A stretch of 58,718 nucleotides of DNA from a virus (taxonomy: Duplodnaviria; Caudoviricetes), in IMG/VR virus record IMGVR_UViG_3300025305_000019, positions 1-58,718 of that record; one strand, 5' to 3'. Numbering within the stretch: the first letter of the stretch is position 1; the number at the start of each line of letters is the position of its first letter. A model generated the notes under the pieces. It was not told the DNA's origin. It saw only the letters and a list, made by a program, of their open reading frames with translations, and made no database searches. The translations under genes and the position numbers were made by a program. Of this stretch, positions 1-58,718 are shown piece by piece.

Positions 1-8
1 CCGGTGGA

Positions 9-134
9 GGCTGCCACCGCATCTACGGGGGCATTCGGGTCAACGGCGGCAGCCTCCACCGGGGCAGCGGGGGCTACATCGGGGGTCTGGGTGGTGGTTT
101 CCTCTGCCACGGCTGGCGCTGGGGTGGCTTCAGC
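9..134. repeat. Terminal overlap (126 bp identical to 58593-58718); genome is circular or circularly permuted
   Basis: Direct sequence identity GGCTGCCACCGC...GGCTTCAGC at both ends; the reading frame of the giant gene continues across the join. Confidence 0.95.
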
Positions 135-1529
135 GACCGGGGCAGTGTCACCCACCGGGGCAACGGTAGCGGCCTCTGGCGACCCCTCCACGGGGCTCAC
201 AGGGGCTTCTACCACAGGTTGTGCTGGGGTTACCTCTGGTGGTAACTGGGTTCCGGCGTTCTCAAGCGCCACGGACTGCTCGGGCGACGGGGCAATGGGG
301 TCCACGACCGTCAGGCCACGGGCCTTTACCTTGGAGGTAACATCGACCTGCTCGTCATACGTCAGCGCACTCATACTGCGCTGGTAGTTCTTACGGGCCT
401 GAAGTTCCTGCGCGGTGGTGAAGCTACCTTCGGAGGTAACGTCCGTTGCATCCACGACAGGTGCAGCCCCTGCCACACCCGGTACAGCCGGATCGGTAAC
501 AGGCGGCGCGACCGGCTGGGTAGCGATCACGTTGTCCGATGGTGTCATGGCTTCATCGACAGCGGTGCGGGGGCGGCTCGGGTTACCGGCCACACCAGAG
601 ATACCGCCACCCAGCAGGCCACCGAGGACACCGCCCTCTAGTGCACCCGTGGCGATCTGGCCGACATCGTAGTCTTCCTGCAAGCCGCCAGCGATCATGG
701 CGTCCTGATTGGCTGCCACTTCAGCGCCCGACTGGATTGCTTCCGTGGAGCCGCCTTCAGCGATGCCAGAGCCGACGCGCTTGGCGACACCCTTCTCACC
801 TTCGGCAAGCAAGCTGGACCCGGCCTTGGTCGTGAGGCCACGCGCTGCCATACCGCCGACACCGATGGAGTTGGTCACGGCACCGAGGACGCCGAGCATC
901 AGGGGCTTGTAGCCCATCATCATCGCGTTGTACTGCTGGCGTGCCTCACGCTCGGGAACGCCACTGGCACGAAGCTCGCGGTAGGCCGGGACTTCCTCCT
1001 GAAGTTCAGCGTCAGGGAGGGCGTCCGTCGCCTTCATCACATCGTCAATCATGCCAGCCGACGACATGACCGCACCAGTGCCAGCCGCCGTAGCGGTCGC
1101 CATGAGGGCAGCGGGGAAGATGGTAGCCGGGATGGCAGCCGCGAGGCCGACCGTCGCCGCCACGTCAGGAACCATCTGTGAACCCTTGAGGGCAAGGGTC
1201 GTCAGGCTCCAGAAGTCAGGATCGGTAACCGTGGACTGGATGCGACGGGCAGCGTCGGGAGAAAGCGACTTCTCGATGCCGCCCTCAAGATCGCCAAACA
1301 GGCCCTGCGTCAGTTCACCGAAATACTGGACAGCCTTGGAGGTGTTCGCCTCCGGGTCTTCGGTGTTCTCGCCAAGCGCACGGACCATGGCTCCAAGGTC
1401 GGAGCCCATACCAGCGAGACGGCCACCGACTGCCTTGCCGAAATCGGATATACCAGTACCATCCTTGTACGGGTCAGCTTCGCCGTAAATCTTGTTGATC
1501 TGGTCGTCGGTCAGGGCGTTGTCGGCCAT
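9..1529 (-). CDS. 5' part of giant polyvalent virion/ejection protein (continues at 58592 down to 53097; ~2338 aa total)
   Basis: ATG at 1529 preceded by GAGGA; open frame MADNALTDDQINK... runs to the contig start; joined length 7017 nt is in frame with ORF 53097..58694. Confidence 0.85.
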
Positions 1530-1548
1530 GGTAATTCCTCAAAAGAAA

Positions 1549-1582
1549 ACGGCTAGGTTACCTCGGGGGGTAATCTAGCCGT
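1549..1582 (-). terminator. Hairpin with T-tract built around a GTTACC-N6-GGTAAT palindrome, immediately upstream of the giant gene RBS
   Basis: ACGGCTAGGTTACC...GGTAATCTAGCCGT stem followed on the minus strand by TTTTCTTTT. Confidence 0.55.
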
Positions 1583-1609
1583 AAACGTGTATTTCAGCAA
1601 GCGTTGTTT

Positions 1610-4234
1610 TTATTGCTGTAGAGACATCAACTGGCGGTCAATATCCTTGATGGCCTGCTTTGCCGCGTAGCTGTTGGCCGACCCCCCATTCAGGATGGCT
1701 TCTCGCCGCTGCATCAGCCGTTCGATCTCCACATCGTTGGTCCCATCAGGGATGCCACGCTCTGCCGGGGTGCTTTCGCGAGGGACGTAGCCTTCCGGCG
1801 CTGGCTCCACCATGCTGCCGATTGTCTTACCGGCTTCGGATGCTGCCCCGGTCTTTCCACCGGGATCGCCCGACAGGGCCTTCTGGAGAGCGTCACGCAT
1901 ACTGCCCAGCGTCTCCATGCGACCCCGCCACTTCTCGTCGCTGGCTTTCTGGTCGGCTTCCGCCTGCTCGATAGCGGCCTGACCCATCCGAACCATCTGC
2001 TGCAACTGGCTGGCCGAGCCCTTCGACATGACGAGCGAACGGTCGTCGTTCATCCGCACTTCCACGAGATCGGGGTTGCCACGGATCGGGTTCACCTCAA
2101 ACTCAAGCCCACTGTTCGGGTCAAGCAACTTGGCGACTGTCCGTGCTGCGGCATCACCAGTCATCCGGTTCACGACCTTGCCGTCAACCTGCATGGTAGC
2201 AATGTCCGTCGCGATGTCACCCACGGCAGCGATCTGTTCGGAGGTCATATCACCCCCCTCCAGTTCACTCGTGTATGCCATCGCACCCTCACCAGCCTTG
2301 GCGGTATCGGTGACCGTAGCCCCCTCATACTGCGTGGCCGGTGCACCCTGTGCATCAAGGATGGCCTGATTGAACGTACCGGGGCCGAAGCCCATGGCCG
2401 TCTCTGCCATCTTCTGCGGGTTCATCACCTCGCGGTGCACCGTCTTGCCAGACTGGGCGTCCTTCATCTCGATCTGGTAGCCGCCCTCAACCTTCGTGAC
2501 GCTGATGTCACGACCGTTGGGGATGTTGTCGAACGCATGTTCCGCCAGCTTCGCCGCCTGATCGGTATCACCACTCTCTGCGGCGACCTGTGCAAGCGAC
2601 ATAAACTTGGATGCCTCCAAGCGGTAGAACTGCGTCATCTGGGCAGCGGCAGCCTGTGCCTTCTCCACGTCTCCCTGATCCATGTGGTACTGGTACACGA
2701 GGCCGATGGCCTTCATGTTACGCTCACCCGGCTGCATCTTGCGCTCCGGGTCGATGCGATCCATGACCTGTTTCATCATCTGCTTCGGTGCAGCGCCATA
2801 CCCCTTGAGGTAATTCTGGCGCTGTGCCTCAAGCTCCGGGTCTGCGATGGCACTACCCTGCGCTGCTCCCATGTCAGCAATGGCACGCTTCAGGCCCTCA
2901 CGGGTTGCGATGCGCCCACGCTCATATGGTGACAGGGCCGAGAGGTCTTCGTTACCTTCCGAGGTAACCGGCTCGTCCGTGTCGTCCGCGATAGCCCCCT
3001 GATACTGTGGGCGGCTAGTCGGTGCCGGGACATCCTCCGGTATAGCGCCCGTCGCACCGCCTGCATCAGCCATCTCAAGGCTCTCGATGTCTTCTTCCTG
3101 CTCTGCCATGTCCTCATAATCTTCATCGGGTTCCTCGATCATCCCGCCGAGGGCCGCTTGGACCGCCTTCTTGCGCGGCTTGCGTGCACCGACCAACTCG
3201 ATATGCCACGGCTCATGCTTCATCGGGAAGTGCAGGCCGTACTTCTGCGCGTTCTCGTGCAGGTACTGCTGGACTTCCTTGGGTGCACTCCGCATACCCA
3301 TGTCGGCTGCCGTGCCGTGGTTGTGCTGCGAGCCACCCGGAGGGGCAACCCACTTGCGAGCCGCCGCCACGCTGCCATACTTCTTAACGGCGTCACGGAA
3401 CAATCGCTCCTGCGTTTCCGGGGAGCGATAGGCCGAGTTGATTTTGATCTGCCGCTTGATCTCTGGCGGCGCGTCATCCACAAGGGCAGCGAGGGCGTTG
3501 CCAAACGAGGCATTGAGCCCACCGAAACTGTCTGCCCGTGCCTTCGCCCCACCCGATGCAAACGCATTCAGGAATTCAGGCTGGTAGGAACGGCGACCGC
3601 CACCCCCACCCATAGCGTTCACGGCACCGATGGCCCCGCCACCCTGATCGTCAGGCGAGTAGTTCATCGGCTGCACCGTGGCCTCACCATCGCTGCCACC
3701 GTATGCCTCGGGGATTGCCCCGCTGGTACCGCCCAACGTCCGGTCGAGGAAACCCCCGATGGAGTTGGTCGTCTGGGCGTCGGGCGACTGTGCCTGCTCA
3801 AGACGCAAGGCATCCCGTGCTAGCCCAAGACGCTCTGCCTCACGGGCGTCGGACTGGATCGCACGCTCGTCCTGCCGACCGTACCGCTCCTGCTGATCTT
3901 CGTATACCTGATCCCGCCACTTGTCGCTGGAGATGTCACGGTTACGGTTATAGGTGGTCGTATCGTCATACCGCGCATCGCCAATGGCGTACCGCTGCTG
4001 CTGGTCAGCACGGCCAGTTTCCCAGCGATAGTCGCTCTTCGCGGCCTGCTGATCGCGGAAGGCGTTGTCTTCGGCACGCCACTCGCCCGTGCGCTCGAAG
4101 CCCTCCTGTGCACGACGCTCGGAGGCTTCCTTACGGGCTTCCTCCCTGTCTTCCTTTTCCTTCTCGCGTGGCCCCTTAATCAGCTTGTAGCCGGTGGTGA
4201 AGCCATTCACGAAGTCTTCAAGTTCACTCGCCAT
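1610..4234 (-). CDS. Internal virion/ejection protein with M15 (VanY-like D-Ala-D-Ala peptidase) domain
   Basis: 874 aa; SAYRS..Q..LF...APPGGSQHNHGTAAD...EPWHIE peptidase M15 motifs; position among ejection genes. Confidence 0.8.
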   Translation of the reverse strand: MASELEDFVNGFTTGYKLIKGPREKEKEDREEARKEASERRAQEGFERTGEWRAEDNAFRDQQAAKSDYRWETGRADQQQRYAIGDARYDDTTTYNRNRDISSDKWRDQVYEDQQERYGRQDERAIQSDAREAERLGLARDALRLEQAQSPDAQTTNSIGGFLDRTLGGTSGAIPEAYGGSDGEATVQPMNYSPDDQGGGAIGAVNAMGGGGGRRSYQPEFLNAFASGGAKARADSFGGLNASFGNALAALVDDAPPEIKRQIKINSAYRSPETQERLFRDAVKKYGSVAAARKWVAPPGGSQHNHGTAADMGMRSAPKEVQQYLHENAQKYGLHFPMKHEPWHIELVGARKPRKKAVQAALGGMIEEPDEDYEDMAEQEEDIESLEMADAGGATGAIPEDVPAPTSRPQYQGAIADDTDEPVTSEGNEDLSALSPYERGRIATREGLKRAIADMGAAQGSAIADPELEAQRQNYLKGYGAAPKQMMKQVMDRIDPERKMQPGERNMKAIGLVYQYHMDQGDVEKAQAAAAQMTQFYRLEASKFMSLAQVAAESGDTDQAAKLAEHAFDNIPNGRDISVTKVEGGYQIEMKDAQSGKTVHREVMNPQKMAETAMGFGPGTFNQAILDAQGAPATQYEGATVTDTAKAGEGAMAYTSELEGGDMTSEQIAAVGDIATDIATMQVDGKVVNRMTGDAAARTVAKLLDPNSGLEFEVNPIRGNPDLVEVRMNDDRSLVMSKGSASQLQQMVRMGQAAIEQAEADQKASDEKWRGRMETLGSMRDALQKALSGDPGGKTGAASEAGKTIGSMVEPAPEGYVPRESTPAERGIPDGTNDVEIERLMQRREAILNGGSANSYAAKQAIKDIDRQLMSLQQ

Positions 4235-4268
4235 GTGTCTTATCCTTGGGTGTTACCTCGTGAGGTAA

Positions 4269-5354
4269 TTACTTCGACGTGTAGACCGGGGGCTCTTGGA
4301 GCGGCGGTCCCTCGGTCGGGATGGCTCCGGTCTGTTGCTTGGCTTCATCACGTTCGCGCTGGGCCTTGTCAATCAGTCCGTACAGATGCTTCTCACCAAA
4401 CCATGATACAGCATCGTCAGGGATGACAAACTCGCCAGCGTTGAGCCGTGCCGGGACATCATCCACGATGGCTCCACCCGATGGGCTCATCTCGTCAGGG
4501 ATGGCCCCACCTTCCTGCGGATCAGGGACGGCACCGCCTTCCGCGAGGCCGAACGCCTTACCTGCGAGGCCACCCACGAGGCCAAGGGCACTGCCCCAAC
4601 CCGACGAGGTGTTGTTTGCCTTCACGCGGTCAAGCTGGTTCTGGTAGCCCATGTTGAGGGTGTTGCCCCAACCTGCGAGGGCCTGATTTCCCTGCCCGTT
4701 CCACTGGACGCCGGTACCCATGGTGTTGGCACCTGTCTGGGTCGCGGCATTCGTGGCACCGGCTGCGCCCTGCCCAGCGCCCTGCGATACGCCGTAACTC
4801 TGGGCGATCTGGCCGGGGTAGCCCTTACCGATGTTGATGGCTTCCGAACGCAGCGCACGCGCCGTGTCTTCCACCCGGTTGCTCGCGACAGTGCCAGCCG
4901 ACGCCTGCGCCGCTGCCTGCGCTGTCCGCATACCCATGTCGAGCGCGGAGTAGCGGGTCGAGCTTGGGTCGATGCCATACGCCTCAAGGTCTTTCTGGGC
5001 GTTCTCCCGCTGGGCGTTGAACTGGGTCGCTACGCCAGCCTGCGCCATGCCCATCTGCTGGTCGCGGCGCTCCTGCGTGTCGTAAGTCTTGGCATCGTTG
5101 ATAAGGTCGTCTTCGAGCGGCTGGTACTTTTCCTCGTACCGCGCACGATCACGAACGGCAGCTTCGGACGTTTCATCCATGTCGGCTAGGAAGCTGTCAA
5201 CCACACGGTTCGTGATCGCGCTATCCTTGGCCCACTGCTCTTTGGCCCATGCAAGCTGTTCGCGGCCAAGCTGCAACGAGGCTTCTGCGCTCGCCTGCTG
5301 TGCGGCGGCAACCGGGCCATAATCCGGGGGAGGGGGTGCTTTGGACTTGCCCAC
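4269..5354 (-). CDS. Internal virion/DNA-ejection protein
   Basis: 361 aa Gly/Ala/Gln-rich; N-terminal KAPPPPDY typical of podovirus ejection proteins; DDVPARLNAGEFVIP motif; synteny after GNAT. Confidence 0.7.
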   Translation of the reverse strand: MGKSKAPPPPDYGPVAAAQQASAEASLQLGREQLAWAKEQWAKDSAITNRVVDSFLADMDETSEAAVRDRARYEEKYQPLEDDLINDAKTYDTQERRDQQMGMAQAGVATQFNAQRENAQKDLEAYGIDPSSTRYSALDMGMRTAQAAAQASAGTVASNRVEDTARALRSEAINIGKGYPGQIAQSYGVSQGAGQGAAGATNAATQTGANTMGTGVQWNGQGNQALAGWGNTLNMGYQNQLDRVKANNTSSGWGSALGLVGGLAGKAFGLAEGGAVPDPQEGGAIPDEMSPSGGAIVDDVPARLNAGEFVIPDDAVSWFGEKHLYGLIDKAQRERDEAKQQTGAIPTEGPPLQEPPVYTSK

Positions 5355-5359
5355 TGGTG

Positions 5360-5806
5360 TTACCTCGCGTGGTAATTCGGTTTGATGTCTCGGGGCTTCA
5401 GCTTCAAAGCCCTACAGTCTTCCTTGACCATATTCATCAGTATCATATCGTCATCAGGAAAGACAGAGGGTATCCGCACTAGCTCTTTGAACCCGAGGGA
5501 GAGGTTGAACTTGATCGCGTCGGCGTTCTTGGCAGGTACCTGCCCGAACACCTGATTGCAGCCAAGCTGGATAAACGGGTAGTCAAACGTCATCCACAAG
5601 AGATCACGGTTGACCCAGAATTTTCGGAAGCTGCCGACATGGATAGCGATGGAGCCACCCTTGCCGGTAAAGTTCTCGAACAGGCTGCCCCCGTATAGCT
5701 CGCCATTCTCGGTGCGGGAGATGACGGTGTGCAGTTCCTTGCTGTAGATGGAACCGTACTGGGCTGCGATCCGCCTGCCGTGTTCGTGGTTGTTGATGTG
5801 GATCAT
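5360..5806 (-). CDS. GNAT-fold acetyltransferase-like virion assembly protein
   Basis: FDYPFIQLGC...VPAKNADAIKFNLSLGF GNAT signature; conserved position between tail tube B and ejection genes. Confidence 0.75.
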   Translation of the reverse strand: MIHINNHEHGRRIAAQYGSIYSKELHTVISRTENGELYGGSLFENFTGKGGSIAIHVGSFRKFWVNRDLLWMTFDYPFIQLGCNQVFGQVPAKNADAIKFNLSLGFKELVRIPSVFPDDDMILMNMVKEDCRALKLKPRDIKPNYHAR

Positions 5807-6003
5807 TTCTTGGGTACGTCCTTCGGCGCGATAAGGCCCAAGTCCAGCAAGTCCTGCCATGTGACGGCAGCGTTGAGGGGTGAGCCTCGCTGCCTAAGCA
5901 AAATCTCGGTGGCCTCTTTCAAAGCCGCCGAGGTCTGTTGCAGGGACTGAACACTTGGGGCCGGTTCTGGTATACCGGGATACGGGTTGGATGTCTTAGA
6001 CAC
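5803..6003 (-). CDS. Small hypothetical virion protein
   Basis: 66 aa, overlaps both flanking genes in the operon. Confidence 0.6.
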   Translation of the reverse strand: MSKTSNPYPGIPEPAPSVQSLQQTSAALKEATEILLRQRGSPLNAAVTWQDLLDLGLIAPKDVPKK

Positions 6004-7792
6004 TCTTTAGTTCCTTCACCGATGTAGCCATCTGGAAAGACTTGAACCTGACGACCCCCTCAATCTCGATCTGCCAGAAGTCAGCTTTATACCCAGACGG
6101 CAGGCGGAGCAACTGGCCCGGTGTGCGAAGCTCGCGGGTTGCGACGTGCTTGCCATCTGCGAAGATGCGGACGATGGCAATCTGATGCTCTGGGTCGTAG
6201 GTCTGGACGAGATCGTGGTTCGGCGTACCTAGCAGTTCCGGGTTAGGGTAATCCTTCTCGTAGAAGTACGCTTTGCACGCTGCGAAGTTGACGGGCTCCG
6301 GTGTCTGGAAAATCTTCGACAGCCAGCGGTAAGGCTGCTTCAGATGCCCCACGTTCTGGTCGAGCCACTGGACTTTACCATCGAAGGTAACCAGCATCTC
6401 ACCCGACAGGTTGTCATTCTCCACTGACGTTATGAGCGTGTTCGCCGTCAGGAGGGAGATACCAGCGTTGGCATTCTTCGGGTTGACCATGAACCCGCTA
6501 TTACCTTGCAAGGTAACGGACGCCTGCTGGAATGCGTCCTGCTGGAATGCGTTCTGCTGGATCGAGATAGGCGTACCACCCGAAAACGCGAAGTAGGCCG
6601 TACCGAACTTGCCTGCCCTGATCTGCTTCACGGTCAGAAGCTTCAGCCATTCCTCACGGCTGATGACCTGCTCGGTGACATTCTGGGCGATACCCGGATT
6701 GACGAGGATCAGCCCGTTCGGAGACGCATAGTAGACGCCATCCGCCGAACTGACGATGGAGCCACGAGAGATGCACGGCTCAAACGTGGCGACACGAGAG
6801 GTGGAGATCGACGCCGGGTTGACACCCGAGGCCGTCATGGGTGTGCCTTCCGTCAGCACCACGAGCGTCTGGTTCGTGACCCCCAGCCCGACGATGTTAT
6901 AGTCGAGGCTCAAGGTATAGGCGGCAGGCCATGCGTGCGGACGGTAGGCTTCGGAGAACCAAAGCTCATTGCCACGGAACCCGGCGAGGATACCGTTAGG
7001 CATGGCTGCCAGACCCTGCATGTCCGAGGGTGGCCCACTCCAAGCCGTGCTGCGGAGCGGGTTGTTACTCGCAAGGTTGGTATCGAGAACCGTGTCACTG
7101 AAGTTCTGCGATGCCGTCTGTGCCGGGATATTCTTGACGAGGTAGTAATCCACACCGCCATCAGCAGCGACGACCGTGCGGTATACGTTGACTGATACGA
7201 TGTTCCGATTGACGCCGAGATCGTTGGGGTTAATCACTCCCGGCTGGGTAACCGTATAGGTGGCGTCCACCTTACCATTGATGGTAACGGCAGGGGAGAC
7301 TGGGCCTTCCTCACCATACGCCGTTACATAGGTCGAGACGTATGCACGCGACACGAGGGTGCTGGATGCGCCGCCTGTGGCAGATACCGTAATAGCCGGG
7401 GGGTTGGGCAGGCCGAGCAGGAACGCCGGTTGGCCTGCAATAATCCGGTCACGGGTATTGTATCGGGGGGATACGGACTTCGACGCGAAGTAGTATCGCT
7501 TATACATATCGTTCGCCACCGGGGCGCGGAGGAAATCCGTGTTGGGGTCATCAAACTCCAGCCAGTAGCTGTTCGCGAGGTATAGCGGGTCTTCCTCATT
7601 GATGGGGATGCGGAAGGCCACACCCGCCGTCTGACGGACCATGTTGTGGATCGAGGTGTATTTGGGCAGGCCCTCAAGGGCACCAGAATACAGAAGGACG
7701 TTGACCGCTTCCGCCGCATTGTTCTCGGAGAGCAGGTGGTCGTCAAGGGCTGGCATCATACCGGCAAAGGTGGGGATATTCAGCGCGACCAT
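5996..7792 (-). CDS. Tail tubular protein B / stabilisation (nozzle) protein
   Basis: 598 aa beta-rich; GILAGFRGNELWFSEAYRPHAWP and YVTAYGEEG motifs typical of podovirus nozzle proteins. Confidence 0.75.
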   Translation of the reverse strand: MVALNIPTFAGMMPALDDHLLSENNAAEAVNVLLYSGALEGLPKYTSIHNMVRQTAGVAFRIPINEEDPLYLANSYWLEFDDPNTDFLRAPVANDMYKRYYFASKSVSPRYNTRDRIIAGQPAFLLGLPNPPAITVSATGGASSTLVSRAYVSTYVTAYGEEGPVSPAVTINGKVDATYTVTQPGVINPNDLGVNRNIVSVNVYRTVVAADGGVDYYLVKNIPAQTASQNFSDTVLDTNLASNNPLRSTAWSGPPSDMQGLAAMPNGILAGFRGNELWFSEAYRPHAWPAAYTLSLDYNIVGLGVTNQTLVVLTEGTPMTASGVNPASISTSRVATFEPCISRGSIVSSADGVYYASPNGLILVNPGIAQNVTEQVISREEWLKLLTVKQIRAGKFGTAYFAFSGGTPISIQQNAFQQDAFQQASVTLQGNSGFMVNPKNANAGISLLTANTLITSVENDNLSGEMLVTFDGKVQWLDQNVGHLKQPYRWLSKIFQTPEPVNFAACKAYFYEKDYPNPELLGTPNHDLVQTYDPEHQIAIVRIFADGKHVATRELRTPGQLLRLPSGYKADFWQIEIEGVVRFKSFQMATSVKELKSV

Positions 7793-7832
7793 GTAAGTTA
7801 TCCCGTGCTAGTTACCTTCGGAGGTAACAGAG

Positions 7833-7863
7833 AAAAGGCGGTGCGTGAAGATCACACACCGCC
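7833..7863 (-). terminator. Rho-independent terminator
   Basis: GGCGGTG...CACCGCC stem with TTTT on the minus strand downstream of ORF 7892..8443. Confidence 0.6.
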
Positions 7864-7891
7864 CTCAATTAAGCAAGCCTAATCTTTGGGA

Positions 7892-8443
7892 TCAGGCGTC
7901 TTCGACAGTCGTGCGACCTACCGGCGAAGCAGACTTCCGGTTGCCCAGAGCCTTCTTGCCCCGGTCCATCTCGGCGCGGGTGCGCTCCGAAATGTTGTCA
8001 CCGAACACGGTTGCGACCGGCTGGCCGTCCCGCGTCTGCGCCGTACCATGACGCCAAGTCGGGACACCGAGTGCCTTATCCGGGTCGCTGTCCGCGTAGT
8101 TCTTGGCGTCACCGCCATCACCCTTGACATCGCCCATGGCTTCCGGGTCGAGGCTGCCGGTCAGGCTGTTGGCAGCCGACTGGACGTTCAGCTTGACGTT
8201 AGCCTCGGCGGCTTCCTTCTGCTTCGTCTCTTCCTCGCTCGTGAGGCGAACGGCCTCCGGGTTGGTCTTGGTGGCGTCGGCTTCCTTCTGGGCGGCGACG
8301 TTCTTGGCGCGAGCGGCTTCGATCAGGGCCTTCGTCTTGGACGAGGTGGTGCCCTGCGCCGGAACGGCGACGGTGGACTTCACTTCGTCGTCGGATGCCT
8401 TCTTGTCGTCGGTTTTGCTGGTGTCGTTCTTGGCGTCAGCCAT
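7892..8443 (-). CDS. Hypothetical acidic/low-complexity protein
   Basis: 183 aa, GGAG RBS, phage-like codon usage, own terminator. Confidence 0.7.
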   Translation of the reverse strand: MADAKNDTSKTDDKKASDDEVKSTVAVPAQGTTSSKTKALIEAARAKNVAAQKEADATKTNPEAVRLTSEEETKQKEAAEANVKLNVQSAANSLTGSLDPEAMGDVKGDGGDAKNYADSDPDKALGVPTWRHGTAQTRDGQPVATVFGDNISERTRAEMDRGKKALGNRKSASPVGRTTVEDA

Positions 8444-8511
8444 TATGTTTCTCCGTTCAATGGCTCACTCCGAGCCGTGACAGTGCCTATATAGCACAGA
8501 ATTTGGGGTAA

Positions 8512-9633
8512 TCAAACGCTGTTTTTCTTAGCGTCATACGCCCCCTTGAAGGACATGATAACACTGGAGGCCGCACCCAGCAACGTGCTGAAGGCGAACC
8601 CAAGCGTAACACTGTCCACGTCTGCCGGGATGAGCCCGTAGATGTCCATGATGAACAGCAGGGCACCTGCCGGTACGCCTACACCGAGAGAGCCGTATGC
8701 CGCCCCCTTGGCTGCGCCCTTGGCCTTCTCGATGGGTCCACCCACCTCGTCAGGGGAAGGTGGCACCACTACATCCGGCAGGGGTGTCCATGTCGGCGTG
8801 GGCATCGGAGCCGGGGCCGGGGCAGGCGTTACCACCGAAGGTAACGTGACTTCCTCGGTCCACGGCGGCAGCCGATCCTTGGCCGACGACGAGTTGTAGA
8901 AGTCAAGCGCACGCTGCGCCCACTCGATACGGGCCGGGTAGTTCTTGATACCAGCACGCTCGTAAGTGACCTCGAAGGCTTCCACCTTCTCGATCAGGGT
9001 ATTCTTGCGCTGGATGGCGGGGATGGCACGGCGCTCGTCGCCCTTCAGTTCCACGAACAGCCATTTGTAGGCTGCCACGTCCGAAGACTTATCGAGCCCG
9101 TTGCGAGCGCAATACGCCTCGAAGGCAACACGCCGCGAGCCGGTCCACTGGAACCACGAATAGCCCCCACGGGAGCCCGGTACAGTCGGCTTGGCTTCAT
9201 TGATCGGGCGAAGGCCGTCGCTCTCATAGCCCCCGTTGCCGACGATGGCAGCCGCGTCGAGGACGCCGATGCCGAAGTCTGCCATCAGGGTCGCCATAAC
9301 CCAAGGGGCTTTTTCCTTGAAGGACGCAATACCTGCGTTGGACATTGTAGGGTTCCTTGTTGGGTTTTCGGTGTTACTTCCCGAGGTAACCTTTTTCCGT
9401 TTCCAGTTCCAGAAAAGCGCCCCGAAAGCCGAGACGCCGACGAACATTAGCACTCCCATACCAGTGCCCCCGATTGCCGATACGCAATCTCCAAGGGCCT
9501 GATCGGCGGCAATCTTATCAATGAGATTGCCGCCTTCCGCATATGCGATGTCGTGCTGTGCACAGCACTGGCTCCACACTGCGGTACCTATTCCTTCAAA
9601 CCAACCCGTGCAGTAGTCGATTGTTTCTTCCAT
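8512..9633 (-). CDS. Endolysin (Phage_lysozyme2-like) with N-terminal PLA2-like domain and C-terminal hydrophobic helices; probable internal start at 9345
   Basis: AAAIVGNGGYES...FQWTGSRR...FEVTYERAG lysozyme motifs; N-terminal DYCT..CCAQHDIAY..AD..L..C motif; AAGGA RBS before MSNAG. Confidence 0.7.
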   Translation of the reverse strand: MEETIDYCTGWFEGIGTAVWSQCCAQHDIAYAEGGNLIDKIAADQALGDCVSAIGGTGMGVLMFVGVSAFGALFWNWKRKKVTSGSNTENPTRNPTMSNAGIASFKEKAPWVMATLMADFGIGVLDAAAIVGNGGYESDGLRPINEAKPTVPGSRGGYSWFQWTGSRRVAFEAYCARNGLDKSSDVAAYKWLFVELKGDERRAIPAIQRKNTLIEKVEAFEVTYERAGIKNYPARIEWAQRALDFYNSSSAKDRLPPWTEEVTLPSVVTPAPAPAPMPTPTWTPLPDVVVPPSPDEVGGPIEKAKGAAKGAAYGSLGVGVPAGALLFIMDIYGLIPADVDSVTLGFAFSTLLGAASSVIMSFKGAYDAKKNSV

Positions 9634-10262
9634 CAGAGCTTTGCTGCGAAGATGAACAGGTTGTCGATGGCTTCATCATCCATGCCTTGGGTCTGGCCGA
9701 TGATGCTAGTCAGCGGGTTGTCGCGACGGAACTCGGTCGCCCCAGACAGGAGCATGGTGGCCGAGAACTTATCACTTGCAGGCATTTTGTCAATCACAGC
9801 CTGCAACGGTTCGGGTATCTCGCCGCTCTTGACGGCAGCGAGGGCGTCCGCTTCGCTGATGATGTTGTATTCACTGGAGGCCAGAGCTTGGAAGAACTGG
9901 CGATCCGAGATGGAAGCCGGGACTGCTACCTCGTCAGGTAACGGCGGGAGTAACGTAGCAGAGCCTTCGTCCCACCGCATACCTTTAGACACCTGTGAGG
10001 TGTCCGCGTTGATACCAAGGACATGCTTGCCATCAGGGACGATACGGGTGGGGTCCACCTCTACGTGTGTCACTACACCTTTTTCGTCAGTGGCTGCCCA
10101 GACGCCATAGATAGAACTAACAAACGACCCGTTTGGCTTCAATTCTACCATTTGACGTACAAGATCGTACCAATCATCCCCATCTTCGTTCTCGAAGAAT
10201 ATGATGCCGGGTTCAACCGGATTATCTACCCGGTTGAAAAACCCAAAATTAACAATTTCCAT
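9633..10262 (-). CDS. Tail fibre assembly chaperone-like protein
   Basis: FFENEDGDDWY and C-terminal ISDRQFFQAL...F.RD.PL...IDNLFIFAAKL; downstream of a fibre gene. Confidence 0.65.
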   Translation of the reverse strand: MEIVNFGFFNRVDNPVEPGIIFFENEDGDDWYDLVRQMVELKPNGSFVSSIYGVWAATDEKGVVTHVEVDPTRIVPDGKHVLGINADTSQVSKGMRWDEGSATLLPPLPDEVAVPASISDRQFFQALASSEYNIISEADALAAVKSGEIPEPLQAVIDKMPASDKFSATMLLSGATEFRRDNPLTSIIGQTQGMDDEAIDNLFIFAAKL

Positions 10263-10276
10263 AACAGCCCCTTTGG

Positions 10277-10978
10277 TTAGCCCTGCATTGCAACCCATCC
10301 ACGAACTGGGTCATACATCTGTAGGTAATGGAAATATACCCCGGCCATGTCACCGGAATTGGTACCGCCACGGTTATACCCTGTTACCACAGCGCCGTCT
10401 GGGGTGACATAACCACCCCCTTGGTTCACATACGACTGCCCAGTGCGGCGGATAGCCATGGCAGCAACGCGGTTATTTGCAAACTCCAAAGCCTGTGCAC
10501 GGATGAAGGTGTAAAGATCACCCATCTGCTTCGAGTAGATGGAGCCCTCACTACCGAAGTATATTTTGTTATCTCCGGTGTCGCCATCACGGAAAATAAA
10601 GTTCCGCGAGTTATCAATAATTACGCGCCAACGAATAACACCGCCATACACAATATCGAAATACGGGCTATTAAACCCGATCACGAGCGGCCCGGTAAGG
10701 TTACCACCCACTTTCGGCAGGGCGGCATTCGCTGTATTCTGCGCGGCGGATGCGGCGTCGAGTGCTGCATTCTGGCGAATGATTGCGTTCGCTTCCGTGG
10801 CGAACTGGCTGATATTGATTTCCTCGACAGGGCCTTCACCCGGAGACTGACGCCCCATCAGCTTCCCAGACAGAAGCGTGATGACGTGGTTGTCATTCCA
10901 GTTGGATGGACGGATAATCGTGTCGTCTACACTGTCTGGCTTCTGCGACACAAATTTATGTGCGGTCTTAATCGACAT
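10277..10978 (-). CDS. Tail fibre / receptor-binding protein 2
   Basis: ALPKVGGNLTGPL fibre motif; C-terminal PDGAVVTG...LQMY..GW; N-terminus shared with 11408..12466. Confidence 0.7.
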   Translation of the reverse strand: MSIKTAHKFVSQKPDSVDDTIIRPSNWNDNHVITLLSGKLMGRQSPGEGPVEEINISQFATEANAIIRQNAALDAASAAQNTANAALPKVGGNLTGPLVIGFNSPYFDIVYGGVIRWRVIIDNSRNFIFRDGDTGDNKIYFGSEGSIYSKQMGDLYTFIRAQALEFANNRVAAMAIRRTGQSYVNQGGGYVTPDGAVVTGYNRGGTNSGDMAGVYFHYLQMYDPVRGWVAMQG

Positions 10979-11011
10979 GTGATGGGCCTCCTGTTACCCC
11001 GTGAGGTAACC

Positions 11012-11404
11012 TTATATCTTACTGGCTTCGGAATAGAAAGCGTCGATCTCGCTTTCCGTGAAGTTGAGGCCCTGAAAGCCCTCAATCAGCATCGGTTCGT
11101 CACGCCGGAAGGTGGCACTCTCTCTGTAGGCAATCTGCACAATGGGGGGCTGCGCCGCCACCCACCCGTCAACCTGCTCTTTGAGCCCACTAAGCTCAAG
11201 CTGCATCATAAACTGGCGGCGGGATACCTCCACCACTTTTGGAGATGCGGGAGGTTCGTATGGTGCGATAGTATTACCCTCCGCTTCCCATTCTGCGATC
11301 ATACTCCGAAACCTGTTACCGGGCAGGTCTGGGATCATATAATCCTCGCCATCAATCGTGGCGTTGATGGTGCCATTTGCCGTGTAGCTCACATTTTCAA
11401 TCAT
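11012..11404 (-). CDS. Tail fibre assembly chaperone-like protein
   Basis: PGNRFRSMIAEWEAEGNTIAPY plus VSRRQF...SATFRRDEP...IDAFY; paralogous to the C-terminus of 9633..10262. Confidence 0.65.
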   Translation of the reverse strand: MIENVSYTANGTINATIDGEDYMIPDLPGNRFRSMIAEWEAEGNTIAPYEPPASPKVVEVSRRQFMMQLELSGLKEQVDGWVAAQPPIVQIAYRESATFRRDEPMLIEGFQGLNFTESEIDAFYSEASKI

Positions 11405-11407
11405 GGT

Positions 11408-12466
11408 TTAGTATTCCGCATCAAGGCCGTAGTTACGGTTGAGAACATACGTGTCTGTGTTGGCAGAGGTGGCAATCATGTCGATTGTAACGCCGTTGGT
11501 TTCAGCTACCCATAGTGATGGCCCTACCTGAATGTTGCCCATCACGCCAGTATAAATCACACTCAAAGCCGGTGGAGCCCTCATCTCTGGAAAATTCAAA
11601 TGGGCAGCAATGTAATCATTAGCGATGGTGGAAGTCCTCAACCGGACACTGAAACGTGCACGCTGGTAGTACCGGCAGCAGAGGATGTATTCCAGTTGGA
11701 TGTGGCGCTTGGGGAATGGGTCATCTTCCCCTGTAGCATCGCCTTCAACCAGTGACACCTTTGTAAATGCCATCGACCCAGATTGCCGCCCAACTGCGGG
11801 TGTTCCAAATGACTGGGCTGTAGAGCCTGCGTCAAAATAAAACCGGATATACAAAGCGTTGTCGCCGTTGGTCCCGAAAGACTTCCCTTCAACGCTAGGG
11901 ACAAAAAACGTATTTTTAACCTGCTTCATGGTCGATGTGAAAGTCTCCACACCGGATGCCACAACTACGATAGGGCTTGGGCTCCCACCATTTCCGAAAT
12001 ACTGGAAAACCTGCCAGCCAATCTTGGTAGCCGTACCCGACCAACGCCGGGCGCTAAATGTCAAGGTTGCTTGTTTGCCAGAAAGGGTGTGGACACCCTC
12101 AATAGCCTGATCCACAAAAGCGTTATTGTTGTTACCGGCCACAGATGTGAATGAGAATATTGGGAGTTCACCTCCGACACCCATATCCGAGTAAAGTCCG
12201 TTAGAATTGCTCCCGACGAGGCCAATTTGGGAGCCGATACCGGCGAGCCTCCAACGGTCGGCTGAATACCGAACACCTGTAGCCGAAGGAAAGTCTGTCT
12301 TCCTTTGCCAGATATTGAACAGGCCATTAATGACCTTATTGCGTGTGCCGGCCAATGGATCGAGTGTAACAGTATGGTCATCGTTCCAGTTGGATGGCTG
12401 GACGATGGTGGGGTCTGCGCTATCCCCCTTCGGAGATACGAACTTGTGTTTGACTGTTGCGGTCAT
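11408..12466 (-). CDS. Tail fibre / receptor-binding protein 1
   Basis: RNKVINGLFNIWQR...YSADRW...LCCRYYQ motifs common in phage fibre proteins; visibly lower GC. Confidence 0.75.
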   Translation of the reverse strand: MTATVKHKFVSPKGDSADPTIVQPSNWNDDHTVTLDPLAGTRNKVINGLFNIWQRKTDFPSATGVRYSADRWRLAGIGSQIGLVGSNSNGLYSDMGVGGELPIFSFTSVAGNNNNAFVDQAIEGVHTLSGKQATLTFSARRWSGTATKIGWQVFQYFGNGGSPSPIVVVASGVETFTSTMKQVKNTFFVPSVEGKSFGTNGDNALYIRFYFDAGSTAQSFGTPAVGRQSGSMAFTKVSLVEGDATGEDDPFPKRHIQLEYILCCRYYQRARFSVRLRTSTIANDYIAAHLNFPEMRAPPALSVIYTGVMGNIQVGPSLWVAETNGVTIDMIATSANTDTYVLNRNYGLDAEY

Positions 12467-12765
12467 CGTGCCCTACCGTCGATTGTTACCATGAAGGTAA
12501 CGCTGTCCTCTTTGATCTGTGCCTTGCTCGTCGTGATTGTCAGCATGACAGGATATTCCTTCCCGTCAATGCCGCCGCTCACATAGAAGAACACCGATTT
12601 TGCATCCGGGTTGACGCCGAACGCACTGACCTCGAATGCCCCGATGTTGGGGGGTGTGGTACCCTGCACCGTGAGGACTGTTTCGTCGTCGTCCACCCAG
12701 TCAACGTAATCGACAGTGTATCGTTTTACGTCGCCGGGAGACTTGAGGAACCTACCAAGTCGCAT
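12463..12765 (-). CDS. Fibre-tail adaptor-like protein
   Basis: FLKSPGDVKRYTVDY...VSGGIDGKEY pattern; GGAG RBS. Confidence 0.6.
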   Translation of the reverse strand: MRLGRFLKSPGDVKRYTVDYVDWVDDDETVLTVQGTTPPNIGAFEVSAFGVNPDAKSVFFYVSGGIDGKEYPVMLTITTSKAQIKEDSVTFMVTIDGRAR

Positions 12766-13528
12766 ATTCGTCTCCTGTAGCATCGGATGGCACAACGAGG
12801 AACCTATCCTCGTGGTCGATACCGATTGTCCTGATCTCTTGGGGCACCAGCGCCGTGGTCAGTTCTTGCATGACATAGATCACCCGCTCGTCAACCAGCG
12901 GGTATATTGTGCGCTGCTCTGATGGCACAGTAACTATGGCAGTAACCAGATCGTCCACCGAGTAGGCGAACGTCTTGACGAATGCTTTGTCCTTGGCTTC
13001 TGTTACCCCGAAGGTAACGTATGTCGTGGAGACTAGGGAAGCACTTGCCGTGTCCTTTGTCTCTACTGCGCCGATGGTCGCTTTAGTTAGCGCACTCACA
13101 CCGACGCTGGCAACGTCCTTTGCTTCTACAGCATTCATCACCAGTGTTGCTGGGGTTTCCAGCACCAGTGATGCGATGTCCTTGGCTTCTGCTACGTTGA
13201 GTGCAAGTAACGTGAGCGCCGTTACTTCAAACGATGCTACGTCCTTGGCTTCGACGGCAGCGAGTGACGCGGAAGCCACCACGTTGATCTGGATGCTGGC
13301 AACGTCTTTCGCCTCGGTCGCCGCTATGGAGGCGCTGGTCTGCGAGGTGACTGCGAAGCTGGCAACGTCCTTCGCCTCTGTTACCTCCAAGGTATACAGA
13401 AGCGTGGTAGTCAGCGTAAATGAAGCAACGTCCTTCGCTTCCGTCGAGTTGACCTGAACGTACAGGTTCTCGACAGCCAGAAAGGCTTCGTCGTTAAAGC
13501 CGAAGAAAGCTGGATTGACGTGCTTCAT
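12752..13528 (-). CDS. Repeat-containing virion protein (~21-aa EAKDVAS repeats)
   Basis: Eight (T/V/A)E(A/T)KD(V/I/T/K)A repeats in a beta-rich protein within the tail operon. Confidence 0.65.
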   Translation of the reverse strand: MKHVNPAFFGFNDEAFLAVENLYVQVNSTEAKDVASFTLTTTLLYTLEVTEAKDVASFAVTSQTSASIAATEAKDVASIQINVVASASLAAVEAKDVASFEVTALTLLALNVAEAKDIASLVLETPATLVMNAVEAKDVASVGVSALTKATIGAVETKDTASASLVSTTYVTFGVTEAKDKAFVKTFAYSVDDLVTAIVTVPSEQRTIYPLVDERVIYVMQELTTALVPQEIRTIGIDHEDRFLVVPSDATGDEYATW

Positions 13529-13553
13529 CTACTTAACACCACTCGTCTGGGCA

Positions 13554-13931
13554 TTACGAGTGGGTGAACGTACCCACGGTAAGCTGGATGCTCTGGCCGA
13601 CCGAGATGGCCGTGGCGTTGATGATGACATCCGTGCCAGCGGTGCCCACCGTGAGGCCACTGACGAGGACATCCCCGGCGCTGTTGCGGACTTCCGCCTT
13701 GGCAGCGGTGCCGGTTGCAGCGGCGGTCGTCGTGATCGGGGTACCCGCGAACGTCATCACGCCGTTTGCCACGGTAGCAGCCGGGTTCGGGAGGTTGGCG
13801 GTTGCAAGCACACCGGCTGCCGCGCCATTCAGCGAGGACGTACCGATAACCAGTTTGCCGCCAGCGCCAATAGCGGAGACGACTGCCTGCATTCGCGTGT
13901 TTTTCAGCGCGAGGCTGTAATCAATGGACAT
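13554..13931 (-). CDS. Small virion structural protein
   Basis: 125 aa Ala/Gly/Thr-rich, AAATGTAAKAEVRNS pattern; within the tail operon. Confidence 0.65.
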   Translation of the reverse strand: MSIDYSLALKNTRMQAVVSAIGAGGKLVIGTSSLNGAAAGVLATANLPNPAATVANGVMTFAGTPITTTAAATGTAAKAEVRNSAGDVLVSGLTVGTAGTDVIINATAISVGQSIQLTVGTFTHS

Positions 13932-13940
13932 GTCAATTCC

Positions 13941-14561
13941 TTATGAGCGAGTGAAGTTGCTGGGGAAGCGCCATGCCTGCCCACCGGCAAGGTAGCCTTC
14001 TGCTACCTCATTCCGTGCACGACTTGTGGCACCGCTAAACGCCCGAAGGTGGTACGAGGCGAGGGACACATTCGTGTATGGTTTCGATGGCTGGGCCATC
14101 ATGCGAGCGAGCAGCCCACTCTGAAGCTCCGCATAGTACCGCTCGATGAGATCGGCAGGCACGATTGGCAGGGCATCCCGCGTGGTCGGGTCGTTGACGG
14201 TGAGGGACACGTTGGCGATATAGCCCTCAAGGGCCGTGGGGGCCACCCTGACGCGGATCGTGGAGGGGTCCGGTAGGTAGGCACCCCTGACAGGCAAACC
14301 CCTCTCCACGGGCTCCCCTGACGATCCTAGAGCCGGTCGGGTGGTAACGAACATCAGCCGGTTGATGCGGCCAGCGAACGGAGCGATGTATGCGTCGGTC
14401 TGGTAGGGCTTTACCTCGAAGGTAATGTCCTCACGCCATGCGTCAGACTTCTTGAAGAACTCCAAGCACACGTCAAAAAGCTCCTGCTTAATCGCTGTAG
14501 CAGAAGCACCGGGCAAGCTCATGCTCACGGTTTCGATAAGCCTGTCGAATGGGGTCGCCAT
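13941..14561 (-). CDS. Tail tubular protein A / head-tail adaptor
   Basis: 206 aa; CLEFFKKSDAWR...LARMMAQPSKPYT; synteny after capsid. Confidence 0.65.
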   Translation of the reverse strand: MATPFDRLIETVSMSLPGASATAIKQELFDVCLEFFKKSDAWREDITFEVKPYQTDAYIAPFAGRINRLMFVTTRPALGSSGEPVERGLPVRGAYLPDPSTIRVRVAPTALEGYIANVSLTVNDPTTRDALPIVPADLIERYYAELQSGLLARMMAQPSKPYTNVSLASYHLRAFSGATSRARNEVAEGYLAGGQAWRFPSNFTRS

Positions 14562-14571
14562 GATGTCGCCT

Positions 14572-14919
14572 TTACGAAGCCGGGGTCAGAAGCTGACTTG
14601 TGAACTTACCAAGGAAGATCGACGCCCGGTTGTCGGTGACATCTTCGCTGTCCGAAAGCTGGGCGTGCCCTGCCATGTAGTACATGAACGCCGACTGGTA
14701 GCCGGGGGATACGTCCACCACAGTGTCCAGATCGGCGTTATTGTAATTCGGGAGGTCTTTGCGGAGAAAGAGATCGGGGCGAAGACGGTACGCCTCTGAC
14801 ATACCCAGCGTGAGGCCCAGCTTTAGCTGCTTGTCGCTGTAGCGGTATGGCTCCATCTCGTCTTGAAGCAGGGTACGGACTGCCTCGATGTAGTCTGCGA
14901 TTGTGTTCACCGGGGGCAT
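14572..14919 (-). CDS. Head-tail adaptor-like protein
   Basis: VRTLLQD..PYRYSD..L....RLRPD pattern; GAGG RBS lies within palindrome region. Confidence 0.6.
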   Translation of the reverse strand: MPPVNTIADYIEAVRTLLQDEMEPYRYSDKQLKLGLTLGMSEAYRLRPDLFLRKDLPNYNNADLDTVVDVSPGYQSAFMYYMAGHAQLSDSEDVTDNRASIFLGKFTSQLLTPAS

Positions 14920-14958
14920 CCTATGGTTACCTTGGGAGGTAACGATCAATAGCACACG

Positions 14959-14988
14959 AAAAAGGGAGGCGCAATGGCCTCCCTCTCT
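14959..14988 (-). terminator. Terminator after major capsid gene
   Basis: AGGGAGG...CCTCCCT stem, TTTT on the minus strand. Confidence 0.7.
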
Positions 14989-15014
14989 CTGCTGTCACCC
15001 TTGGGAGGGACGAC

Positions 15015-16001
15015 TTAGCCCTTGGTGATGACAGCCTGCGCGAGCGCGGTGCCGTCGATGACGTTATAGCCGTAGACCTGAAGGCCGCGAAGGATGTTGC
15101 CGAACGTCAGTTCGGAACGCATCGTCTCCACGTTGTTGATCTGCGAGGCGAACGTCAGGGCGTGGGCGTGTCCTGCGTAGATCGCCGTCTCACCGGCAGC
15201 GAGGCCACCGAGAACGCCGTTCGGAAGCAGGTTCGACACGTAGACCATGAAGCGGTCGATCATGCCGATACGTCCGTTGCGGAGCATGGAGACTGCATCA
15301 CCGGACAGGAACGCCTGCCGCAGTTCGCTCATCTTCACGCGGGTCGAAACCCATGCCGGAAGCAAAATCCAGCGTCCCGCCTCGGGGATGTTCTGCTCGT
15401 CCAGTGCCTGACCCAGACGCAGGATCATGTCGATGACCGACACTTCACCAGCACCCGGATTGTCAGCGACGACGACCAGCGGGGTGCTGGTAGCGCCGAG
15501 GTTGATGTCACCGGACACCTTACCAGCGGCAACGCCACGGTTGGCCGGGGCAGCCTTGCCCTGAAGCGAGGTCAGGACTTCGGTGTCGATGACCAGCTTC
15601 ATCTGCTCGGACGCATCGTCCGACCACATGGACAGGTTGTTGAGGTCGGACTGTACTTCCATCACGTCATCGAGGATCGTGTTGAAATACTTGCCCTTAT
15701 CGACCGTCAGATCGACAACCGAGCCCTTCGGGCGCTCAAGCTCAAGGGCCGCATCGGCGCGGTAGTCCTTGATGGTGATGGTCGGCTTGGTGCGGATGTG
15801 CACCGTGTCGCCCATGTTCTTGATTTCGCCCTCGTAGTCCGTATTGGAGATCGCCGCAAGGACGGTCGCCGCATAGAACTTCTCGATCAGCTTGCCCGAC
15901 CAGATTTCGGGGATGAAACCGGCAGCTTTGAGGCCGTTGCCAGCCGAGCCAACCGGGTAAATCGGGGGAGTGGTGCCACTACCGGCGACGGGGAATACCA
16001 T
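15015..16001 (-). CDS. Major capsid protein
   Basis: 328 aa; FIPEIWSGKL..KFY..TVL..ISNTDYEGEIK..GDTVHI and RGLQVYG motifs; follows scaffold; terminator downstream. Confidence 0.9.
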   Translation of the reverse strand: MVFPVAGSGTTPPIYPVGSAGNGLKAAGFIPEIWSGKLIEKFYAATVLAAISNTDYEGEIKNMGDTVHIRTKPTITIKDYRADAALELERPKGSVVDLTVDKGKYFNTILDDVMEVQSDLNNLSMWSDDASEQMKLVIDTEVLTSLQGKAAPANRGVAAGKVSGDINLGATSTPLVVVADNPGAGEVSVIDMILRLGQALDEQNIPEAGRWILLPAWVSTRVKMSELRQAFLSGDAVSMLRNGRIGMIDRFMVYVSNLLPNGVLGGLAAGETAIYAGHAHALTFASQINNVETMRSELTFGNILRGLQVYGYNVIDGTALAQAVITKG

Positions 16002-16070
16002 TTTATCCTGTTCCTCTTATTACCTTCCGGGGTAACTCGCAGTATTTCCCCGGAAGAATTTGGCGAAAAG

Positions 16071-17123
16071 TTAAACGATCCGCCCGTCTCGCTCCGCGTC
16101 GAAGATCATCTGTTCAAGACGGTTCTTCTCTGCATCGTTCCCACGGTAATGGCCCTGATTGACCATCCTGTAGAAATTCGCGATCTGGGCGCGGCTGATG
16201 GTTTCCTTTTCACCGGGAGCAGAAGATGCGGCCGGTGCCTTGGCTCTGCCCGGTGCCGCGAAGTTTTCCAGCGGGGTTTTCTCGTTACCTAGTGAGGTAA
16301 CCTTACCCGGCTGGTCGCCTGCGGGGGCCGTGACAGCCTCATCAGAGAGGAAGCCCTTAAAGAACTGCAAGACGCGCTGTGCTTCACCGTTTCTGTGCGC
16401 TTCCTGTAGCATCTGAAGCCTTATAGCACCCGAATACGGGTCTGGCAAGTTCAACCAAGCAAGAAAATTGCTATCCTTGTTGATTTCTCGCCAGTTGGGC
16501 ACATTTTCGTCCATTGTCTGGGTGATGGACTGCTGTTTATTGTTGTGGACAGTGCGCTCGACACTGCCGAAACTGTTCTCCATCCGCTCCAGCTTCGAGC
16601 GAAGTTCAGCCAGTTCCGGGGAGATGTTCTCACGGGCAGCGCGAGCCGCCACGTCGAGGAAGTCTTCGCCGTAGTCCTTGCGCTCGTCGTCAGTCACGAG
16701 GCGCTGGGGCTTGGCGGGTTCGGCAGCGGGGGCCTTCGTCTGCTGCGACAGCATATGCTCCAACTGGCGGATGCGGTCATTAAGCTGCCCGACCGTGGAG
16801 TTTACCCGGTCGTATCGCCCTTTGATGGAGTTGTACTTGTGTTCCCAGTCGTCGGGGTTACCTTCGGGGGTAACGGTTGGCTTGTTCTCCGGCGACTTTG
16901 GCGGATTGTTGTTTTGCTCATCCGGTTTCTTCTCCGTCTGGGGAGGCGTCTCCGGGTTCTTCGGCGGCGTCTCCGGGGCCTTCTCACCATCCGGCTTCTG
17001 GGGCTCCGTCTCGTATGCAGTCTGGTGCATGGCCGAGGCGCGTGCCGACTGGGCGCGGATAGCTGCCGGAATGTTCACGTCTGGGTCGAGGGGTGCAAGC
17101 GGCTTTTTAACGGTGTTGCTCAT
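16071..17123 (-). CDS. Capsid scaffolding protein
   Basis: Pro/Glu-rich N-terminus, coiled coil, WEHKYNSIKGRY, C-terminal AERDGRI; directly upstream of the capsid gene. Confidence 0.75.
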   Translation of the reverse strand: MSNTVKKPLAPLDPDVNIPAAIRAQSARASAMHQTAYETEPQKPDGEKAPETPPKNPETPPQTEKKPDEQNNNPPKSPENKPTVTPEGNPDDWEHKYNSIKGRYDRVNSTVGQLNDRIRQLEHMLSQQTKAPAAEPAKPQRLVTDDERKDYGEDFLDVAARAARENISPELAELRSKLERMENSFGSVERTVHNNKQQSITQTMDENVPNWREINKDSNFLAWLNLPDPYSGAIRLQMLQEAHRNGEAQRVLQFFKGFLSDEAVTAPAGDQPGKVTSLGNEKTPLENFAAPGRAKAPAASSAPGEKETISRAQIANFYRMVNQGHYRGNDAEKNRLEQMIFDAERDGRIV

Positions 17124-17365
17124 TTGGTCTTTCCTTCGATCTTGTCGGAGATTTCCTGACACTTCTGCAAATCCTCAAGCAACGCGGTCATTTGCTGTGC
17201 GCGTCCCTGATTGATCTGGAGATATGCAGGCTCGGACTTGATACAATCTGTGCGGCTCTTTTCAACAAGAGCGGCGAACTCATTCAAAAAATCGTGCCAG
17301 TTTTTGGGTGCGGCACGGGCTAGGCGGCTGGCCTTGACGTAGAATTGGTCTTTCGGATTTGGCAT
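17120..17365 (-). CDS. Hypothetical head-module protein
   Basis: 81 aa, QGRAQ motif, translationally coupled to scaffold. Confidence 0.65.
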   Translation of the reverse strand: MPNPKDQFYVKASRLARAAPKNWHDFLNEFAALVEKSRTDCIKSEPAYLQINQGRAQQMTALLEDLQKCQEISDKIEGKTK

Positions 17366-17535
17366 CAGTACATCCAGTCGTCGCCGGTGTCTTCGACCGG
17401 AGGTTTCTTGGAGTAGTTATTCTGCATACGGGCGGAGACTTCCCCGCCAGTATCGGCACGCTGGCCTCGTGCTAGCTGCTCGGACTTGAGCAACTTGGGG
17501 GTAACCGGGGGCACCCCCTTTGCCTGATCTGCCAT
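17365..17535 (-). CDS. Small hypothetical protein (56 aa, not in ORF track)
   Basis: MADQAKGVPPVTPK...DDWMY*; AAGGG RBS; stop overlaps the next ATG. Confidence 0.55.
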   Translation of the reverse strand: MADQAKGVPPVTPKLLKSEQLARGQRADTGGEVSARMQNNYSKKPPVEDTGDDWMY

Positions 17536-17572
17536 GTTGCGTTCCCTTGTTTGTTACCTCGGGAGGTAACGG

Positions 17573-17773
17573 TTATGCCGGGCGAAGCGGCTTGACGGTC
17601 TGCTTACCAAACATCTTGGTAGTGCCGCCCTTCGCCATGCCGCCCGACTTGGAGTGTTCCTGCGAAGAAACACCCGGCTTCTGGGTGCCGGTGAACTGGC
17701 GCTTCATCATCGAAGACTTGCCGCCGCTCACCTTTGCCATGCTGCCGGTGGACTTGACCTTACCTGCCATCAC
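17573..17773 (-). CDS. Small basic Lys/Gly-rich protein
   Basis: 66 aa, coupled to the portal stop, GGAGG RBS. Confidence 0.6.
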   Translation of the reverse strand: MMAGKVKSTGSMAKVSGGKSSMMKRQFTGTQKPGVSSQEHSKSGGMAKGGTTKMFGKQTVKPLRPA

Positions 17774-19854
17774 TGGCCTCCTGATATGTTGGTCCGTGGA
17801 CCCTGATCGCCCGATGCACCTGTATCCTGCTGACCGCCTTGGGCTTCGCCGCCAGCATCTGCCATACCGGCCTGCTTTGCCTCTTGCATCGAAGCGGCAA
17901 GCTGATCGTCCGGTGGGACAACTCCCTCCCCGTCAAGCCCGATTTCATTCGAGATGGCGCGGAGGATTTTTGCACGGCCCTGAATGCCAATGATCTGTGC
18001 ATCGACAGGATTAGCCGTGATCTGAAGGAACTCCAACTGGCGAGCCCGCTGGGTTTCCCGCTGTACTGCGACGTTCACACCCATAACGCGGATGTTCTCA
18101 TCACCAGTGAGCATACCGCTCGTGTCGGTAAGCATTAGCATTTCGTACAGCCCCGTCAAGGCCGGTTCCATCACATCGCGGTCGATATTGGCCGCGACCG
18201 TCTGGAGCATCTTCGACGCATTGCCCATCAGCATGGCAAGTCCCGACGCTGTTCGGCCTGCGCCGCCACCCGGATTAGCACCCGACATGTGGCGCGGAAT
18301 GGCCGACAGTTCGTCCGCGATCTCGCCCATTCTGGAGTAGATGCCCAGAAGCTCCGAGGCGTTGGACGTAGGCTGGAAGAAGTCGATGGGCTTCTGGGTC
18401 TGTCCACCCGCCATCGCCATGTCACCTTGGACATGCCACCGCTTCCAAGGGTGCATTTCGTTGCCGGTTTCGCCGCCTGCCAGCATGTCATCACGAACCA
18501 CAACCTGCGGTCCCGAGGACATGGACATGTTGTTGCAGAGCGAGCGGAGCGTGGCGTTACTCACCTGCTGGATGTCCGCGAGGATGTCGGGCAAGCCGTT
18601 ACCTACCGGGGTACCGGGCATCTTCTCAAACGAGGTGATGAAGTACGGGTGACGCTTGCGCGGCGATGGCGACAACTGAATTTTGATGATGTAGCGACCG
18701 ATCATCCACGCCTGTACCATGTAGTCGCGGATGGGGTCTGGGATTTCCGTGGCCGTGAAGCCATAATTCTCCATCAGCATCCGGCCTTGCACGTTGCCGT
18801 GGAATTCGAGGCAGGTAATCATCCCCGACACGTTCTGCGTCGGGTTCTCCCGGTTCTCATAGACGGCACGCTCACTATCCTGATTGTCGGTGTTATCGTG
18901 GAGGCCACCCCGCCCGTACTCATCGAGTACCTTGCGGAGATTTTCCTGATTGTATCCCGGCAGGTCGAGCAGGTCGTTAATGTCGGCACGGGTAAGCTGG
19001 CTGCGCTCGATCACAGCCGCGTCCTCGATGTCGTTCACACCCGGCGTCCACCAGATGTCGAATGGCGACACGCGGTTCCAGAACAGGCGGGGCTCCTGCT
19101 TCGTGATCGGGCGTCCACCCTCCCACTTCACCGTGGGCACGATCTTGACGACTGGCCCCTTGATGACGGCGAACGGGAACAGGGGCAGGTCCACAAGGAA
19201 CTCTGCCATCGCCTTGTAGAAGCCGCCGCTATTCAGCAACTCATCAATCTTATCCTGCGCCTGCGCGGCCCGGTTACGGGCGGCTTTCTTCTCTGCTGAC
19301 TTGGCAGCCATGGTAAGCTGCTGCATCCGGTCACGGATGGCCGACGCTGGGACTTGCTGGCCTGCCTGCTGCATCGCAGCCAACTCGCCCTCAACCAGCA
19401 TCATCACCTTCTGCATGATGTCTTCTGGCACGTCAGGGTCAGCCGGGGGATTGATGCCCCACGAGCGATCCGGCGTTAGGTAGATGTCGCGAAGCAGGGA
19501 GGTGGCACCCCGGCATTTCATCGCGATCAAGCGAGCGTAAATCTCGGAGCCACCGAAGGCCCTGATCTCGGCAAGGGTCTGGGCATCGTACTGGCCGTTG
19601 AACGCTCGCAGCGCGTCCATGAGACGAGTTGTCCAGCCCGACGATCCGTTCCGATGGCGCTTGTACTGGTCGAACTTCGTCTGGATGAACTGGGCTACTT
19701 CATCGTAGTTCCGGTCGTTACCTTCCGAGGTAGCGGCTTCTCGGGCCTCATAGTCAGCCCGTTCCTTGGCCGCGATCTGTTCGTTCAACGCCCCACCGGG
19801 GATAACACGAAGGTTCCCGCCACCGATTGCGGCACTCCCTATTGTGTTGGACAT
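17770..19854 (-). CDS. Portal protein
   Basis: 694 aa; RVSPFDIWW, FEKMPGTPVGNGLP, RTASGLAMLM motifs of P22/BPP-1-type portals; first gene of the head operon. Confidence 0.85.
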   Translation of the reverse strand: MSNTIGSAAIGGGNLRVIPGGALNEQIAAKERADYEAREAATSEGNDRNYDEVAQFIQTKFDQYKRHRNGSSGWTTRLMDALRAFNGQYDAQTLAEIRAFGGSEIYARLIAMKCRGATSLLRDIYLTPDRSWGINPPADPDVPEDIMQKVMMLVEGELAAMQQAGQQVPASAIRDRMQQLTMAAKSAEKKAARNRAAQAQDKIDELLNSGGFYKAMAEFLVDLPLFPFAVIKGPVVKIVPTVKWEGGRPITKQEPRLFWNRVSPFDIWWTPGVNDIEDAAVIERSQLTRADINDLLDLPGYNQENLRKVLDEYGRGGLHDNTDNQDSERAVYENRENPTQNVSGMITCLEFHGNVQGRMLMENYGFTATEIPDPIRDYMVQAWMIGRYIIKIQLSPSPRKRHPYFITSFEKMPGTPVGNGLPDILADIQQVSNATLRSLCNNMSMSSGPQVVVRDDMLAGGETGNEMHPWKRWHVQGDMAMAGGQTQKPIDFFQPTSNASELLGIYSRMGEIADELSAIPRHMSGANPGGGAGRTASGLAMLMGNASKMLQTVAANIDRDVMEPALTGLYEMLMLTDTSGMLTGDENIRVMGVNVAVQRETQRARQLEFLQITANPVDAQIIGIQGRAKILRAISNEIGLDGEGVVPPDDQLAASMQEAKQAGMADAGGEAQGGQQDTGASGDQGPRTNISGGQ

Positions 19855-19911
19855 TTAACAACCTCATGTGTTATCTGATAGTGCCGAAAATCAATTCTCG
19901 CGGGAAACCCC

Positions 19912-20454
19912 ATGTCGAATACCAACAATAGCGCATCCCAAGACGGAAGTATAGACGAGCAAATGCTTAATGTTGCTCGCGACTTTGCCATGGACCTTTA
20001 CGAGCTTCCGGTCATCTTGGCAAGTAGGGGTATCTCGAATGCCGAATGGCAGAAGATGTCGGTTCACCCGCGCTTCCTCCAGTACCTGCGGTCGGAGAAA
20101 GAAGCTTGGAACGCGGCGAGCAACACCGCCGAGCGTACCAAGCTCAAGGCCAGCACCATCATGGAGAACTGGATGCTGACCGCCGCCAAGGAATTGGAGA
20201 GCAAGGGCAACCCCCTCAACCACAAGGTGGAACTCGCCAAGGTGATTGCCAAGATCGCTGGCATGGATAATTCCGGCAAGGATGGCGTGGGTGAAGGTGG
20301 CCGCTTCAAGCTGGTTATCAACATAGGGCAGAGCGATAAGCAGGGCAACGTCACAATCGACACGAATGCCGCTCGCCGCAAGGAAGCCATCACTATCGAC
20401 CACGACGACGATGGGTATGATCCCCTCGTTTCACCGCAAACCATTGATTACTGA
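19912..20454 (+). CDS. Terminase small subunit (putative)
   Basis: 180 aa upstream of TerL; N-terminal HTH-like segment and FKLVINIG C-terminal strand. Confidence 0.6.
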   Translation: MSNTNNSASQDGSIDEQMLNVARDFAMDLYELPVILASRGISNAEWQKMSVHPRFLQYLRSEKEAWNAASNTAERTKLKASTIMENWMLTAAKELESKGNPLNHKVELAKVIAKIAGMDNSGKDGVGEGGRFKLVINIGQSDKQGNVTIDTNAARRKEAITIDHDDDGYDPLVSPQTIDY

Positions 20455-20524
20455 TTACCTCGGAAGGTAACGCTTGACTATCCCCATGAAACTCGTTAAA
20501 AGGGTTAAATTCATGGAGATAGTC

Positions 20525-21028
20525 ATGGCAAAATCTTTAGAACAGAAGCGTGCGGATCAGAGGGAAGCAAACAGGCGTTGGCGTGAACGCCAAAAAGAAC
20601 TTGACCCAGATGGGTACAAGGAGAGATGCAAACGTGATAACCGAGCCCAATATGTAAAGAATGCTGAAAAACGGCGGAAGTCTGCATTAGAGTGGCAGAA
20701 AAATAACCCAGAGAGATACAAAGAAAATCTTGATCGCTGGCGTTCCGAGAACCAAGGCCATGTGAATAAAAAGCAGCGTGAAAACTACTTAACCCGTACC
20801 TATGGCATTGACGCTGTTGAGCGTGATGCAATGTTAGAAAAACAAGGTGGTGTTTGTGCTACCTGCGGTACAGATACCCCCGGTGGAAAGTACGGTTGGA
20901 ATGTGGATCATTGCCATTCCAGCAATAAGATACGGGGTATATTATGCCACCAGTGTAATATAACTCTAGGGCTTGTTAAAGATAACCCGGCTACACTTAG
21001 AAATTTAGCCAATTACCTTGAAAGGTAA
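20525..21028 (+). CDS. Endonuclease VII-type HNH homing endonuclease
   Basis: YGI...QGGVCATC...VDHCH...IRGILCHQCN..LG; AT-richer than flanks; GGAG RBS. Confidence 0.85.
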   Translation: MAKSLEQKRADQREANRRWRERQKELDPDGYKERCKRDNRAQYVKNAEKRRKSALEWQKNNPERYKENLDRWRSENQGHVNKKQRENYLTRTYGIDAVERDAMLEKQGGVCATCGTDTPGGKYGWNVDHCHSSNKIRGILCHQCNITLGLVKDNPATLRNLANYLER

Positions 21029-21033
21029 CACCC

Positions 21034-22434
21034 ATGTCCAGTTCGGGTATGATGTTTGATGCACCACCTACAGTGGCTGCATTCATGCGATCTTCTGCAT
21101 TTGTGCGAATTATCCTCGGCCCTGTCGGCTCGGGTAAATCCACCGGATGCCTTATGGAAGTTATTCGTAGGGCGTGTGAACAGGCTCCGGGGCCTGATGG
21201 TCTGCGACATACTCGGTTCGCCATTGTAAGACAGACGCTCCAGCAGATTAAGCAGACTGTCTTGAAAGAGTTCTACACATGGGTCGCACCTATCACAACT
21301 TTCCGCGTCAGTGAGAACACCATCTACCTCACCTTCGATGACGTTCGGTGTGAAATCCACCTAATCCCACTTGATGATGAAAACGACCAGCGCCGTCTTT
21401 TGAGTATGCAGCTTACGGGGGCATGGTGTAACGAATTCCCAGAGATCGACCCTAACATCATCCCGTCGCTCTGCGGTCGTCTTGGCCGTTACCCCTCTGC
21501 CGCTCAAGGTGGACCCTCGTGGTTCGGCCTCGTCATGGATGGGAACTTTCCCAACGAAGGCGGTCAGTGGCATGAGCTTCTGGAAGACAAGATGCCGGAA
21601 GACTGGGAGCTATACAAGCAGCCCGGTGGTCTGGACGAAGATGCTGAAAACATTGACAATTTGCCCGGTGGGCGTGCCTACTACGAGCGCCTTTCTCGCG
21701 GCCAGTCTGCCGAGTGGGTGCGTCGTTACGTCGATGCCCAGTACGGCAACGATCCGTCTGGCATGGCGGTGTTTCGTGACAGCTTTACGGGCTCATTCCA
21801 TGGCCGGGACAGCATCGACCCCATCCCCGGATTGCCCCTTATCGTGGGGCAGGACTTCGGGCGTGACCCATGGTCGGTCATTTGCCAGCTAGACCATCGT
21901 GGGCGCTTCCTTGTGCTTGAGGAAGTCGAGGGTACCAGCATCGGTCTGGAGCAACACATGCTCCTGAACCTGCGCCCTGCGATCATGCAGAGCCGGTATA
22001 TGAATATGCCAGTCGCCGTCATCGGTGACCCGGCTGGCGTGGCGAAGTCGTCGCACTACGAAGAAACGTCCTTCGACCTGATGAAGCGCGAAGGGTTCAT
22101 GGCCTTCCCGGCACCGACCAACGACATTGATCCCCGGCTACGGGCCATCGAGAAATTCTTGCTGATGCAGGTGGGTGGTGAAGCCGTCTTCCTCGTGGAC
22201 AAGTCCCGCTGCCCGACGATCTACCGGGGGCTCAATGGCTCCTACCGATACACGAAAACGAAAGCGGGTCAGCGTAAGCCGACCCCTGATAAGAACGCCT
22301 ACTCTCACCCCATGGACAGCCTCCAGTATGCGGCTCTCGCAGCGGCTGGCGGTATGGTGGGTGGCGTGATTATGAACCGTCTCAAACGTGATACACGCCC
22401 CCAACAGAATTTCTCTGCGAGGGCGTGGACCTAA
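21034..22434 (+). CDS. terL: Terminase large subunit
   Basis: Walker A GPVGSGKS, GAWCNE Walker B-like, nuclease GQDFG, GDPAG and SHPMDSLQY. Confidence 0.92.
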   Translation: MSSSGMMFDAPPTVAAFMRSSAFVRIILGPVGSGKSTGCLMEVIRRACEQAPGPDGLRHTRFAIVRQTLQQIKQTVLKEFYTWVAPITTFRVSENTIYLTFDDVRCEIHLIPLDDENDQRRLLSMQLTGAWCNEFPEIDPNIIPSLCGRLGRYPSAAQGGPSWFGLVMDGNFPNEGGQWHELLEDKMPEDWELYKQPGGLDEDAENIDNLPGGRAYYERLSRGQSAEWVRRYVDAQYGNDPSGMAVFRDSFTGSFHGRDSIDPIPGLPLIVGQDFGRDPWSVICQLDHRGRFLVLEEVEGTSIGLEQHMLLNLRPAIMQSRYMNMPVAVIGDPAGVAKSSHYEETSFDLMKREGFMAFPAPTNDIDPRLRAIEKFLLMQVGGEAVFLVDKSRCPTIYRGLNGSYRYTKTKAGQRKPTPDKNAYSHPMDSLQYAALAAAGGMVGGVIMNRLKRDTRPQQNFSARAWT

Positions 22435-22523
22435 GTTACCACACGAGGTAACAAACCATCAGTGCTAGAAAGATAACAAGGATGGCGACGGGCCAACCGA
22501 ACTCGTCGTCATCCTTGAACCTG

Positions 22524-23015
22524 TTACTTCTTCTCCGGTTTCTCATCTTCAACCCTCGATTTCTTCAAGGCGGTCATCAGAATACCCAGCTTGCGTATGC
22601 ACCACTCTCGCTGCTCGCCATCGTTCACGTCAGTCCACAGTGTTGTGGAGCCATCAGCGAACGCTCCGAATACCAGTCGGAGGTCTTTAACCCCATCGGT
22701 TATCTTCTTCACGGTGTTGCTCTTTGCCGCCTCGGGGACATTGAACTGCACGCTCGATACCGTACCCGCATCGTCCTTAGCGTCGGCTTTGTCAGGAACC
22801 TCTACCGGCAGCGAGTTACGCCACTCCCCGTTTATACTGTTGGGGCAGTTGGGGTGCGGATGTTTGATGTCGCCGCAGTTGGAACACTCCACCCGACCAT
22901 CAGCGTATAGCTCGAATGTGCGGCATTCGCAACCGCATATGAATACGATGGTGGGGGCCTCCGCTTCCTTACGGGCTTTCTCTTTTGCTGCTGTGAAGTC
23001 TACGATGTCGGTCAT
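22524..23015 (-). CDS. Hypothetical Zn-ribbon protein
   Basis: CGCEC...CSNC; ATG immediately after the palindrome containing GAGG. Confidence 0.6.
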   Translation of the reverse strand: MTDIVDFTAAKEKARKEAEAPTIVFICGCECRTFELYADGRVECSNCGDIKHPHPNCPNSINGEWRNSLPVEVPDKADAKDDAGTVSSVQFNVPEAAKSNTVKKITDGVKDLRLVFGAFADGSTTLWTDVNDGEQREWCIRKLGILMTALKKSRVEDEKPEKK

Positions 23016-23016
23016 G

Positions 23017-23319
23017 TTACCTCGCGAGGTTACGGAGTGTTTCAGGTCCACCCAGTGAAGCTTCCGCTTCGAGCGCGTACCCCTCGTCGTGTGTCACCCC
23101 GAACTGGTCACACGTTATGGCGAATGCTGCTGCCACCGACATGTACTTCTCGTTGAACCGAAGCTCTTGGGCGAAGACGAGGGGTACTGGCATCTCTCTA
23201 TCGCTCTGGGTGCCCGTGGAGGGGGTCTGGGAGGGCTTCCGGTGGAAGGTGGGTACCCACCCCTCCATACCCGGCCTCATGCGTCCCTTGCCTGCTCTAC
23301 GGCCTCTGTGACGGGTCAT
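23017..23319 (-). CDS. Hypothetical protein
   Basis: Coupled ORF in leftward operon; start uncertain. Confidence 0.45.
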   Translation of the reverse strand: MTRHRGRRAGKGRMRPGMEGWVPTFHRKPSQTPSTGTQSDREMPVPLVFAQELRFNEKYMSVAAAFAITCDQFGVTHDEGYALEAEASLGGPETLRNLAR

Positions 23320-23474
23320 GCTGCTTCCTCTTTTGGGGCTATAGCGGCCATTGCTCGGTATGCTTCGACCATCCCTTTTCCGGGGCCAAGGCGTGGCAGG
23401 TGGTCACGGCGCAAACAAGCCCAGCCAGCGGCTATCATTTCTGGTGTCACTGGTATTTCCGACTTACCACTCAT
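23316..23474 (-). CDS. Small hypothetical protein
   Basis: MSGKSEIPVTPEMIAAG...YRAM pattern common in phage small proteins; ATGA coupling. Confidence 0.55.
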   Translation of the reverse strand: MSGKSEIPVTPEMIAAGWACLRRDHLPRLGPGKGMVEAYRAMAAIAPKEEAA

Positions 23475-23815
23475 GCTGCTTCCTCTCGCTGCTCGGCTTC
23501 CCGTGCCATTCTTGCCTCGACTGCCGCGATTGCCCTCAAGGCGTCGTCCACCTCTTTGGGGTTCTTCCAAGAGGCTGCCCGGTTCCCCGGCAGGCGAGGG
23601 CCACGTTTCCGCTCGGGCCAGTTCGCACCCTTCAGCCGCCGAATGTGGGCGACTTGGGACACTGTGAACTTGCGGTTGAATTTGCGGCTCATCCGGGAAA
23701 CGATCTCTTTGACCGAGTGCCCTTCGAGCCAGAGCCGCCTAAGTGTGGCGACGTGGTGGGCAGTCCACTGGAAGTTGTTCTTGTGTAGCGGGTGTATGGT
23801 GTACTGATTAGGCAT
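23471..23815 (-). CDS. GcrA-like HTH regulator
   Basis: WTAHHVATLRRLWLEGHSVKEI resembles the GcrA N-terminal WT.ERVE.LKKLW.EG.SASQI. Confidence 0.6.
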   Translation of the reverse strand: MPNQYTIHPLHKNNFQWTAHHVATLRRLWLEGHSVKEIVSRMSRKFNRKFTVSQVAHIRRLKGANWPERKRGPRLPGNRAASWKNPKEVDDALRAIAAVEARMAREAEQREEAA

Positions 23816-24311
23816 TGTGCTTGTCCAGTACCTTCCTGATGCGCGTGCAGATGTCGTGTATGTGTTCACGGCTCAAGTGCTGCGCGGCGGTAGCGGGGAA
23901 GCATTCGAGCATCGTGCACACGGCGCGGACATCCACTTCCATCGCGTCCCACTCATCCTTCTCCAAAGTTACCACCGTGGGTAACCGTTTGATCTCCGGG
24001 GTAACGCGCACCTTGTTGATGTCGCCTTGCGTCAGGAACATGAAGTCATCTTCCGTTAGCATGATGTCATAGTTCGGCTTCGTCCGCGCCGACCACATGA
24101 GAGTAACAGCCGTCGCCCTGACCTCATACATGCGGCTGTACTTTTGGGAGAACATGCTGAAGAAGCTACTCAACCGGGTGCGGTCCATGTGCTTTATACA
24201 GTCGTTCGCCTCATGGTAGCGTTCGGACGCCAGACGCTCGACCTCGCTTGAGGGTATGCGGAGCGTTGCCATGGATACGGGGCGGGGAACTTTCGGGGCT
24301 GCTGCGTACAT
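23808..24311 (-). CDS. Hypothetical protein
   Basis: GGAAG RBS, coupled to the upstream stop. Confidence 0.55.
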   Translation of the reverse strand: MYAAAPKVPRPVSMATLRIPSSEVERLASERYHEANDCIKHMDRTRLSSFFSMFSQKYSRMYEVRATAVTLMWSARTKPNYDIMLTEDDFMFLTQGDINKVRVTPEIKRLPTVVTLEKDEWDAMEVDVRAVCTMLECFPATAAQHLSREHIHDICTRIRKVLDKHNA

Positions 24312-24460
24312 TACTTCCGGCCTTTCTTCTGCGTCGGCTTTGGGCTCAAGTCCTTGTCGGCGTACACCATGCCGTGGAACCGGCGTTTCCAACCTTCCCA
24401 GAACTTCTGCTCGGTGCGGCGGTTATTGGGGTCCAGTACCTGTCGCGCATTTTTTGTCAT
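24311..24460 (-). CDS. Small basic hypothetical protein
   Basis: MTKNARQ...KKGRK; AGAG RBS; TAATG coupling. Confidence 0.5.
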   Translation of the reverse strand: MTKNARQVLDPNNRRTEQKFWEGWKRRFHGMVYADKDLSPKPTQKKGRK

Positions 24461-24486
24461 CTGTTCTCTCTTGTTACTTTTGGGGG

Positions 24487-24765
24487 TTACTTCAGCACCC
24501 CGTTGGGAAAGTACCGCTCGGCTATCGCCTTGGGATACCACTTGCGATCTGCCAGAGCGACGATGATCTTGCCCCTTCCACCTGTGAACGATCCAAAGTG
24601 GATGCCCATGCCGTCGCAACCACTACACACTAAGATCGTGTATACCGATCCTATTAGACCATTACCCCTGCATTCGGTGCACCGGGTCGGCTTGTCAGCA
24701 CCTACCAGCATCGCCATCGCCTGTATCTGCTCAAGATACGGCGCGAGATAGTTGTCTTTCAGCAT
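24487..24765 (-). CDS. Hypothetical DnaJ-type Zn-finger protein
   Basis: CTECRGNG...CSGCDGMG; start uncertain. Confidence 0.5.
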   Translation of the reverse strand: MLKDNYLAPYLEQIQAMAMLVGADKPTRCTECRGNGLIGSVYTILVCSGCDGMGIHFGSFTGGRGKIIVALADRKWYPKAIAERYFPNGVLK

Positions 24766-24963
24766 GTCAGGTTCCGGCAGCGAGAGGATTACTTTGTTTC
24801 GGGAAACCAAGTCTCGACCACTTCGAGGCGAGCCTCTAGGGCGTCGATTTGCTTCTCTTGGTCTGCCACTACCAAGCACGCAAGTAGCACCCATACGGCC
24901 AATATAAACATTGTCACTCTGCCCATTTTACCGTGTTACCTCAAGAAGTTACGTCCATCAAGG

Positions 24964-24992
24964 ATATAGGAAGTCTACGCGGGGTTGTCAAG
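24964..24992 (-). promoter_or_regulatory. RpoD promoter (leftward)
   Basis: Exact CTTGAC-N17-CTATAT, the rhizobial sigma70 consensus. Confidence 0.75.
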
Positions 24993-25736
24993 GGGTCTAT
25001 AAAAAGGTTTTAGTGTTTTTTATTTTTGGGGTTTTACTGGGCATCAGTGGGGGGTTTTTGAGTGTTGATGGTTTTATGGTGGTATAGGCAAAGTATACAC
25101 CCCCTTCCTCTCATACATATGGATCAAGTGGCTAAACACCCCCCCGGGGGGTGGCCCCCCTGTCCAGTTACCCGTGGGGGTAACCCCTCTTTCCCCCTCC
25201 CTAGGATGTAGAGAGCAGCATGAGCCGGTTGGTTCCCTCTCCCTACGACGACGCTCCAAGTAGCCGACCATAGATCGGGCAAGCGGGTTTCGGGTTCTTT
25301 GACAACTGAATAGGCGATCTCCCTGCCACAATGCGAGATGGTGACCATGCCACCAAAAAGCTGGAACTTGTTACCTCTCAAGGTATCTAGTCGGAGATCG
25401 GGCCAAGAGCCTAGAGCATTGCGCTCTAGGAAGTCAGCCGGTCGAAAGGTCTAGCGATCAAGTAGGGCACCATAGATGCCGCTTGTGACCTCTAAACCAT
25501 CGGCCAAATAAACGATCAAAGACTCTTACGGCGCAATCTGAAATAAGCCGCCCCATTTGAGGTATCATTAAAGAGACTGACAGCTTGATCGGCGGGACGA
25601 CGCCTGCGATCTAGCAAGACTGTTTCATAGGACAAGCTCACCGTGTCCTTAACAACGGAAGCCACGATAGTAACTGTTAGTGGTGGCATGGCTTAGGCCA
25701 TGTCACTCTATAACCGTTACCACGAAAGGTAAGACG

Positions 25737-25886
25737 ATGAATAGATATGTGTTTATTTTCCGCGTCATCGATGGTGATGCTTATGAAGTACATGCTTGTG
25801 GTTTTGACAGCCGTGATGAAGCGTTCGCTGACGCCCTCTCCCGTTTCGGCTTCGACAGGTCCGATGTTATAGAGTGTGTGGCATGA
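25737..25886 (+). CDS. Small early protein
   Basis: MNRYVFIF...; AAGG RBS in the palindrome right arm. Confidence 0.5.
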   Translation: MNRYVFIFRVIDGDAYEVHACGFDSRDEAFADALSRFGFDRSDVIECVA

Positions 25887-26047
25887 CCTACGCAATCGCA
25901 GCAATTCCGGCCACGTATTTCCTGCCGGACGTTCTGACTTTCATCGGTCGGAACCTTCCGAAAGTGTCGCACAAGAAAGTCGGCGGCATTCGGTTTTTCA
26001 AGGTCGGACGCATCAACTTTAGCGTCTCAATCTCCAAGAAAGGGTAA
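25883..26047 (+). CDS. Small basic early protein (54 aa, not in ORF track)
   Basis: MTYAIAAIPATYF...KKVGGIRFFKVGRINFSVSISKKG*; ATGA coupling. Confidence 0.55.
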   Translation: MTYAIAAIPATYFLPDVLTFIGRNLPKVSHKKVGGIRFFKVGRINFSVSISKKG

Positions 26048-26153
26048 AAATTATACCACGACACGACGAAACCGCTTGCAACGTGATGCAAGTTACCCCA
26101 TAAAGTAACAGCGCAAGGCAATGGTGCCGCGCTCAAATTCAAGGACCACCCAC

Positions 26154-26918
26154 ATGTCGAACACCGAAAACACCACCGTCGAGAACACCGCTCCGACCGC
26201 CGATGGCTCGGATGGCACCAACGATACCCGCCGCAATGAGGCGATTAAGCAGATCAAGTCATTCGGTCGTGACGCGGCCTCTGGCAAGGACAGCCTGCCG
26301 AAGCTGGCTCACTACGTTACCCGTCTCGCTGCCGATGGTGTCATCACGGCCAAGAAGGGCAAGGACGGCGACGATACCGCCGAACTGTACGGCCACTACG
26401 TTACCGCCGAAAGTAACAAGGCCATGCACGAGCATTCCGCTGGCGGCTCGAAGGCCAACATCAGCAAGCTGCGTCAGCTTGTCGCTCTGGGCGAGATGAC
26501 GACGATTGATCCGGTCGAACTGTTGCAGTCCGCATTCGACATCCGCGCCAAGTTGGTAGCGGCCAACGCTGAAGCCGACAAGGATGAACAGATCAAGCTG
26601 AAGTCGGCCTATCCCTTCTACGTCGATGTCGCCCGTGCACAGATCAAGAGCGACACCCTTCTGACTGACGACGAGATCATGGACCTTGCATCCAAGTCCG
26701 AGCCGAAGGAAAAGGATGCCGAGGCTATCCTCAAGCAGATCGACAAGCTGCTTCAGGGTCTGGTGTCCGGTGAGAACAGCCACGGCGTCAAGGATGACAG
26801 CGAAAGCGTCGAGACGGCTGCACAGTGCATCGCCGAGCGTCTGGCCGAGGTCGTCAAGGACAAGGCCGTCGCCACTCTCCGCGCCAATGCCGCCAAGCTG
26901 GGCGTCACCCTCGCCTAA
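26154..26918 (+). CDS. Hypothetical helical early protein (254 aa)
   Basis: AAGGA RBS, strong C/G-ending codon bias, followed by terminator. Confidence 0.8.
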   Translation: MSNTENTTVENTAPTADGSDGTNDTRRNEAIKQIKSFGRDAASGKDSLPKLAHYVTRLAADGVITAKKGKDGDDTAELYGHYVTAESNKAMHEHSAGGSKANISKLRQLVALGEMTTIDPVELLQSAFDIRAKLVAANAEADKDEQIKLKSAYPFYVDVARAQIKSDTLLTDDEIMDLASKSEPKEKDAEAILKQIDKLLQGLVSGENSHGVKDDSESVETAAQCIAERLAEVVKDKAVATLRANAAKLGVTLA

Positions 26919-26944
26919 TACCTGACCACATCGCTGGCAAGATC

Positions 26945-26975
26945 AAACCTCCCGGTTAGCGCCGGGGGGTTTTTT
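26945..26975 (+). terminator. Rho-independent terminator
   Basis: CTCCCGG-TTAGCG-CCGGGGGG followed by TTTTTT. Confidence 0.8.
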
Positions 26976-27010
26976 AATGCCACTGAAAAGTTACCACGGA
27001 AGGTTACGTA

Positions 27011-27223
27011 ATGATCGGTAGGTTTATGGTACGTGCCCGCTCTGTAGATGGCACAGTCTGGCTGAAGCGTTCCGAATTCGGGGCGTCTTATGGTCCTAAG
27101 AGTTTCGCAAGCTTGATGACCTATCGTCAGGCCGAACGCCTTATCGAGCGTGTGAATGAAAAGCAGGGCCAATACCCTGACGTGCATTGTGGTCTATTCC
27201 AGATGAGGATTGTATCAGTATGA
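27011..27223 (+). CDS. Hypothetical protein
   Basis: 70 aa, GAAGG RBS in palindrome. Confidence 0.5.
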   Translation: MIGRFMVRARSVDGTVWLKRSEFGASYGPKSFASLMTYRQAERLIERVNEKQGQYPDVHCGLFQMRIVSV

Positions 27224-27450
27224 AGACAGTGTTGAGTGACCTCGCCATGGCGGGTTGTATCGTTGCAGCTTTGTCGGCTGCTTTGTTCTGGCCGTGGAAT
27301 GGTCAGGACGCCGTGACCTATGAGGCGCTTGTTACCTCGGAAGGTAGCACGTATGCCATCGACACTGACCTTACGGCAAGTGACTGCTTTCGGGTGATCT
27401 TCAGCGCGGCTCAACAGGGCGTGTATGGTGAGTGTAACCCGGAGAGGTAA
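27220..27450 (+). CDS. Small membrane/secreted protein
   Basis: N-terminal hydrophobic helix; ATGA coupling. Confidence 0.5.
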   Translation: MKTVLSDLAMAGCIVAALSAALFWPWNGQDAVTYEALVTSEGSTYAIDTDLTASDCFRVIFSAAQQGVYGECNPER

Positions 27451-27802
27451 TGCTAGAAACATTGCGTCTGTCAGGGCTGACAAGTGTAAGCTTTCTAGCT
27501 TTACGAGGTTGGCCGCTGACAGGCGTTCGCGATGTCGGGCTGGATAGGTAGCGTCGGGGGCCGTAAGGCTCCTGACGGGCTCGCATGGCGATGGTGTGAT
27601 GGTTGGATGACGGCAGGTGAAGCGTGTTCGGCGCTCCCGCTGAACCGCGCACTCACGCGGCATGTGTTGGGCAAAACGATCACGATGGCTGGCAAAGTTA
27701 ATGTTTGAAAGTGTTACTTTGCCAGCCTATGACAACTCCAATGTTTCTGGCATTCCGCTGGTGATCGACGGCAGAGAAGGGTTCAGGGGCTTTTTCTATC
27801 TC

Positions 27803-28003
27803 TAATATCGTTAATGTAATATTATATATAATTCTAATTTCTCCACCGATTTAACATTCTAGTTGGCACCCCAACGCGCCGATTTCACCATCGCACCATC
27901 CAGCCACCTCAAAAAACGCGATGCCAGTATCTCGTGCTGTCAACTAGAATGTTAAATCGAAAGGCGAGCCTTCTCTCCAGCAAATATTACATTAACGATA
28001 TTA
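27803..28003. repeat. Symmetric AT-rich dyad element (candidate replication origin or packaging site)
   Basis: Perfect inverted pairs 27803-27823/27983-28003 and 27847-27865/27941-27959 with the same centre (27903). Confidence 0.7.
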
Positions 28004-28489
28004 AAGGGTCATGTCCTTGAAAACATTGAACAATTCGACTGGCGTTTGAGTACAACAACCCAAATCGAGCCCCTTTTAATGCGAGACATTGAAACCGTTT
28101 ATGCCACGCCACTAATTCGACAAGAGCAAAAGCATGGCGATGCCATCTTTGACAACGCTATAACTCTGCAACATTAGCTCTGTCATGGCTGGCAATGCCA
28201 CACTTGCAATAACCAGACTCTTTATTACTGGCAGAAAGAATATACGTAAGAGTACCCACTAAGTGACGGAAACTCCGTAAAGGTTCGACGCCCAGCGCCC
28301 ACCTCTGCCGTCACCTATACTACTGAAAGAAACACTTTGACACGTATGGCATCTCCACACTTTATTTATTAAGGGCATCTTGACAATCCCGGCGGTATAC
28401 ACTAGGTATACAGATGTTACCCGACGAGGTAACGGACGATGCCCCCATAGGATGCCACGGGCTGGGGTATACAGGAGCGAGATGAGCAG

Positions 28490-29578
28490 ATGGCACGCAA
28501 CAGCAAACTGATGCAGCATGAGGTTGATCGCATACGGGAGAGTACCGCGCCGCTCGACGTGCTAGCCAAGCACTATGGTGTCTCCACTGTCACCATAAGA
28601 AAGGTGAAAGAGATAGGGTCATTCGCTGGGTTTGGATACCGGGCGTGTGATGCCACGGCAGCGACGACACGGGAGTACAAGCCCAAGCCCGAGCATATGC
28701 CCGAGCAGAAGCACATGGGCCGGATGCCACGGTTCTATGAGTACGAGGTGGAGCAGATACGGCAGGACACGCGGCCTATACTCCACATCGCTGAAGACTG
28801 GGGGTGCAGCCGCGCAACCATAAAATCTGTTCGCGATCCGGGGTATAGGGCAAGACCATATGACCATATTGTGTCCGAGAAGCCCAAAAAGCTAGGCGAG
28901 GATGGTAAGCCGGTGAGGTCATCGCTGTTGCTACGGCAGGCCACGCATGGGTTTGTGCCACATGACCTCTCCGAGTTTGAGCGTACCACTGGTGAGATCG
29001 GCACACTCACGGATGGCGAGATCACCCAGATACGTCTGCAAGCGTACACGCCGATGGAGTATGCGTTCGACTTTGGTATCAGTGTTGATACCGTGCTGAA
29101 GATACAGCGCAACCTGCGGCATCCTGAATTGAGGGGCAAGCGGTTCGATCCTATTCCGGGTGCAATCGAGCCCATCCGCACCATGACACCACCGCCCGAG
29201 TTCTGGAACGCGCACTCACCTGTCGCCCAGCCAGAGCCCGAGAACTACGAACCAGACTGGGATGAGCCGGGTGATGAGGACATAGCCGAATGGGTCAAAG
29301 AGCAGGAGCGTCTGGATACGGCAAAGATCAAGGCGGATTATGATGCACAGATCGAGGCGGATTATGATGCCTATCTCGCAGAGCAAGAGAAGCTCGCTGC
29401 CGAGCCCACCATCGCATTACCTCACAAGGTAACGGAGACGCCGCCACAGAATGACGCGACGTTGTGGATTGATCGTGTGATCGAGAAGCACCCGCACAAC
29501 CCAGACTTCGACGGCCTCACGCCACGGCAGATCAATGAGATTATGATGGCACAGGAGGAAGCTGATGCCGACGAGTAA
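28490..29578 (+). CDS. DNA-binding protein with three tandem HTH-like repeats and acidic C-terminus
   Basis: EVDRIR..LAKHYGVSTVTIRKV / EVEQIR..IAEDWGCSRATIKSV / EITQIR..YAFDFGISVDTVLKI. Confidence 0.7.
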   Translation: MARNSKLMQHEVDRIRESTAPLDVLAKHYGVSTVTIRKVKEIGSFAGFGYRACDATAATTREYKPKPEHMPEQKHMGRMPRFYEYEVEQIRQDTRPILHIAEDWGCSRATIKSVRDPGYRARPYDHIVSEKPKKLGEDGKPVRSSLLLRQATHGFVPHDLSEFERTTGEIGTLTDGEITQIRLQAYTPMEYAFDFGISVDTVLKIQRNLRHPELRGKRFDPIPGAIEPIRTMTPPPEFWNAHSPVAQPEPENYEPDWDEPGDEDIAEWVKEQERLDTAKIKADYDAQIEADYDAYLAEQEKLAAEPTIALPHKVTETPPQNDATLWIDRVIEKHPHNPDFDGLTPRQINEIMMAQEEADADE

Positions 29579-29807
29579 GTGGACCCGTAAAGAGCATGAT
29601 GCCCGTGCGCTGCTGCTGGAGATGTTCTATGACAGTTACGACCACACGTACAATGAGTATGGGACGCCTTCATTCAGTAAGATGATATGTGCGGAGACGC
29701 TGGAGAGAGTAACATCGAACAGGACGTATGGCGACGAACACATCAGGCGGTTCGGCGGGGAGCGGATGACGTTACCACCGGAGGTAACAGATGCCACCGA
29801 TCAGTAA
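29565..29807 (+). CDS. Paralog family member 1 (EH..RAMLLG family)
   Basis: KEHDARALLLEM...CAETLE. Confidence 0.65.
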   Translation: MPTSKWTRKEHDARALLLEMFYDSYDHTYNEYGTPSFSKMICAETLERVTSNRTYGDEHIRRFGGERMTLPPEVTDATDQ

Positions 29808-30036
29808 GTTCTCATGGGAAGAACACCAAACACGCATGATGCTGATGGGTGGCTTCTGGTATGATGCAACCGACCACACGTATAACAATGGCAACACAAT
29901 GTTCTGTGCCGAGACGCTGGATAATATCGGCTGGGGTGAGGGAGGTAGGTATACTCGGTTCGGACCACAAATGATGATTGTGGTCGATATGCCACCCACC
30001 GCGACGTTACCACCGGAGGTATCCAGATGCCGATAA
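29791..30036 (+). CDS. Paralog family member 2
   Basis: EEHQTRMMLMG...CAETLD. Confidence 0.65.
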   Translation: MPPISKFSWEEHQTRMMLMGGFWYDATDHTYNNGNTMFCAETLDNIGWGEGGRYTRFGPQMMIVVDMPPTATLPPEVSRCR

Positions 30037-30254
30037 GTAAGTTCAGCCGCAAAGAACACAAGGCTCGGGCGATGTTGCTGGGCGCAGTGTTCGGGCGCAC
30101 TTCGCATGTGTATAGGACGACCAACAATCAGACGTTCTATGATGCGGAGACGATGGAGGAAATAAGCCGCAAAGATTGGCAGCGCAGGGCGTTTAGTACG
30201 ACAGGCCAATACCTATGGATATTACCACCGGAGGTAACAGATGCCGATGAGTAA
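30027..30254 (+). CDS. Paralog family member 3
   Basis: KEHKARAMLLG...DAETME. Confidence 0.65.
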   Translation: MPISKFSRKEHKARAMLLGAVFGRTSHVYRTTNNQTFYDAETMEEISRKDWQRRAFSTTGQYLWILPPEVTDADE

Positions 30255-30531
30255 GTTCAGCCGCAAAGAACACAAGGCTAGGGCGATGCTGCTGGGCATG
30301 GTGCATGGGCAGGCATCCAACACGTACAAGACAGGTATGAGCCGCAACAAGTACACTGAATGCCTGAACGCTGAAACCATACAACCATTCAAGAACGACA
30401 GGGAATACTATAGCTGGTGTAACCGAGGAAACGACCAATGGAGGTATCCCGATGAGCGAAGCAACGAAGTTCCTGAACGGAGCGGCAAGCTTCAGGGCCG
30501 AGGCGAAGAAGTTCCCGACCTCGATCTCTAG
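30241..30531 (+). CDS. Paralog family member 4
   Basis: KEHKARAMLLGM...NAETIQ. Confidence 0.6.
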   Translation: MPMSKFSRKEHKARAMLLGMVHGQASNTYKTGMSRNKYTECLNAETIQPFKNDREYYSWCNRGNDQWRYPDERSNEVPERSGKLQGRGEEVPDLDL

Positions 30532-30733
30532 CCGCGTGATGATACAGTTCGGCAAGCGGTTTGTGGAAGCAGCCCGTGCCGTGCGTACTAAGGAACAGGC
30601 AGAGAAGCAGTTCCTGTTTGCGAACGTGGCGGCAGAGGATCAGATGCGCCGCATCTTCCCCGACCGTTACCCCGACAGGTATCCCATCCACATAGAGCAT
30701 GAGGTTACCTCCGATGGTAAGAGCGAGGCGTAG
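30452..30733 (+). CDS. Hypothetical protein
   Basis: GGAGG RBS, 93 aa. Confidence 0.55.
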   Translation: MSEATKFLNGAASFRAEAKKFPTSISSRVMIQFGKRFVEAARAVRTKEQAEKQFLFANVAAEDQMRRIFPDRYPDRYPIHIEHEVTSDGKSEA

Positions 30734-30743
30734 GCCCCACCCC

Positions 30744-30989
30744 ATGGCGGGGCAGCCACGAGCAACGGTGTTCCAGAGCATCCGTGACAAGTACCCGTAC
30801 CACGTCGAGCGCGATCAAGACAGGATGCTGCGCCCTGATGACATACGGGGCATGATGCAGCATCACTATGGGTATCTGCCCAACGGCAAGGGTAAGCCTG
30901 CCTTGTGGTGCTTCGCCAATGAGTATGACGCAACGACCTTCACCAACAGGTTTGGCGGGAAGGTTACCAAGCGGGGTAACAATGAGTGA
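30744..30989 (+). CDS. Hypothetical protein
   Basis: LWCFANEYDATTFTNRFGG C-terminal pattern seen in small phage proteins. Confidence 0.5.
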   Translation: MAGQPRATVFQSIRDKYPYHVERDQDRMLRPDDIRGMMQHHYGYLPNGKGKPALWCFANEYDATTFTNRFGGKVTKRGNNE

Positions 30990-31071
30990 CGACCACATGG
31001 CTGGCTTTCTGGTCGGCTTCCTGTTCGCATGGATCACCATGTTCGCCGCGTATTTCTTCTTCGTGCTGTAA
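30982..31071 (+). CDS. Tiny single-TM peptide
   Basis: MSDDHMAGFLVGFLFAWITMFAAYFFFVL; coupled on both sides. Confidence 0.45.
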   Translation: MSDDHMAGFLVGFLFAWITMFAAYFFFVL

Positions 31072-31337
31072 TGGAGTTACCTCTCAAGGTACTGGCCCAG
31101 ATCGACGTGGAGGTCAGGTACCGCACGAAGAAGGCATGGTTGGTTGCGACCTCGCGTAAGCTGGATGAGGACGGCACATGGCTCCCGAAGTCCATGATCC
31201 TCGCGCACTCACCATTGAACCACGACACCGCCGAACGCAAGAACCTTCGCCACTATAGGGCGACGACGATTACCATCCCCGAGTGGCTGGCACGCAAGAC
31301 AGGGCTCCAGCCTCCCCGGAAGATCAACCTGTTCTGA
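31071..31337 (+). CDS. Hypothetical phage protein
   Basis: TKKAWLV...WLPKS...ITIPEWLA, a common small phage protein pattern. Confidence 0.6.
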   Translation: MELPLKVLAQIDVEVRYRTKKAWLVATSRKLDEDGTWLPKSMILAHSPLNHDTAERKNLRHYRATTITIPEWLARKTGLQPPRKINLF

Positions 31338-31354
31338 TTACCTTCGGAGGTAAC

Positions 31355-31585
31355 ATGAAGCCCAAGCTACTGACCGACCATGAGTATCGTGCGAAGGCGA
31401 TGCTGCTGGGCATGAAATACAACTCGGCCTATCACGTCATCATCAAGAACCGGCAGGGCGATGCAATGGCGTGGGGCACTGATGTCCTGCGGTTGCACCC
31501 CGATACGCTGGTGCCGTTTGAGGTTAGAGACTGGACGAAGTGGAGCCAGAGAAACTGGTCGGAGAAAGTTGATGACACAGGATGA
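31355..31585 (+). CDS. Paralog family member 5
   Basis: DHEYRAKAMLLGM...HPDTL. Confidence 0.6.
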   Translation: MKPKLLTDHEYRAKAMLLGMKYNSAYHVIIKNRQGDAMAWGTDVLRLHPDTLVPFEVRDWTKWSQRNWSEKVDDTG

Positions 31586-32042
31586 ACATGTCACCCGAGC
31601 CATGTTGATGGGAATGGAGTATGCCCCATCCATGAACATCTACCGGGCCAAGCGCGGAAAGAATAACACCATGCCAGCGGTTGACGCTGACACTCTGGAA
31701 ACCCTCACTGTGAAGGAGCTTATGCTAAGGCTGTCGAAATCCGATGACAGGAACATCGCAAAGATCGCGAAGGATGTCATTACCTCGAAAGGTAACAAGA
31801 TGCTCAAGACGGAAATGAGGATCGACCCGGTAACCGGCAAGAAGGTTCCGAAGAAGCCCAAGCCCGAGAACGACGTTCACGTCATCACGGATAAGCTTCG
31901 CGCCTGCCGTGCCGCTTTTGACAAGGAGAAGATGAACCCCTCGAAGCGCCTGTCGATACAGAACGAATACAAGTTCTTGTCGCATAAGTATTGGGAGATC
32001 ACTGGTGCAGATGCCCCCAAAATCTACGATCCCTACGACTGA
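31572..32042 (+). CDS. Paralog family member 6 with C-terminal extension
   Basis: DEHVTRAMLMGM...DADTLE; palindrome at 31779 at the domain junction. Confidence 0.6.
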   Translation: MTQDEHVTRAMLMGMEYAPSMNIYRAKRGKNNTMPAVDADTLETLTVKELMLRLSKSDDRNIAKIAKDVITSKGNKMLKTEMRIDPVTGKKVPKKPKPENDVHVITDKLRACRAAFDKEKMNPSKRLSIQNEYKFLSHKYWEITGADAPKIYDPYD

Positions 32043-32241
32043 TCGCGCACTCACCGACGACGAACACCACGCCCGAGCCATGTTGCTTGGGCGTGTGTAT
32101 GTGCCTGATTTGAGGGCATATTCCAACATGACCGGCGTTGTTGACTGCCAAGACCTCGACGCCAATACCTTGGAGGTAATGACCTACGATGAGTATATAG
32201 GGCGGGTCATCGCCAGTCTGAAAGATCACGAGAAGCCTTGA
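32011..32241 (+). CDS. Paralog family member 7
   Basis: DEHHARAMLLG...DANTLE. Confidence 0.6.
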   Translation: MPPKSTIPTTDRALTDDEHHARAMLLGRVYVPDLRAYSNMTGVVDCQDLDANTLEVMTYDEYIGRVIASLKDHEKP

Positions 32242-32306
32242 CTAATACATAGATAGGAAGTATGCCTTAGTCATTACATCCGAGTTTACGAGCTAAGGAG
32301 GTAACG

Positions 32307-32936
32307 ATGCCATCGACCAACCGGAAGGGCCGCAAGGCTCACATGCCCCGCTGCCCCATCCATGAGATCGAGCAGATGGTGGAGTATGACCCAGTGACTG
32401 GGTACATGCGGACGCTGGGCCAGTATGGCTCCGAGGGTACCTTGAAAGGTAACCTCCGCATGATCCGGTTGCCGACTTCACTCGACGCCATGGACAGGGG
32501 AGGGCGACAGACAGAGTACGTCCGTGCCGACCATGTTGCTTGGACGCTTGCCACTGGTGAATGGCCCACGGGTTGGATCGAGCATGTCGGTCCCATGCTG
32601 GACAATCAGCAGATCGAAGACCTCATCCACCTTGATCCCGAGGGCAATAGGTGGTGGTACGGTTCACCCAAAGAGGGCAAGGAAGCATCCCTATACATGG
32701 TCAAGGCGTATGAGACGCCGACCGATGGTGCACCCCTCACCGGGCCTCGCACCCGTGTCATCGTTGACCGCGACGGACGGCACAAGGTTGTGCCCGAACT
32801 TGAGGTGGGCGTGCAGAAATTCGAGACGGAGATCAATACCGTCATTGAAGACCCGCGAGACTTCGTTCCCTATGAGCGTGGGGAGTTCGGCAAGGACTGG
32901 GGGCTCGATGCGGTTACCCCGAAAGGTAAGCGATGA
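32307..32936 (+). CDS. Degenerate HNH-endonuclease-like protein
   Basis: YDPVTG...HVAW....GEWP..WIEH...DN...L resembles HNH_3 with altered catalytic residues; AAGGAGG RBS. Confidence 0.5.
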   Translation: MPSTNRKGRKAHMPRCPIHEIEQMVEYDPVTGYMRTLGQYGSEGTLKGNLRMIRLPTSLDAMDRGGRQTEYVRADHVAWTLATGEWPTGWIEHVGPMLDNQQIEDLIHLDPEGNRWWYGSPKEGKEASLYMVKAYETPTDGAPLTGPRTRVIVDRDGRHKVVPELEVGVQKFETEINTVIEDPRDFVPYERGEFGKDWGLDAVTPKGKR

Positions 32937-33178
32937 CATACGACGAGCATGTCACACGGGCCATGCTGATGGGACGTACCTACGACCCACGCGACCACAC
33001 GTATTGTCTCCCATCCCGGCCATCAGCCCAAGGCAGGCCGAGTGCTGGTGACATGCTGGACGCAGATACAATGGAGCCCGTTGCCAATAAGCGGACACTC
33101 AACATTGGTTGGCTGGAAGCGAAGGTTAAGAGGAAGACCTACCATGAGCTTAGAGAAGCAGGCTACCGTGAAGCATAA
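32933..33178 (+). CDS. Paralog family member 8
   Basis: DEHVTRAMLMG...DADTME. Confidence 0.6.
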   Translation: MTYDEHVTRAMLMGRTYDPRDHTYCLPSRPSAQGRPSAGDMLDADTMEPVANKRTLNIGWLEAKVKRKTYHELREAGYREA

Positions 33179-33629
33179 AGTGCCATCCTTTAAGCGTAAG
33201 ACCGTTGCACCAGCGTGCCTTTATTGTGGCGGATGGACGAAGACAATCCTGTCCACCGCTCACCATAACGGGCAGCACAGACGGCACCGATGCTTGGCTG
33301 AAGGATGCGAGAAAGCGTTCTATAGCCTCACACCATTTGAGCATGGGGCAGAGACGATCACGGCCTTCAAACCGTTCAAAGATCGCGCACTCACCCCGCT
33401 CGAAGAACACCAGCGCGAACAATGGAAGGAGGAAGCGAAGGAATTCGAGGGGTTACCTTACGAGGTAATCACCGGACAAGACATCCTTAGCCGAGCCGCC
33501 CGTGCTATGCGGAAGGCACCCGAGAGACGAGATCACGCCGAGAGCCTGATCGTCGCAACCCTAGAAGGTCTGGAAGACGACCTCTCATATATGGATGCTG
33601 GCAATGAAGCCCCCGAAGACAATAGTTAG
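33144..33629 (+). CDS. Zn-ribbon protein (Ogr/Delta- or NrdR-like)
   Basis: CLYCGG.T......RRHRC...C...F. Confidence 0.5.
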   Translation: MSLEKQATVKHKVPSFKRKTVAPACLYCGGWTKTILSTAHHNGQHRRHRCLAEGCEKAFYSLTPFEHGAETITAFKPFKDRALTPLEEHQREQWKEEAKEFEGLPYEVITGQDILSRAARAMRKAPERRDHAESLIVATLEGLEDDLSYMDAGNEAPEDNS

Positions 33630-33918
33630 CGATGCTCCGATGACTGCGGAGCAGGTCGCTGCCGTCCCTCACCAGTACGAGGGCGTGGATAAGATGACCA
33701 TCCGCTCCACCATGAACGCCTTGAGCCCGTTCATCCCCAACGGCACGCTGGATACGATCCGGCAAGCGTGTATGCTGGAGCCCAGCATGATTACCATCGC
33801 TTGTGCACAGTCCGAGAACATGCTTCTCGCCATGCACGCCATGCTGAAGAAGCACGGACCGGATACGTTCGGTCGCTGGCTTCGCGGCGACTTCAACCTC
33901 GCAGAATTGGAAGGGTAA
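33604..33918 (+). CDS. Hypothetical protein
   Basis: Coupled ORF, phage-like codon usage. Confidence 0.55.
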   Translation: MKPPKTIVSDAPMTAEQVAAVPHQYEGVDKMTIRSTMNALSPFIPNGTLDTIRQACMLEPSMITIACAQSENMLLAMHAMLKKHGPDTFGRWLRGDFNLAELEG

Positions 33919-33924
33919 CCTCAC

Positions 33925-34359
33925 ATGGTAACATATCCCAATCCACAGGAAGGGGGGCAGGAGCCCGGTCAGCTCGGGAGGGCTACCTACCCACCCAGCA
34001 ACCCCAAACAGGCGTCAGTGGCCCCGCATGGCAATTCTAGCCCCCATCCATTCACGGTCAAGGGGTATGGGTCGCTGGCAGCCGTGCTGACGGCAGCCTA
34101 TGACCAGTCTGCCAAGGGTAAGGGACACGAGCGCCACAACATATCCGGTGGGCAGGCATTCACCGAGCAGCCCATCATGGAGATCGCCCGTCGCGTCGGC
34201 CTCGGCTACCCTGCCGGGCAGGCCATGAAGAAGACACAGGAGGCAATGGGTATGCTGGCGAATGGTCGTCCAGATGCAGCCCGTGCCGAAATCCTCGGAG
34301 CCATCGTCTACTTGGCGGCGCTCCACCATTTGATTGGAGAAGACGTTGCACCCAAATGA
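33925..34359 (+). CDS. Conserved phage hypothetical protein
   Basis: QSAKGKGHERH...QPI...GQAMKK...EILGAIVYLAA motif seen in many phage proteins. Confidence 0.65.
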   Translation: MVTYPNPQEGGQEPGQLGRATYPPSNPKQASVAPHGNSSPHPFTVKGYGSLAAVLTAAYDQSAKGKGHERHNISGGQAFTEQPIMEIARRVGLGYPAGQAMKKTQEAMGMLANGRPDAARAEILGAIVYLAALHHLIGEDVAPK

Positions 34360-34491
34360 CGTGAACTGGATAAAGTTCCTCGTGCTTGTGGCAGTGATTG
34401 CCCTGATGTGGGACATCTAAAGTAGGGGCGGCTTCGGTCGCCCTTATCGTTTCCCCCTCCCTACAGTACCGATACCTCGAAAGGTAACACC

Positions 34492-34815
34492 ATGACCTCG
34501 TATTACCCGCACCTGAAGGAAGCTCCGGGCTTCGCATTCCTCCCCGACCGTAAGAACGGCGACAACCGGCCAGACCGGATCATGCGCTTCGTCATGCTGC
34601 CGGATAAAGACATGGTGTCCATGCTCGACCCCAAGCGCAACATCCTGCGTATCTCTGCCATCAACTACGACAAGCTGTCCGAACTGGACCAGCATCGCGT
34701 TGACCGCACGCATCACCTGTCGCTGTATATGCTGGATCGCGGCGATGGCTCATACACTGTAACGGAGGGCTTCGCGCCGCCGCCCATCAGTGCACAGCAC
34801 CTGTTCAAGAGCTAA
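34492..34815 (+). CDS. Hypothetical protein bounded by palindromes
   Basis: 107 aa; palindromes at 34471 and 34817. Confidence 0.65.
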   Translation: MTSYYPHLKEAPGFAFLPDRKNGDNRPDRIMRFVMLPDKDMVSMLDPKRNILRISAINYDKLSELDQHRVDRTHHLSLYMLDRGDGSYTVTEGFAPPPISAQHLFKS

Positions 34816-34888
34816 GGTTACCTCCGAGGTAACGCAGTCATTTGACTGTTGCAAATATGTCACATCACGGGTTTGTGATCGTAGACCC

Positions 34889-34917
34889 CTTGTAAACCAC
34901 CCATAGACAACCTATAT
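34889..34917 (+). promoter_or_regulatory. RpoD promoter
   Basis: CTTGTA-N17-CTATAT. Confidence 0.6.
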
Positions 34918-35003
34918 ACTATAGACGGGCACCGATGGTCGGTCACCCGCTATTTTTCTTCGCGCACTCACCGTCGCGAAAGTTACCACAGAAGGTAAAT
35001 CCC

Positions 35004-36080
35004 ATGAAGTTCGACACCATCATCGCCCGTATGTCCGGCTGGTACATGGCTCGCAAGTGCGTGTACCTCAAGTCTGCTCCGGGTCGCGGCAAGACTTCGG
35101 TTATGTCCACTGCCCCGGCCATCCTGTCGGCGGCGACGGGCAAGAACATCGGGCTTGTCATCATCAACGGGCCGCTGCTCACCCCCGCCGACGCCATCGG
35201 CTACCTCATCCCCAAGAAGGTCGAGGTTGACGGCGTGCTTCACATGGAGAGCGTCTACACCGACCCCTTCTGGTTCCGTACCCGCGAAGGTAAGCGTCTC
35301 GATGAATACGATGGCGGCGTCATCGTGGTTGACGAGGCCGACAAGATGGATGTCGATGTCAAGAAGGTCATCGGTGAAGCTGCGCTTTCCGGTCGCCTTG
35401 GGCCGCACGTCCTGCCGGATGGCTGGGTCGTCTGGATGGCTGGTAACCGGCAGAAGGATCGTTCGGGTTCCACGAAGGAACTGGATCACCTCATCAACCG
35501 CCGCATGGAGATCGACGTTACCGACGACATCGAAAGCTGGAACAACTGGGCCAACAAGAACGGCACGTCGCCCACGACACGGGCTTTCGTCAACCAGAAC
35601 GTCGAGATCGTGTTCTCCGATGGCGTGCCCGAGAAGCAGGGTCCGTGGTGCACTCCGCGCTCTATCGTGGAGTTCGATGATTACCTCCGCACCATCGCAC
35701 CGGATGGCGACTTCCCCGAGGATGCTTCGACTATCGAAGAAGGTGCTGGCATGATCGGTGATGCTGCGGCACAGCAGTATTTCTCGTTCCTCAAGCTGCG
35801 GCAGGACATGCCCACGTATGAGGAAATTCTGGAGAAGCCGGGTTCGGTCAAGGTTCCCGGCAAGCCGGATGCAGCCATGCTGGTGTGCTATAACCTCGCG
35901 CACCGGGTCAAGATCGAGGAAGCAGGGCCGGTCATCGAGTACGTCAACCGGCTGCCAGCCGAGTTCTCGGTTATCTTCGCCAAGGCTGCCGTCGCTCGTG
36001 ACCCCAAGCTGATTGCCACCGCTGGCTTCGCCAAGTGGATCGCCAAGAATGCCTCGCTGATGGCCGCTATCGGGCGGTAA
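35004..36080 (+). CDS. AAA+ ATPase (MoxR/CobS-like)
   Basis: Walker A SAPGRGKT, Walker B VIVVDE, AGNR sensor, LINR, TPRS. Confidence 0.85.
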   Translation: MKFDTIIARMSGWYMARKCVYLKSAPGRGKTSVMSTAPAILSAATGKNIGLVIINGPLLTPADAIGYLIPKKVEVDGVLHMESVYTDPFWFRTREGKRLDEYDGGVIVVDEADKMDVDVKKVIGEAALSGRLGPHVLPDGWVVWMAGNRQKDRSGSTKELDHLINRRMEIDVTDDIESWNNWANKNGTSPTTRAFVNQNVEIVFSDGVPEKQGPWCTPRSIVEFDDYLRTIAPDGDFPEDASTIEEGAGMIGDAAAQQYFSFLKLRQDMPTYEEILEKPGSVKVPGKPDAAMLVCYNLAHRVKIEEAGPVIEYVNRLPAEFSVIFAKAAVARDPKLIATAGFAKWIAKNASLMAAIGR

Positions 36081-36135
36081 CCTCACGAGGTAACGGTGGG
36101 GCTCCGGCCCCACCACACCATAAGAAGGTCGGACC

Positions 36136-36354
36136 ATGCAGCTACTTGGATTTGAAGGCGAGAAGCAGGATGGGCTGGGAAGGCTGGTAGTGCCAGTGTA
36201 TGGCGGCAGGCAGATCATATGCTTCATCGACAAGGGCACTTACATCGGTGTCCACTTGGGTGGGCATATCGAGGATAAGGACATCATCATCTTCACTGCC
36301 AAGGTGCATGAGTTCATCCGCAATTACAGGGAACGGATAGATGCGAACATTTAA
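36136..36354 (+). CDS. Hypothetical protein
   Basis: 72 aa in operon. Confidence 0.5.
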   Translation: MQLLGFEGEKQDGLGRLVVPVYGGRQIICFIDKGTYIGVHLGGHIEDKDIIIFTAKVHEFIRNYRERIDANI

Positions 36355-36574
36355 GATCGAGATGCGCGTCGATTTCAAAGACGAGAGCAAGTACGATGCG
36401 GTGGCCGAGGTCATCCGCGAACTGGCACGCGGTGCCTTCACCACGGCGAAGCTTCTGGAAGACAGCCGCCCTACGAAGATCGTCCTTGAGAGCGGCGATC
36501 TGTTCATGGGTACAGAGGAAATCGCCCTCTTTGCCGAGGAACAGGAGGCGCTTGAAGCATCACGGGGGGAGTAG
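36341..36574 (+). CDS. Hypothetical protein
   Basis: 77 aa in operon. Confidence 0.55.
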   Translation: MRTFKIEMRVDFKDESKYDAVAEVIRELARGAFTTAKLLEDSRPTKIVLESGDLFMGTEEIALFAEEQEALEASRGE

Positions 36575-36647
36575 TGTTACCTGTTGAGGTAACTTTAGAG
36601 GTAGCAAAGAATGGGAACTTCCTGTTTGGTTTGCTTTACAAAGAGGT

Positions 36648-37991
36648 ATGGAAATGAGCAAGACGCTTGGCAATTACGAGATAGAGACGCTGACACCGGC
36701 ACAGGTCAAGGCTTGGGGTGACACCCGTGCCGCTCTGATCTGGCATTGCCCAGCGTTTTCCCACATCTTCTATACGATGATGTCCAAGGACACCGCAGAT
36801 GGCAAGCCCAATGAACACCTCGCCATCTTCACTAAGCAGGTGCCGATTGCGGCGACCGATGGTCAGTATATCCTGCTCAACCCGGATACGTTCTTCGAGC
36901 ATGACTTGCAGGAACGCATCTTCATCGTGGCGCATGAAATCTCACATGGCATCTTCGGCCACGTCGAGACGATGCACCGCGTAGCTGCCAAGGGTAAGAT
37001 CGTTTACCCCGATGGTAAGGAACTGGAGTACGACGAAGAAGACTACCAGATGGCGATGGATTACGTCATCAACGCCATGCTGGTCGAGAGCAAGATCGGC
37101 AAGTACAACGACCAGTGGCTACACGACACGACCATCGCCACGGCCATGGATAGCATTATGACGGCGTACCGTCGCATCCATCAGGACAAACCCAAGCAGG
37201 GTGGCGGTAAGCAGCAGGGTCAGGGTCAGGGTCAGGGTACCTCGCAAGGTAACGGCAGCCATCAGCCCAAGGGTGGGCAGAAGGGCTTCGACCAGCACCT
37301 CAAGCCGGGGCAGAGCCAAGGCCAAGACCCAGCACAGGCAGCCGCCGACCGCAACGAGGTCGAGTGGAAGACGGCCATCGCTGGCGCACTCACAGCCGCT
37401 CGTGTTCAGGGTAAGCTGCCAGCCGGTCTGGAGCGTATGCTGGGCGAGGTGCTTGAGCCCAAGGTTGATTGGACGGATAAGGTTCTGGCCTTCTTCGCCC
37501 GTAAGCCAGGTGGCGGCACCTACGACTGGCGCAAGCCTGATCGTCGCTTCATCACTCGCGGCATCATCATCCCCGGCAGGGCGGGGCACGGTGCCGGTGA
37601 CGTAGTGGTCGCCGTCGATACCTCCGGGTCTATCACCCAGAAGGTGCTTGACGTGTTCTTCGGTGAGATGTCTGGCATCCTCGATGACATCCGACCGCGC
37701 CGCCTCCACCTTGTGTATTGTGACGCCAAGATCGGTAACACCCACGAGATCGAGAGCGGCACGGACTTGCTGGACATCAAGGCGAAGGGGGCCGGTGGCG
37801 GCGGTGGTACGAGCTTCGTGCCAGTGTTCGACTGGATTACCTCGGAAGGTATCGAGCCCGACGCCCTGATCTACCTGACCGATGGGATGGGTAGGTTCCC
37901 TGAACATGCCCCCAGCTACCCGGTCATGTGGGGTAGCATCTACGAGAAGGCCCAGTATCCGTTCGGGGAGGTCATCGACGTTCCCGTGTGA
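36648..37991 (+). CDS. DUF2201-type metallopeptidase-VWA protein
   Basis: AATDG..., HEISH zinc motif, MIDAS DTSGS, GGGGTSF, YLTDG. Confidence 0.88.
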   Translation: MEMSKTLGNYEIETLTPAQVKAWGDTRAALIWHCPAFSHIFYTMMSKDTADGKPNEHLAIFTKQVPIAATDGQYILLNPDTFFEHDLQERIFIVAHEISHGIFGHVETMHRVAAKGKIVYPDGKELEYDEEDYQMAMDYVINAMLVESKIGKYNDQWLHDTTIATAMDSIMTAYRRIHQDKPKQGGGKQQGQGQGQGTSQGNGSHQPKGGQKGFDQHLKPGQSQGQDPAQAAADRNEVEWKTAIAGALTAARVQGKLPAGLERMLGEVLEPKVDWTDKVLAFFARKPGGGTYDWRKPDRRFITRGIIIPGRAGHGAGDVVVAVDTSGSITQKVLDVFFGEMSGILDDIRPRRLHLVYCDAKIGNTHEIESGTDLLDIKAKGAGGGGGTSFVPVFDWITSEGIEPDALIYLTDGMGRFPEHAPSYPVMWGSIYEKAQYPFGEVIDVPV

Positions 37992-38062
37992 CGCCCAGCG
38001 TGTAATGCTCTCGGAGCATTACACGCGACCACATCCCCAGTCAACCGAAAAGAGAGGCACCC

Positions 38063-38827
38063 ATGCCCATCGTTTTGCAGCAGCAAGAAGACTTCCTGAA
38101 GCATGTCGGAAAGATCACGGACGTGCTGATCCGCGACAAGCGCCCAGCCATCAGCCACAAGGAATTCTGCACAACCTTCGTGAGCAACGATACCTTCTCC
38201 AAGATCGAAGACATGGTGTCCCAGACGAACCTGCACTCCATGGGCATCCGCTCCAAGCAAAACATGATCGTGCATGTGGACAACGATCTGGTGAAGGCCG
38301 ACTTCACCCTGCCAGTGGAGTTCACATGCGCCCGGTGGATGCCTCGTGACCTGTCGAGCCCCATTACCTCGGAAGGTAAGTTCCAAGAACTGGTTGCCTT
38401 CGCCGTACAGAATGCGTTCGATGTCGGCCTGTTTAGCATGATGACGGAGAAGCTGGTACGGGCGGTCCCAAGCTGGAAGGCCATGCGCTACATGTTCCCC
38501 GGCACGCTGACGTTGCTACGCAGCATGACAATGGTGGAGGGTGTACCGGGGAATTACTATCCTGACCTCGCAGACAAGATCGCGACCATCAAGAGCGCAC
38601 CATCAAACCTCCCAAGCATCTCACATGATGGGAAGCAGAAGCTGCGCTATCTGAATACGTGGATGGGGGTACAGGTGCTGACCGAGAGCTTCAACCGTAG
38701 CATTCCGCTACCTGACGATCTGAACCCGGAGCGAGGGGATGGGTCAAAGGCGGTGACTTGCAACATCGACATGCCACAGCGTCGGATTACCTCGGAAGGT
38801 ATCGACTATCTGTTCCATGGTGTATAA
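38063..38827 (+). CDS. Hypothetical protein
   Basis: 254 aa, GAGG RBS. Confidence 0.7.
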   Translation: MPIVLQQQEDFLKHVGKITDVLIRDKRPAISHKEFCTTFVSNDTFSKIEDMVSQTNLHSMGIRSKQNMIVHVDNDLVKADFTLPVEFTCARWMPRDLSSPITSEGKFQELVAFAVQNAFDVGLFSMMTEKLVRAVPSWKAMRYMFPGTLTLLRSMTMVEGVPGNYYPDLADKIATIKSAPSNLPSISHDGKQKLRYLNTWMGVQVLTESFNRSIPLPDDLNPERGDGSKAVTCNIDMPQRRITSEGIDYLFHGV

Positions 38828-38832
38828 GAGAA

Positions 38833-38863
38833 AGGGGTAGTGGGCTACACCCCCACTACCCCC
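38833..38863 (+). terminator. Hairpin after 38063..38827
   Basis: AGGGGTAGTGGG...CCCACTACCCC stem; no strong U-tract. Confidence 0.4.
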
Positions 38864-38960
38864 TCGCTCACCGAAAAACCAGCCTCACCCATCAAGGCCA
38901 GCCAGCATCATATAACCTTGACAAACAAAGATGTCAACACCCTTGGATAAGGCTAGATAA

Positions 38961-40856
38961 ATGGACATTGTTACTTACGACTGGGAGACTTACTACAATA
39001 AAGATTACTCCCTGAAGAAGATGAGCCCCATCGAATACATCCTCGATCCAAGGTTTCAGGTAACCGGGCTCGCAGTAAAGCGGTTTAAGCAACCATCCTT
39101 CTGGGTACACGGGCAGGACGTGGAAGAATTCTTCCGCGAAGAACCAGAGAATGTCCTTGCCGTCAGCCACAATGCGCTATTCGACATGTGCATCTGCTAC
39201 TATAGGTTCGGCTGGGTGCCCAAGGTTATGGTCGATACCTTGGGGGTAAGCCGTGCGTTGCTTCAGGCGTTCCTGCGTAGTCTATCGCTTGCTTCGGTCG
39301 CCAAGCATCTCGGCCTCGGGGCCAAGGGTGGTGCACTCGCCAACGTCATCAACATGCGGCGCGAGGATATTCAAGCGCACCCAAAGCTTTACGCCGACTT
39401 CATGGAGTACGGTAAGAACGATGCCGACCTATGCTTCGGCATCTTCGAGAAGCTTGTCATGTCTGGCAAGTTCCCGATGTCGGAGATCGCCATTATGAAC
39501 AGCGTGCTTCGCTGTGCCGTGGTGCCGCAGTTCAAGCTGGACATTAACGCGCTCAACGAAAGCCTTGTGGAAATTCAGCAATCCAAGGAAGACCTGCTTA
39601 CCCGCAGCATGTTGCTCGGCAGTGACATCGACAAGCTGATGAGCAATGACAAGTTCGCGGAGTTGCTGCAACAGTTCGGTGTCAACCCGCCGACCAAGAT
39701 TTCCGCCAAGACCGGCAAAGAGGCATGGGCCTTCGCGAAGTCGGACAAGGCGTTCCTCGACCTGCTGGAGCATGAAGACCCCAACGTGCAGGCACTGGTG
39801 GCGGCTCGCTTCGGCCATAAGAGTACCATCGAAGAAACCCGGCACGAGCGATTTATCCGCATCGGTCAGCTTCAGTGGCCTGCCACAAAGGTTACCTCGG
39901 GAGGTACCCTTGGCCTGATCCCCATGCCACTCCGTTATTCAGGCGCACACACACATCGGCTCTCCGGTGACTGGAAGATGAACGTCCAGAACATGGGCCG
40001 CAAGTCGAAGCTTCGCAAGTCGCTGACTGCCCCTGAAGGTTACAAGGTCGTCGCCGGTGACGAGAGCCAGATCGAGGCTCGCTTTGTTGTTACCTTGAGT
40101 GGTCAGGAAGATGTACGGCAGCAGTTCGACCGGGGTGAAGACGTGTACTCCCTGTTCGCTACCGAGCTTTTCGGCTTCCCGGTTACGAAGGCCAACCAGA
40201 TCGAACGCTTCATCGGTAAGCAGTGCATTCTGGGTCTGGGCTTCGGCCTCGGCCATGACAAGTTCGGCAAGTCGATACCGATCCTGTCGCAAAACCAGAT
40301 CGGCAAGCGTATTGACATGGAGCCCGAGGAAGCGGAGCGCACGGTCAACATCTACCGGGCGACCAACTTCGAGGTTGTCAGGACGTGGAAGCTGCTCAAC
40401 ACCATGGGCATCAACGCCCTGATTACCGGGCAGGAATGGCAGTGGGGTCCGGTGCTGTTCAAGAAGGATGAGATCGTCCTTCCGAACGGCTTGAGCCTTT
40501 TCTATCACAACATCAGGCGTCAGGAAGGTGGCAAGTTCGGCAGCGAAGTGGTGTTTGAATACGGGCCTTTCACCAAGCGATGCTACGGCGGTATGCTGCT
40601 GGAGAACATCGCACAGGCGCTGGCTCGCATCGTCACCATGGAAGCGGCCATCCGTGTGGAGAAGCGGCTTGCCAAGGCAGGCATCAAGCTCGCCCTACAG
40701 GTGCACGACGAACTGGTGTTCGTGGTACCGGATCGTTTCGTTCAAGTGGTGCGTGGTATCCTTGAGCAAGAGTTGCGCCGCCGCCCGAAGTGGCTGCCGT
40801 TGCTCCCCCTCGATTGCGAAACAGGAGTTGGGCAAGATTATGGATCGGCCAAATAG
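38961..40856 (+). CDS. Family A DNA polymerase with 3'-5' exonuclease
   Basis: DWET and HNALFD exonuclease motifs; DESQIEAR motif A; R..GK..ILGLGFG motif B; VHDELV motif C. Confidence 0.93.
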   Translation: MDIVTYDWETYYNKDYSLKKMSPIEYILDPRFQVTGLAVKRFKQPSFWVHGQDVEEFFREEPENVLAVSHNALFDMCICYYRFGWVPKVMVDTLGVSRALLQAFLRSLSLASVAKHLGLGAKGGALANVINMRREDIQAHPKLYADFMEYGKNDADLCFGIFEKLVMSGKFPMSEIAIMNSVLRCAVVPQFKLDINALNESLVEIQQSKEDLLTRSMLLGSDIDKLMSNDKFAELLQQFGVNPPTKISAKTGKEAWAFAKSDKAFLDLLEHEDPNVQALVAARFGHKSTIEETRHERFIRIGQLQWPATKVTSGGTLGLIPMPLRYSGAHTHRLSGDWKMNVQNMGRKSKLRKSLTAPEGYKVVAGDESQIEARFVVTLSGQEDVRQQFDRGEDVYSLFATELFGFPVTKANQIERFIGKQCILGLGFGLGHDKFGKSIPILSQNQIGKRIDMEPEEAERTVNIYRATNFEVVRTWKLLNTMGINALITGQEWQWGPVLFKKDEIVLPNGLSLFYHNIRRQEGGKFGSEVVFEYGPFTKRCYGGMLLENIAQALARIVTMEAAIRVEKRLAKAGIKLALQVHDELVFVVPDRFVQVVRGILEQELRRRPKWLPLLPLDCETGVGQDYGSAK

Positions 40857-41076
40857 TACCCCACAAGGTAACAAAATCAGGGAACGTGCAGCAGCAGTTG
40901 CAATGTTGCTTGGGGAAATAACCCCCCTCATATGCGAACGGTGTAGAGGCACAGCAATAACTAGGCAGCGTATGGATGGCAAACGCGATACATGCGCCGG
41001 TTGCAATGGTGCAGGGTTCATGCTCATAGGGCCAAAGACGCTGGAGTATATGATAAATAACCCCTTGACAACCTAG
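40840..41076 (+). CDS. Small Zn-finger protein
   Basis: CERCRG...CAGCNGAG. Confidence 0.5.
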   Translation: MDRPNSTPQGNKIRERAAAVAMLLGEITPLICERCRGTAITRQRMDGKRDTCAGCNGAGFMLIGPKTLEYMINNPLTT

Positions 41077-41092
41077 TTGAGACATGCCATAT
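41064..41092 (+). promoter_or_regulatory. RpoD promoter
   Basis: CTTGAC-N17-CCATAT. Confidence 0.6.
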
Positions 41093-41130
41093 ACATATCC
41101 GTAACCAGTAACAAAAGAAAGGGACCATAC

Positions 41131-41454
41131 GTGTCGTTTGAAACCTTACCTCAAGAGGTAACCTTGCCTGACCGAGACCCGGAGCATGAGCGCCTTCTGG
41201 GTATCGTGTTCAAGCTCTCGCCTAACCGGGCAGCTACCTTGTCGGTCCTCTTGAAGTGCACGTATGTGTCCTCCGAGAAGATCATGGAGTACGCCGGGTT
41301 CAACTCGCCTGTTAAGCAGGCCATCTGGCACATCCGTGCTGCTCTCCATCCGCTGGGTGTCGAAGTCGGCAACCGGCAGGGGGTTGGCTACTGGATCGAC
41401 AAGGACGACAAGGCCAAGGTCGAGCATCGCGTCGAAGAATTCCTGAAAGGATAA
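41131..41454 (+). CDS. OmpR/PhoB-type winged-helix DNA-binding protein (no receiver domain)
   Basis: LSP..A..L..LL...VKQAIWHIRAAL..LGVEV.NRQGVGY. Confidence 0.65.
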   Translation: MSFETLPQEVTLPDRDPEHERLLGIVFKLSPNRAATLSVLLKCTYVSSEKIMEYAGFNSPVKQAIWHIRAALHPLGVEVGNRQGVGYWIDKDDKAKVEHRVEEFLKG

Positions 41455-41463
41455 TTACCTCCC

Positions 41464-42165
41464 ATGGTAACCACAACGACTATGGGCGGTAAGCCTATCA
41501 AGAAAGCCTTCAGCTTCAGCTACTCCAAGATCAAGAACTATGAGACGTGCCCCCGCCGATACAAGGCAGTGGACGTGGATCGTTCGGTTAAGGAAGAAGA
41601 AGGCGAGAGCCTGAAGTGGGGCAACCAAGTCCACGACGCCTTTGCCAAGCGGATCAGCGACAACCAGCCGTTCCCGCCTAGCATGGCCGACTTCGAGGAA
41701 TACGCCCAGCGCCTGCTCAACATGCCCGGTGAGAAGCATGTCGAACTGAAGCTGGCGATCATGCGCGACCTGAAGCCATGCACATGGTTCGACAAGAAGA
41801 CTTACTTCCGGGGTATCGCTGACTTCCTCGGCATCAACCCGGCAGGCAAGGCGGCGCTCGCCATTGACTACAAGACTGGCAAGATTGTCGAGAACAGCGA
41901 ACAGTTGTCGCTGATGGCTGAATGTATTTTCTCCCACTACCCGACCATCGACGCGGTTCGCACCGAGTTCTGGTGGCTGAAAGAGGATGCTGTCACCCGT
42001 GCTGACTTCTATCGTAAGAACCGCAAAGAGACTTGGCGAATTGTTCTCCCCAAAGCCCTTGAGCTTGAGCGAGCCCACGAACAAGACCTGTTCCCCCCAA
42101 AGCCCGGTGGGCTCTGCCGGGCTTATTGCCCTGTTACCTCCTGCGAACACAACGGGCGCCGTTAA
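41464..42165 (+). CDS. PD-(D/E)XK (RecB/Cas4-like) exonuclease
   Basis: SYS.I...CPR, GIAD, IDYKTGK, C-terminal LC..YCPV..C. Confidence 0.85.
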   Translation: MVTTTTMGGKPIKKAFSFSYSKIKNYETCPRRYKAVDVDRSVKEEEGESLKWGNQVHDAFAKRISDNQPFPPSMADFEEYAQRLLNMPGEKHVELKLAIMRDLKPCTWFDKKTYFRGIADFLGINPAGKAALAIDYKTGKIVENSEQLSLMAECIFSHYPTIDAVRTEFWWLKEDAVTRADFYRKNRKETWRIVLPKALELERAHEQDLFPPKPGGLCRAYCPVTSCEHNGRR

Positions 42166-42205
42166 CCATCCCACCGATGCCCTGAACTATAGTGCTACGG
42201 CGTGG

Positions 42206-42496
42206 ATGCACAAGGCAAGGGAGCATGAAGCACGGATGGCAGAGCAATCTAACCATCGGGCCTACATCCTTGCATACGAGGGTTACCTCAAAGGTAGGTT
42301 CGGCCTAGAGGTGGATTTCCAAACGGAGCTTATCCGTGACGCTTCAACGATGTGCATGGTGTTTTGCACTGTCTTTGTCGGCTCCAGTGGGGAGAGGATG
42401 AGGGTGTCGGAGCATATGGGTGATTTAGCGTTCCGCCGCAAGAATGCCATCTACCCATCAGACCGCGTGATAGCCGAGATCATGCTGTTACTTTAG
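42206..42496 (+). CDS. Hypothetical protein
   Basis: C-terminal YPS...IAEIMLL resembles the C-terminus of the next gene (FPT..LKTKLMLL); start uncertain. Confidence 0.45.
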   Translation: MHKAREHEARMAEQSNHRAYILAYEGYLKGRFGLEVDFQTELIRDASTMCMVFCTVFVGSSGERMRVSEHMGDLAFRRKNAIYPSDRVIAEIMLLL

Positions 42497-42504
42497 GAGG
42501 TAAC

Positions 42505-42774
42505 ATGACACGCGACGAAAGAAGGCAAGCCGAAGTAGAACACGGCAGGATGGTGACCCGGCGCAACATGATGGCAGGGCTGATCGAGGAAATTGAGGGC
42601 GACCTGAAGAAGATTTGCCCGAACATCGAATGCCTGATCGTGAGTAACCAAGACACCGACATACGGACATGGGTTGTCACCACGAACCATAAGCCCAGCG
42701 GGCAGTCATTCCAAGAAAGCCTGTGGGACTTCCCCACAACAGAACTGAAAACCAAACTGATGCTGTTAGGATAG
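42505..42774 (+). CDS. Hypothetical protein
   Basis: AGGAGG RBS within palindrome. Confidence 0.6.
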   Translation: MTRDERRQAEVEHGRMVTRRNMMAGLIEEIEGDLKKICPNIECLIVSNQDTDIRTWVVTTNHKPSGQSFQESLWDFPTTELKTKLMLLG

Positions 42775-42776
42775 AC

Positions 42777-43118
42777 ATGGCTACCCCAGAAGGTAAAGTA
42801 AAAGCGGCCATCAAGAAAGTGATCGCCGAATTCGGTGATAGCATCGACCCATTCTGGCCCGTGCCCGGTGGGTATGGCGAGAGCCACTTGGATTGCATCC
42901 TCTGTGCCGGGGCGTTCTTCGTGTCTATCGAGGTGAAGGCTCCCGGTAAGAAGCCGACGCCACGTCAGAACTACAGGATCGACATGGTAAAGAGGGCCGG
43001 GGGCTATGCCCTAGTAATCGACGGCACCGAGAATACTACAACCTGCGACCAGCTTCGCGTCATACTTAAAGAGTGTGTCACGAAAACTATGTTGCTGAAG
43101 CAAACGGGGCATATCTAA
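42777..43118 (+). CDS. VRR-NUC nuclease (putative resolvase)
   Basis: MATPEGKVK...D......IEVKAPGKKPTPRQ...AGG. Confidence 0.85.
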   Translation: MATPEGKVKAAIKKVIAEFGDSIDPFWPVPGGYGESHLDCILCAGAFFVSIEVKAPGKKPTPRQNYRIDMVKRAGGYALVIDGTENTTTCDQLRVILKECVTKTMLLKQTGHI

Positions 43119-43339
43119 TGGACGTGATTAAGTATATCATGTCGCTGGCCTCCCTCTTAAAGCAAGAGGGGGTCCGCATCATCCAGACAACCAAGGATAG
43201 CGAACACGTATTCTTGACGTTTAAGTACGAGCATAACAACAAGAAGACGTATTTCTGTTCTCTACTTAAACGCCAAGAATACGCTGACACTTCTGTTGAA
43301 GCCTTGGCTAAGATCATAAGAAAGCATCTAGGCGTATGA
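43118..43339 (+). CDS. Hypothetical protein (AT-rich)
   Basis: Coupled on both sides. Confidence 0.5.
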   Translation: MDVIKYIMSLASLLKQEGVRIIQTTKDSEHVFLTFKYEHNNKKTYFCSLLKRQEYADTSVEALAKIIRKHLGV

Positions 43340-44934
43340 GCGATATACCACAGACTGAACTTCACGTATCTGCCAAGCACAAGATGCTGGTAGTTCCGAC
43401 GACCGATCACATCGAGACGTTGTTCCCCGACACCCGCAAGGTTACCCTCGAAGGTAATTTTTTCAACCTTGTCCCGCACCATCCCGCCGAGGCGTTCTTG
43501 CTCCGTCAGTTGGGCTACACGGTTCCGGCTCCGATCCTGACCCACTATTCGTGGCCGGGTATGTTCAAGCCCTTCGACGCCCAGCGTCAGACGGCTGGCC
43601 TGCTGACCATGAACAAGAGGGCCTACGTCCTCAACTCCATGGGTACCGGCAAGACATCGGCAGCGTTGTGGGCTTGGGATTATCTCTACACCCAGAAGCT
43701 CGCCAAGAAGGTTCTGGTGGTGTCGCCGCTCTCCACGCTGCGCTTCACATGGGCTCGCGAAGTCCTCAACACCACGCCGCACCGCGAGTGTCAGGTTGTG
43801 CACCATGCCACCCGTGCCAAGCGTGTCGAGCAGCTACGCAATGGCAAGGCCGACATCTACATCATCAACCATGATGGTGCGAAGCTTCTGCATGACGAGA
43901 TCGTGCAGCTTATGGATGAAGGTGTGATCGACACCATCATCATTGACGAGCTTGCGGTCTACCGTAATGGCAAGAGCAAGCGCACGAAGCAGATGAAAAT
44001 CCTCGCTGCCGGTATGGAGTGGGCATGGGGTATGACCGGCAGCCCGATGCCGCGCTCGCCCACGGATGTCTGGTCGCAATGCCAGATCATCACCCCGCAC
44101 ACCGTGGACAAATACTTCAACGCATTCCGCGACAAGCTGATGTATAAGATCAGCCAGTTCAAGTATGCGAACAAGCCGAAGGCCGTCGAGACTGCCTACT
44201 CGTGTATGCAGCCAGCCGTGAGGTTCACGCTTGATGACGTGGTGGAGTTACCCGAGAAGGTAATCCGCACCCAAGACGTTGCCATGAGCGCGAAGCAGAT
44301 GAAGGTTTACAAGGCGTTGACTTCCGCTTGTCACGCTGCTATTCATAATCACGAGATCACAGCGGCTAACGCTGGAGCGGTTATGATGAAGCTTCTTCAG
44401 GTTGCCACTGGCTGGGTCTATGACAAGGATCGCAACGTGGTTGGCCTTGACGGCGAGCCCCGGCTTGAGGCTCTGCTGGAAGCCATTGACGGGTCGTCCA
44501 ACAAGGTGCTGGTGTTCGTCCCGTTCATCCACTCGCTTGCTGGTATCTCCGAGCGCCTGACAAGGGAGGGTATCGAACATGCTTGTGTGTCTGGCGAAAC
44601 CAACGTCAGCGACCGCAGCAACATCTTTAACCTGTTCCAGAACACCGATAAGTACAAGGTCATCCTTGCACACCCCCAGTGCCTAGCCCACGGGATCACG
44701 CTTACCACCGCCGATACGATTGTGTGGTTTGCCCCGGTGACCTCGCTCGAAACCTATGAGCAGGCCAACGCCCGTATCTCGCGTGTCGGCCAGAAGAACA
44801 AGCAGCTTGTTTTGCACCTACAAGGTACGGCAGTGGAGAAGAAAATCTACAAGCTGTTGCAGAACAACCAACAAGTACAGAACAGCTTCCTCGACATGTT
44901 CGCAGACGCAACCATGTCCAACCCCATTACCTAG
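43336..44934 (+). CDS. SNF2-family (SF2) helicase
   Basis: MGTGKT, IIIDE, MTGSP, HGITLT, QANARISRVGQ. Confidence 0.92.
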   Translation: MSDIPQTELHVSAKHKMLVVPTTDHIETLFPDTRKVTLEGNFFNLVPHHPAEAFLLRQLGYTVPAPILTHYSWPGMFKPFDAQRQTAGLLTMNKRAYVLNSMGTGKTSAALWAWDYLYTQKLAKKVLVVSPLSTLRFTWAREVLNTTPHRECQVVHHATRAKRVEQLRNGKADIYIINHDGAKLLHDEIVQLMDEGVIDTIIIDELAVYRNGKSKRTKQMKILAAGMEWAWGMTGSPMPRSPTDVWSQCQIITPHTVDKYFNAFRDKLMYKISQFKYANKPKAVETAYSCMQPAVRFTLDDVVELPEKVIRTQDVAMSAKQMKVYKALTSACHAAIHNHEITAANAGAVMMKLLQVATGWVYDKDRNVVGLDGEPRLEALLEAIDGSSNKVLVFVPFIHSLAGISERLTREGIEHACVSGETNVSDRSNIFNLFQNTDKYKVILAHPQCLAHGITLTTADTIVWFAPVTSLETYEQANARISRVGQKNKQLVLHLQGTAVEKKIYKLLQNNQQVQNSFLDMFADATMSNPIT

Positions 44935-44944
44935 TGAGGTAACC

Positions 44945-45409
44945 ATGGAAACCGAAAGTGCCCTAAAGCAACGGGAATGGCGGCTGAAAAATAGGGAGAA
45001 AGCCATTGCCAACGCCAAGAGGGCGTATGAGGTTCGGAAGGCAAAAGACCCTGAAGGGCATAGGGAACGGCAACGTAAATTGATGGCTAAGTGGAGAGCC
45101 AACAACCCGGAGAAGGATAGGGAGGCGGATAGAAGGTATAAAGAAAAGAGCAAGCACAAGCGCAGGGAAACCCAGTATCAGAAAAAGTACGGGATCACTG
45201 TCGCTCAGTTCGACAAGATGTTTGCCGAACAAGGCGAGTGTTGCGCTTTATGCAAGGGCGATGCCGGGAAGAACGGGTGGCAAGTAGACCATTGCCATAC
45301 CAACGGAGACGTGAGGGGGATATTGTGCCACAGGTGTAATCTGGCACTAGGACTTTTTCAGGATGATGTTCAACGGCTTAGGGAAGCCATAAATTACCTA
45401 GTGAGGTAA
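44945..45409 (+). CDS. Endonuclease VII-type HNH homing endonuclease
   Basis: KYGIT...QGECCALC...VDHCH..GDVRGILCHRCNLALG. Confidence 0.85.
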   Translation: METESALKQREWRLKNREKAIANAKRAYEVRKAKDPEGHRERQRKLMAKWRANNPEKDREADRRYKEKSKHKRRETQYQKKYGITVAQFDKMFAEQGECCALCKGDAGKNGWQVDHCHTNGDVRGILCHRCNLALGLFQDDVQRLREAINYLVR

Positions 45410-45411
45410 CC

Positions 45412-45762
45412 ATGCACACCGTAAAGACCACCAGACTTCGCGATGCCTTCAGCTTCAGGGAGGTGGAGTTCTTCGAGGTCCACACGTCCGTTATCACTCG
45501 TAAGTTTGACGACGAGAAGTCGTTCGAGACTTACGAACCGGAGATCGCGCCGCTCGATGTGATCGAGGGTATGGTCAGGGAAGTCGGCGTCGTGAAGAAG
45601 TGGGAAGTAATACGCTGCACCCGCACCCTCCGCGCTGTAGCCCGTGCCTTGGTTGTTAGGAAGAAGGATGGGGAGGTCCGTCAGTTCCTGTTGGAGAGCG
45701 ACCAGTTCGACAACTACCTGATGGCATCGGTTGAGCGGGCTATCTCTGCCCTGCAATTCTAA
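45412..45762 (+). CDS. Hypothetical protein (palindrome-bounded cassette)
   Basis: 116 aa; starts right after GAGGTAACC. Confidence 0.65.
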   Translation: MHTVKTTRLRDAFSFREVEFFEVHTSVITRKFDDEKSFETYEPEIAPLDVIEGMVREVGVVKKWEVIRCTRTLRAVARALVVRKKDGEVRQFLLESDQFDNYLMASVERAISALQF

Positions 45763-45785
45763 CCCCATTACCTAGTGAGGTAACC

Positions 45786-45962
45786 ATGCTGGACCAAGAC
45801 AAAGAAATACTCCGCATCTGGGACGAAGCGGAAGAAGACTTCCCCGACAAGTCAACCGAGTGGCTGATGCAGTACACATGCGATATGTATGTGGGGCAGT
45901 TCGGCAAGGAAATTGACCACGGGGATGTCGCCGTAGCTCTGTCTACCCGCAATGTCGGATAA
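45786..45962 (+). CDS. Small acidic protein (58 aa, not in ORF track)
   Basis: MLDQDKEILRIWDEAEEDFPDKSTEWL...; starts right after GAGGTAACC. Confidence 0.6.
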   Translation: MLDQDKEILRIWDEAEEDFPDKSTEWLMQYTCDMYVGQFGKEIDHGDVAVALSTRNVG

Positions 45963-46149
45963 CCGCGAGAGCAGAAAGGCTTGGGATAAAATGGTTCAGG
46001 AGGATTTGAGCAAGCGTCTCTTGCGTGCACTTAACCGGGTGCTGGATGCCGTCCAGTGCCGGGACGATCTGGATGACCTCTACAAGCACGGTATGGCACA
46101 GGCCGAGATAGAGGAAATCAAGCAGATATACCGTGACCTTGGCAAGTGA
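45952..46149 (+). CDS. Hypothetical protein
   Basis: 65 aa overlapping the previous stop. Confidence 0.45.
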   Translation: MSDNRESRKAWDKMVQEDLSKRLLRALNRVLDAVQCRDDLDDLYKHGMAQAEIEEIKQIYRDLGK

Positions 46150-46306
46150 GTATGCCCATTCCTCCGAGCTTGTAGTAGTCAAGCAAGTGGGGGAGTGGCG
46201 GCTTACCAAAGGTCCGAAACACCCCGAACACACGGTCTGGCACCGTGGCACCATCGTAGCAACTGGCAGCGACAAGCTTGCCACCAGAGTATTCACGGAG
46301 AAAGCA

Positions 46307-46783
46307 ATGAGCGAAGAAACCCCCGGCACCGATCTCGCCGTCAACGAGCAGACCGCCGCCGTTACCTCCGAGGTAGCGCACTCACCAGCCGCCCCCAAGG
46401 TTGTTGACATCGACACCAGAGTAGGGCAGTACATACGGCTCCGCGACAAGATCAAAGAGCAGGACGACGCGCACAAGGAAAAGATGCGCCCTGCACGCGA
46501 GGCGCTGGAGAAGTTGAACAGCATCATGCTGGAATACCTCCAGTCGGTTAAGGTGGACAGCGCGTCCACTGGTAGTGGTACCGTCTATCGCACCATGAAG
46601 AAGTCCGCGACCATTGCTGATGGCGATGCCTTCATGCGCCATGTCATCGGCAACGAGGAATGGGAACTGATGGACAAGAAGGCTAACGCTACGGCAGTCG
46701 AAGCCTTCATCGAAGAAAACGGTGTGGCACCTCCCGGCGTCAATTACAGCGTCACTGCCGTTGTCGGTGTTCGCCGGAAATAG
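46307..46783 (+). CDS. Conserved replication-region protein
   Basis: YIRLRD coiled coil, T..GTVYR, PPGVN C-terminus typical of genes preceding SSB in such phages; GGAG RBS. Confidence 0.7.
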   Translation: MSEETPGTDLAVNEQTAAVTSEVAHSPAAPKVVDIDTRVGQYIRLRDKIKEQDDAHKEKMRPAREALEKLNSIMLEYLQSVKVDSASTGSGTVYRTMKKSATIADGDAFMRHVIGNEEWELMDKKANATAVEAFIEENGVAPPGVNYSVTAVVGVRRK

Positions 46784-46805
46784 TTTGTAGTCTTTCTAAA
46801 TACCT

Positions 46806-46834
46806 CTTGACAACCCTTTAGTCACCTGCTATAT
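46806..46834 (+). promoter_or_regulatory. RpoD promoter
   Basis: Exact CTTGAC-N17-CTATAT. Confidence 0.75.
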
Positions 46835-46859
46835 ACGGCGGGTTCAACCGGAGACAAAA

Positions 46860-48062
46860 ATGTCCAACCTCGTTCCGGCCAACTTCGGCCAAGTTTCTTC
46901 CCGTTTCGCCCAGACCCCCGTACAGGACGATCTGTCCTCGGGCATCCAGACTTCCTTTGGCCTGATCGGCTACAAGGGCAAGGTGTGGTCGATCCGCTAC
47001 CGTGGCGACGAACAGCAGTTGATGCGTGATGACGGCGACGGCCCTCGCGGTTCCGTCGAGGTTGTCATCCTCAAGGCATCGGGTCAGATTTCCAAAATCT
47101 GGTACGAGCATGGTTACGTCGAGGGCTCGAATTCGGCACCCGACTGTTTCTCCAACAACGGCGTCGTGCCCGATCCGACTTCCTCCAAGAAGCAGTGCGA
47201 CACCTGCGCCCTCTGCCCCCACAATCAGTGGGGCTCGCGCATTACCCCGGCAGGTAAGCAGGGCAAGGCTTGCTCCGACAGCAAGCGCCTCGCAGTCGTC
47301 CCGGCACAGGACATCGAGAACAGTGCTTACGGTGGCCCGATGCTCCTGCGCGTCCCGGCAGCTTCGTTGCAGGACGTTGCTTCCTACGGCCAGAAGATGC
47401 AGCAGCTTGGCTACCCGTACTACGCGGTGTCCACGCGCATTGCCTTCGACCCGGAGGAAAGCTACCCGAAGTTCCTGTTCAACGCCGTTCGCCCCCTGAA
47501 CGACGCTGAAGCCGATCTGGTCCTTGCCATGCGCGACCAGCATTCGGTGGATCGCATCTTGAGCGAGAGCGAGTTTGCCACGCCGACCCCGGCACCGGCG
47601 GCACCCGACCTCGCCAGCGCCTTCGAGCAGCCGCCCCAGACTGCCCCGAAGACTGAAGCGAAGGTCGATCCGGCTCCGACCCAGACCGGCCCGACGCCCG
47701 AGCAGCAGGCGGCTATCGACAAGGCAGCCGCTGATAAGGCCGCAGCCGACAAGGCAGCCGCTGATAAGGCAGCCGCTGATAAGGCCGCAGCCGACAAGGC
47801 AGCCGCTGATAAGGCCGCAGCCGACAAGGCAGCCGAGCAGCAGGCAGCCGAGCAGGCAGCACAGCAGGCGGCGGCGAAGGCAGCCGAGCAGCCGGTTACC
47901 TCTGAAGGTAACACCACGAAACCTTCGGGCTTCGGTGCGACTGCCCCGGTCAAGGCGGCTGAAGACAAGCCAGCCGAACAGCAGGCGGCGGCAAACACTG
48001 CCCCGGCTGGTTCCTCATCCTTCGAGGCTGACCTCGACAGTATGCTGGACGAACTTCTCTAA
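46860..48062 (+). CDS. ssDNA-binding/annealing protein (putative) with Zn motif and acidic tail
   Basis: PDCFS.NG..P...C..CPHNQWGS...GKAC...RLAV..., acidic C-terminus; located between helicase and primase. Confidence 0.65.
   Translation: MSNLVPANFGQVSSRFAQTPVQDDLSSGIQTSFGLIGYKGKVWSIRYRGDEQQLMRDDGDGPRGSVEVVILKASGQISKIWYEHGYVEGSNSAPDCFSNNGVVPDPTSSKKQCDTCALCPHNQWGSRITPAGKQGKACSDSKRLAVVPAQDIENSAYGGPMLLRVPAASLQDVASYGQKMQQLGYPYYAVSTRIAFDPEESYPKFLFNAVRPLNDAEADLVLAMRDQHSVDRILSESEFATPTPAPAAPDLASAFEQPPQTAPKTEAKVDPAPTQTGPTPEQQAAIDKAAADKAAADKAAADKAAADKAAADKAAADKAAADKAAEQQAAEQAAQQAAAKAAEQPVTSEGNTTKPSGFGATAPVKAAEDKPAEQQAAANTAPAGSSSFEADLDSMLDELL
47718..47835 (+). repeat. 15-bp tandem repeat (AADKA x ~8)
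   Basis: Alternating GCCGCTGATAAGGC / GCAGCCGACAAGGC units. Confidence 0.9.
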
Positions 48063-48094
48063 GCCATCCTCACTGGTGGTATAGCCCATCACAA

Positions 48095-48123
48095 GGGCGA
48101 CGGGCCTAACAACCCGTCGCCCA
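48095..48123 (+). terminator. Hairpin after the SSB-like gene
   Basis: GGGCGACGGG...CCCGTCGCCC; no U-tract. Confidence 0.4.
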
Positions 48124-48148
48124 ATTCATCTGGGAGCAAACCCGCGTA

Positions 48149-51100
48149 ATGGCATCAGATTACAAACAAGCGCGTATGTTCCTTGCTCGCGTTCTACCAT
48201 GGCCCACCGAGGACCGGCAGCAGGAATACGTCAACCTTCACCACACCTTTATCCCGAACGGTAAAGAGGGCAAGACGGACAAGAACGGTAAGCAGGAAAC
48301 CGGCATGACTGGCCGTGCTTACCGCGACGTGGGCGAGCTAGTCGGCTACATGAAGTTCGCGGATGGCCTGTCACGCAACCGGGACTTCTACTTCTGCACC
48401 TCGACCCAGAACTACGCCATCCCGTCAGTCAGTGGTAAGGGCAAGCCCTACCTCAAGGCCGCTAGATCGTCGGACGCTGCAACCTTGCATAAGGCGCTGT
48501 TCATCGACTGCGACTTGAAGGACGGCGACCACGGCTACGCCAGCAAGAAAGAACTCATCACCGCTCTCGCCGCCTTCCTCAAGGCGACCAAGCTCCCCAA
48601 GCCCACGATCTTTATCAACACGGGCGGCGGCTACCACATCTACTGGGTTCTCGCCACTCCCCTGCCGACCGACGAATGGTCGAAGCTGGCCTATGCTCTT
48701 GCCGAGGCAACCAAGCGCGAGGGCCTGAAGTGCGACAGCCAATGCACCATCGACGCATCGCGCCTGTTGCGTATACCGGACACGAGGAACTTCAAGTACG
48801 ATCCCCCGCGCCCGGTTACCATCGAAGGTACCCCGCTGGACTTCGATTACTTCAACGAGAAGATTTCGGCAGCACTGGAGCCTTACAAGGTTGCGGTGCC
48901 TTTTAGCGTTAAGAGTGTCAATGTCTCCATGCTCCCGCCGCGCCCTGCTATCGAGGGTGTGTCGGACCTCACGGCTGGCATCGACATGTCGAGCTATGCA
49001 CCTGTCACCATCGACAGCCTGATCCCAGAGTGCCCGTTCATTGCTGACGCCATGTCCAACGGCGGCGTCAACAACCCCAACCCGCTCTGGAACCTGACGA
49101 CCCTCATTGCCACGTTCACGGAGAACGGCAGGTCGAACGCCCACACCATGTCGAAGGGCCACCAGTCATATGGTCCCGGCGAGACGGATGAGCTTTACGA
49201 CCGGAAGGTACACGAGAAGACGACGCGCAACATGGGCTGGCCCAAGTGCCAGACCGTGGCATCGTCGGGCTGTTCCTTCTGCGCCGCCTGCCCCCACTTC
49301 AAAGAGGGCAAATCTCCCCTGAACTTCGGCAGCAAGGTTACCCCCCAAGGTAATACCCTCCCCAATGGACAGGGGAGCCCACTGGGAGGCGTTCAGGGGT
49401 CGGGGGCTCCTACCCTACCCGGAATAGCACAAAGCCCGTCAGCGGCCCTGCTAGCCGGTCCTACGATCATCCCCGGAACGGGTGTCCAAGACCCCGATCT
49501 CCCGAATGGGTACATCCGCGACCAGCGTGGTATCGTGATGACCCAGAACCTCCACGACGATGGCACCAGCACATGGTACCCCGTCAGCAACTATCCAATG
49601 ACCTCGCCGTGGATGCAGCGCGATCCTTGGAGCATCAACTTCACTACTGTTACCGAATTCAACAAGACCTCCCAAGTGTGCGTGCCGTGTAAGGAAGTCG
49701 GTACGGGCGAGATGAAACGGGCTCTCCAAGAGCAGGGTTTCATGGTTACGGGTGGCCTTCGCGGCTTCGGTCTAATATCGGATTTTATCATGGCATGGGT
49801 TACGAAACTCCAGTCGCAGAAGGACATGATTATCACGTCAGTGCCGTTCGGCTGGATGGTGCGTGGCGGTAAGACCCATGGCTTCGTGTATGGCGGCAAG
49901 CTGCACACGGCCAATGGTGTAGAGCCAGCGTCCAACACCGATCCCGAGTTGGCCCGTCAGTTCGAGCCCACGGGTGAGCGCCAGCATTGGCTGGACGCCG
50001 CCAAGATGATTACCGATCAGCAGCGCCCCGGCCTCGACGCCATCATCGCGTCAGCGTTCGGTGCACCGTTGGTCCGCTTCACGGGCCACAGCGGCTTGCT
50101 GATGTCTGCCTACTCCATGGAGAGCGGCATTGGTAAGTCCACCGCCCTCCGCATTGCACAGGCAGTATGGGGTGATCCCGTTAAGGCCATCCAGAGCCTT
50201 AGCGATACGCAGAACTCCGTCCTGAACAAGCTGGGCGAACTCCGCTCCCTGCCGATGTTTTGGGACGAATTGAAATCGGAGGAAGATACCAAGAAATTTG
50301 TCGATACAGTTTTCCGCCTTACGCTCGGCAAAGAGAAGTCGCGTATGCGGTCCAACGTAACCCAGCGGACCCCCGGCACATGGCAGACGATCATGGTGTC
50401 CGCGTCGAACGAGAGCCTTATGGACGTTGTAGCCTATAAGACCCGTGCCACCACAGCAGGTATCTATCGTGTGTTTGAGTATACGCTGGCCCCGGCAGCG
50501 CCGGGCAGTCCCGGTCAGATCGACCCGACCTTGGCCCAGCGCATGACCTCCAAGCTGAATGACAACTATGGCGTCATCGGTATGGAGTATGCGGGTTACC
50601 TCGGAAGTAACGCTGCCATGATCGAGAATGACATGGCAAACACCATGTCGCAGATCGGCAAGGAAGTCGGTATGCACGCCGACGAGCGTTTCTGGATCGG
50701 GCTTATCGCTTCGATCCTTCTGGGGGCAAAGTACGCCAACCTTCTGGGCTACACCCAGATCGACCAAGTGCTACTGAAGTCGTTCATGTATAACACCTTG
50801 CAGGACATGCGCCGCGAGCGCAACAGCCAGCCGGTGGATATGCGGAATGTCGTCAACGTGGTGAACGTCCTCGGTCGGTTCCTCAATGACCGCCGTGCGA
50901 AGCACACCCTCTACACGTCCAGCATCCATCGTGGACGTGGTAAACCGGCAGCGGGTACCATCCAGATCGTGCGGGACCATACCCGGCTGGATGCCATCCA
51001 TGTCCATGTCGGCGTGGACGATCACATCGTCCGCATCGGCCAGTCCTACCTTCAGGAATGGCTCAAGGACAATAACTACCCCCGCCACGTCTTCATGCGA

Positions 51101-51238
51101 GCAATGGAGACAACCCTAAACTCGAAGACCGTACTGGCAAGGCTCGGTGCCGGTACAAATTTGACTGGTGCATCCGAATACGTTATCGAGATTGACATCA
51201 GCGGTACGCCTTCCCTGAACTTCATTGATGAGGCATGA
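48149..51238 (+). CDS. Primase (RepB/AEP-like) fused to DUF927/SF3-like helicase
   Basis: FIDCD, TGGGYHIYW, RLLRIPDT.N primase motifs; Cys-rich linker; SGIGKST Walker A, WDE Walker B, SASN, NYG. Confidence 0.85.
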   Translation: MASDYKQARMFLARVLPWPTEDRQQEYVNLHHTFIPNGKEGKTDKNGKQETGMTGRAYRDVGELVGYMKFADGLSRNRDFYFCTSTQNYAIPSVSGKGKPYLKAARSSDAATLHKALFIDCDLKDGDHGYASKKELITALAAFLKATKLPKPTIFINTGGGYHIYWVLATPLPTDEWSKLAYALAEATKREGLKCDSQCTIDASRLLRIPDTRNFKYDPPRPVTIEGTPLDFDYFNEKISAALEPYKVAVPFSVKSVNVSMLPPRPAIEGVSDLTAGIDMSSYAPVTIDSLIPECPFIADAMSNGGVNNPNPLWNLTTLIATFTENGRSNAHTMSKGHQSYGPGETDELYDRKVHEKTTRNMGWPKCQTVASSGCSFCAACPHFKEGKSPLNFGSKVTPQGNTLPNGQGSPLGGVQGSGAPTLPGIAQSPSAALLAGPTIIPGTGVQDPDLPNGYIRDQRGIVMTQNLHDDGTSTWYPVSNYPMTSPWMQRDPWSINFTTVTEFNKTSQVCVPCKEVGTGEMKRALQEQGFMVTGGLRGFGLISDFIMAWVTKLQSQKDMIITSVPFGWMVRGGKTHGFVYGGKLHTANGVEPASNTDPELARQFEPTGERQHWLDAAKMITDQQRPGLDAIIASAFGAPLVRFTGHSGLLMSAYSMESGIGKSTALRIAQAVWGDPVKAIQSLSDTQNSVLNKLGELRSLPMFWDELKSEEDTKKFVDTVFRLTLGKEKSRMRSNVTQRTPGTWQTIMVSASNESLMDVVAYKTRATTAGIYRVFEYTLAPAAPGSPGQIDPTLAQRMTSKLNDNYGVIGMEYAGYLGSNAAMIENDMANTMSQIGKEVGMHADERFWIGLIASILLGAKYANLLGYTQIDQVLLKSFMYNTLQDMRRERNSQPVDMRNVVNVVNVLGRFLNDRRAKHTLYTSSIHRGRGKPAAGTIQIVRDHTRLDAIHVHVGVDDHIVRIGQSYLQEWLKDNNYPRHVFMRAMETTLNSKTVLARLGAGTNLTGASEYVIEIDISGTPSLNFIDEA

Positions 51239-51561
51239 CAATGACCACCGAAAAAAACCAGCCTGACAACGACAACCCGACCGAGGCCGAACTTGATAAC
51301 TTCATGGTGGATTTTATCCAGCGTGTTTCCCGGTCCTTCAGCACCTTCCGTACCATGATACAGTTGATGTCTGGTGTTGAGATGGACATGGTGTTGGTAG
51401 CTCGCCCGAAGATCGACGGGGAAGCCCACGGCAACATGATCTTCTCCAACATCAACTCACGGGAGGATGTCAAGGCAATGCTGCTCTCGGCGTCGGCATC
51501 GACAGAGACGGCAGTGAATGGGAACATGCCTGTTCGACCATCGGACACTACCGCCCACTAA
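51235..51561 (+). CDS. Hypothetical protein
   Basis: ATGA-coupled last gene of the rightward arm. Confidence 0.6.
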   Translation: MTMTTEKNQPDNDNPTEAELDNFMVDFIQRVSRSFSTFRTMIQLMSGVEMDMVLVARPKIDGEAHGNMIFSNINSREDVKAMLLSASASTETAVNGNMPVRPSDTTAH

Positions 51562-51580
51562 GGTTACCCCATGAGGTAAC

Positions 51581-51614
51581 AAAAAACCCCCCGGCGCTAA
51601 CCGGGGGGTTTTTC
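51581..51614. terminator. Bidirectional terminator between converging arms
   Basis: AAAAAACCCCCCGG-CGCTAA-CCGGGGGGTTTTT. Confidence 0.85.
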
Positions 51615-51635
51615 TTTGTCTGGAGTTCTGAAGGT

Positions 51636-52139
51636 TTAGAAGTTCCAACCATCTACAATGAAGAATGCGACGGCGATACCTAACAGAACTGCGATCATTG
51701 CACGAGGCCAGCCGGGTATATAGTTCAATGGTCGGGGACCGATCACAACTCGGCGCGCACTCAAATGCAGCAAGGCTGCGATCAGGGCAACACACCGGAA
51801 GAACGTAAGCGGACTGTAGAAAACATCTGGCCTAAGCTGCTGCACTGGTACGATCACATTCCAGAATGTAACATATCCGGCTTGGCAGGCGATTGCAGCA
51901 AATATGAGCATGATGCCCATCGTAAGACTATCAATGTATGACAGTTGGTCGTTCGGTCGTTTCAAAGTAACTTTGGCAGACGGCCAATAGGCGTGCAGGA
52001 CCGCTAGACTGGTGAAGAACAACGTACTCCCCACGTAGACGTAGAAAGTCGGCGGGTCTGTTACCAGTGAGGTAACGAAGAACAGCACTAGAAAAAGCAG
52101 CGTACCGCCTACCAGATGCCACTTTTTGAAGTCTATCAT
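51636..52139 (-). CDS. Multi-pass membrane protein
   Basis: About 5 hydrophobic helices; last gene of the late operon. Confidence 0.65.
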   Translation of the reverse strand: MIDFKKWHLVGGTLLFLVLFFVTSLVTDPPTFYVYVGSTLFFTSLAVLHAYWPSAKVTLKRPNDQLSYIDSLTMGIMLIFAAIACQAGYVTFWNVIVPVQQLRPDVFYSPLTFFRCVALIAALLHLSARRVVIGPRPLNYIPGWPRAMIAVLLGIAVAFFIVDGWNF

Positions 52140-52363
52140 TGCGGTACCTTTCCTTCCACGCGGTTTAACACACCTTGTATTACCTCGCGGGTAAAAATAG
52201 CGTCCCTTGTCTGTTTCTGCGATGACCTTTGCAGGTCGATATAGGCCGTCTGATTGAGGATCGAAGCCTCTTTCAGAGCCAGCGACAGGTTACTGTCGTC
52301 TGGCTTCTCGATTGGTTTGGGCTTAGGAGCCTTGCAGAATATCCTGCTGAAGATGTGGGTCAT
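52136..52363 (-). CDS. Hypothetical protein
   Basis: Coupled ORF. Confidence 0.5.
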   Translation of the reverse strand: MTHIFSRIFCKAPKPKPIEKPDDSNLSLALKEASILNQTAYIDLQRSSQKQTRDAIFTREVIQGVLNRVEGKVPQ

Positions 52364-52364
52364 C

Positions 52365-52796
52365 TTAACCCGCCCTTGCATGGGACTGCAAAGCCTCTAG
52401 CCTCCGCTGTACGTCTTCTATTCCCTTCATCAAAGCCGCTCCCCTTTCATGCCATCGTTCGCGATTGTTATTTATGTCGCGAACTAGGGATGCAAAGCCC
52501 ACCACTAACTGGTTGATGGCTTCGGTTCTCGCACCAACGGTTGTTTCAAAACCGTTGATAGCCGTGGTGTTGCGGTTTAGTGCGTTCAGTATTTCCGCGA
52601 ACTCTGCAAGCCGTTTCTCGTACTGTTCTAGGACCGCTTTCTCGGCCTCTTTCGTTTCCTCATCCCGTGCTTTCTGGCATTCCGTCTGCCTCCTGTCCAT
52701 CCACCAGATGACGATGAGGGACAGGACGAAAAGTATCCATCCTGTCCCTTGCGTCAGAAGGGAGCCAAGTCCCTGCTGAAGAAATTCTTCAATCAT
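52365..52796 (-). CDS. N-terminal TM + coiled-coil protein (possible lysis accessory)
   Basis: Single TM followed by heptad repeats. Confidence 0.55.
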   Translation of the reverse strand: MIEEFLQQGLGSLLTQGTGWILFVLSLIVIWWMDRRQTECQKARDEETKEAEKAVLEQYEKRLAEFAEILNALNRNTTAINGFETTVGARTEAINQLVVGFASLVRDINNNRERWHERGAALMKGIEDVQRRLEALQSHARAG

Positions 52797-53071
52797 TACT
52801 TCTTGTTCCAGCCACGGTTGGCAGCCTGTGAGCGGACCCGGAGGTTACCCTTGGAGGTACCGCCTCCCGAACGCTGCGGCTTGATGTGATCCACATCTTT
52901 GCCGTCGCCCTTCTTGACCCGCCCCTCTTTCTCCATCATGCGACGGGCCTTGTTGTTATTGGATCGGGCCTTCACGTTCTCTGGGCGAGCATCGTATCCG
53001 GCATTCTTGCGCTTGATCTGCCCCGGTGTACGGTGGGAACTCGGATCGCGCTTCTCTCCATTCTCTGCCAT
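52796..53071 (-). CDS. Small HNH-motif protein
   Basis: KDVDH.KP...GG....NLRV....NR. Confidence 0.7.
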   Translation of the reverse strand: MAENGEKRDPSSHRTPGQIKRKNAGYDARPENVKARSNNNKARRMMEKEGRVKKGDGKDVDHIKPQRSGGGTSKGNLRVRSQAANRGWNKK

Positions 53072-53096
53072 TTCGGTTACCTCACAAGGTAATGGT

Positions 53097-56000
53097 TTAA
53101 TAGTTGTAGGTCTGGTTTACGGTGTCGAACAGTTCCTTCTCACGTCCGCGAGGCCGGATGCCCTCGATGGTCTTGAGGCGGTCTGCCTTCATCTGCTTCT
53201 GGTATCCTCGCAAGTCGCTGATCGAAAGCTTGGCTTCGTCAGGCTGGGTCTTGTTCCAAGCCTGTATCTCCCGCCAGAGACGCCCACGGGCAGCGCCACT
53301 TGCCTCCAGCCAACTGCGCTGGAAGTCTGTACGGGAAGCATTCATCTTATCCCGGTTACGGTAGAAGTTACCGCTGCGCTCGAAACCTTCAGCCTCTCGT
53401 GCCGGGGTAAACCCTAGCGTTCTAGTGACGGCTTCGCGTGCAGAGTACGGCGACATTACTTGCTTGCCGCTTCTATCACTCTTAACGCCTTCTGTATAGG
53501 CCCTATAGGACTTGACGCTATCCGAGAACAGCTTGATCGGCACCAGTCGCTCGGCAGCCTTGAGCATGTCGCCCTCGGCCAGATTGGTAACGCCCTTGGC
53601 ATAGTCCATGGCGAGGCCAGCCGGGGCACCAGCGAGGGTATCCCACATATACGCCTTCAAGTCCTGCGCCTCGTTAGACCGGGGCTCACCGAACCCACCC
53701 ATGAGCGTGTCGATGCCCATGCGGGTGGACAGGTCGATCCCGATGCCACGGGTCACACCACGAGAAATCATCTCGCCAGCCGTCTTACCGAACATCTCGG
53801 TAGCCGCCTCGCGCTGTGCATTCTCGATGTCACCCCAATTCCAGTCCGTCAGGCCGAATGCGTTAGCACCCATCACGATGAACTTGATCGGTTCCGTGGG
53901 CAGGCCCATGGCACCAGCTATAAGGACGTGCATTCCGATGGTGTAGGACAGAGCCTTGATGGCCTGCGCCCGATCCCCCGGCTTCTCGTTACGGACGGCC
54001 CGTGCTGCCTGCTCACCCAGCAACTGGTACATGCCCTGCCCGTACTTCTTGAACTGAAGCGCCAGTCGAAGCACCGGATGGTTGAAGACGGCAGGGGCAT
54101 TCGTCGCAGAGTAGTTGAACTGCGTCTGGTTGATGATGTCCTGCGCGAACTGGGTCGCACGATCCACATCCCCCGAACGCTCCATCTCTAGCCGGAAGGC
54201 CGCGAGCCCAGATACCGAACGGTTGATCGCTTCAACCGCCTTCGGCATCTGGCGCGTGATACCTTCGAGGTAACCAAGGCCAGCGTCGAAACGACCGCCG
54301 ATGCCTTCCATACGATTGGAAAGCTTGCCCACTTCCAGTCCGCTATCCGTGTCAATGATACCCCTTTCCACCATAACATCTAGGAACATCTGCTCCACCT
54401 TCGATTTGAGGCGAGAGCGGATCAGGCTAACAGGGTCGGATGCGACATAATCGCCATTCTTCGCCTTCCGAGCGGTATCAAGGGCACCCTGCCTGATGGT
54501 GGCGAGGGAGCCGATGTCACCGTAAGCGCGGCTCATTGCCGTGAACGCACGTCCGATGCCGTAGTGCGAGGCCAGCATGGGCATGGTCGTCATCATCGGC
54601 TGGGTAGCGTTGATGACCGAGTACGAGGGCGATGCCAGCTTATCCACAAAAGACACGGCCAGAATACGCTGCACGATGGCGTTGCTCGTCTTGTTCTCCA
54701 GCACCACGTTGGGCGAAGTGAGCCGCTTCTTGATCTCGTTGTTCAACTCCTGCCGAACGCCAGCAAAGCCGTCCTGCGGGTTGTCCTTGATGATCGCGTC
54801 GAACTCGGCCACCGCGTCGTCAACCAGTGGCTTCGTCTTCAGCTTCGCCACGTAGTTCGCCATGGAGTGCGAATAGTCGGTGGTGTTGCGGAAGAAGTCC
54901 TTCGACGCACCCTGTACGTACTGACGCGGCAGGTGCCGGGTCTGGATGCGGGTGGACGAGAGGACGTGAAGCGACATCTCATTGACGGCAGCGAGCAGTT
55001 CCTTCGTCTGGTCGCCCGTGAACCCACGGTCAACAGCCTTGCGCTCCATGACCGTGGACAGGCGCTGCATCTGCGAGGACAGGACATCGCCTTGGATGCC
55101 ATTGTTCTCGAATGCACGGGGCACCGCGTCGGCTACATTCATGCCCGACTTGCGAAGCTCCAGCACGCGCTGGCGAGCCTTGCGTTCCGTGTCGAACATC
55201 TCAACGTGGCGGTTCTGGACTGCCACACGGTAGCGTGCTTCGGCGTTGAGGTCGGCAGCAGTGAGCTTGACTTGGTTACCTTCCGGGGTAACGCCGAAAT
55301 TCTCACCAGTCGTCTTGTCAACGAACACCGTGCGAACGGTCGGGCGCTGCTCGATGCTCTCTGCGTATGCCTCTGCCTCGGCGGCGGTCTTGAACTCAAA
55401 CTCGTTGTCACCCAGTGCCACACCATTGGATGGTTTCTTGATGGCATAGGTTCCCCGCACCACCCAGTTACCGTGGCGCATGAGCGGGAAGTATGGTCCG
55501 TCGATCTTCGACATGACGCCAGCCGCTGCGATGGTGTCGTAGGTATCACCGAGGAACGCCTTGTCAGCGTCGGTGACGGTACGATCCATGATGCGGGTAG
55601 CCAGCGCGTCAACCGTCCCAAGGGAGGCTGGCACGTCGAACATCTTCAGCACACCGTTCTTGATAAGCAGGTGGGCCGCTTCGTTCTGCGCGTTCTTGAA
55701 GTAGTCCAGTGCCTCGCTGTGCAAGTCCTGAAGTTCCTCGGGCAGAGCCTCATACCGGGCCGCGAGGTCCGCGTGCTGGGCACGACGCCATGCGTCACGG
55801 GCTCCCTTCTTGGTGATGTGCTTCTGCTGGTCGAGAGGCCGGTCAGCGAACACGTTGGCGGAAGTCTCGTCGTGCGACAGGGCGGCGAAGTTCTCCCACA
55901 CCGTCCTGCCGTCCTCACCACGGACCTTGCTGTACTTCTTTTCAAGCCCATGGATTTTCATCAGCATGGGCTCCACCTTGCGGATGCCCTCCAAGGCCAG

Positions 56001-58718
56001 CGTGCGACGACGCTCGACAAGGTTGGCGATCTTGCGGATGGGGTTCTGGCCCTCGGGGAAGTAGCGATCCGCCACACGAGCAATATTGTCGAACGTGCGG
56101 AAGCCCAGCAGCCATTCCTTACCGCGCACCGGCTGCATGTCGCTGCCAGACAGGCGGGTCTGCAATGCCTTCAGGGCTTCCTTACCGATCTTGTCTACCC
56201 GGCCTTCCTCCAGCATGGAGCGGAGGTTACCCTTCGAGGTAACCTTGGGCTTCATCGCCTGTTCGCTCACCCGCAGGGCTGCGTCCAGCAGGGTATGGGC
56301 ACCCTTGGGGATGCCAAGTGCACGACGCACGGTCGCTACCAGCGTGTCCCAGATGGAAAGCGGGAGCTTGATGCCACGGTCGAGGCCCAGCCGGGTCACC
56401 AGTTCCGGGGAAGCTGGCAGACGTGCGAGGATTTCCTGCACGTTCGGATCGGACATGCTGTCAGCGACGAACTCGTCAGCGTCGATGATTGCATTCTTCA
56501 CGAACTGGAATACCTCGGGGTGTTCATCCAGAGCCATAACAAGCTCGGCACGCACCGCATCCACGTCAGCGCGGAGAGCCGGGTTGTCGGCAATCGCCCG
56601 TGCCGTCGCGGCGTGGGTTACCTCGTGAAGTACCGTATGGGCCAGCGCCTCCGGGTTGTCGATCTGATCGGCTCGCACCGTCACCCACGACACACCGTTG
56701 TCCTCGTAGAACACACCACGGGGGCCACGCTCGCCACCCTCAAGGTTGCGGCCCACAAGGCGTGCCATATCGCTCTCACTGATAATGTGAACCTTCACAT
56801 CGCCAACAAGCTTGGTCAGTGCCTTGCGCCCCATCTCTGCAATGGCGCGAGGGCCAGCGGAGCGGGAGCTAATGTCCAGCGAAGCCATGATCGACTTCGC
56901 ATCCATCGTGGCTAGCGGCTGGGCCAGTTCGTAGGTGTCTGGGTCGTAGACCGTGTTCGACGGTCCATCGTCCAGTTTACGGACGAGAGCTTCCCTCGGA
57001 GTATCCGGCGTAGCTTCAAGGGCACGGGAAGCCGCAAGTTCATCGACGGCACCATGAGGCTTTTTCGTGCGAGGCGAATTCTTCCATGCGTTAAATTCCT
57101 CCAGTGTCATGGTCTGCATGTCACCGATGCGCGAGAAACCGCTACCATCGGAGAAACCGGCGTCGTATGCGGCGAAGGCTTCCGCCTCACCCTTGAACCC
57201 CATCATCACCTTGTGTTCGTCAAAGCGGCCCGTATCCGGGTCGATCTGATCCACCACGAACACATGCTGTGCGTCATGGTCGGGGCCAAGGTACACGTCA
57301 ATGGGGTCACCATCGGCACCCTTCGTACCGAGGATTTGACCGTAATCGTTCTTGAGCTTGACCGACCACTTCGGCCCGTTCGGGTCTTTGTTCGTGCGGA
57401 CGGAGCCCTTGGGGTTCTCGATGGCGATGGTGTTACCATGCAAGGTAACCCGGCCCTTCTCGTAATTACCGGCCTGCACCTGTGCCACGGACGGATTGGT
57501 ATTCGTCTCGCCACGAGCCGTCTGGACGCGAGCCTTGATGGCCTGCATCTTCTGGGTCTGTGTCTTGGGCTTACTTTCCGAGGTAACAGTAGTTTCAGAT
57601 GCAACCGAATTGGAGGGGGTCTGGGGAGGCGTCTTGACCTTCCGGCTACGGACCCGCTCGACAACTACTTGACGCGCTTCCTTGCGCCCTTCCTGCGCCG
57701 CCATGGCACGGTCAAGAGCTTCTTCAACCCGCGTGGGGATGGTTTCGGAGGTCGGAGGGACACTTCGGTCGGCCTTCCTCGGCTTTCCTGCATTCGGCTT
57801 GCCCTTCTGCTGGCGCTCTGCAAGGCGCTGAAGAACCAACTCACGAGGGCTAGGCTCGCGGGTCGCGTTCTCCGTCAGGTCAATATCATCGGGCAGCACT
57901 TCAGCGACACCAGCATCGGCGTCTTCCTGCTCGCGCTCCAGAATGTTCTGGGGATCGGCTGCGTCGGTCGCGGCCTTGTCCCGCTTGATCGTGTCCACGT
58001 CAATGTCACCGCCACGACCCATGGCAGCGTCACCCTCTGCGCGGCGCTCCGCTATGGCAGCGTCACCAGCACCGGCGCGGATGTCCAGTTCCCGTGTCAG
58101 GAAACGCTGGAAGTCGTCCTTACCCGGCTTCTGCATACGGGCAAGCCTGTTCGCCTCGGAAAGCAACACGGCTTCCGGGGTGTAGGCCATATCGCCCTTG
58201 GTCACGTTGTTGATGGCCTTCGGGATTTTCACGCCAGCGGCGGTTGCATCCGCAACCATCGCCTTGACGCGATCCAGAACAAGCCCCCGTGCCGTGGTGA
58301 CCTTCTGCGGCTTGCGGCCAAGGTAGGCATCCGCCTCGACCTCTGCCGGGGCATACTTCTCGGCCAGTGAACGTGACGTGTCGTTAAGGGCCTGACGGGC
58401 AGCGATCTCTTTCGCCGTGTAGTTCTTACCCTTGCGCTGCGTCTCGACGGCAAGAGGGGCTTCTGCGGCGGCGAGGTTGGTCGCCACACGCTCGGCCTGC
58501 TGGGCGGCGAAGTCGGGTCCGGTACGATCCTCCAGAATGCGTGCACCAGTCGCCGTGCGAGCCGGTTCGACGGGCGCGGTATCAATAGGAGCGGCTGCCA
58601 CCGCATCTACGGGGGCATTCGGGTCAACGGCGGCAGCCTCCACCGGGGCAGCGGGGGCTACATCGGGGGTCTGGGTGGTGGTTTCCTCTGCCACGGCTGG
58701 CGCTGGGGTGGCTTCAGC
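53097..58718 (-). CDS. 3' part of giant polyvalent protein: inorganic pyrophosphatase-like domain, zincin HExxH peptidase, PLxRFG-like C-terminal region
   Basis: ENPKGS.R...DYG.I.GT.GADGD.IDV..G...DEHKVMMGF (~57060-57490); HEVTH (~56612-56627); YFPLMRHG (~55470-55493). Confidence 0.85.
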   Translation of the reverse strand, partial: AEATPAPAVAEETTTQTPDVAPAAPVEAAAVDPNAPVDAVAAAPIDTAPVEPARTATGARILEDRTGPDFAAQQAERVATNLAAAEAPLAVETQRKGKNYTAKEIAARQALNDTSRSLAEKYAPAEVEADAYLGRKPQKVTTARGLVLDRVKAMVADATAAGVKIPKAINNVTKGDMAYTPEAVLLSEANRLARMQKPGKDDFQRFLTRELDIRAGAGDAAIAERRAEGDAAMGRGGDIDVDTIKRDKAATDAADPQNILEREQEDADAGVAEVLPDDIDLTENATREPSPRELVLQRLAERQQKGKPNAGKPRKADRSVPPTSETIPTRVEEALDRAMAAQEGRKEARQVVVERVRSRKVKTPPQTPSNSVASETTVTSESKPKTQTQKMQAIKARVQTARGETNTNPSVAQVQAGNYEKGRVTLHGNTIAIENPKGSVRTNKDPNGPKWSVKLKNDYGQILGTKGADGDPIDVYLGPDHDAQHVFVVDQIDPDTGRFDEHKVMMGFKGEAEAFAAYDAGFSDGSGFSRIGDMQTMTLEEFNAWKNSPRTKKPHGAVDELAASRALEATPDTPREALVRKLDDGPSNTVYDPDTYELAQPLATMDAKSIMASLDISSRSAGPRAIAEMGRKALTKLVGDVKVHIISESDMARLVGRNLEGGERGPRGVFYEDNGVSWVTVRADQIDNPEALAHTVLHEVTHAATARAIADNPALRADVDAVRAELVMALDEHPEVFQFVKNAIIDADEFVADSMSDPNVQEILARLPASPELVTRLGLDRGIKLPLSIWDTLVATVRRALGIPKGAHTLLDAALRVSEQAMKPKVTSKGNLRSMLEEGRVDKIGKEALKALQTRLSGSDMQPVRGKEWLLGFRTFDNIARVADRYFPEGQNPIRKIANLVERRRTLALEGIRKVEPMLMKIHGLEKKYSKVRGEDGRTVWENFAALSHDETSANVFADRPLDQQKHITKKGARDAWRRAQHADLAARYEALPEELQDLHSEALDYFKNAQNEAAHLLIKNGVLKMFDVPASLGTVDALATRIMDRTVTDADKAFLGDTYDTIAAAGVMSKIDGPYFPLMRHGNWVVRGTYAIKKPSNGVALGDNEFEFKTAAEAEAYAESIEQRPTVRTVFVDKTTGENFGVTPEGNQVKLTAADLNAEARYRVAVQNRHVEMFDTERKARQRVLELRKSGMNVADAVPRAFENNGIQGDVLSSQMQRLSTVMERKAVDRGFTGDQTKELLAAVNEMSLHVLSSTRIQTRHLPRQYVQGASKDFFRNTTDYSHSMANYVAKLKTKPLVDDAVAEFDAIIKDNPQDGFAGVRQELNNEIKKRLTSPNVVLENKTSNAIVQRILAVSFVDKLASPSYSVINATQPMMTTMPMLASHYGIGRAFTAMSRAYGDIGSLATIRQGALDTARKAKNGDYVASDPVSLIRSRLKSKVEQMFLDVMVERGIIDTDSGLEVGKLSNRMEGIGGRFDAGLGYLEGITRQMPKAVEAINRSVSGLAAFRLEMERSGDVDRATQFAQDIINQTQFNYSATNAPAVFNHPVLRLALQFKKYGQGMYQLLGEQAARAVRNEKPGDRAQAIKALSYTIGMHVLIAGAMGLPTEPIKFIVMGANAFGLTDWNWGDIENAQREAATEMFGKTAGEMISRGVTRGIGIDLSTRMGIDTLMGGFGEPRSNEAQDLKAYMWDTLAGAPAGLAMDYAKGVTNLAEGDMLKAAERLVPIKLFSDSVKSYRAYTEGVKSDRSGKQVMSPYSAREAVTRTLGFTPAREAEGFERSGNFYRNRDKMNASRTDFQRSWLEASGAARGRLWREIQAWNKTQPDEAKLSISDLRGYQKQMKADRLKTIEGIRPRGREKELFDTVNQTYNY

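Follow-up and report, generated by a model that had tools for sequence, protein, structure and literature searches.

Why does a tailed-phage genome carry an 18-bp palindrome, GTTACC-N6-GGTAAC, along its entire length, even within its genes, and what could read it? The window, a complete 58.7-kb phage record (58,718 nucleotides), contains 21 perfect copies, the first at 229 and the last at 57432, which is the number given in the initial annotation, at exactly the positions it implied. The excess is real, as 100 dinucleotide-preserving shuffles yielded no perfect copy. Imperfect N6 copies number 49 with one mismatch, 16 with two and 29 with three, compared with 0, 0-1, 0-3 and 10-19 sites at zero, one, two and three mismatches in five mononucleotide shuffles. 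The 86 N6 sites with at most two mismatches agree with the earlier estimate of about 90, and some of the two-mismatch copies may be chance matches. Scanning spacer lengths of 0-12, the half-sites were found paired at N5 and N6 and at no other spacing. The single N6 spacing described before was thus incomplete, as it overlooked eight N5 copies. Four of these are perfect, three inside minus-strand ORFs (12485..12501 in 12463-12783, 13002..13018 in 12752-13528 and 52060..52076 in 51636-52139) and one at a gene junction (34817..34833), and four have one mismatch (325..341 in ORF 1-1529-, 46361..46377 in ORF 46133-46783+, 50595..50611 in ORF 48149-51238+ and 54258..54274 in ORF 53097-58694-). Positions 4-5 of the half-site are invariant among the sites of the window, and the spacer prefers T-Y-S-S-R-A.

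Selection at the nucleotide level maintains many of these sites, as is evident inside genes, where both residues and codon choice are bent. Using the gene calls of this analysis, 37 N6 sites with at most one mismatch, 6 N5 sites and 11 perfect sites were counted within genes, against means of 3.3 (maximum 6), 0.42 and 0.62, respectively, in 60 synonymous-codon shuffles that kept the proteins, and 0.23, 0.08 and 0 in codon-order shuffles. Perfect N6 copies lie inside the minus-strand ORFs 1-1529 (229..246), 1610-4234 (2951..2968), 8512-9633 (8828..8845), 16071-17123 (16284..16301 and 16857..16874), 23808-24311 (23968..23985) and 53097-58694 (55275..55292, 56226..56243 and 57432..57449), and inside the plus-strand ORF 46860-48062 (47895..47912). 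One-mismatch N6 copies on the minus-strand side are found in ORFs 1-1529 (423..440), 5996-7792 (6374..6391, 6500..6517 and 7271..7288), 8512-9633 (9373..9390), 9633-10262 (9925..9942) and 17770-19854 (18598..18615 and 19717..19734), and in the plus-strand ORFs 26154-26918 (26400..26417), 27220-27450 (27331..27348), 28490-29578 (29416..29433), 30452-30733 (30666..30683), 31572-32042 (31779..31796), 32307-32936 (32436..32453), 33294-33629 (33452..33469), 36654-37991 (37236..37253), 43336-44934 (43441..43458 and 44247..44264) and 48149-51238 (49337..49354). The peptide footprints reported earlier were all recovered, namely VTSEGN twice, ATSEGN, VTPEGN twice, VTLEGN, VTPQGN and LPPEVT three times, and the general form VTxxGN occurs 12 times where composition predicts 0.23. 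Likewise, a two-mismatch copy at 56617 overlaps the HEVTH motif (56613-56627), as had been noted. In-gene sites avoid the frame that would place the TAA of the site in frame. Protein alignments show that they arose by residue-changing substitutions, in variable parts of proteins that can otherwise be aligned, which rules out their origin as 18-bp insertions.

The remaining copies are found at gene junctions or in non-coding DNA, where the right half of the motif, GAGGTAAC, equals the ribosome-binding consensus of the lineage, that is, its Shine-Dalgarno/stop-codon junction consensus of Shine-Dalgarno GAGG, TAA and spacer. This identity, and the proximity of sites to start codons, had been missed by the initial annotation. 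Perfect copies occupy gene junctions or intergenic DNA at 7811..7828, 10993..11010, 14926..14943 and 17553..17570, gene junctions at 30963..30980 and 36576..36593, junctions of convergent genes at 22435..22452 and 51563..51580, and, at 25167..25184, the 0.8 kb of non-coding DNA that separates the arms, which also holds a one-mismatch copy at 25370..25387. Other one-mismatch copies are at junctions or in intergenic DNA (1557..1574, 4252..4269, 5359..5376, 16019..16036, 20454..20471, 21012..21029 and 23016..23033) or at gene junctions (30221..30238, 30704..30721, 32913..32930, 33915..33932, 36077..36094 and 41454..41471). A called start codon lies within 15 nt of 20 of the 86 sites, 16 of these 20 at 0-4 nt. 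The perfect copy at 29771..29788 precedes the start of ORF 29791-30036+ by 2 nt, and one-mismatch copies precede start codons directly (42487..42504), by 1 nt (41145..41162), by 3 nt (25716..25733 before ORF 25737-25886+, 26990..27007, 30006..30023 and 34471..34488) or by 4 nt (34982..34999, and 53076..53093 before a minus-strand start). The one-mismatch copy at 31337..31354 shares its first base with the end of one ORF's stop codon and is followed directly by the next start. Three identical 22-nt junction copies, each with one mismatch, are located at 44926..44943, 45393..45410 and 45767..45784, the first 1 nt before an ATG.

These positions raise the alternative that the sites act in translation, as they may, given that the right arm is itself a ribosome-binding site, that 16 of the 86 sites lie 0-4 nt before a called start, and that most copies in the related genomes G010 and L064 sit directly 5' of an ATG. 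Start-associated sequences are among the closest analogues of the array, with about a quarter of the sites here lying 0-4 nt upstream of a start codon. Regulation of transcription initiation can apply to a minority of sites at most, since a site lies close to only 3 of 24 promoter-like matches. Two early promoter-like sequences have a copy just downstream of the -10 element. The first is a putative leftward promoter, TTGACA-17-TATATC (24963..24991, minus strand), proposed from its consensus match, with a two-mismatch N6 copy (24935..24952) that follows the -10 at a distance of 10 nt and precedes the start of ORF 24789-24926- by 8 nt. The second, TTGACA-17-TAGGTA (28380..28408, plus strand), was read by eye as a candidate promoter and has a perfect copy (28416..28433) 7 nt downstream of its -10-like element. 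A third promoter-like sequence, TTGCAA-17-CATAAA (26076-26104), also read by eye and located upstream of ORF 26154-26918+, is overlapped by a one-mismatch copy (26092..26109).

The sites are evenly distributed along the genome. The coefficient of variation of the gaps is 0.615, far more even than the 0.98±0.105 expected under random placement or the 0.953±0.104 obtained when 39 junction and 39 internal sites are retained, with none of 5000 simulations reaching the observed value in either case. Sites occur about once per 0.7-0.75 kb, and the largest gap is 2.7 kb. Individual positions, on the other hand, turn over, as aligned places still carry a site in only 3 of 19 cases in Rhizobium phage RHph_TM29, 0 of 17 in G001 and 0 of 15 in G005. 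The three sites shared with RHph_TM29 are one-mismatch N6 copies inside the DNA polymerase ORF (39891..39908), the primase-helicase ORF (48815..48832) and a small HNH ORF (52844..52861). No conserved gene was found to keep an upstream site across genomes. The best explanation, albeit a tentative one, may be that selection acts on the number and even spacing of the sites and not on their position.

The array itself is conserved throughout the clade. In nine related complete or near-complete genomes, among them RHph_TM29, the exact core TACC-N5/6-GGTA occurs 85, 43, 47, 26, 25, 14, 12, 18 and 40 times, compared with 0-3 times for the same core at N4, N7 or N8, so that it is enriched in all nine even as the positions of sites vary between them. 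Rhizobial DNA hardly contains the motif. R. etli p42f (642 kb) has one site (control 2), and two Bradyrhizobium isolate genomes, 8.7 and 7.9 Mb in size, have only 4 and 3 sites, respectively, once phage contigs are set aside (controls 13 and 23). These counts rule out an abundant host element that was merely inherited. Stoperators are among the closest analogues of the array, and a stoperator-type silencing of lysogeny could be considered. Yet, core density is lowest in the three relatives that carry an integrase, at 2.0-3.0 per 10 kb compared with 4.0-14.5, which speaks against this role, and a six-frame search of the window found no tyrosine integrase, in line with the initial annotation, which had recognised none.

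Whether the palindrome is read as duplex DNA or as an RNA stem is a separate matter, and the initial annotation had preferred a dimeric protein operator to an RNA hairpin because the spacer is biased but usually not self-complementary. Several features would suit a hairpin. One genome, G001, uses both spacings (22 exact cores at N5 and 25 at N6), which is natural for a hairpin loop and unusual for a rigid dimer; mismatches cluster at the outer stem positions, as they would in a fraying hairpin; and perfect sites, as RNA, have folding energies of -7 to -8.2 kcal/mol. However, spacer positions show no pairing covariation, with 35, 24 and 22 Watson-Crick combinations observed against 37.0, 30.1 and 20.8 expected (n = 70), and covariation is likewise absent from 185 sites of relatives. 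Nor is there the excess of G·U expected of an RNA stem among 189 single-mismatch sites from the nine genomes, oriented by local genes, as stem positions 2-6 have 22 G·U, 19 A·C and 50 other mismatches, and position 1 has 24, 30 and 44, leaving G·U not above A·C by a clear margin. Furthermore, reading the list of the 16 two-mismatch sites in the window revealed no compensated pair. The tests therefore favour base identity, probably recognised by a protein with two-fold symmetry, over selection for an RNA stem.

Taken in this way, the array looks like a protein-read mark of the phage's own DNA. The copies would be bound, as duplex DNA, by a sequence-specific, two-fold symmetric protein of the lineage. 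The conserved core of these sites, TACC-N5/6-GGTA, is sharpened here to GTTACC-N6-GGTAAC. The right arm may have been recruited from the gene-junction consensus, so that a site at a junction would need only a new left arm, and sites in long genes may have been built by point substitutions and codon choice. With selection acting on number and even spacing rather than position, the array would tag the whole chromosome as phage DNA. At regular intervals, bound dimers would most likely halt or load a machine tracking along DNA, and the first choice for such a machine is the host RNA polymerase, with the sites serving as operators at early promoters and, in other places, as roadblocks or insulators. 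It is by inference that we assign a protein to the sites and give it a symmetry, an origin and an effect, and the reading as a whole, that a symmetric, lineage-encoded protein reads the array, which would serve at even intervals as a self tag, a roadblock or a loading point, is one we regard as somewhat short of an even chance. Known analogues had been described as asymmetric or host-chromosomal, an account that leaves out the Cluster O mycobacteriophages and their symmetric 17-bp repeats (PMC4351075); these palindromes, themselves unexplained, are among the closest analogues.

A search among the proteins of the lineage found no reader, and the four binders proposed initially fared differently. 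At 41131..41454, the ORF 41164-41454 does encode a winged-helix protein, the sole recognisable conserved DNA-binding protein, which 7 of the 9 genomes have. However, at least three complete relatives that carry the motif lack it, with gaps in G002, G003 and G004 and in the phage contigs G012:C111 and G015:C32, which counts against it as the reader. The 254-aa early protein encoded at 26154..26918 is conserved in every genome of the clade examined, although no DNA-binding fold could be recognised in it, whereas the products of 28490..29578 and 23471..23815 lack conservation across the clade. Finally, palindromes of like build but other sequence occur in more distant capsid relatives, e.g., TCACTC-NN-GAGTGA before an ATG, as expected of a co-evolving reader.

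The viral record, 58,718 bp long, is rated complete by CheckV, and its gene calls comprise 80 ORFs that cover 92% of the window and are arranged mainly as two divergent arms. Searches against PHROGs and Pfam assigned structural functions to a major head protein, portal, large terminase, internal virion proteins, and a 1865-aa polyvalent virion protein; other assigned functions include a DNA polymerase, a SNF2-type helicase, a 1029-aa primase-helicase, a PD-(D/E)XK exonuclease, and a small HNH protein. The palindrome GTTACC-N6-GGTAAC is a real and strongly selected feature of this genome and is specific to this phage lineage. Perfect sites with the six-base spacer (N6) number 21 in the window, compared to none across 100 dinucleotide shuffles, and 49 further N6 sites carry one mismatch and 16 carry two, against 0–1 and 0–3 in five shuffles. 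When spacings from 0 to 12 were scanned in the window, the same arms were also found five bases apart (N5; four perfect and four one-mismatch copies) and at no other spacing. Likewise, the exact 8-base core TACC-N5/6-GGTA is present in 85 copies in the window, with none at N4, N7, or N8.

Inside genes, the codon-aware control proposed in the initial annotation is decisive: 37 N6 sites with at most one mismatch lie within genes, compared to a mean of 3.3 and a maximum of 6 in 60 synonymous-codon shuffles, which keep every protein (the gene set being ad hoc codon-model calls with approximate start codons). Shuffling the order of codons left a mean of 0.23 in-gene N6 sites, and the two deficits together indicate that residues and codons are both tuned. 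All the recurring peptide footprints that had been named from the sequence by eye were recovered in proteins of the window, and the VTxxGN peptide occurs 12 times against 0.23 expected. The reading frame placing the TAA of the site in frame is avoided, and frame 0 dominates because the other permitted frame requires TTA and GTA, codons inferred to be rare. In local alignments with orthologues, the in-gene sites appear as substitutions at aligned residues, changing those residues, and an origin by insertion, as for REP- or MITE-like elements, was rejected on these alignments. The case illustrates to what degree a signal in the DNA can prevail over protein sequence and codon choice when a viral genome is compact, a point of relevance to annotation and to the inference of selection on phage genes.

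The spacer shows a symmetric preference, T-Y-S-S-R-A, with no covariation between mirrored positions. Mismatches are found at outer positions 1–3 and at position 6, while positions 4 and 5 are invariant, and the common A at position 1 completes the TGA or TAA stop of the preceding gene. Of the 78 sites with at most one mismatch, 39 lie within ORFs; the remaining 39 are junction or intergenic sites, in a genome with only ~8% non-coding sequence. A called start lies within 15 nt of an arm at 20 of the 86 N6 sites, 16 of them at 0–4 nt, and near starts the spacer and right arm form GGAGGT, GAGGT, or AAGGT, that is, a Shine-Dalgarno sequence. At several junctions a stop codon shares bases with the site. 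As judged by consensus matches only, a site lies 10 and 7 nt downstream of the −10 elements of two early promoter-like sequences and overlaps a third, but a looser scan returned 24 promoter-like matches with a site near only three. A sigma-70 scan of 20–40 kb gave 10 matches versus 11.6 expected and was therefore uninformative, and among 21 intrinsic terminator-like matches in the same interval, one is a motif copy (23968). No Rfam family matched the window at gathering score. Two near-consensus promoter-like sequences were also noted, TTGACA-17-TATATG at 38909–38937 on the minus strand, opposing the surrounding gene direction, and TTGACA-17-TATATA at 46807–46835 on the plus strand.

The link to start codons makes a translational role attractive. 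In such a role, the site would act in mRNA as a stem-loop of 6–7 bp whose 3' arm is the Shine-Dalgarno sequence, masking the ribosome-binding site until an upstream ribosome opens it, a form of translational coupling, and could also serve as a decay barrier at junctions and within long messages. The sites 0–4 nt before called starts and the overlapping stop codons are consistent with this, as are the flexible loop (N5 or N6) and the predicted folding energies of the RNA hairpins, −6.8 to −8.2 kcal/mol (about −7 to −8 for perfect sites). Related genomes add to the case, since GAGGTAAC, the right arm, ranks first among enriched 7-mers in each of the nine genomes compared, and the half-site GAGGTAA/AGGTAAC belongs to the most strongly enriched 7-mers in every one of them. 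In one of these relatives, G010, the left arm is just (CC)TACC and most copies lie directly 5' of ATG. More distant capsid relatives carry different palindromes of the same build, such as TCACTC-NN-GAGTGA, most copies of which precede ATG in locus L064; the stem sequence thus differs by lineage with the architecture kept. However, the internal half of the sites has no start downstream, and an internal hairpin would tolerate other sequences, yet internal sites have the same bases as junction sites and are equally perfect. Nor do positions 7–12 covary, and among 189 gene-oriented single-mismatch sites from the nine genomes, an excess of G·U on the sense strand is absent both at positions 2–6 (22 G·U versus 19 A·C) and at position 1 (24 G·U versus 30 A·C), and most changes are non-pairing. 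Compensated pairs are absent from the 16 two-mismatch copies, and two perfect sites (22435 and 51563) lie between convergent genes, where no start is served. An mRNA stem-loop is therefore regarded as a serious but rather improbable explanation. A protein that reads base identity, in the simplest case a symmetric one on duplex DNA, is favoured instead, but only tentatively, as the coexistence of N5 and N6 and the mismatches at outer positions would suit a hairpin equally.

The sites are also more evenly spaced than expected. Gaps between the 78 sites average 753 bp, with a coefficient of variation (CV) of 0.615, compared to 0.98±0.105 for random placement and 0.953±0.104 for a null combining 39 random gene starts with 39 random coding positions; none of 5000 replicates reached the observed value in either case. 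Counts per 5 kb along the whole genome are 6, 8, 4, 6, 5, 10, 14, 4, 6, 6, 6, and 3. An internal site is found in 13 of 18 ORFs of at least 900 nt, versus 13 of 63 shorter ORFs, and the largest gap, 2.7 kb, contains three two-mismatch copies.

The closest named relatives are the Rhizobium phages RHph_TM29 (MN988463.1), TM27A/B, and TM3_14A, with primases 58.5–58.6% identical over 99% to that of the window and identities of 82% for the capsid and 67% for the portal. Megablast with 20 kb of the window revealed no near-identical phage in GenBank, and a search for related loci with the primase found none. The capsid family is large, as 506 of 600 candidate IMG/VR stretches encode a relative, and 80 loci were kept. 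DNA of the window is also found in contigs of runs labelled marine metagenome; six of the seven good matches may be the source itself. In RHph_TM29, N6 sites include 14 perfect and 23 one-mismatch copies, and N5 sites 3 and 14, respectively. The core is enriched in all nine complete or near-complete genomes, which were assembled from fetched pieces, with 12 to 85 copies (a seven-fold range) versus 0–3 at control spacings. The preferred spacing is N6 in the window, RHph_TM29, G002, G003, and G007, and N5 in G010 and G006, with both used in G001. In-gene sites are seldom shared at aligned places: 3 of 19 with RHph_TM29, 0 of 17 with G001, and 0 of 15 with G005, and the counterparts of unshared sites are different residues or unalignable stretches. 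Similarly, no core gene was seen to keep an upstream site across the genomes, as would a conserved autoregulatory site. Positions are thus not conserved, and site number is maintained as single sites are gained and lost. In relative G003 (L110–L113), A/T heptamer runs are also strongly over-represented, with 83 versus 13 expected.

The bacterial DNA compared shows little trace of the motif. Rhizobium etli p42f (642 kb) contains one site with at most one mismatch versus two for the control pattern. Assemblies of two Bradyrhizobium isolates have 11 and 22 sites, of which 7 and 19, respectively, are located on phage-like contigs; the remaining 8.7 and 7.9 Mb contain 4 and 3 sites versus 13 and 23 for controls. 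In a Xanthobacteraceae bin, 12 of 13 sites fall within a 50-kb stretch of one contig. Thus, the motif is not a host element in the bacteria compared, which may not include the host of this phage. The array could also be a sponge or operator set for an alphaproteobacterial host regulator, as no phage-encoded reader has emerged and the core is kept across phages with relatives in Rhizobium, Bradyrhizobium, and Xanthobacteraceae assemblies. Nevertheless, host genomes not exceeding the control pattern leave no visible host regulon, and the palindrome is changed in more distant relatives, making a host regulator very unlikely.

Relatives were found as separate contigs of ~60 kb in the two Bradyrhizobium isolate assemblies, inside large contigs elsewhere, and as an integrated copy (prophage) in the Xanthobacteraceae bin. 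Those found as isolate contigs or integrated copy are G005/L115 (G011:C42), L117, G006, G007, and G013:C32, where G005 is taken, from its length and range, as the same 60,568-bp contig as G011:C42. Tyrosine integrases are encoded by G005, G006, and G007 and beside the Xanthobacteraceae prophage, and these four relatives suggest that part of the clade is temperate. No tyrosine integrase (PF00589) was detected in the window or in G001–G004, and no repressor family was detected among the ~60 window ORFs scanned with PHROGs or Pfam, a set that includes only part of the small ORFs. The cultured Rhizobium members came from lytic plaques. Copy number varies inversely with integrase presence among relatives, the core density being 2.0–3.0 per 10 kb in three integrase carriers versus 4.0–14.5 in the others, but this association is a lead rather than a result, as it compares three with five genomes and two of the three carriers are close kin. 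The GenBank entry of RHph_TM29 does annotate a 'putative integrase protein' (42227–45310), which is the orthologue of the primase-helicase of the window (DUF927; primase PHROG matches), and its 14-bp 'attL/attR' features sit within ordinary genes; the integrase and att annotation looks mistaken.

Two further explanations were weighed. Chi and DNA uptake sequences mark own DNA by their over-representation; proteins read them, and they are written into coding sequence. The palindrome could similarly be an even self mark by which a DNA-tracking phage enzyme, such as a nuclease-helicase, terminase, or repair protein, spares or chooses phage DNA over that of the host. Spacing beyond the class-preserving null, near absence from host DNA, turnover of positions at a kept number, and the highest densities in integrase-less genomes would all fit such a mark, and the phage encodes a PD-(D/E)XK exonuclease, a SNF2-type helicase, and VRR-NUC-like and endonuclease VII-like proteins. 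On the other hand, Chi and uptake sequences are short asymmetric sequences without a gap, found on cellular chromosomes, and no enzyme here is tied to the motif. A self mark also overlaps with recognition by a symmetric protein on duplex DNA, differing only in the process served, and as a separate explanation it is considered unlikely. Alternatively, the palindrome, or a single-strand hairpin formed from it, could load the primase-helicase and provide regularly spaced priming starts on either strand. The phage encodes such an enzyme of 1029 aa (DUF927; primase and primase/helicase PHROG matches), a palindrome places the signal on both strands, the ~0.75 kb spacing is within the range of Okazaki fragments, and in other viruses palindromic origins are where superfamily 3 helicases assemble. 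Still, relatives whose primases are orthologous differ seven-fold in core number, which would be odd for an essential signal, the sites do not cluster at the likely origin region at 27.5–28.5 kb, and we know of no precedent for genome-wide sequence-specific priming hairpins. Priming sites are accordingly thought quite unlikely.

Two encoded proteins were considered as a possible reader of the duplex site. The ORF at 41164–41454 (+) encodes a 96-aa stand-alone winged helix (AlphaFold pLDDT 94) with matches to the OmpR family and MarR/ArsR at a probability of 0.99–1.00 but E-values of only 4e-3 to 4e-2, and with PDB profile matches to PhoB-family C-terminal domains (E 0.01). Its gene is present in seven of nine related genomes, always in the interval between the DNA polymerase and exonuclease genes, and a homologue search with the protein retrieved its own cluster only. 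As a general reader it was rejected, since G002, G003, G004, and two phage contigs lack it despite carrying the motif, and since it occurs in G006, where the motif is scarce. The second protein, of 254 aa (26154–26918), is encoded by the first gene of the rightward arm, is found in nine of nine genomes, and has 808 relatives at E≤0.001. None of 48 members has a Pfam family, no PDB profile matched, Foldseek gave nothing below E=1, and VIA-align gave only helical-hairpin matches with Z<7. ESM Atlas rows link it to ParB-HTH clusters at a low TM of 0.30–0.36, a lead that Foldseek, VIA-align, and PDB profile searches did not support. Other candidate readers are core proteins of unassigned or multi-domain architecture, or a host factor.

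Positions 27450–28490 form a 1-kb non-coding region that has an AT-rich core and in which long inverted repeats are nested (about 27800–27825 versus 27980–28005, by eye), a candidate origin or control region that contains a single motif copy at its right edge (28416). The gene at 28490–29578 (+) is the first after a promoter-like site and a perfect motif copy; its 362-aa product displays three similar HTH-like repeats in sequence, with weak HTH matches (E=4e-4 and 6e-3), and is barely conserved (27% over 114 aa in RHph_TM29).

Copies could also have been homogenised or multiplied non-adaptively by gene conversion or cassette recombination at junctions. The window has two free-standing endonuclease VII-like genes, one at 20474–21028 (+; Pfam Endonuclease_7, E=1.4e-21) between the putative small and large terminase genes, and a second at 44945–45409 (+). 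Both have a tblastn match in G005 and none in RHph_TM29 or G001, and this patchy distribution makes them look like mobile insertions. Small genes, among them the second endonuclease VII-like gene, are flanked by three identical 22-nt motif-bearing junctions (44926, 45393, and 45767), two of which share 28 nt, as spread by recombination would predict. Against this, the internal sites arose from scattered point substitutions that change residues, and neither even spacing nor clade-wide persistence with turnover would be expected under drive alone, so that non-adaptive spread is highly improbable.

The nearest described element is the 17-bp palindromic repeat TGTTCGG-N3-CCGAACA of Cluster O mycobacteriophages, with 34 copies in Corndog. 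About one-third of its copies are coding, and the repeat is unoriented to transcription and mostly has no promoter nearby; the phages are without integrase, and the authors predict a dimeric DNA-binding protein with a role other than initiation (PMC4351075). The palindrome of the window is likewise a phage-specific, dyad-symmetric, unoriented repeat found throughout the genome and partly in coding sequence, and with 78 sites, 39 of them in ORFs, it exceeds the 30 copies that mark a Cluster O-type repeat, which is a descriptive class rather than a homologous family. The two sequences are unrelated, the spacer is 3 bp there versus 5–6 here, and the hosts there are Actinobacteria, so the likeness is one of analogy, not homology. 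Moreover, the sites here are more than twice as dense, genes contain half of them, and one arm also serves as the ribosome-binding site. Regular spacing, selection at the codon level, and turnover of positions were found here and do not feature in the Cluster O text consulted (PMC4351075).

Like the palindrome, Cluster A stoperators are operator-like sites present in many copies across the genome; some lie at the early promoter, for which the window sites beside the three promoter-like consensus matches could be a counterpart, and the rest are dispersed, often at gene junctions. Stoperators are 13 bp long, asymmetric, and co-oriented with transcription, and are bound by the monomeric immunity repressor of temperate phages, a phage protein that halts transcription (PMC9283540, PMC4351075). 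In contrast, the site here is symmetric, with sense-oriented mismatches divided almost equally between left (25) and right (28) arms, so stoperator-type asymmetry and co-orientation do not apply. Nor does the window display the immunity repressor and temperate life style of that system, with neither repressor nor integrase detected, and integrase-bearing relatives have the fewest sites. The start-associated sequences (SAS) and extended SAS of Cluster K are repeats with a Shine-Dalgarno core 3–7 bp before start codons and are absent from the host; departures within the accompanying inverted repeats give no support to RNA pairing, and the consensus differs among subclusters. SAS are asymmetric, in a single orientation, and present in 11–19 copies confined to the non-structural half (PMC3203893). 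Overlap with the ribosome-binding site a few bases before a start is found in both, but here it applies to 20 of the 86 window sites (16 at 0–4 nt) and to most copies in G010, and not to the other window sites. However, the repeat here is itself the palindrome, occurs on both arms, and has half of its copies far from any start, and the asymmetry, single orientation, and confinement of SAS to one half of the genome are not seen. The T1-like phage TLS carries oriented 21-nt intergenic direct repeats ~76 nt upstream of starts, 18 of 21 copies being not wholly within genes (PMC11447400); like the window phage, TLS depends on host RNA polymerase and has a repeat at its gene boundaries, throughout the genome, that has yet to be explained. 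A centromere of the parS/ParB type, with one or a few clustered sites, does not match ~85 sites evenly spread, and the Pfam and PHROG scans run detected no ParB family.

The element thus combines features of Cluster O palindromes, stoperators, and SAS. Selection on codons, regular spacing, turnover of positions, and copy numbers that range widely across the clade come in addition and can be demonstrated here. Within the main texts covered, literature searches found no report of the motif: the main text of the RHph collection paper contains neither 'palindrom' nor 'motif' (PMC8245606), and neither RHph nor TM29 is named in a survey covering 103 alphaproteobacterial phages (PMC10783043). Dispersed phage-specific repeats were known before, and of the three kinds just named two are still unexplained. 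This kind of element is already known but poorly understood. The present case is unusually dense and clean and extends over a large clade, whose cultured members (the RHph_TM29 group, grown on Rhizobium, a harmless host) offer a tractable model; with the seven-fold copy variation and the relation to integrases, they make the function of the array directly testable. It could be speculated that the palindrome is a viral counterpart of Chi and uptake sequences, an even own-DNA tag derived from the ribosome-binding consensus and renewed by selection, which lets a virulent phage using only host polymerases discriminate its own chromosome. Such a tag might serve to spare the DNA from the phage's own nucleases, or act in packaging or selective transcription, and it would decay in temperate relatives, which reside in host chromosomes. 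As a whole, this proposal is considered rather improbable.

Further observations concern individual genes. The giant polyvalent virion protein is encoded by two minus-strand ORFs, 53097–58694 (1865 aa) and 58658–58718 joined to 1–1529 (529 aa), which overlap by 37 nt across the record ends. Its RHph_TM29 counterpart is a single ORF (47459–54445, about 2328 aa), and both pieces match the same 2639-position PHROG, phrog_37402; the two-ORF arrangement could reflect a genuine split of the gene, a frameshift, or a fault in the assembly. Finally, the gene at 46860–48062 (+) encodes a conserved 400-aa protein that contains a Cys-rich motif and consecutive AADKA repeats and ends in an acidic tail. A neighbouring gene carries the PHROG label 'minor head protein' but by its sequence looks more like a Gam-type end-binding protein, and the 400-aa protein, this Gam-like neighbour, and the exonuclease probably form a recombination module.
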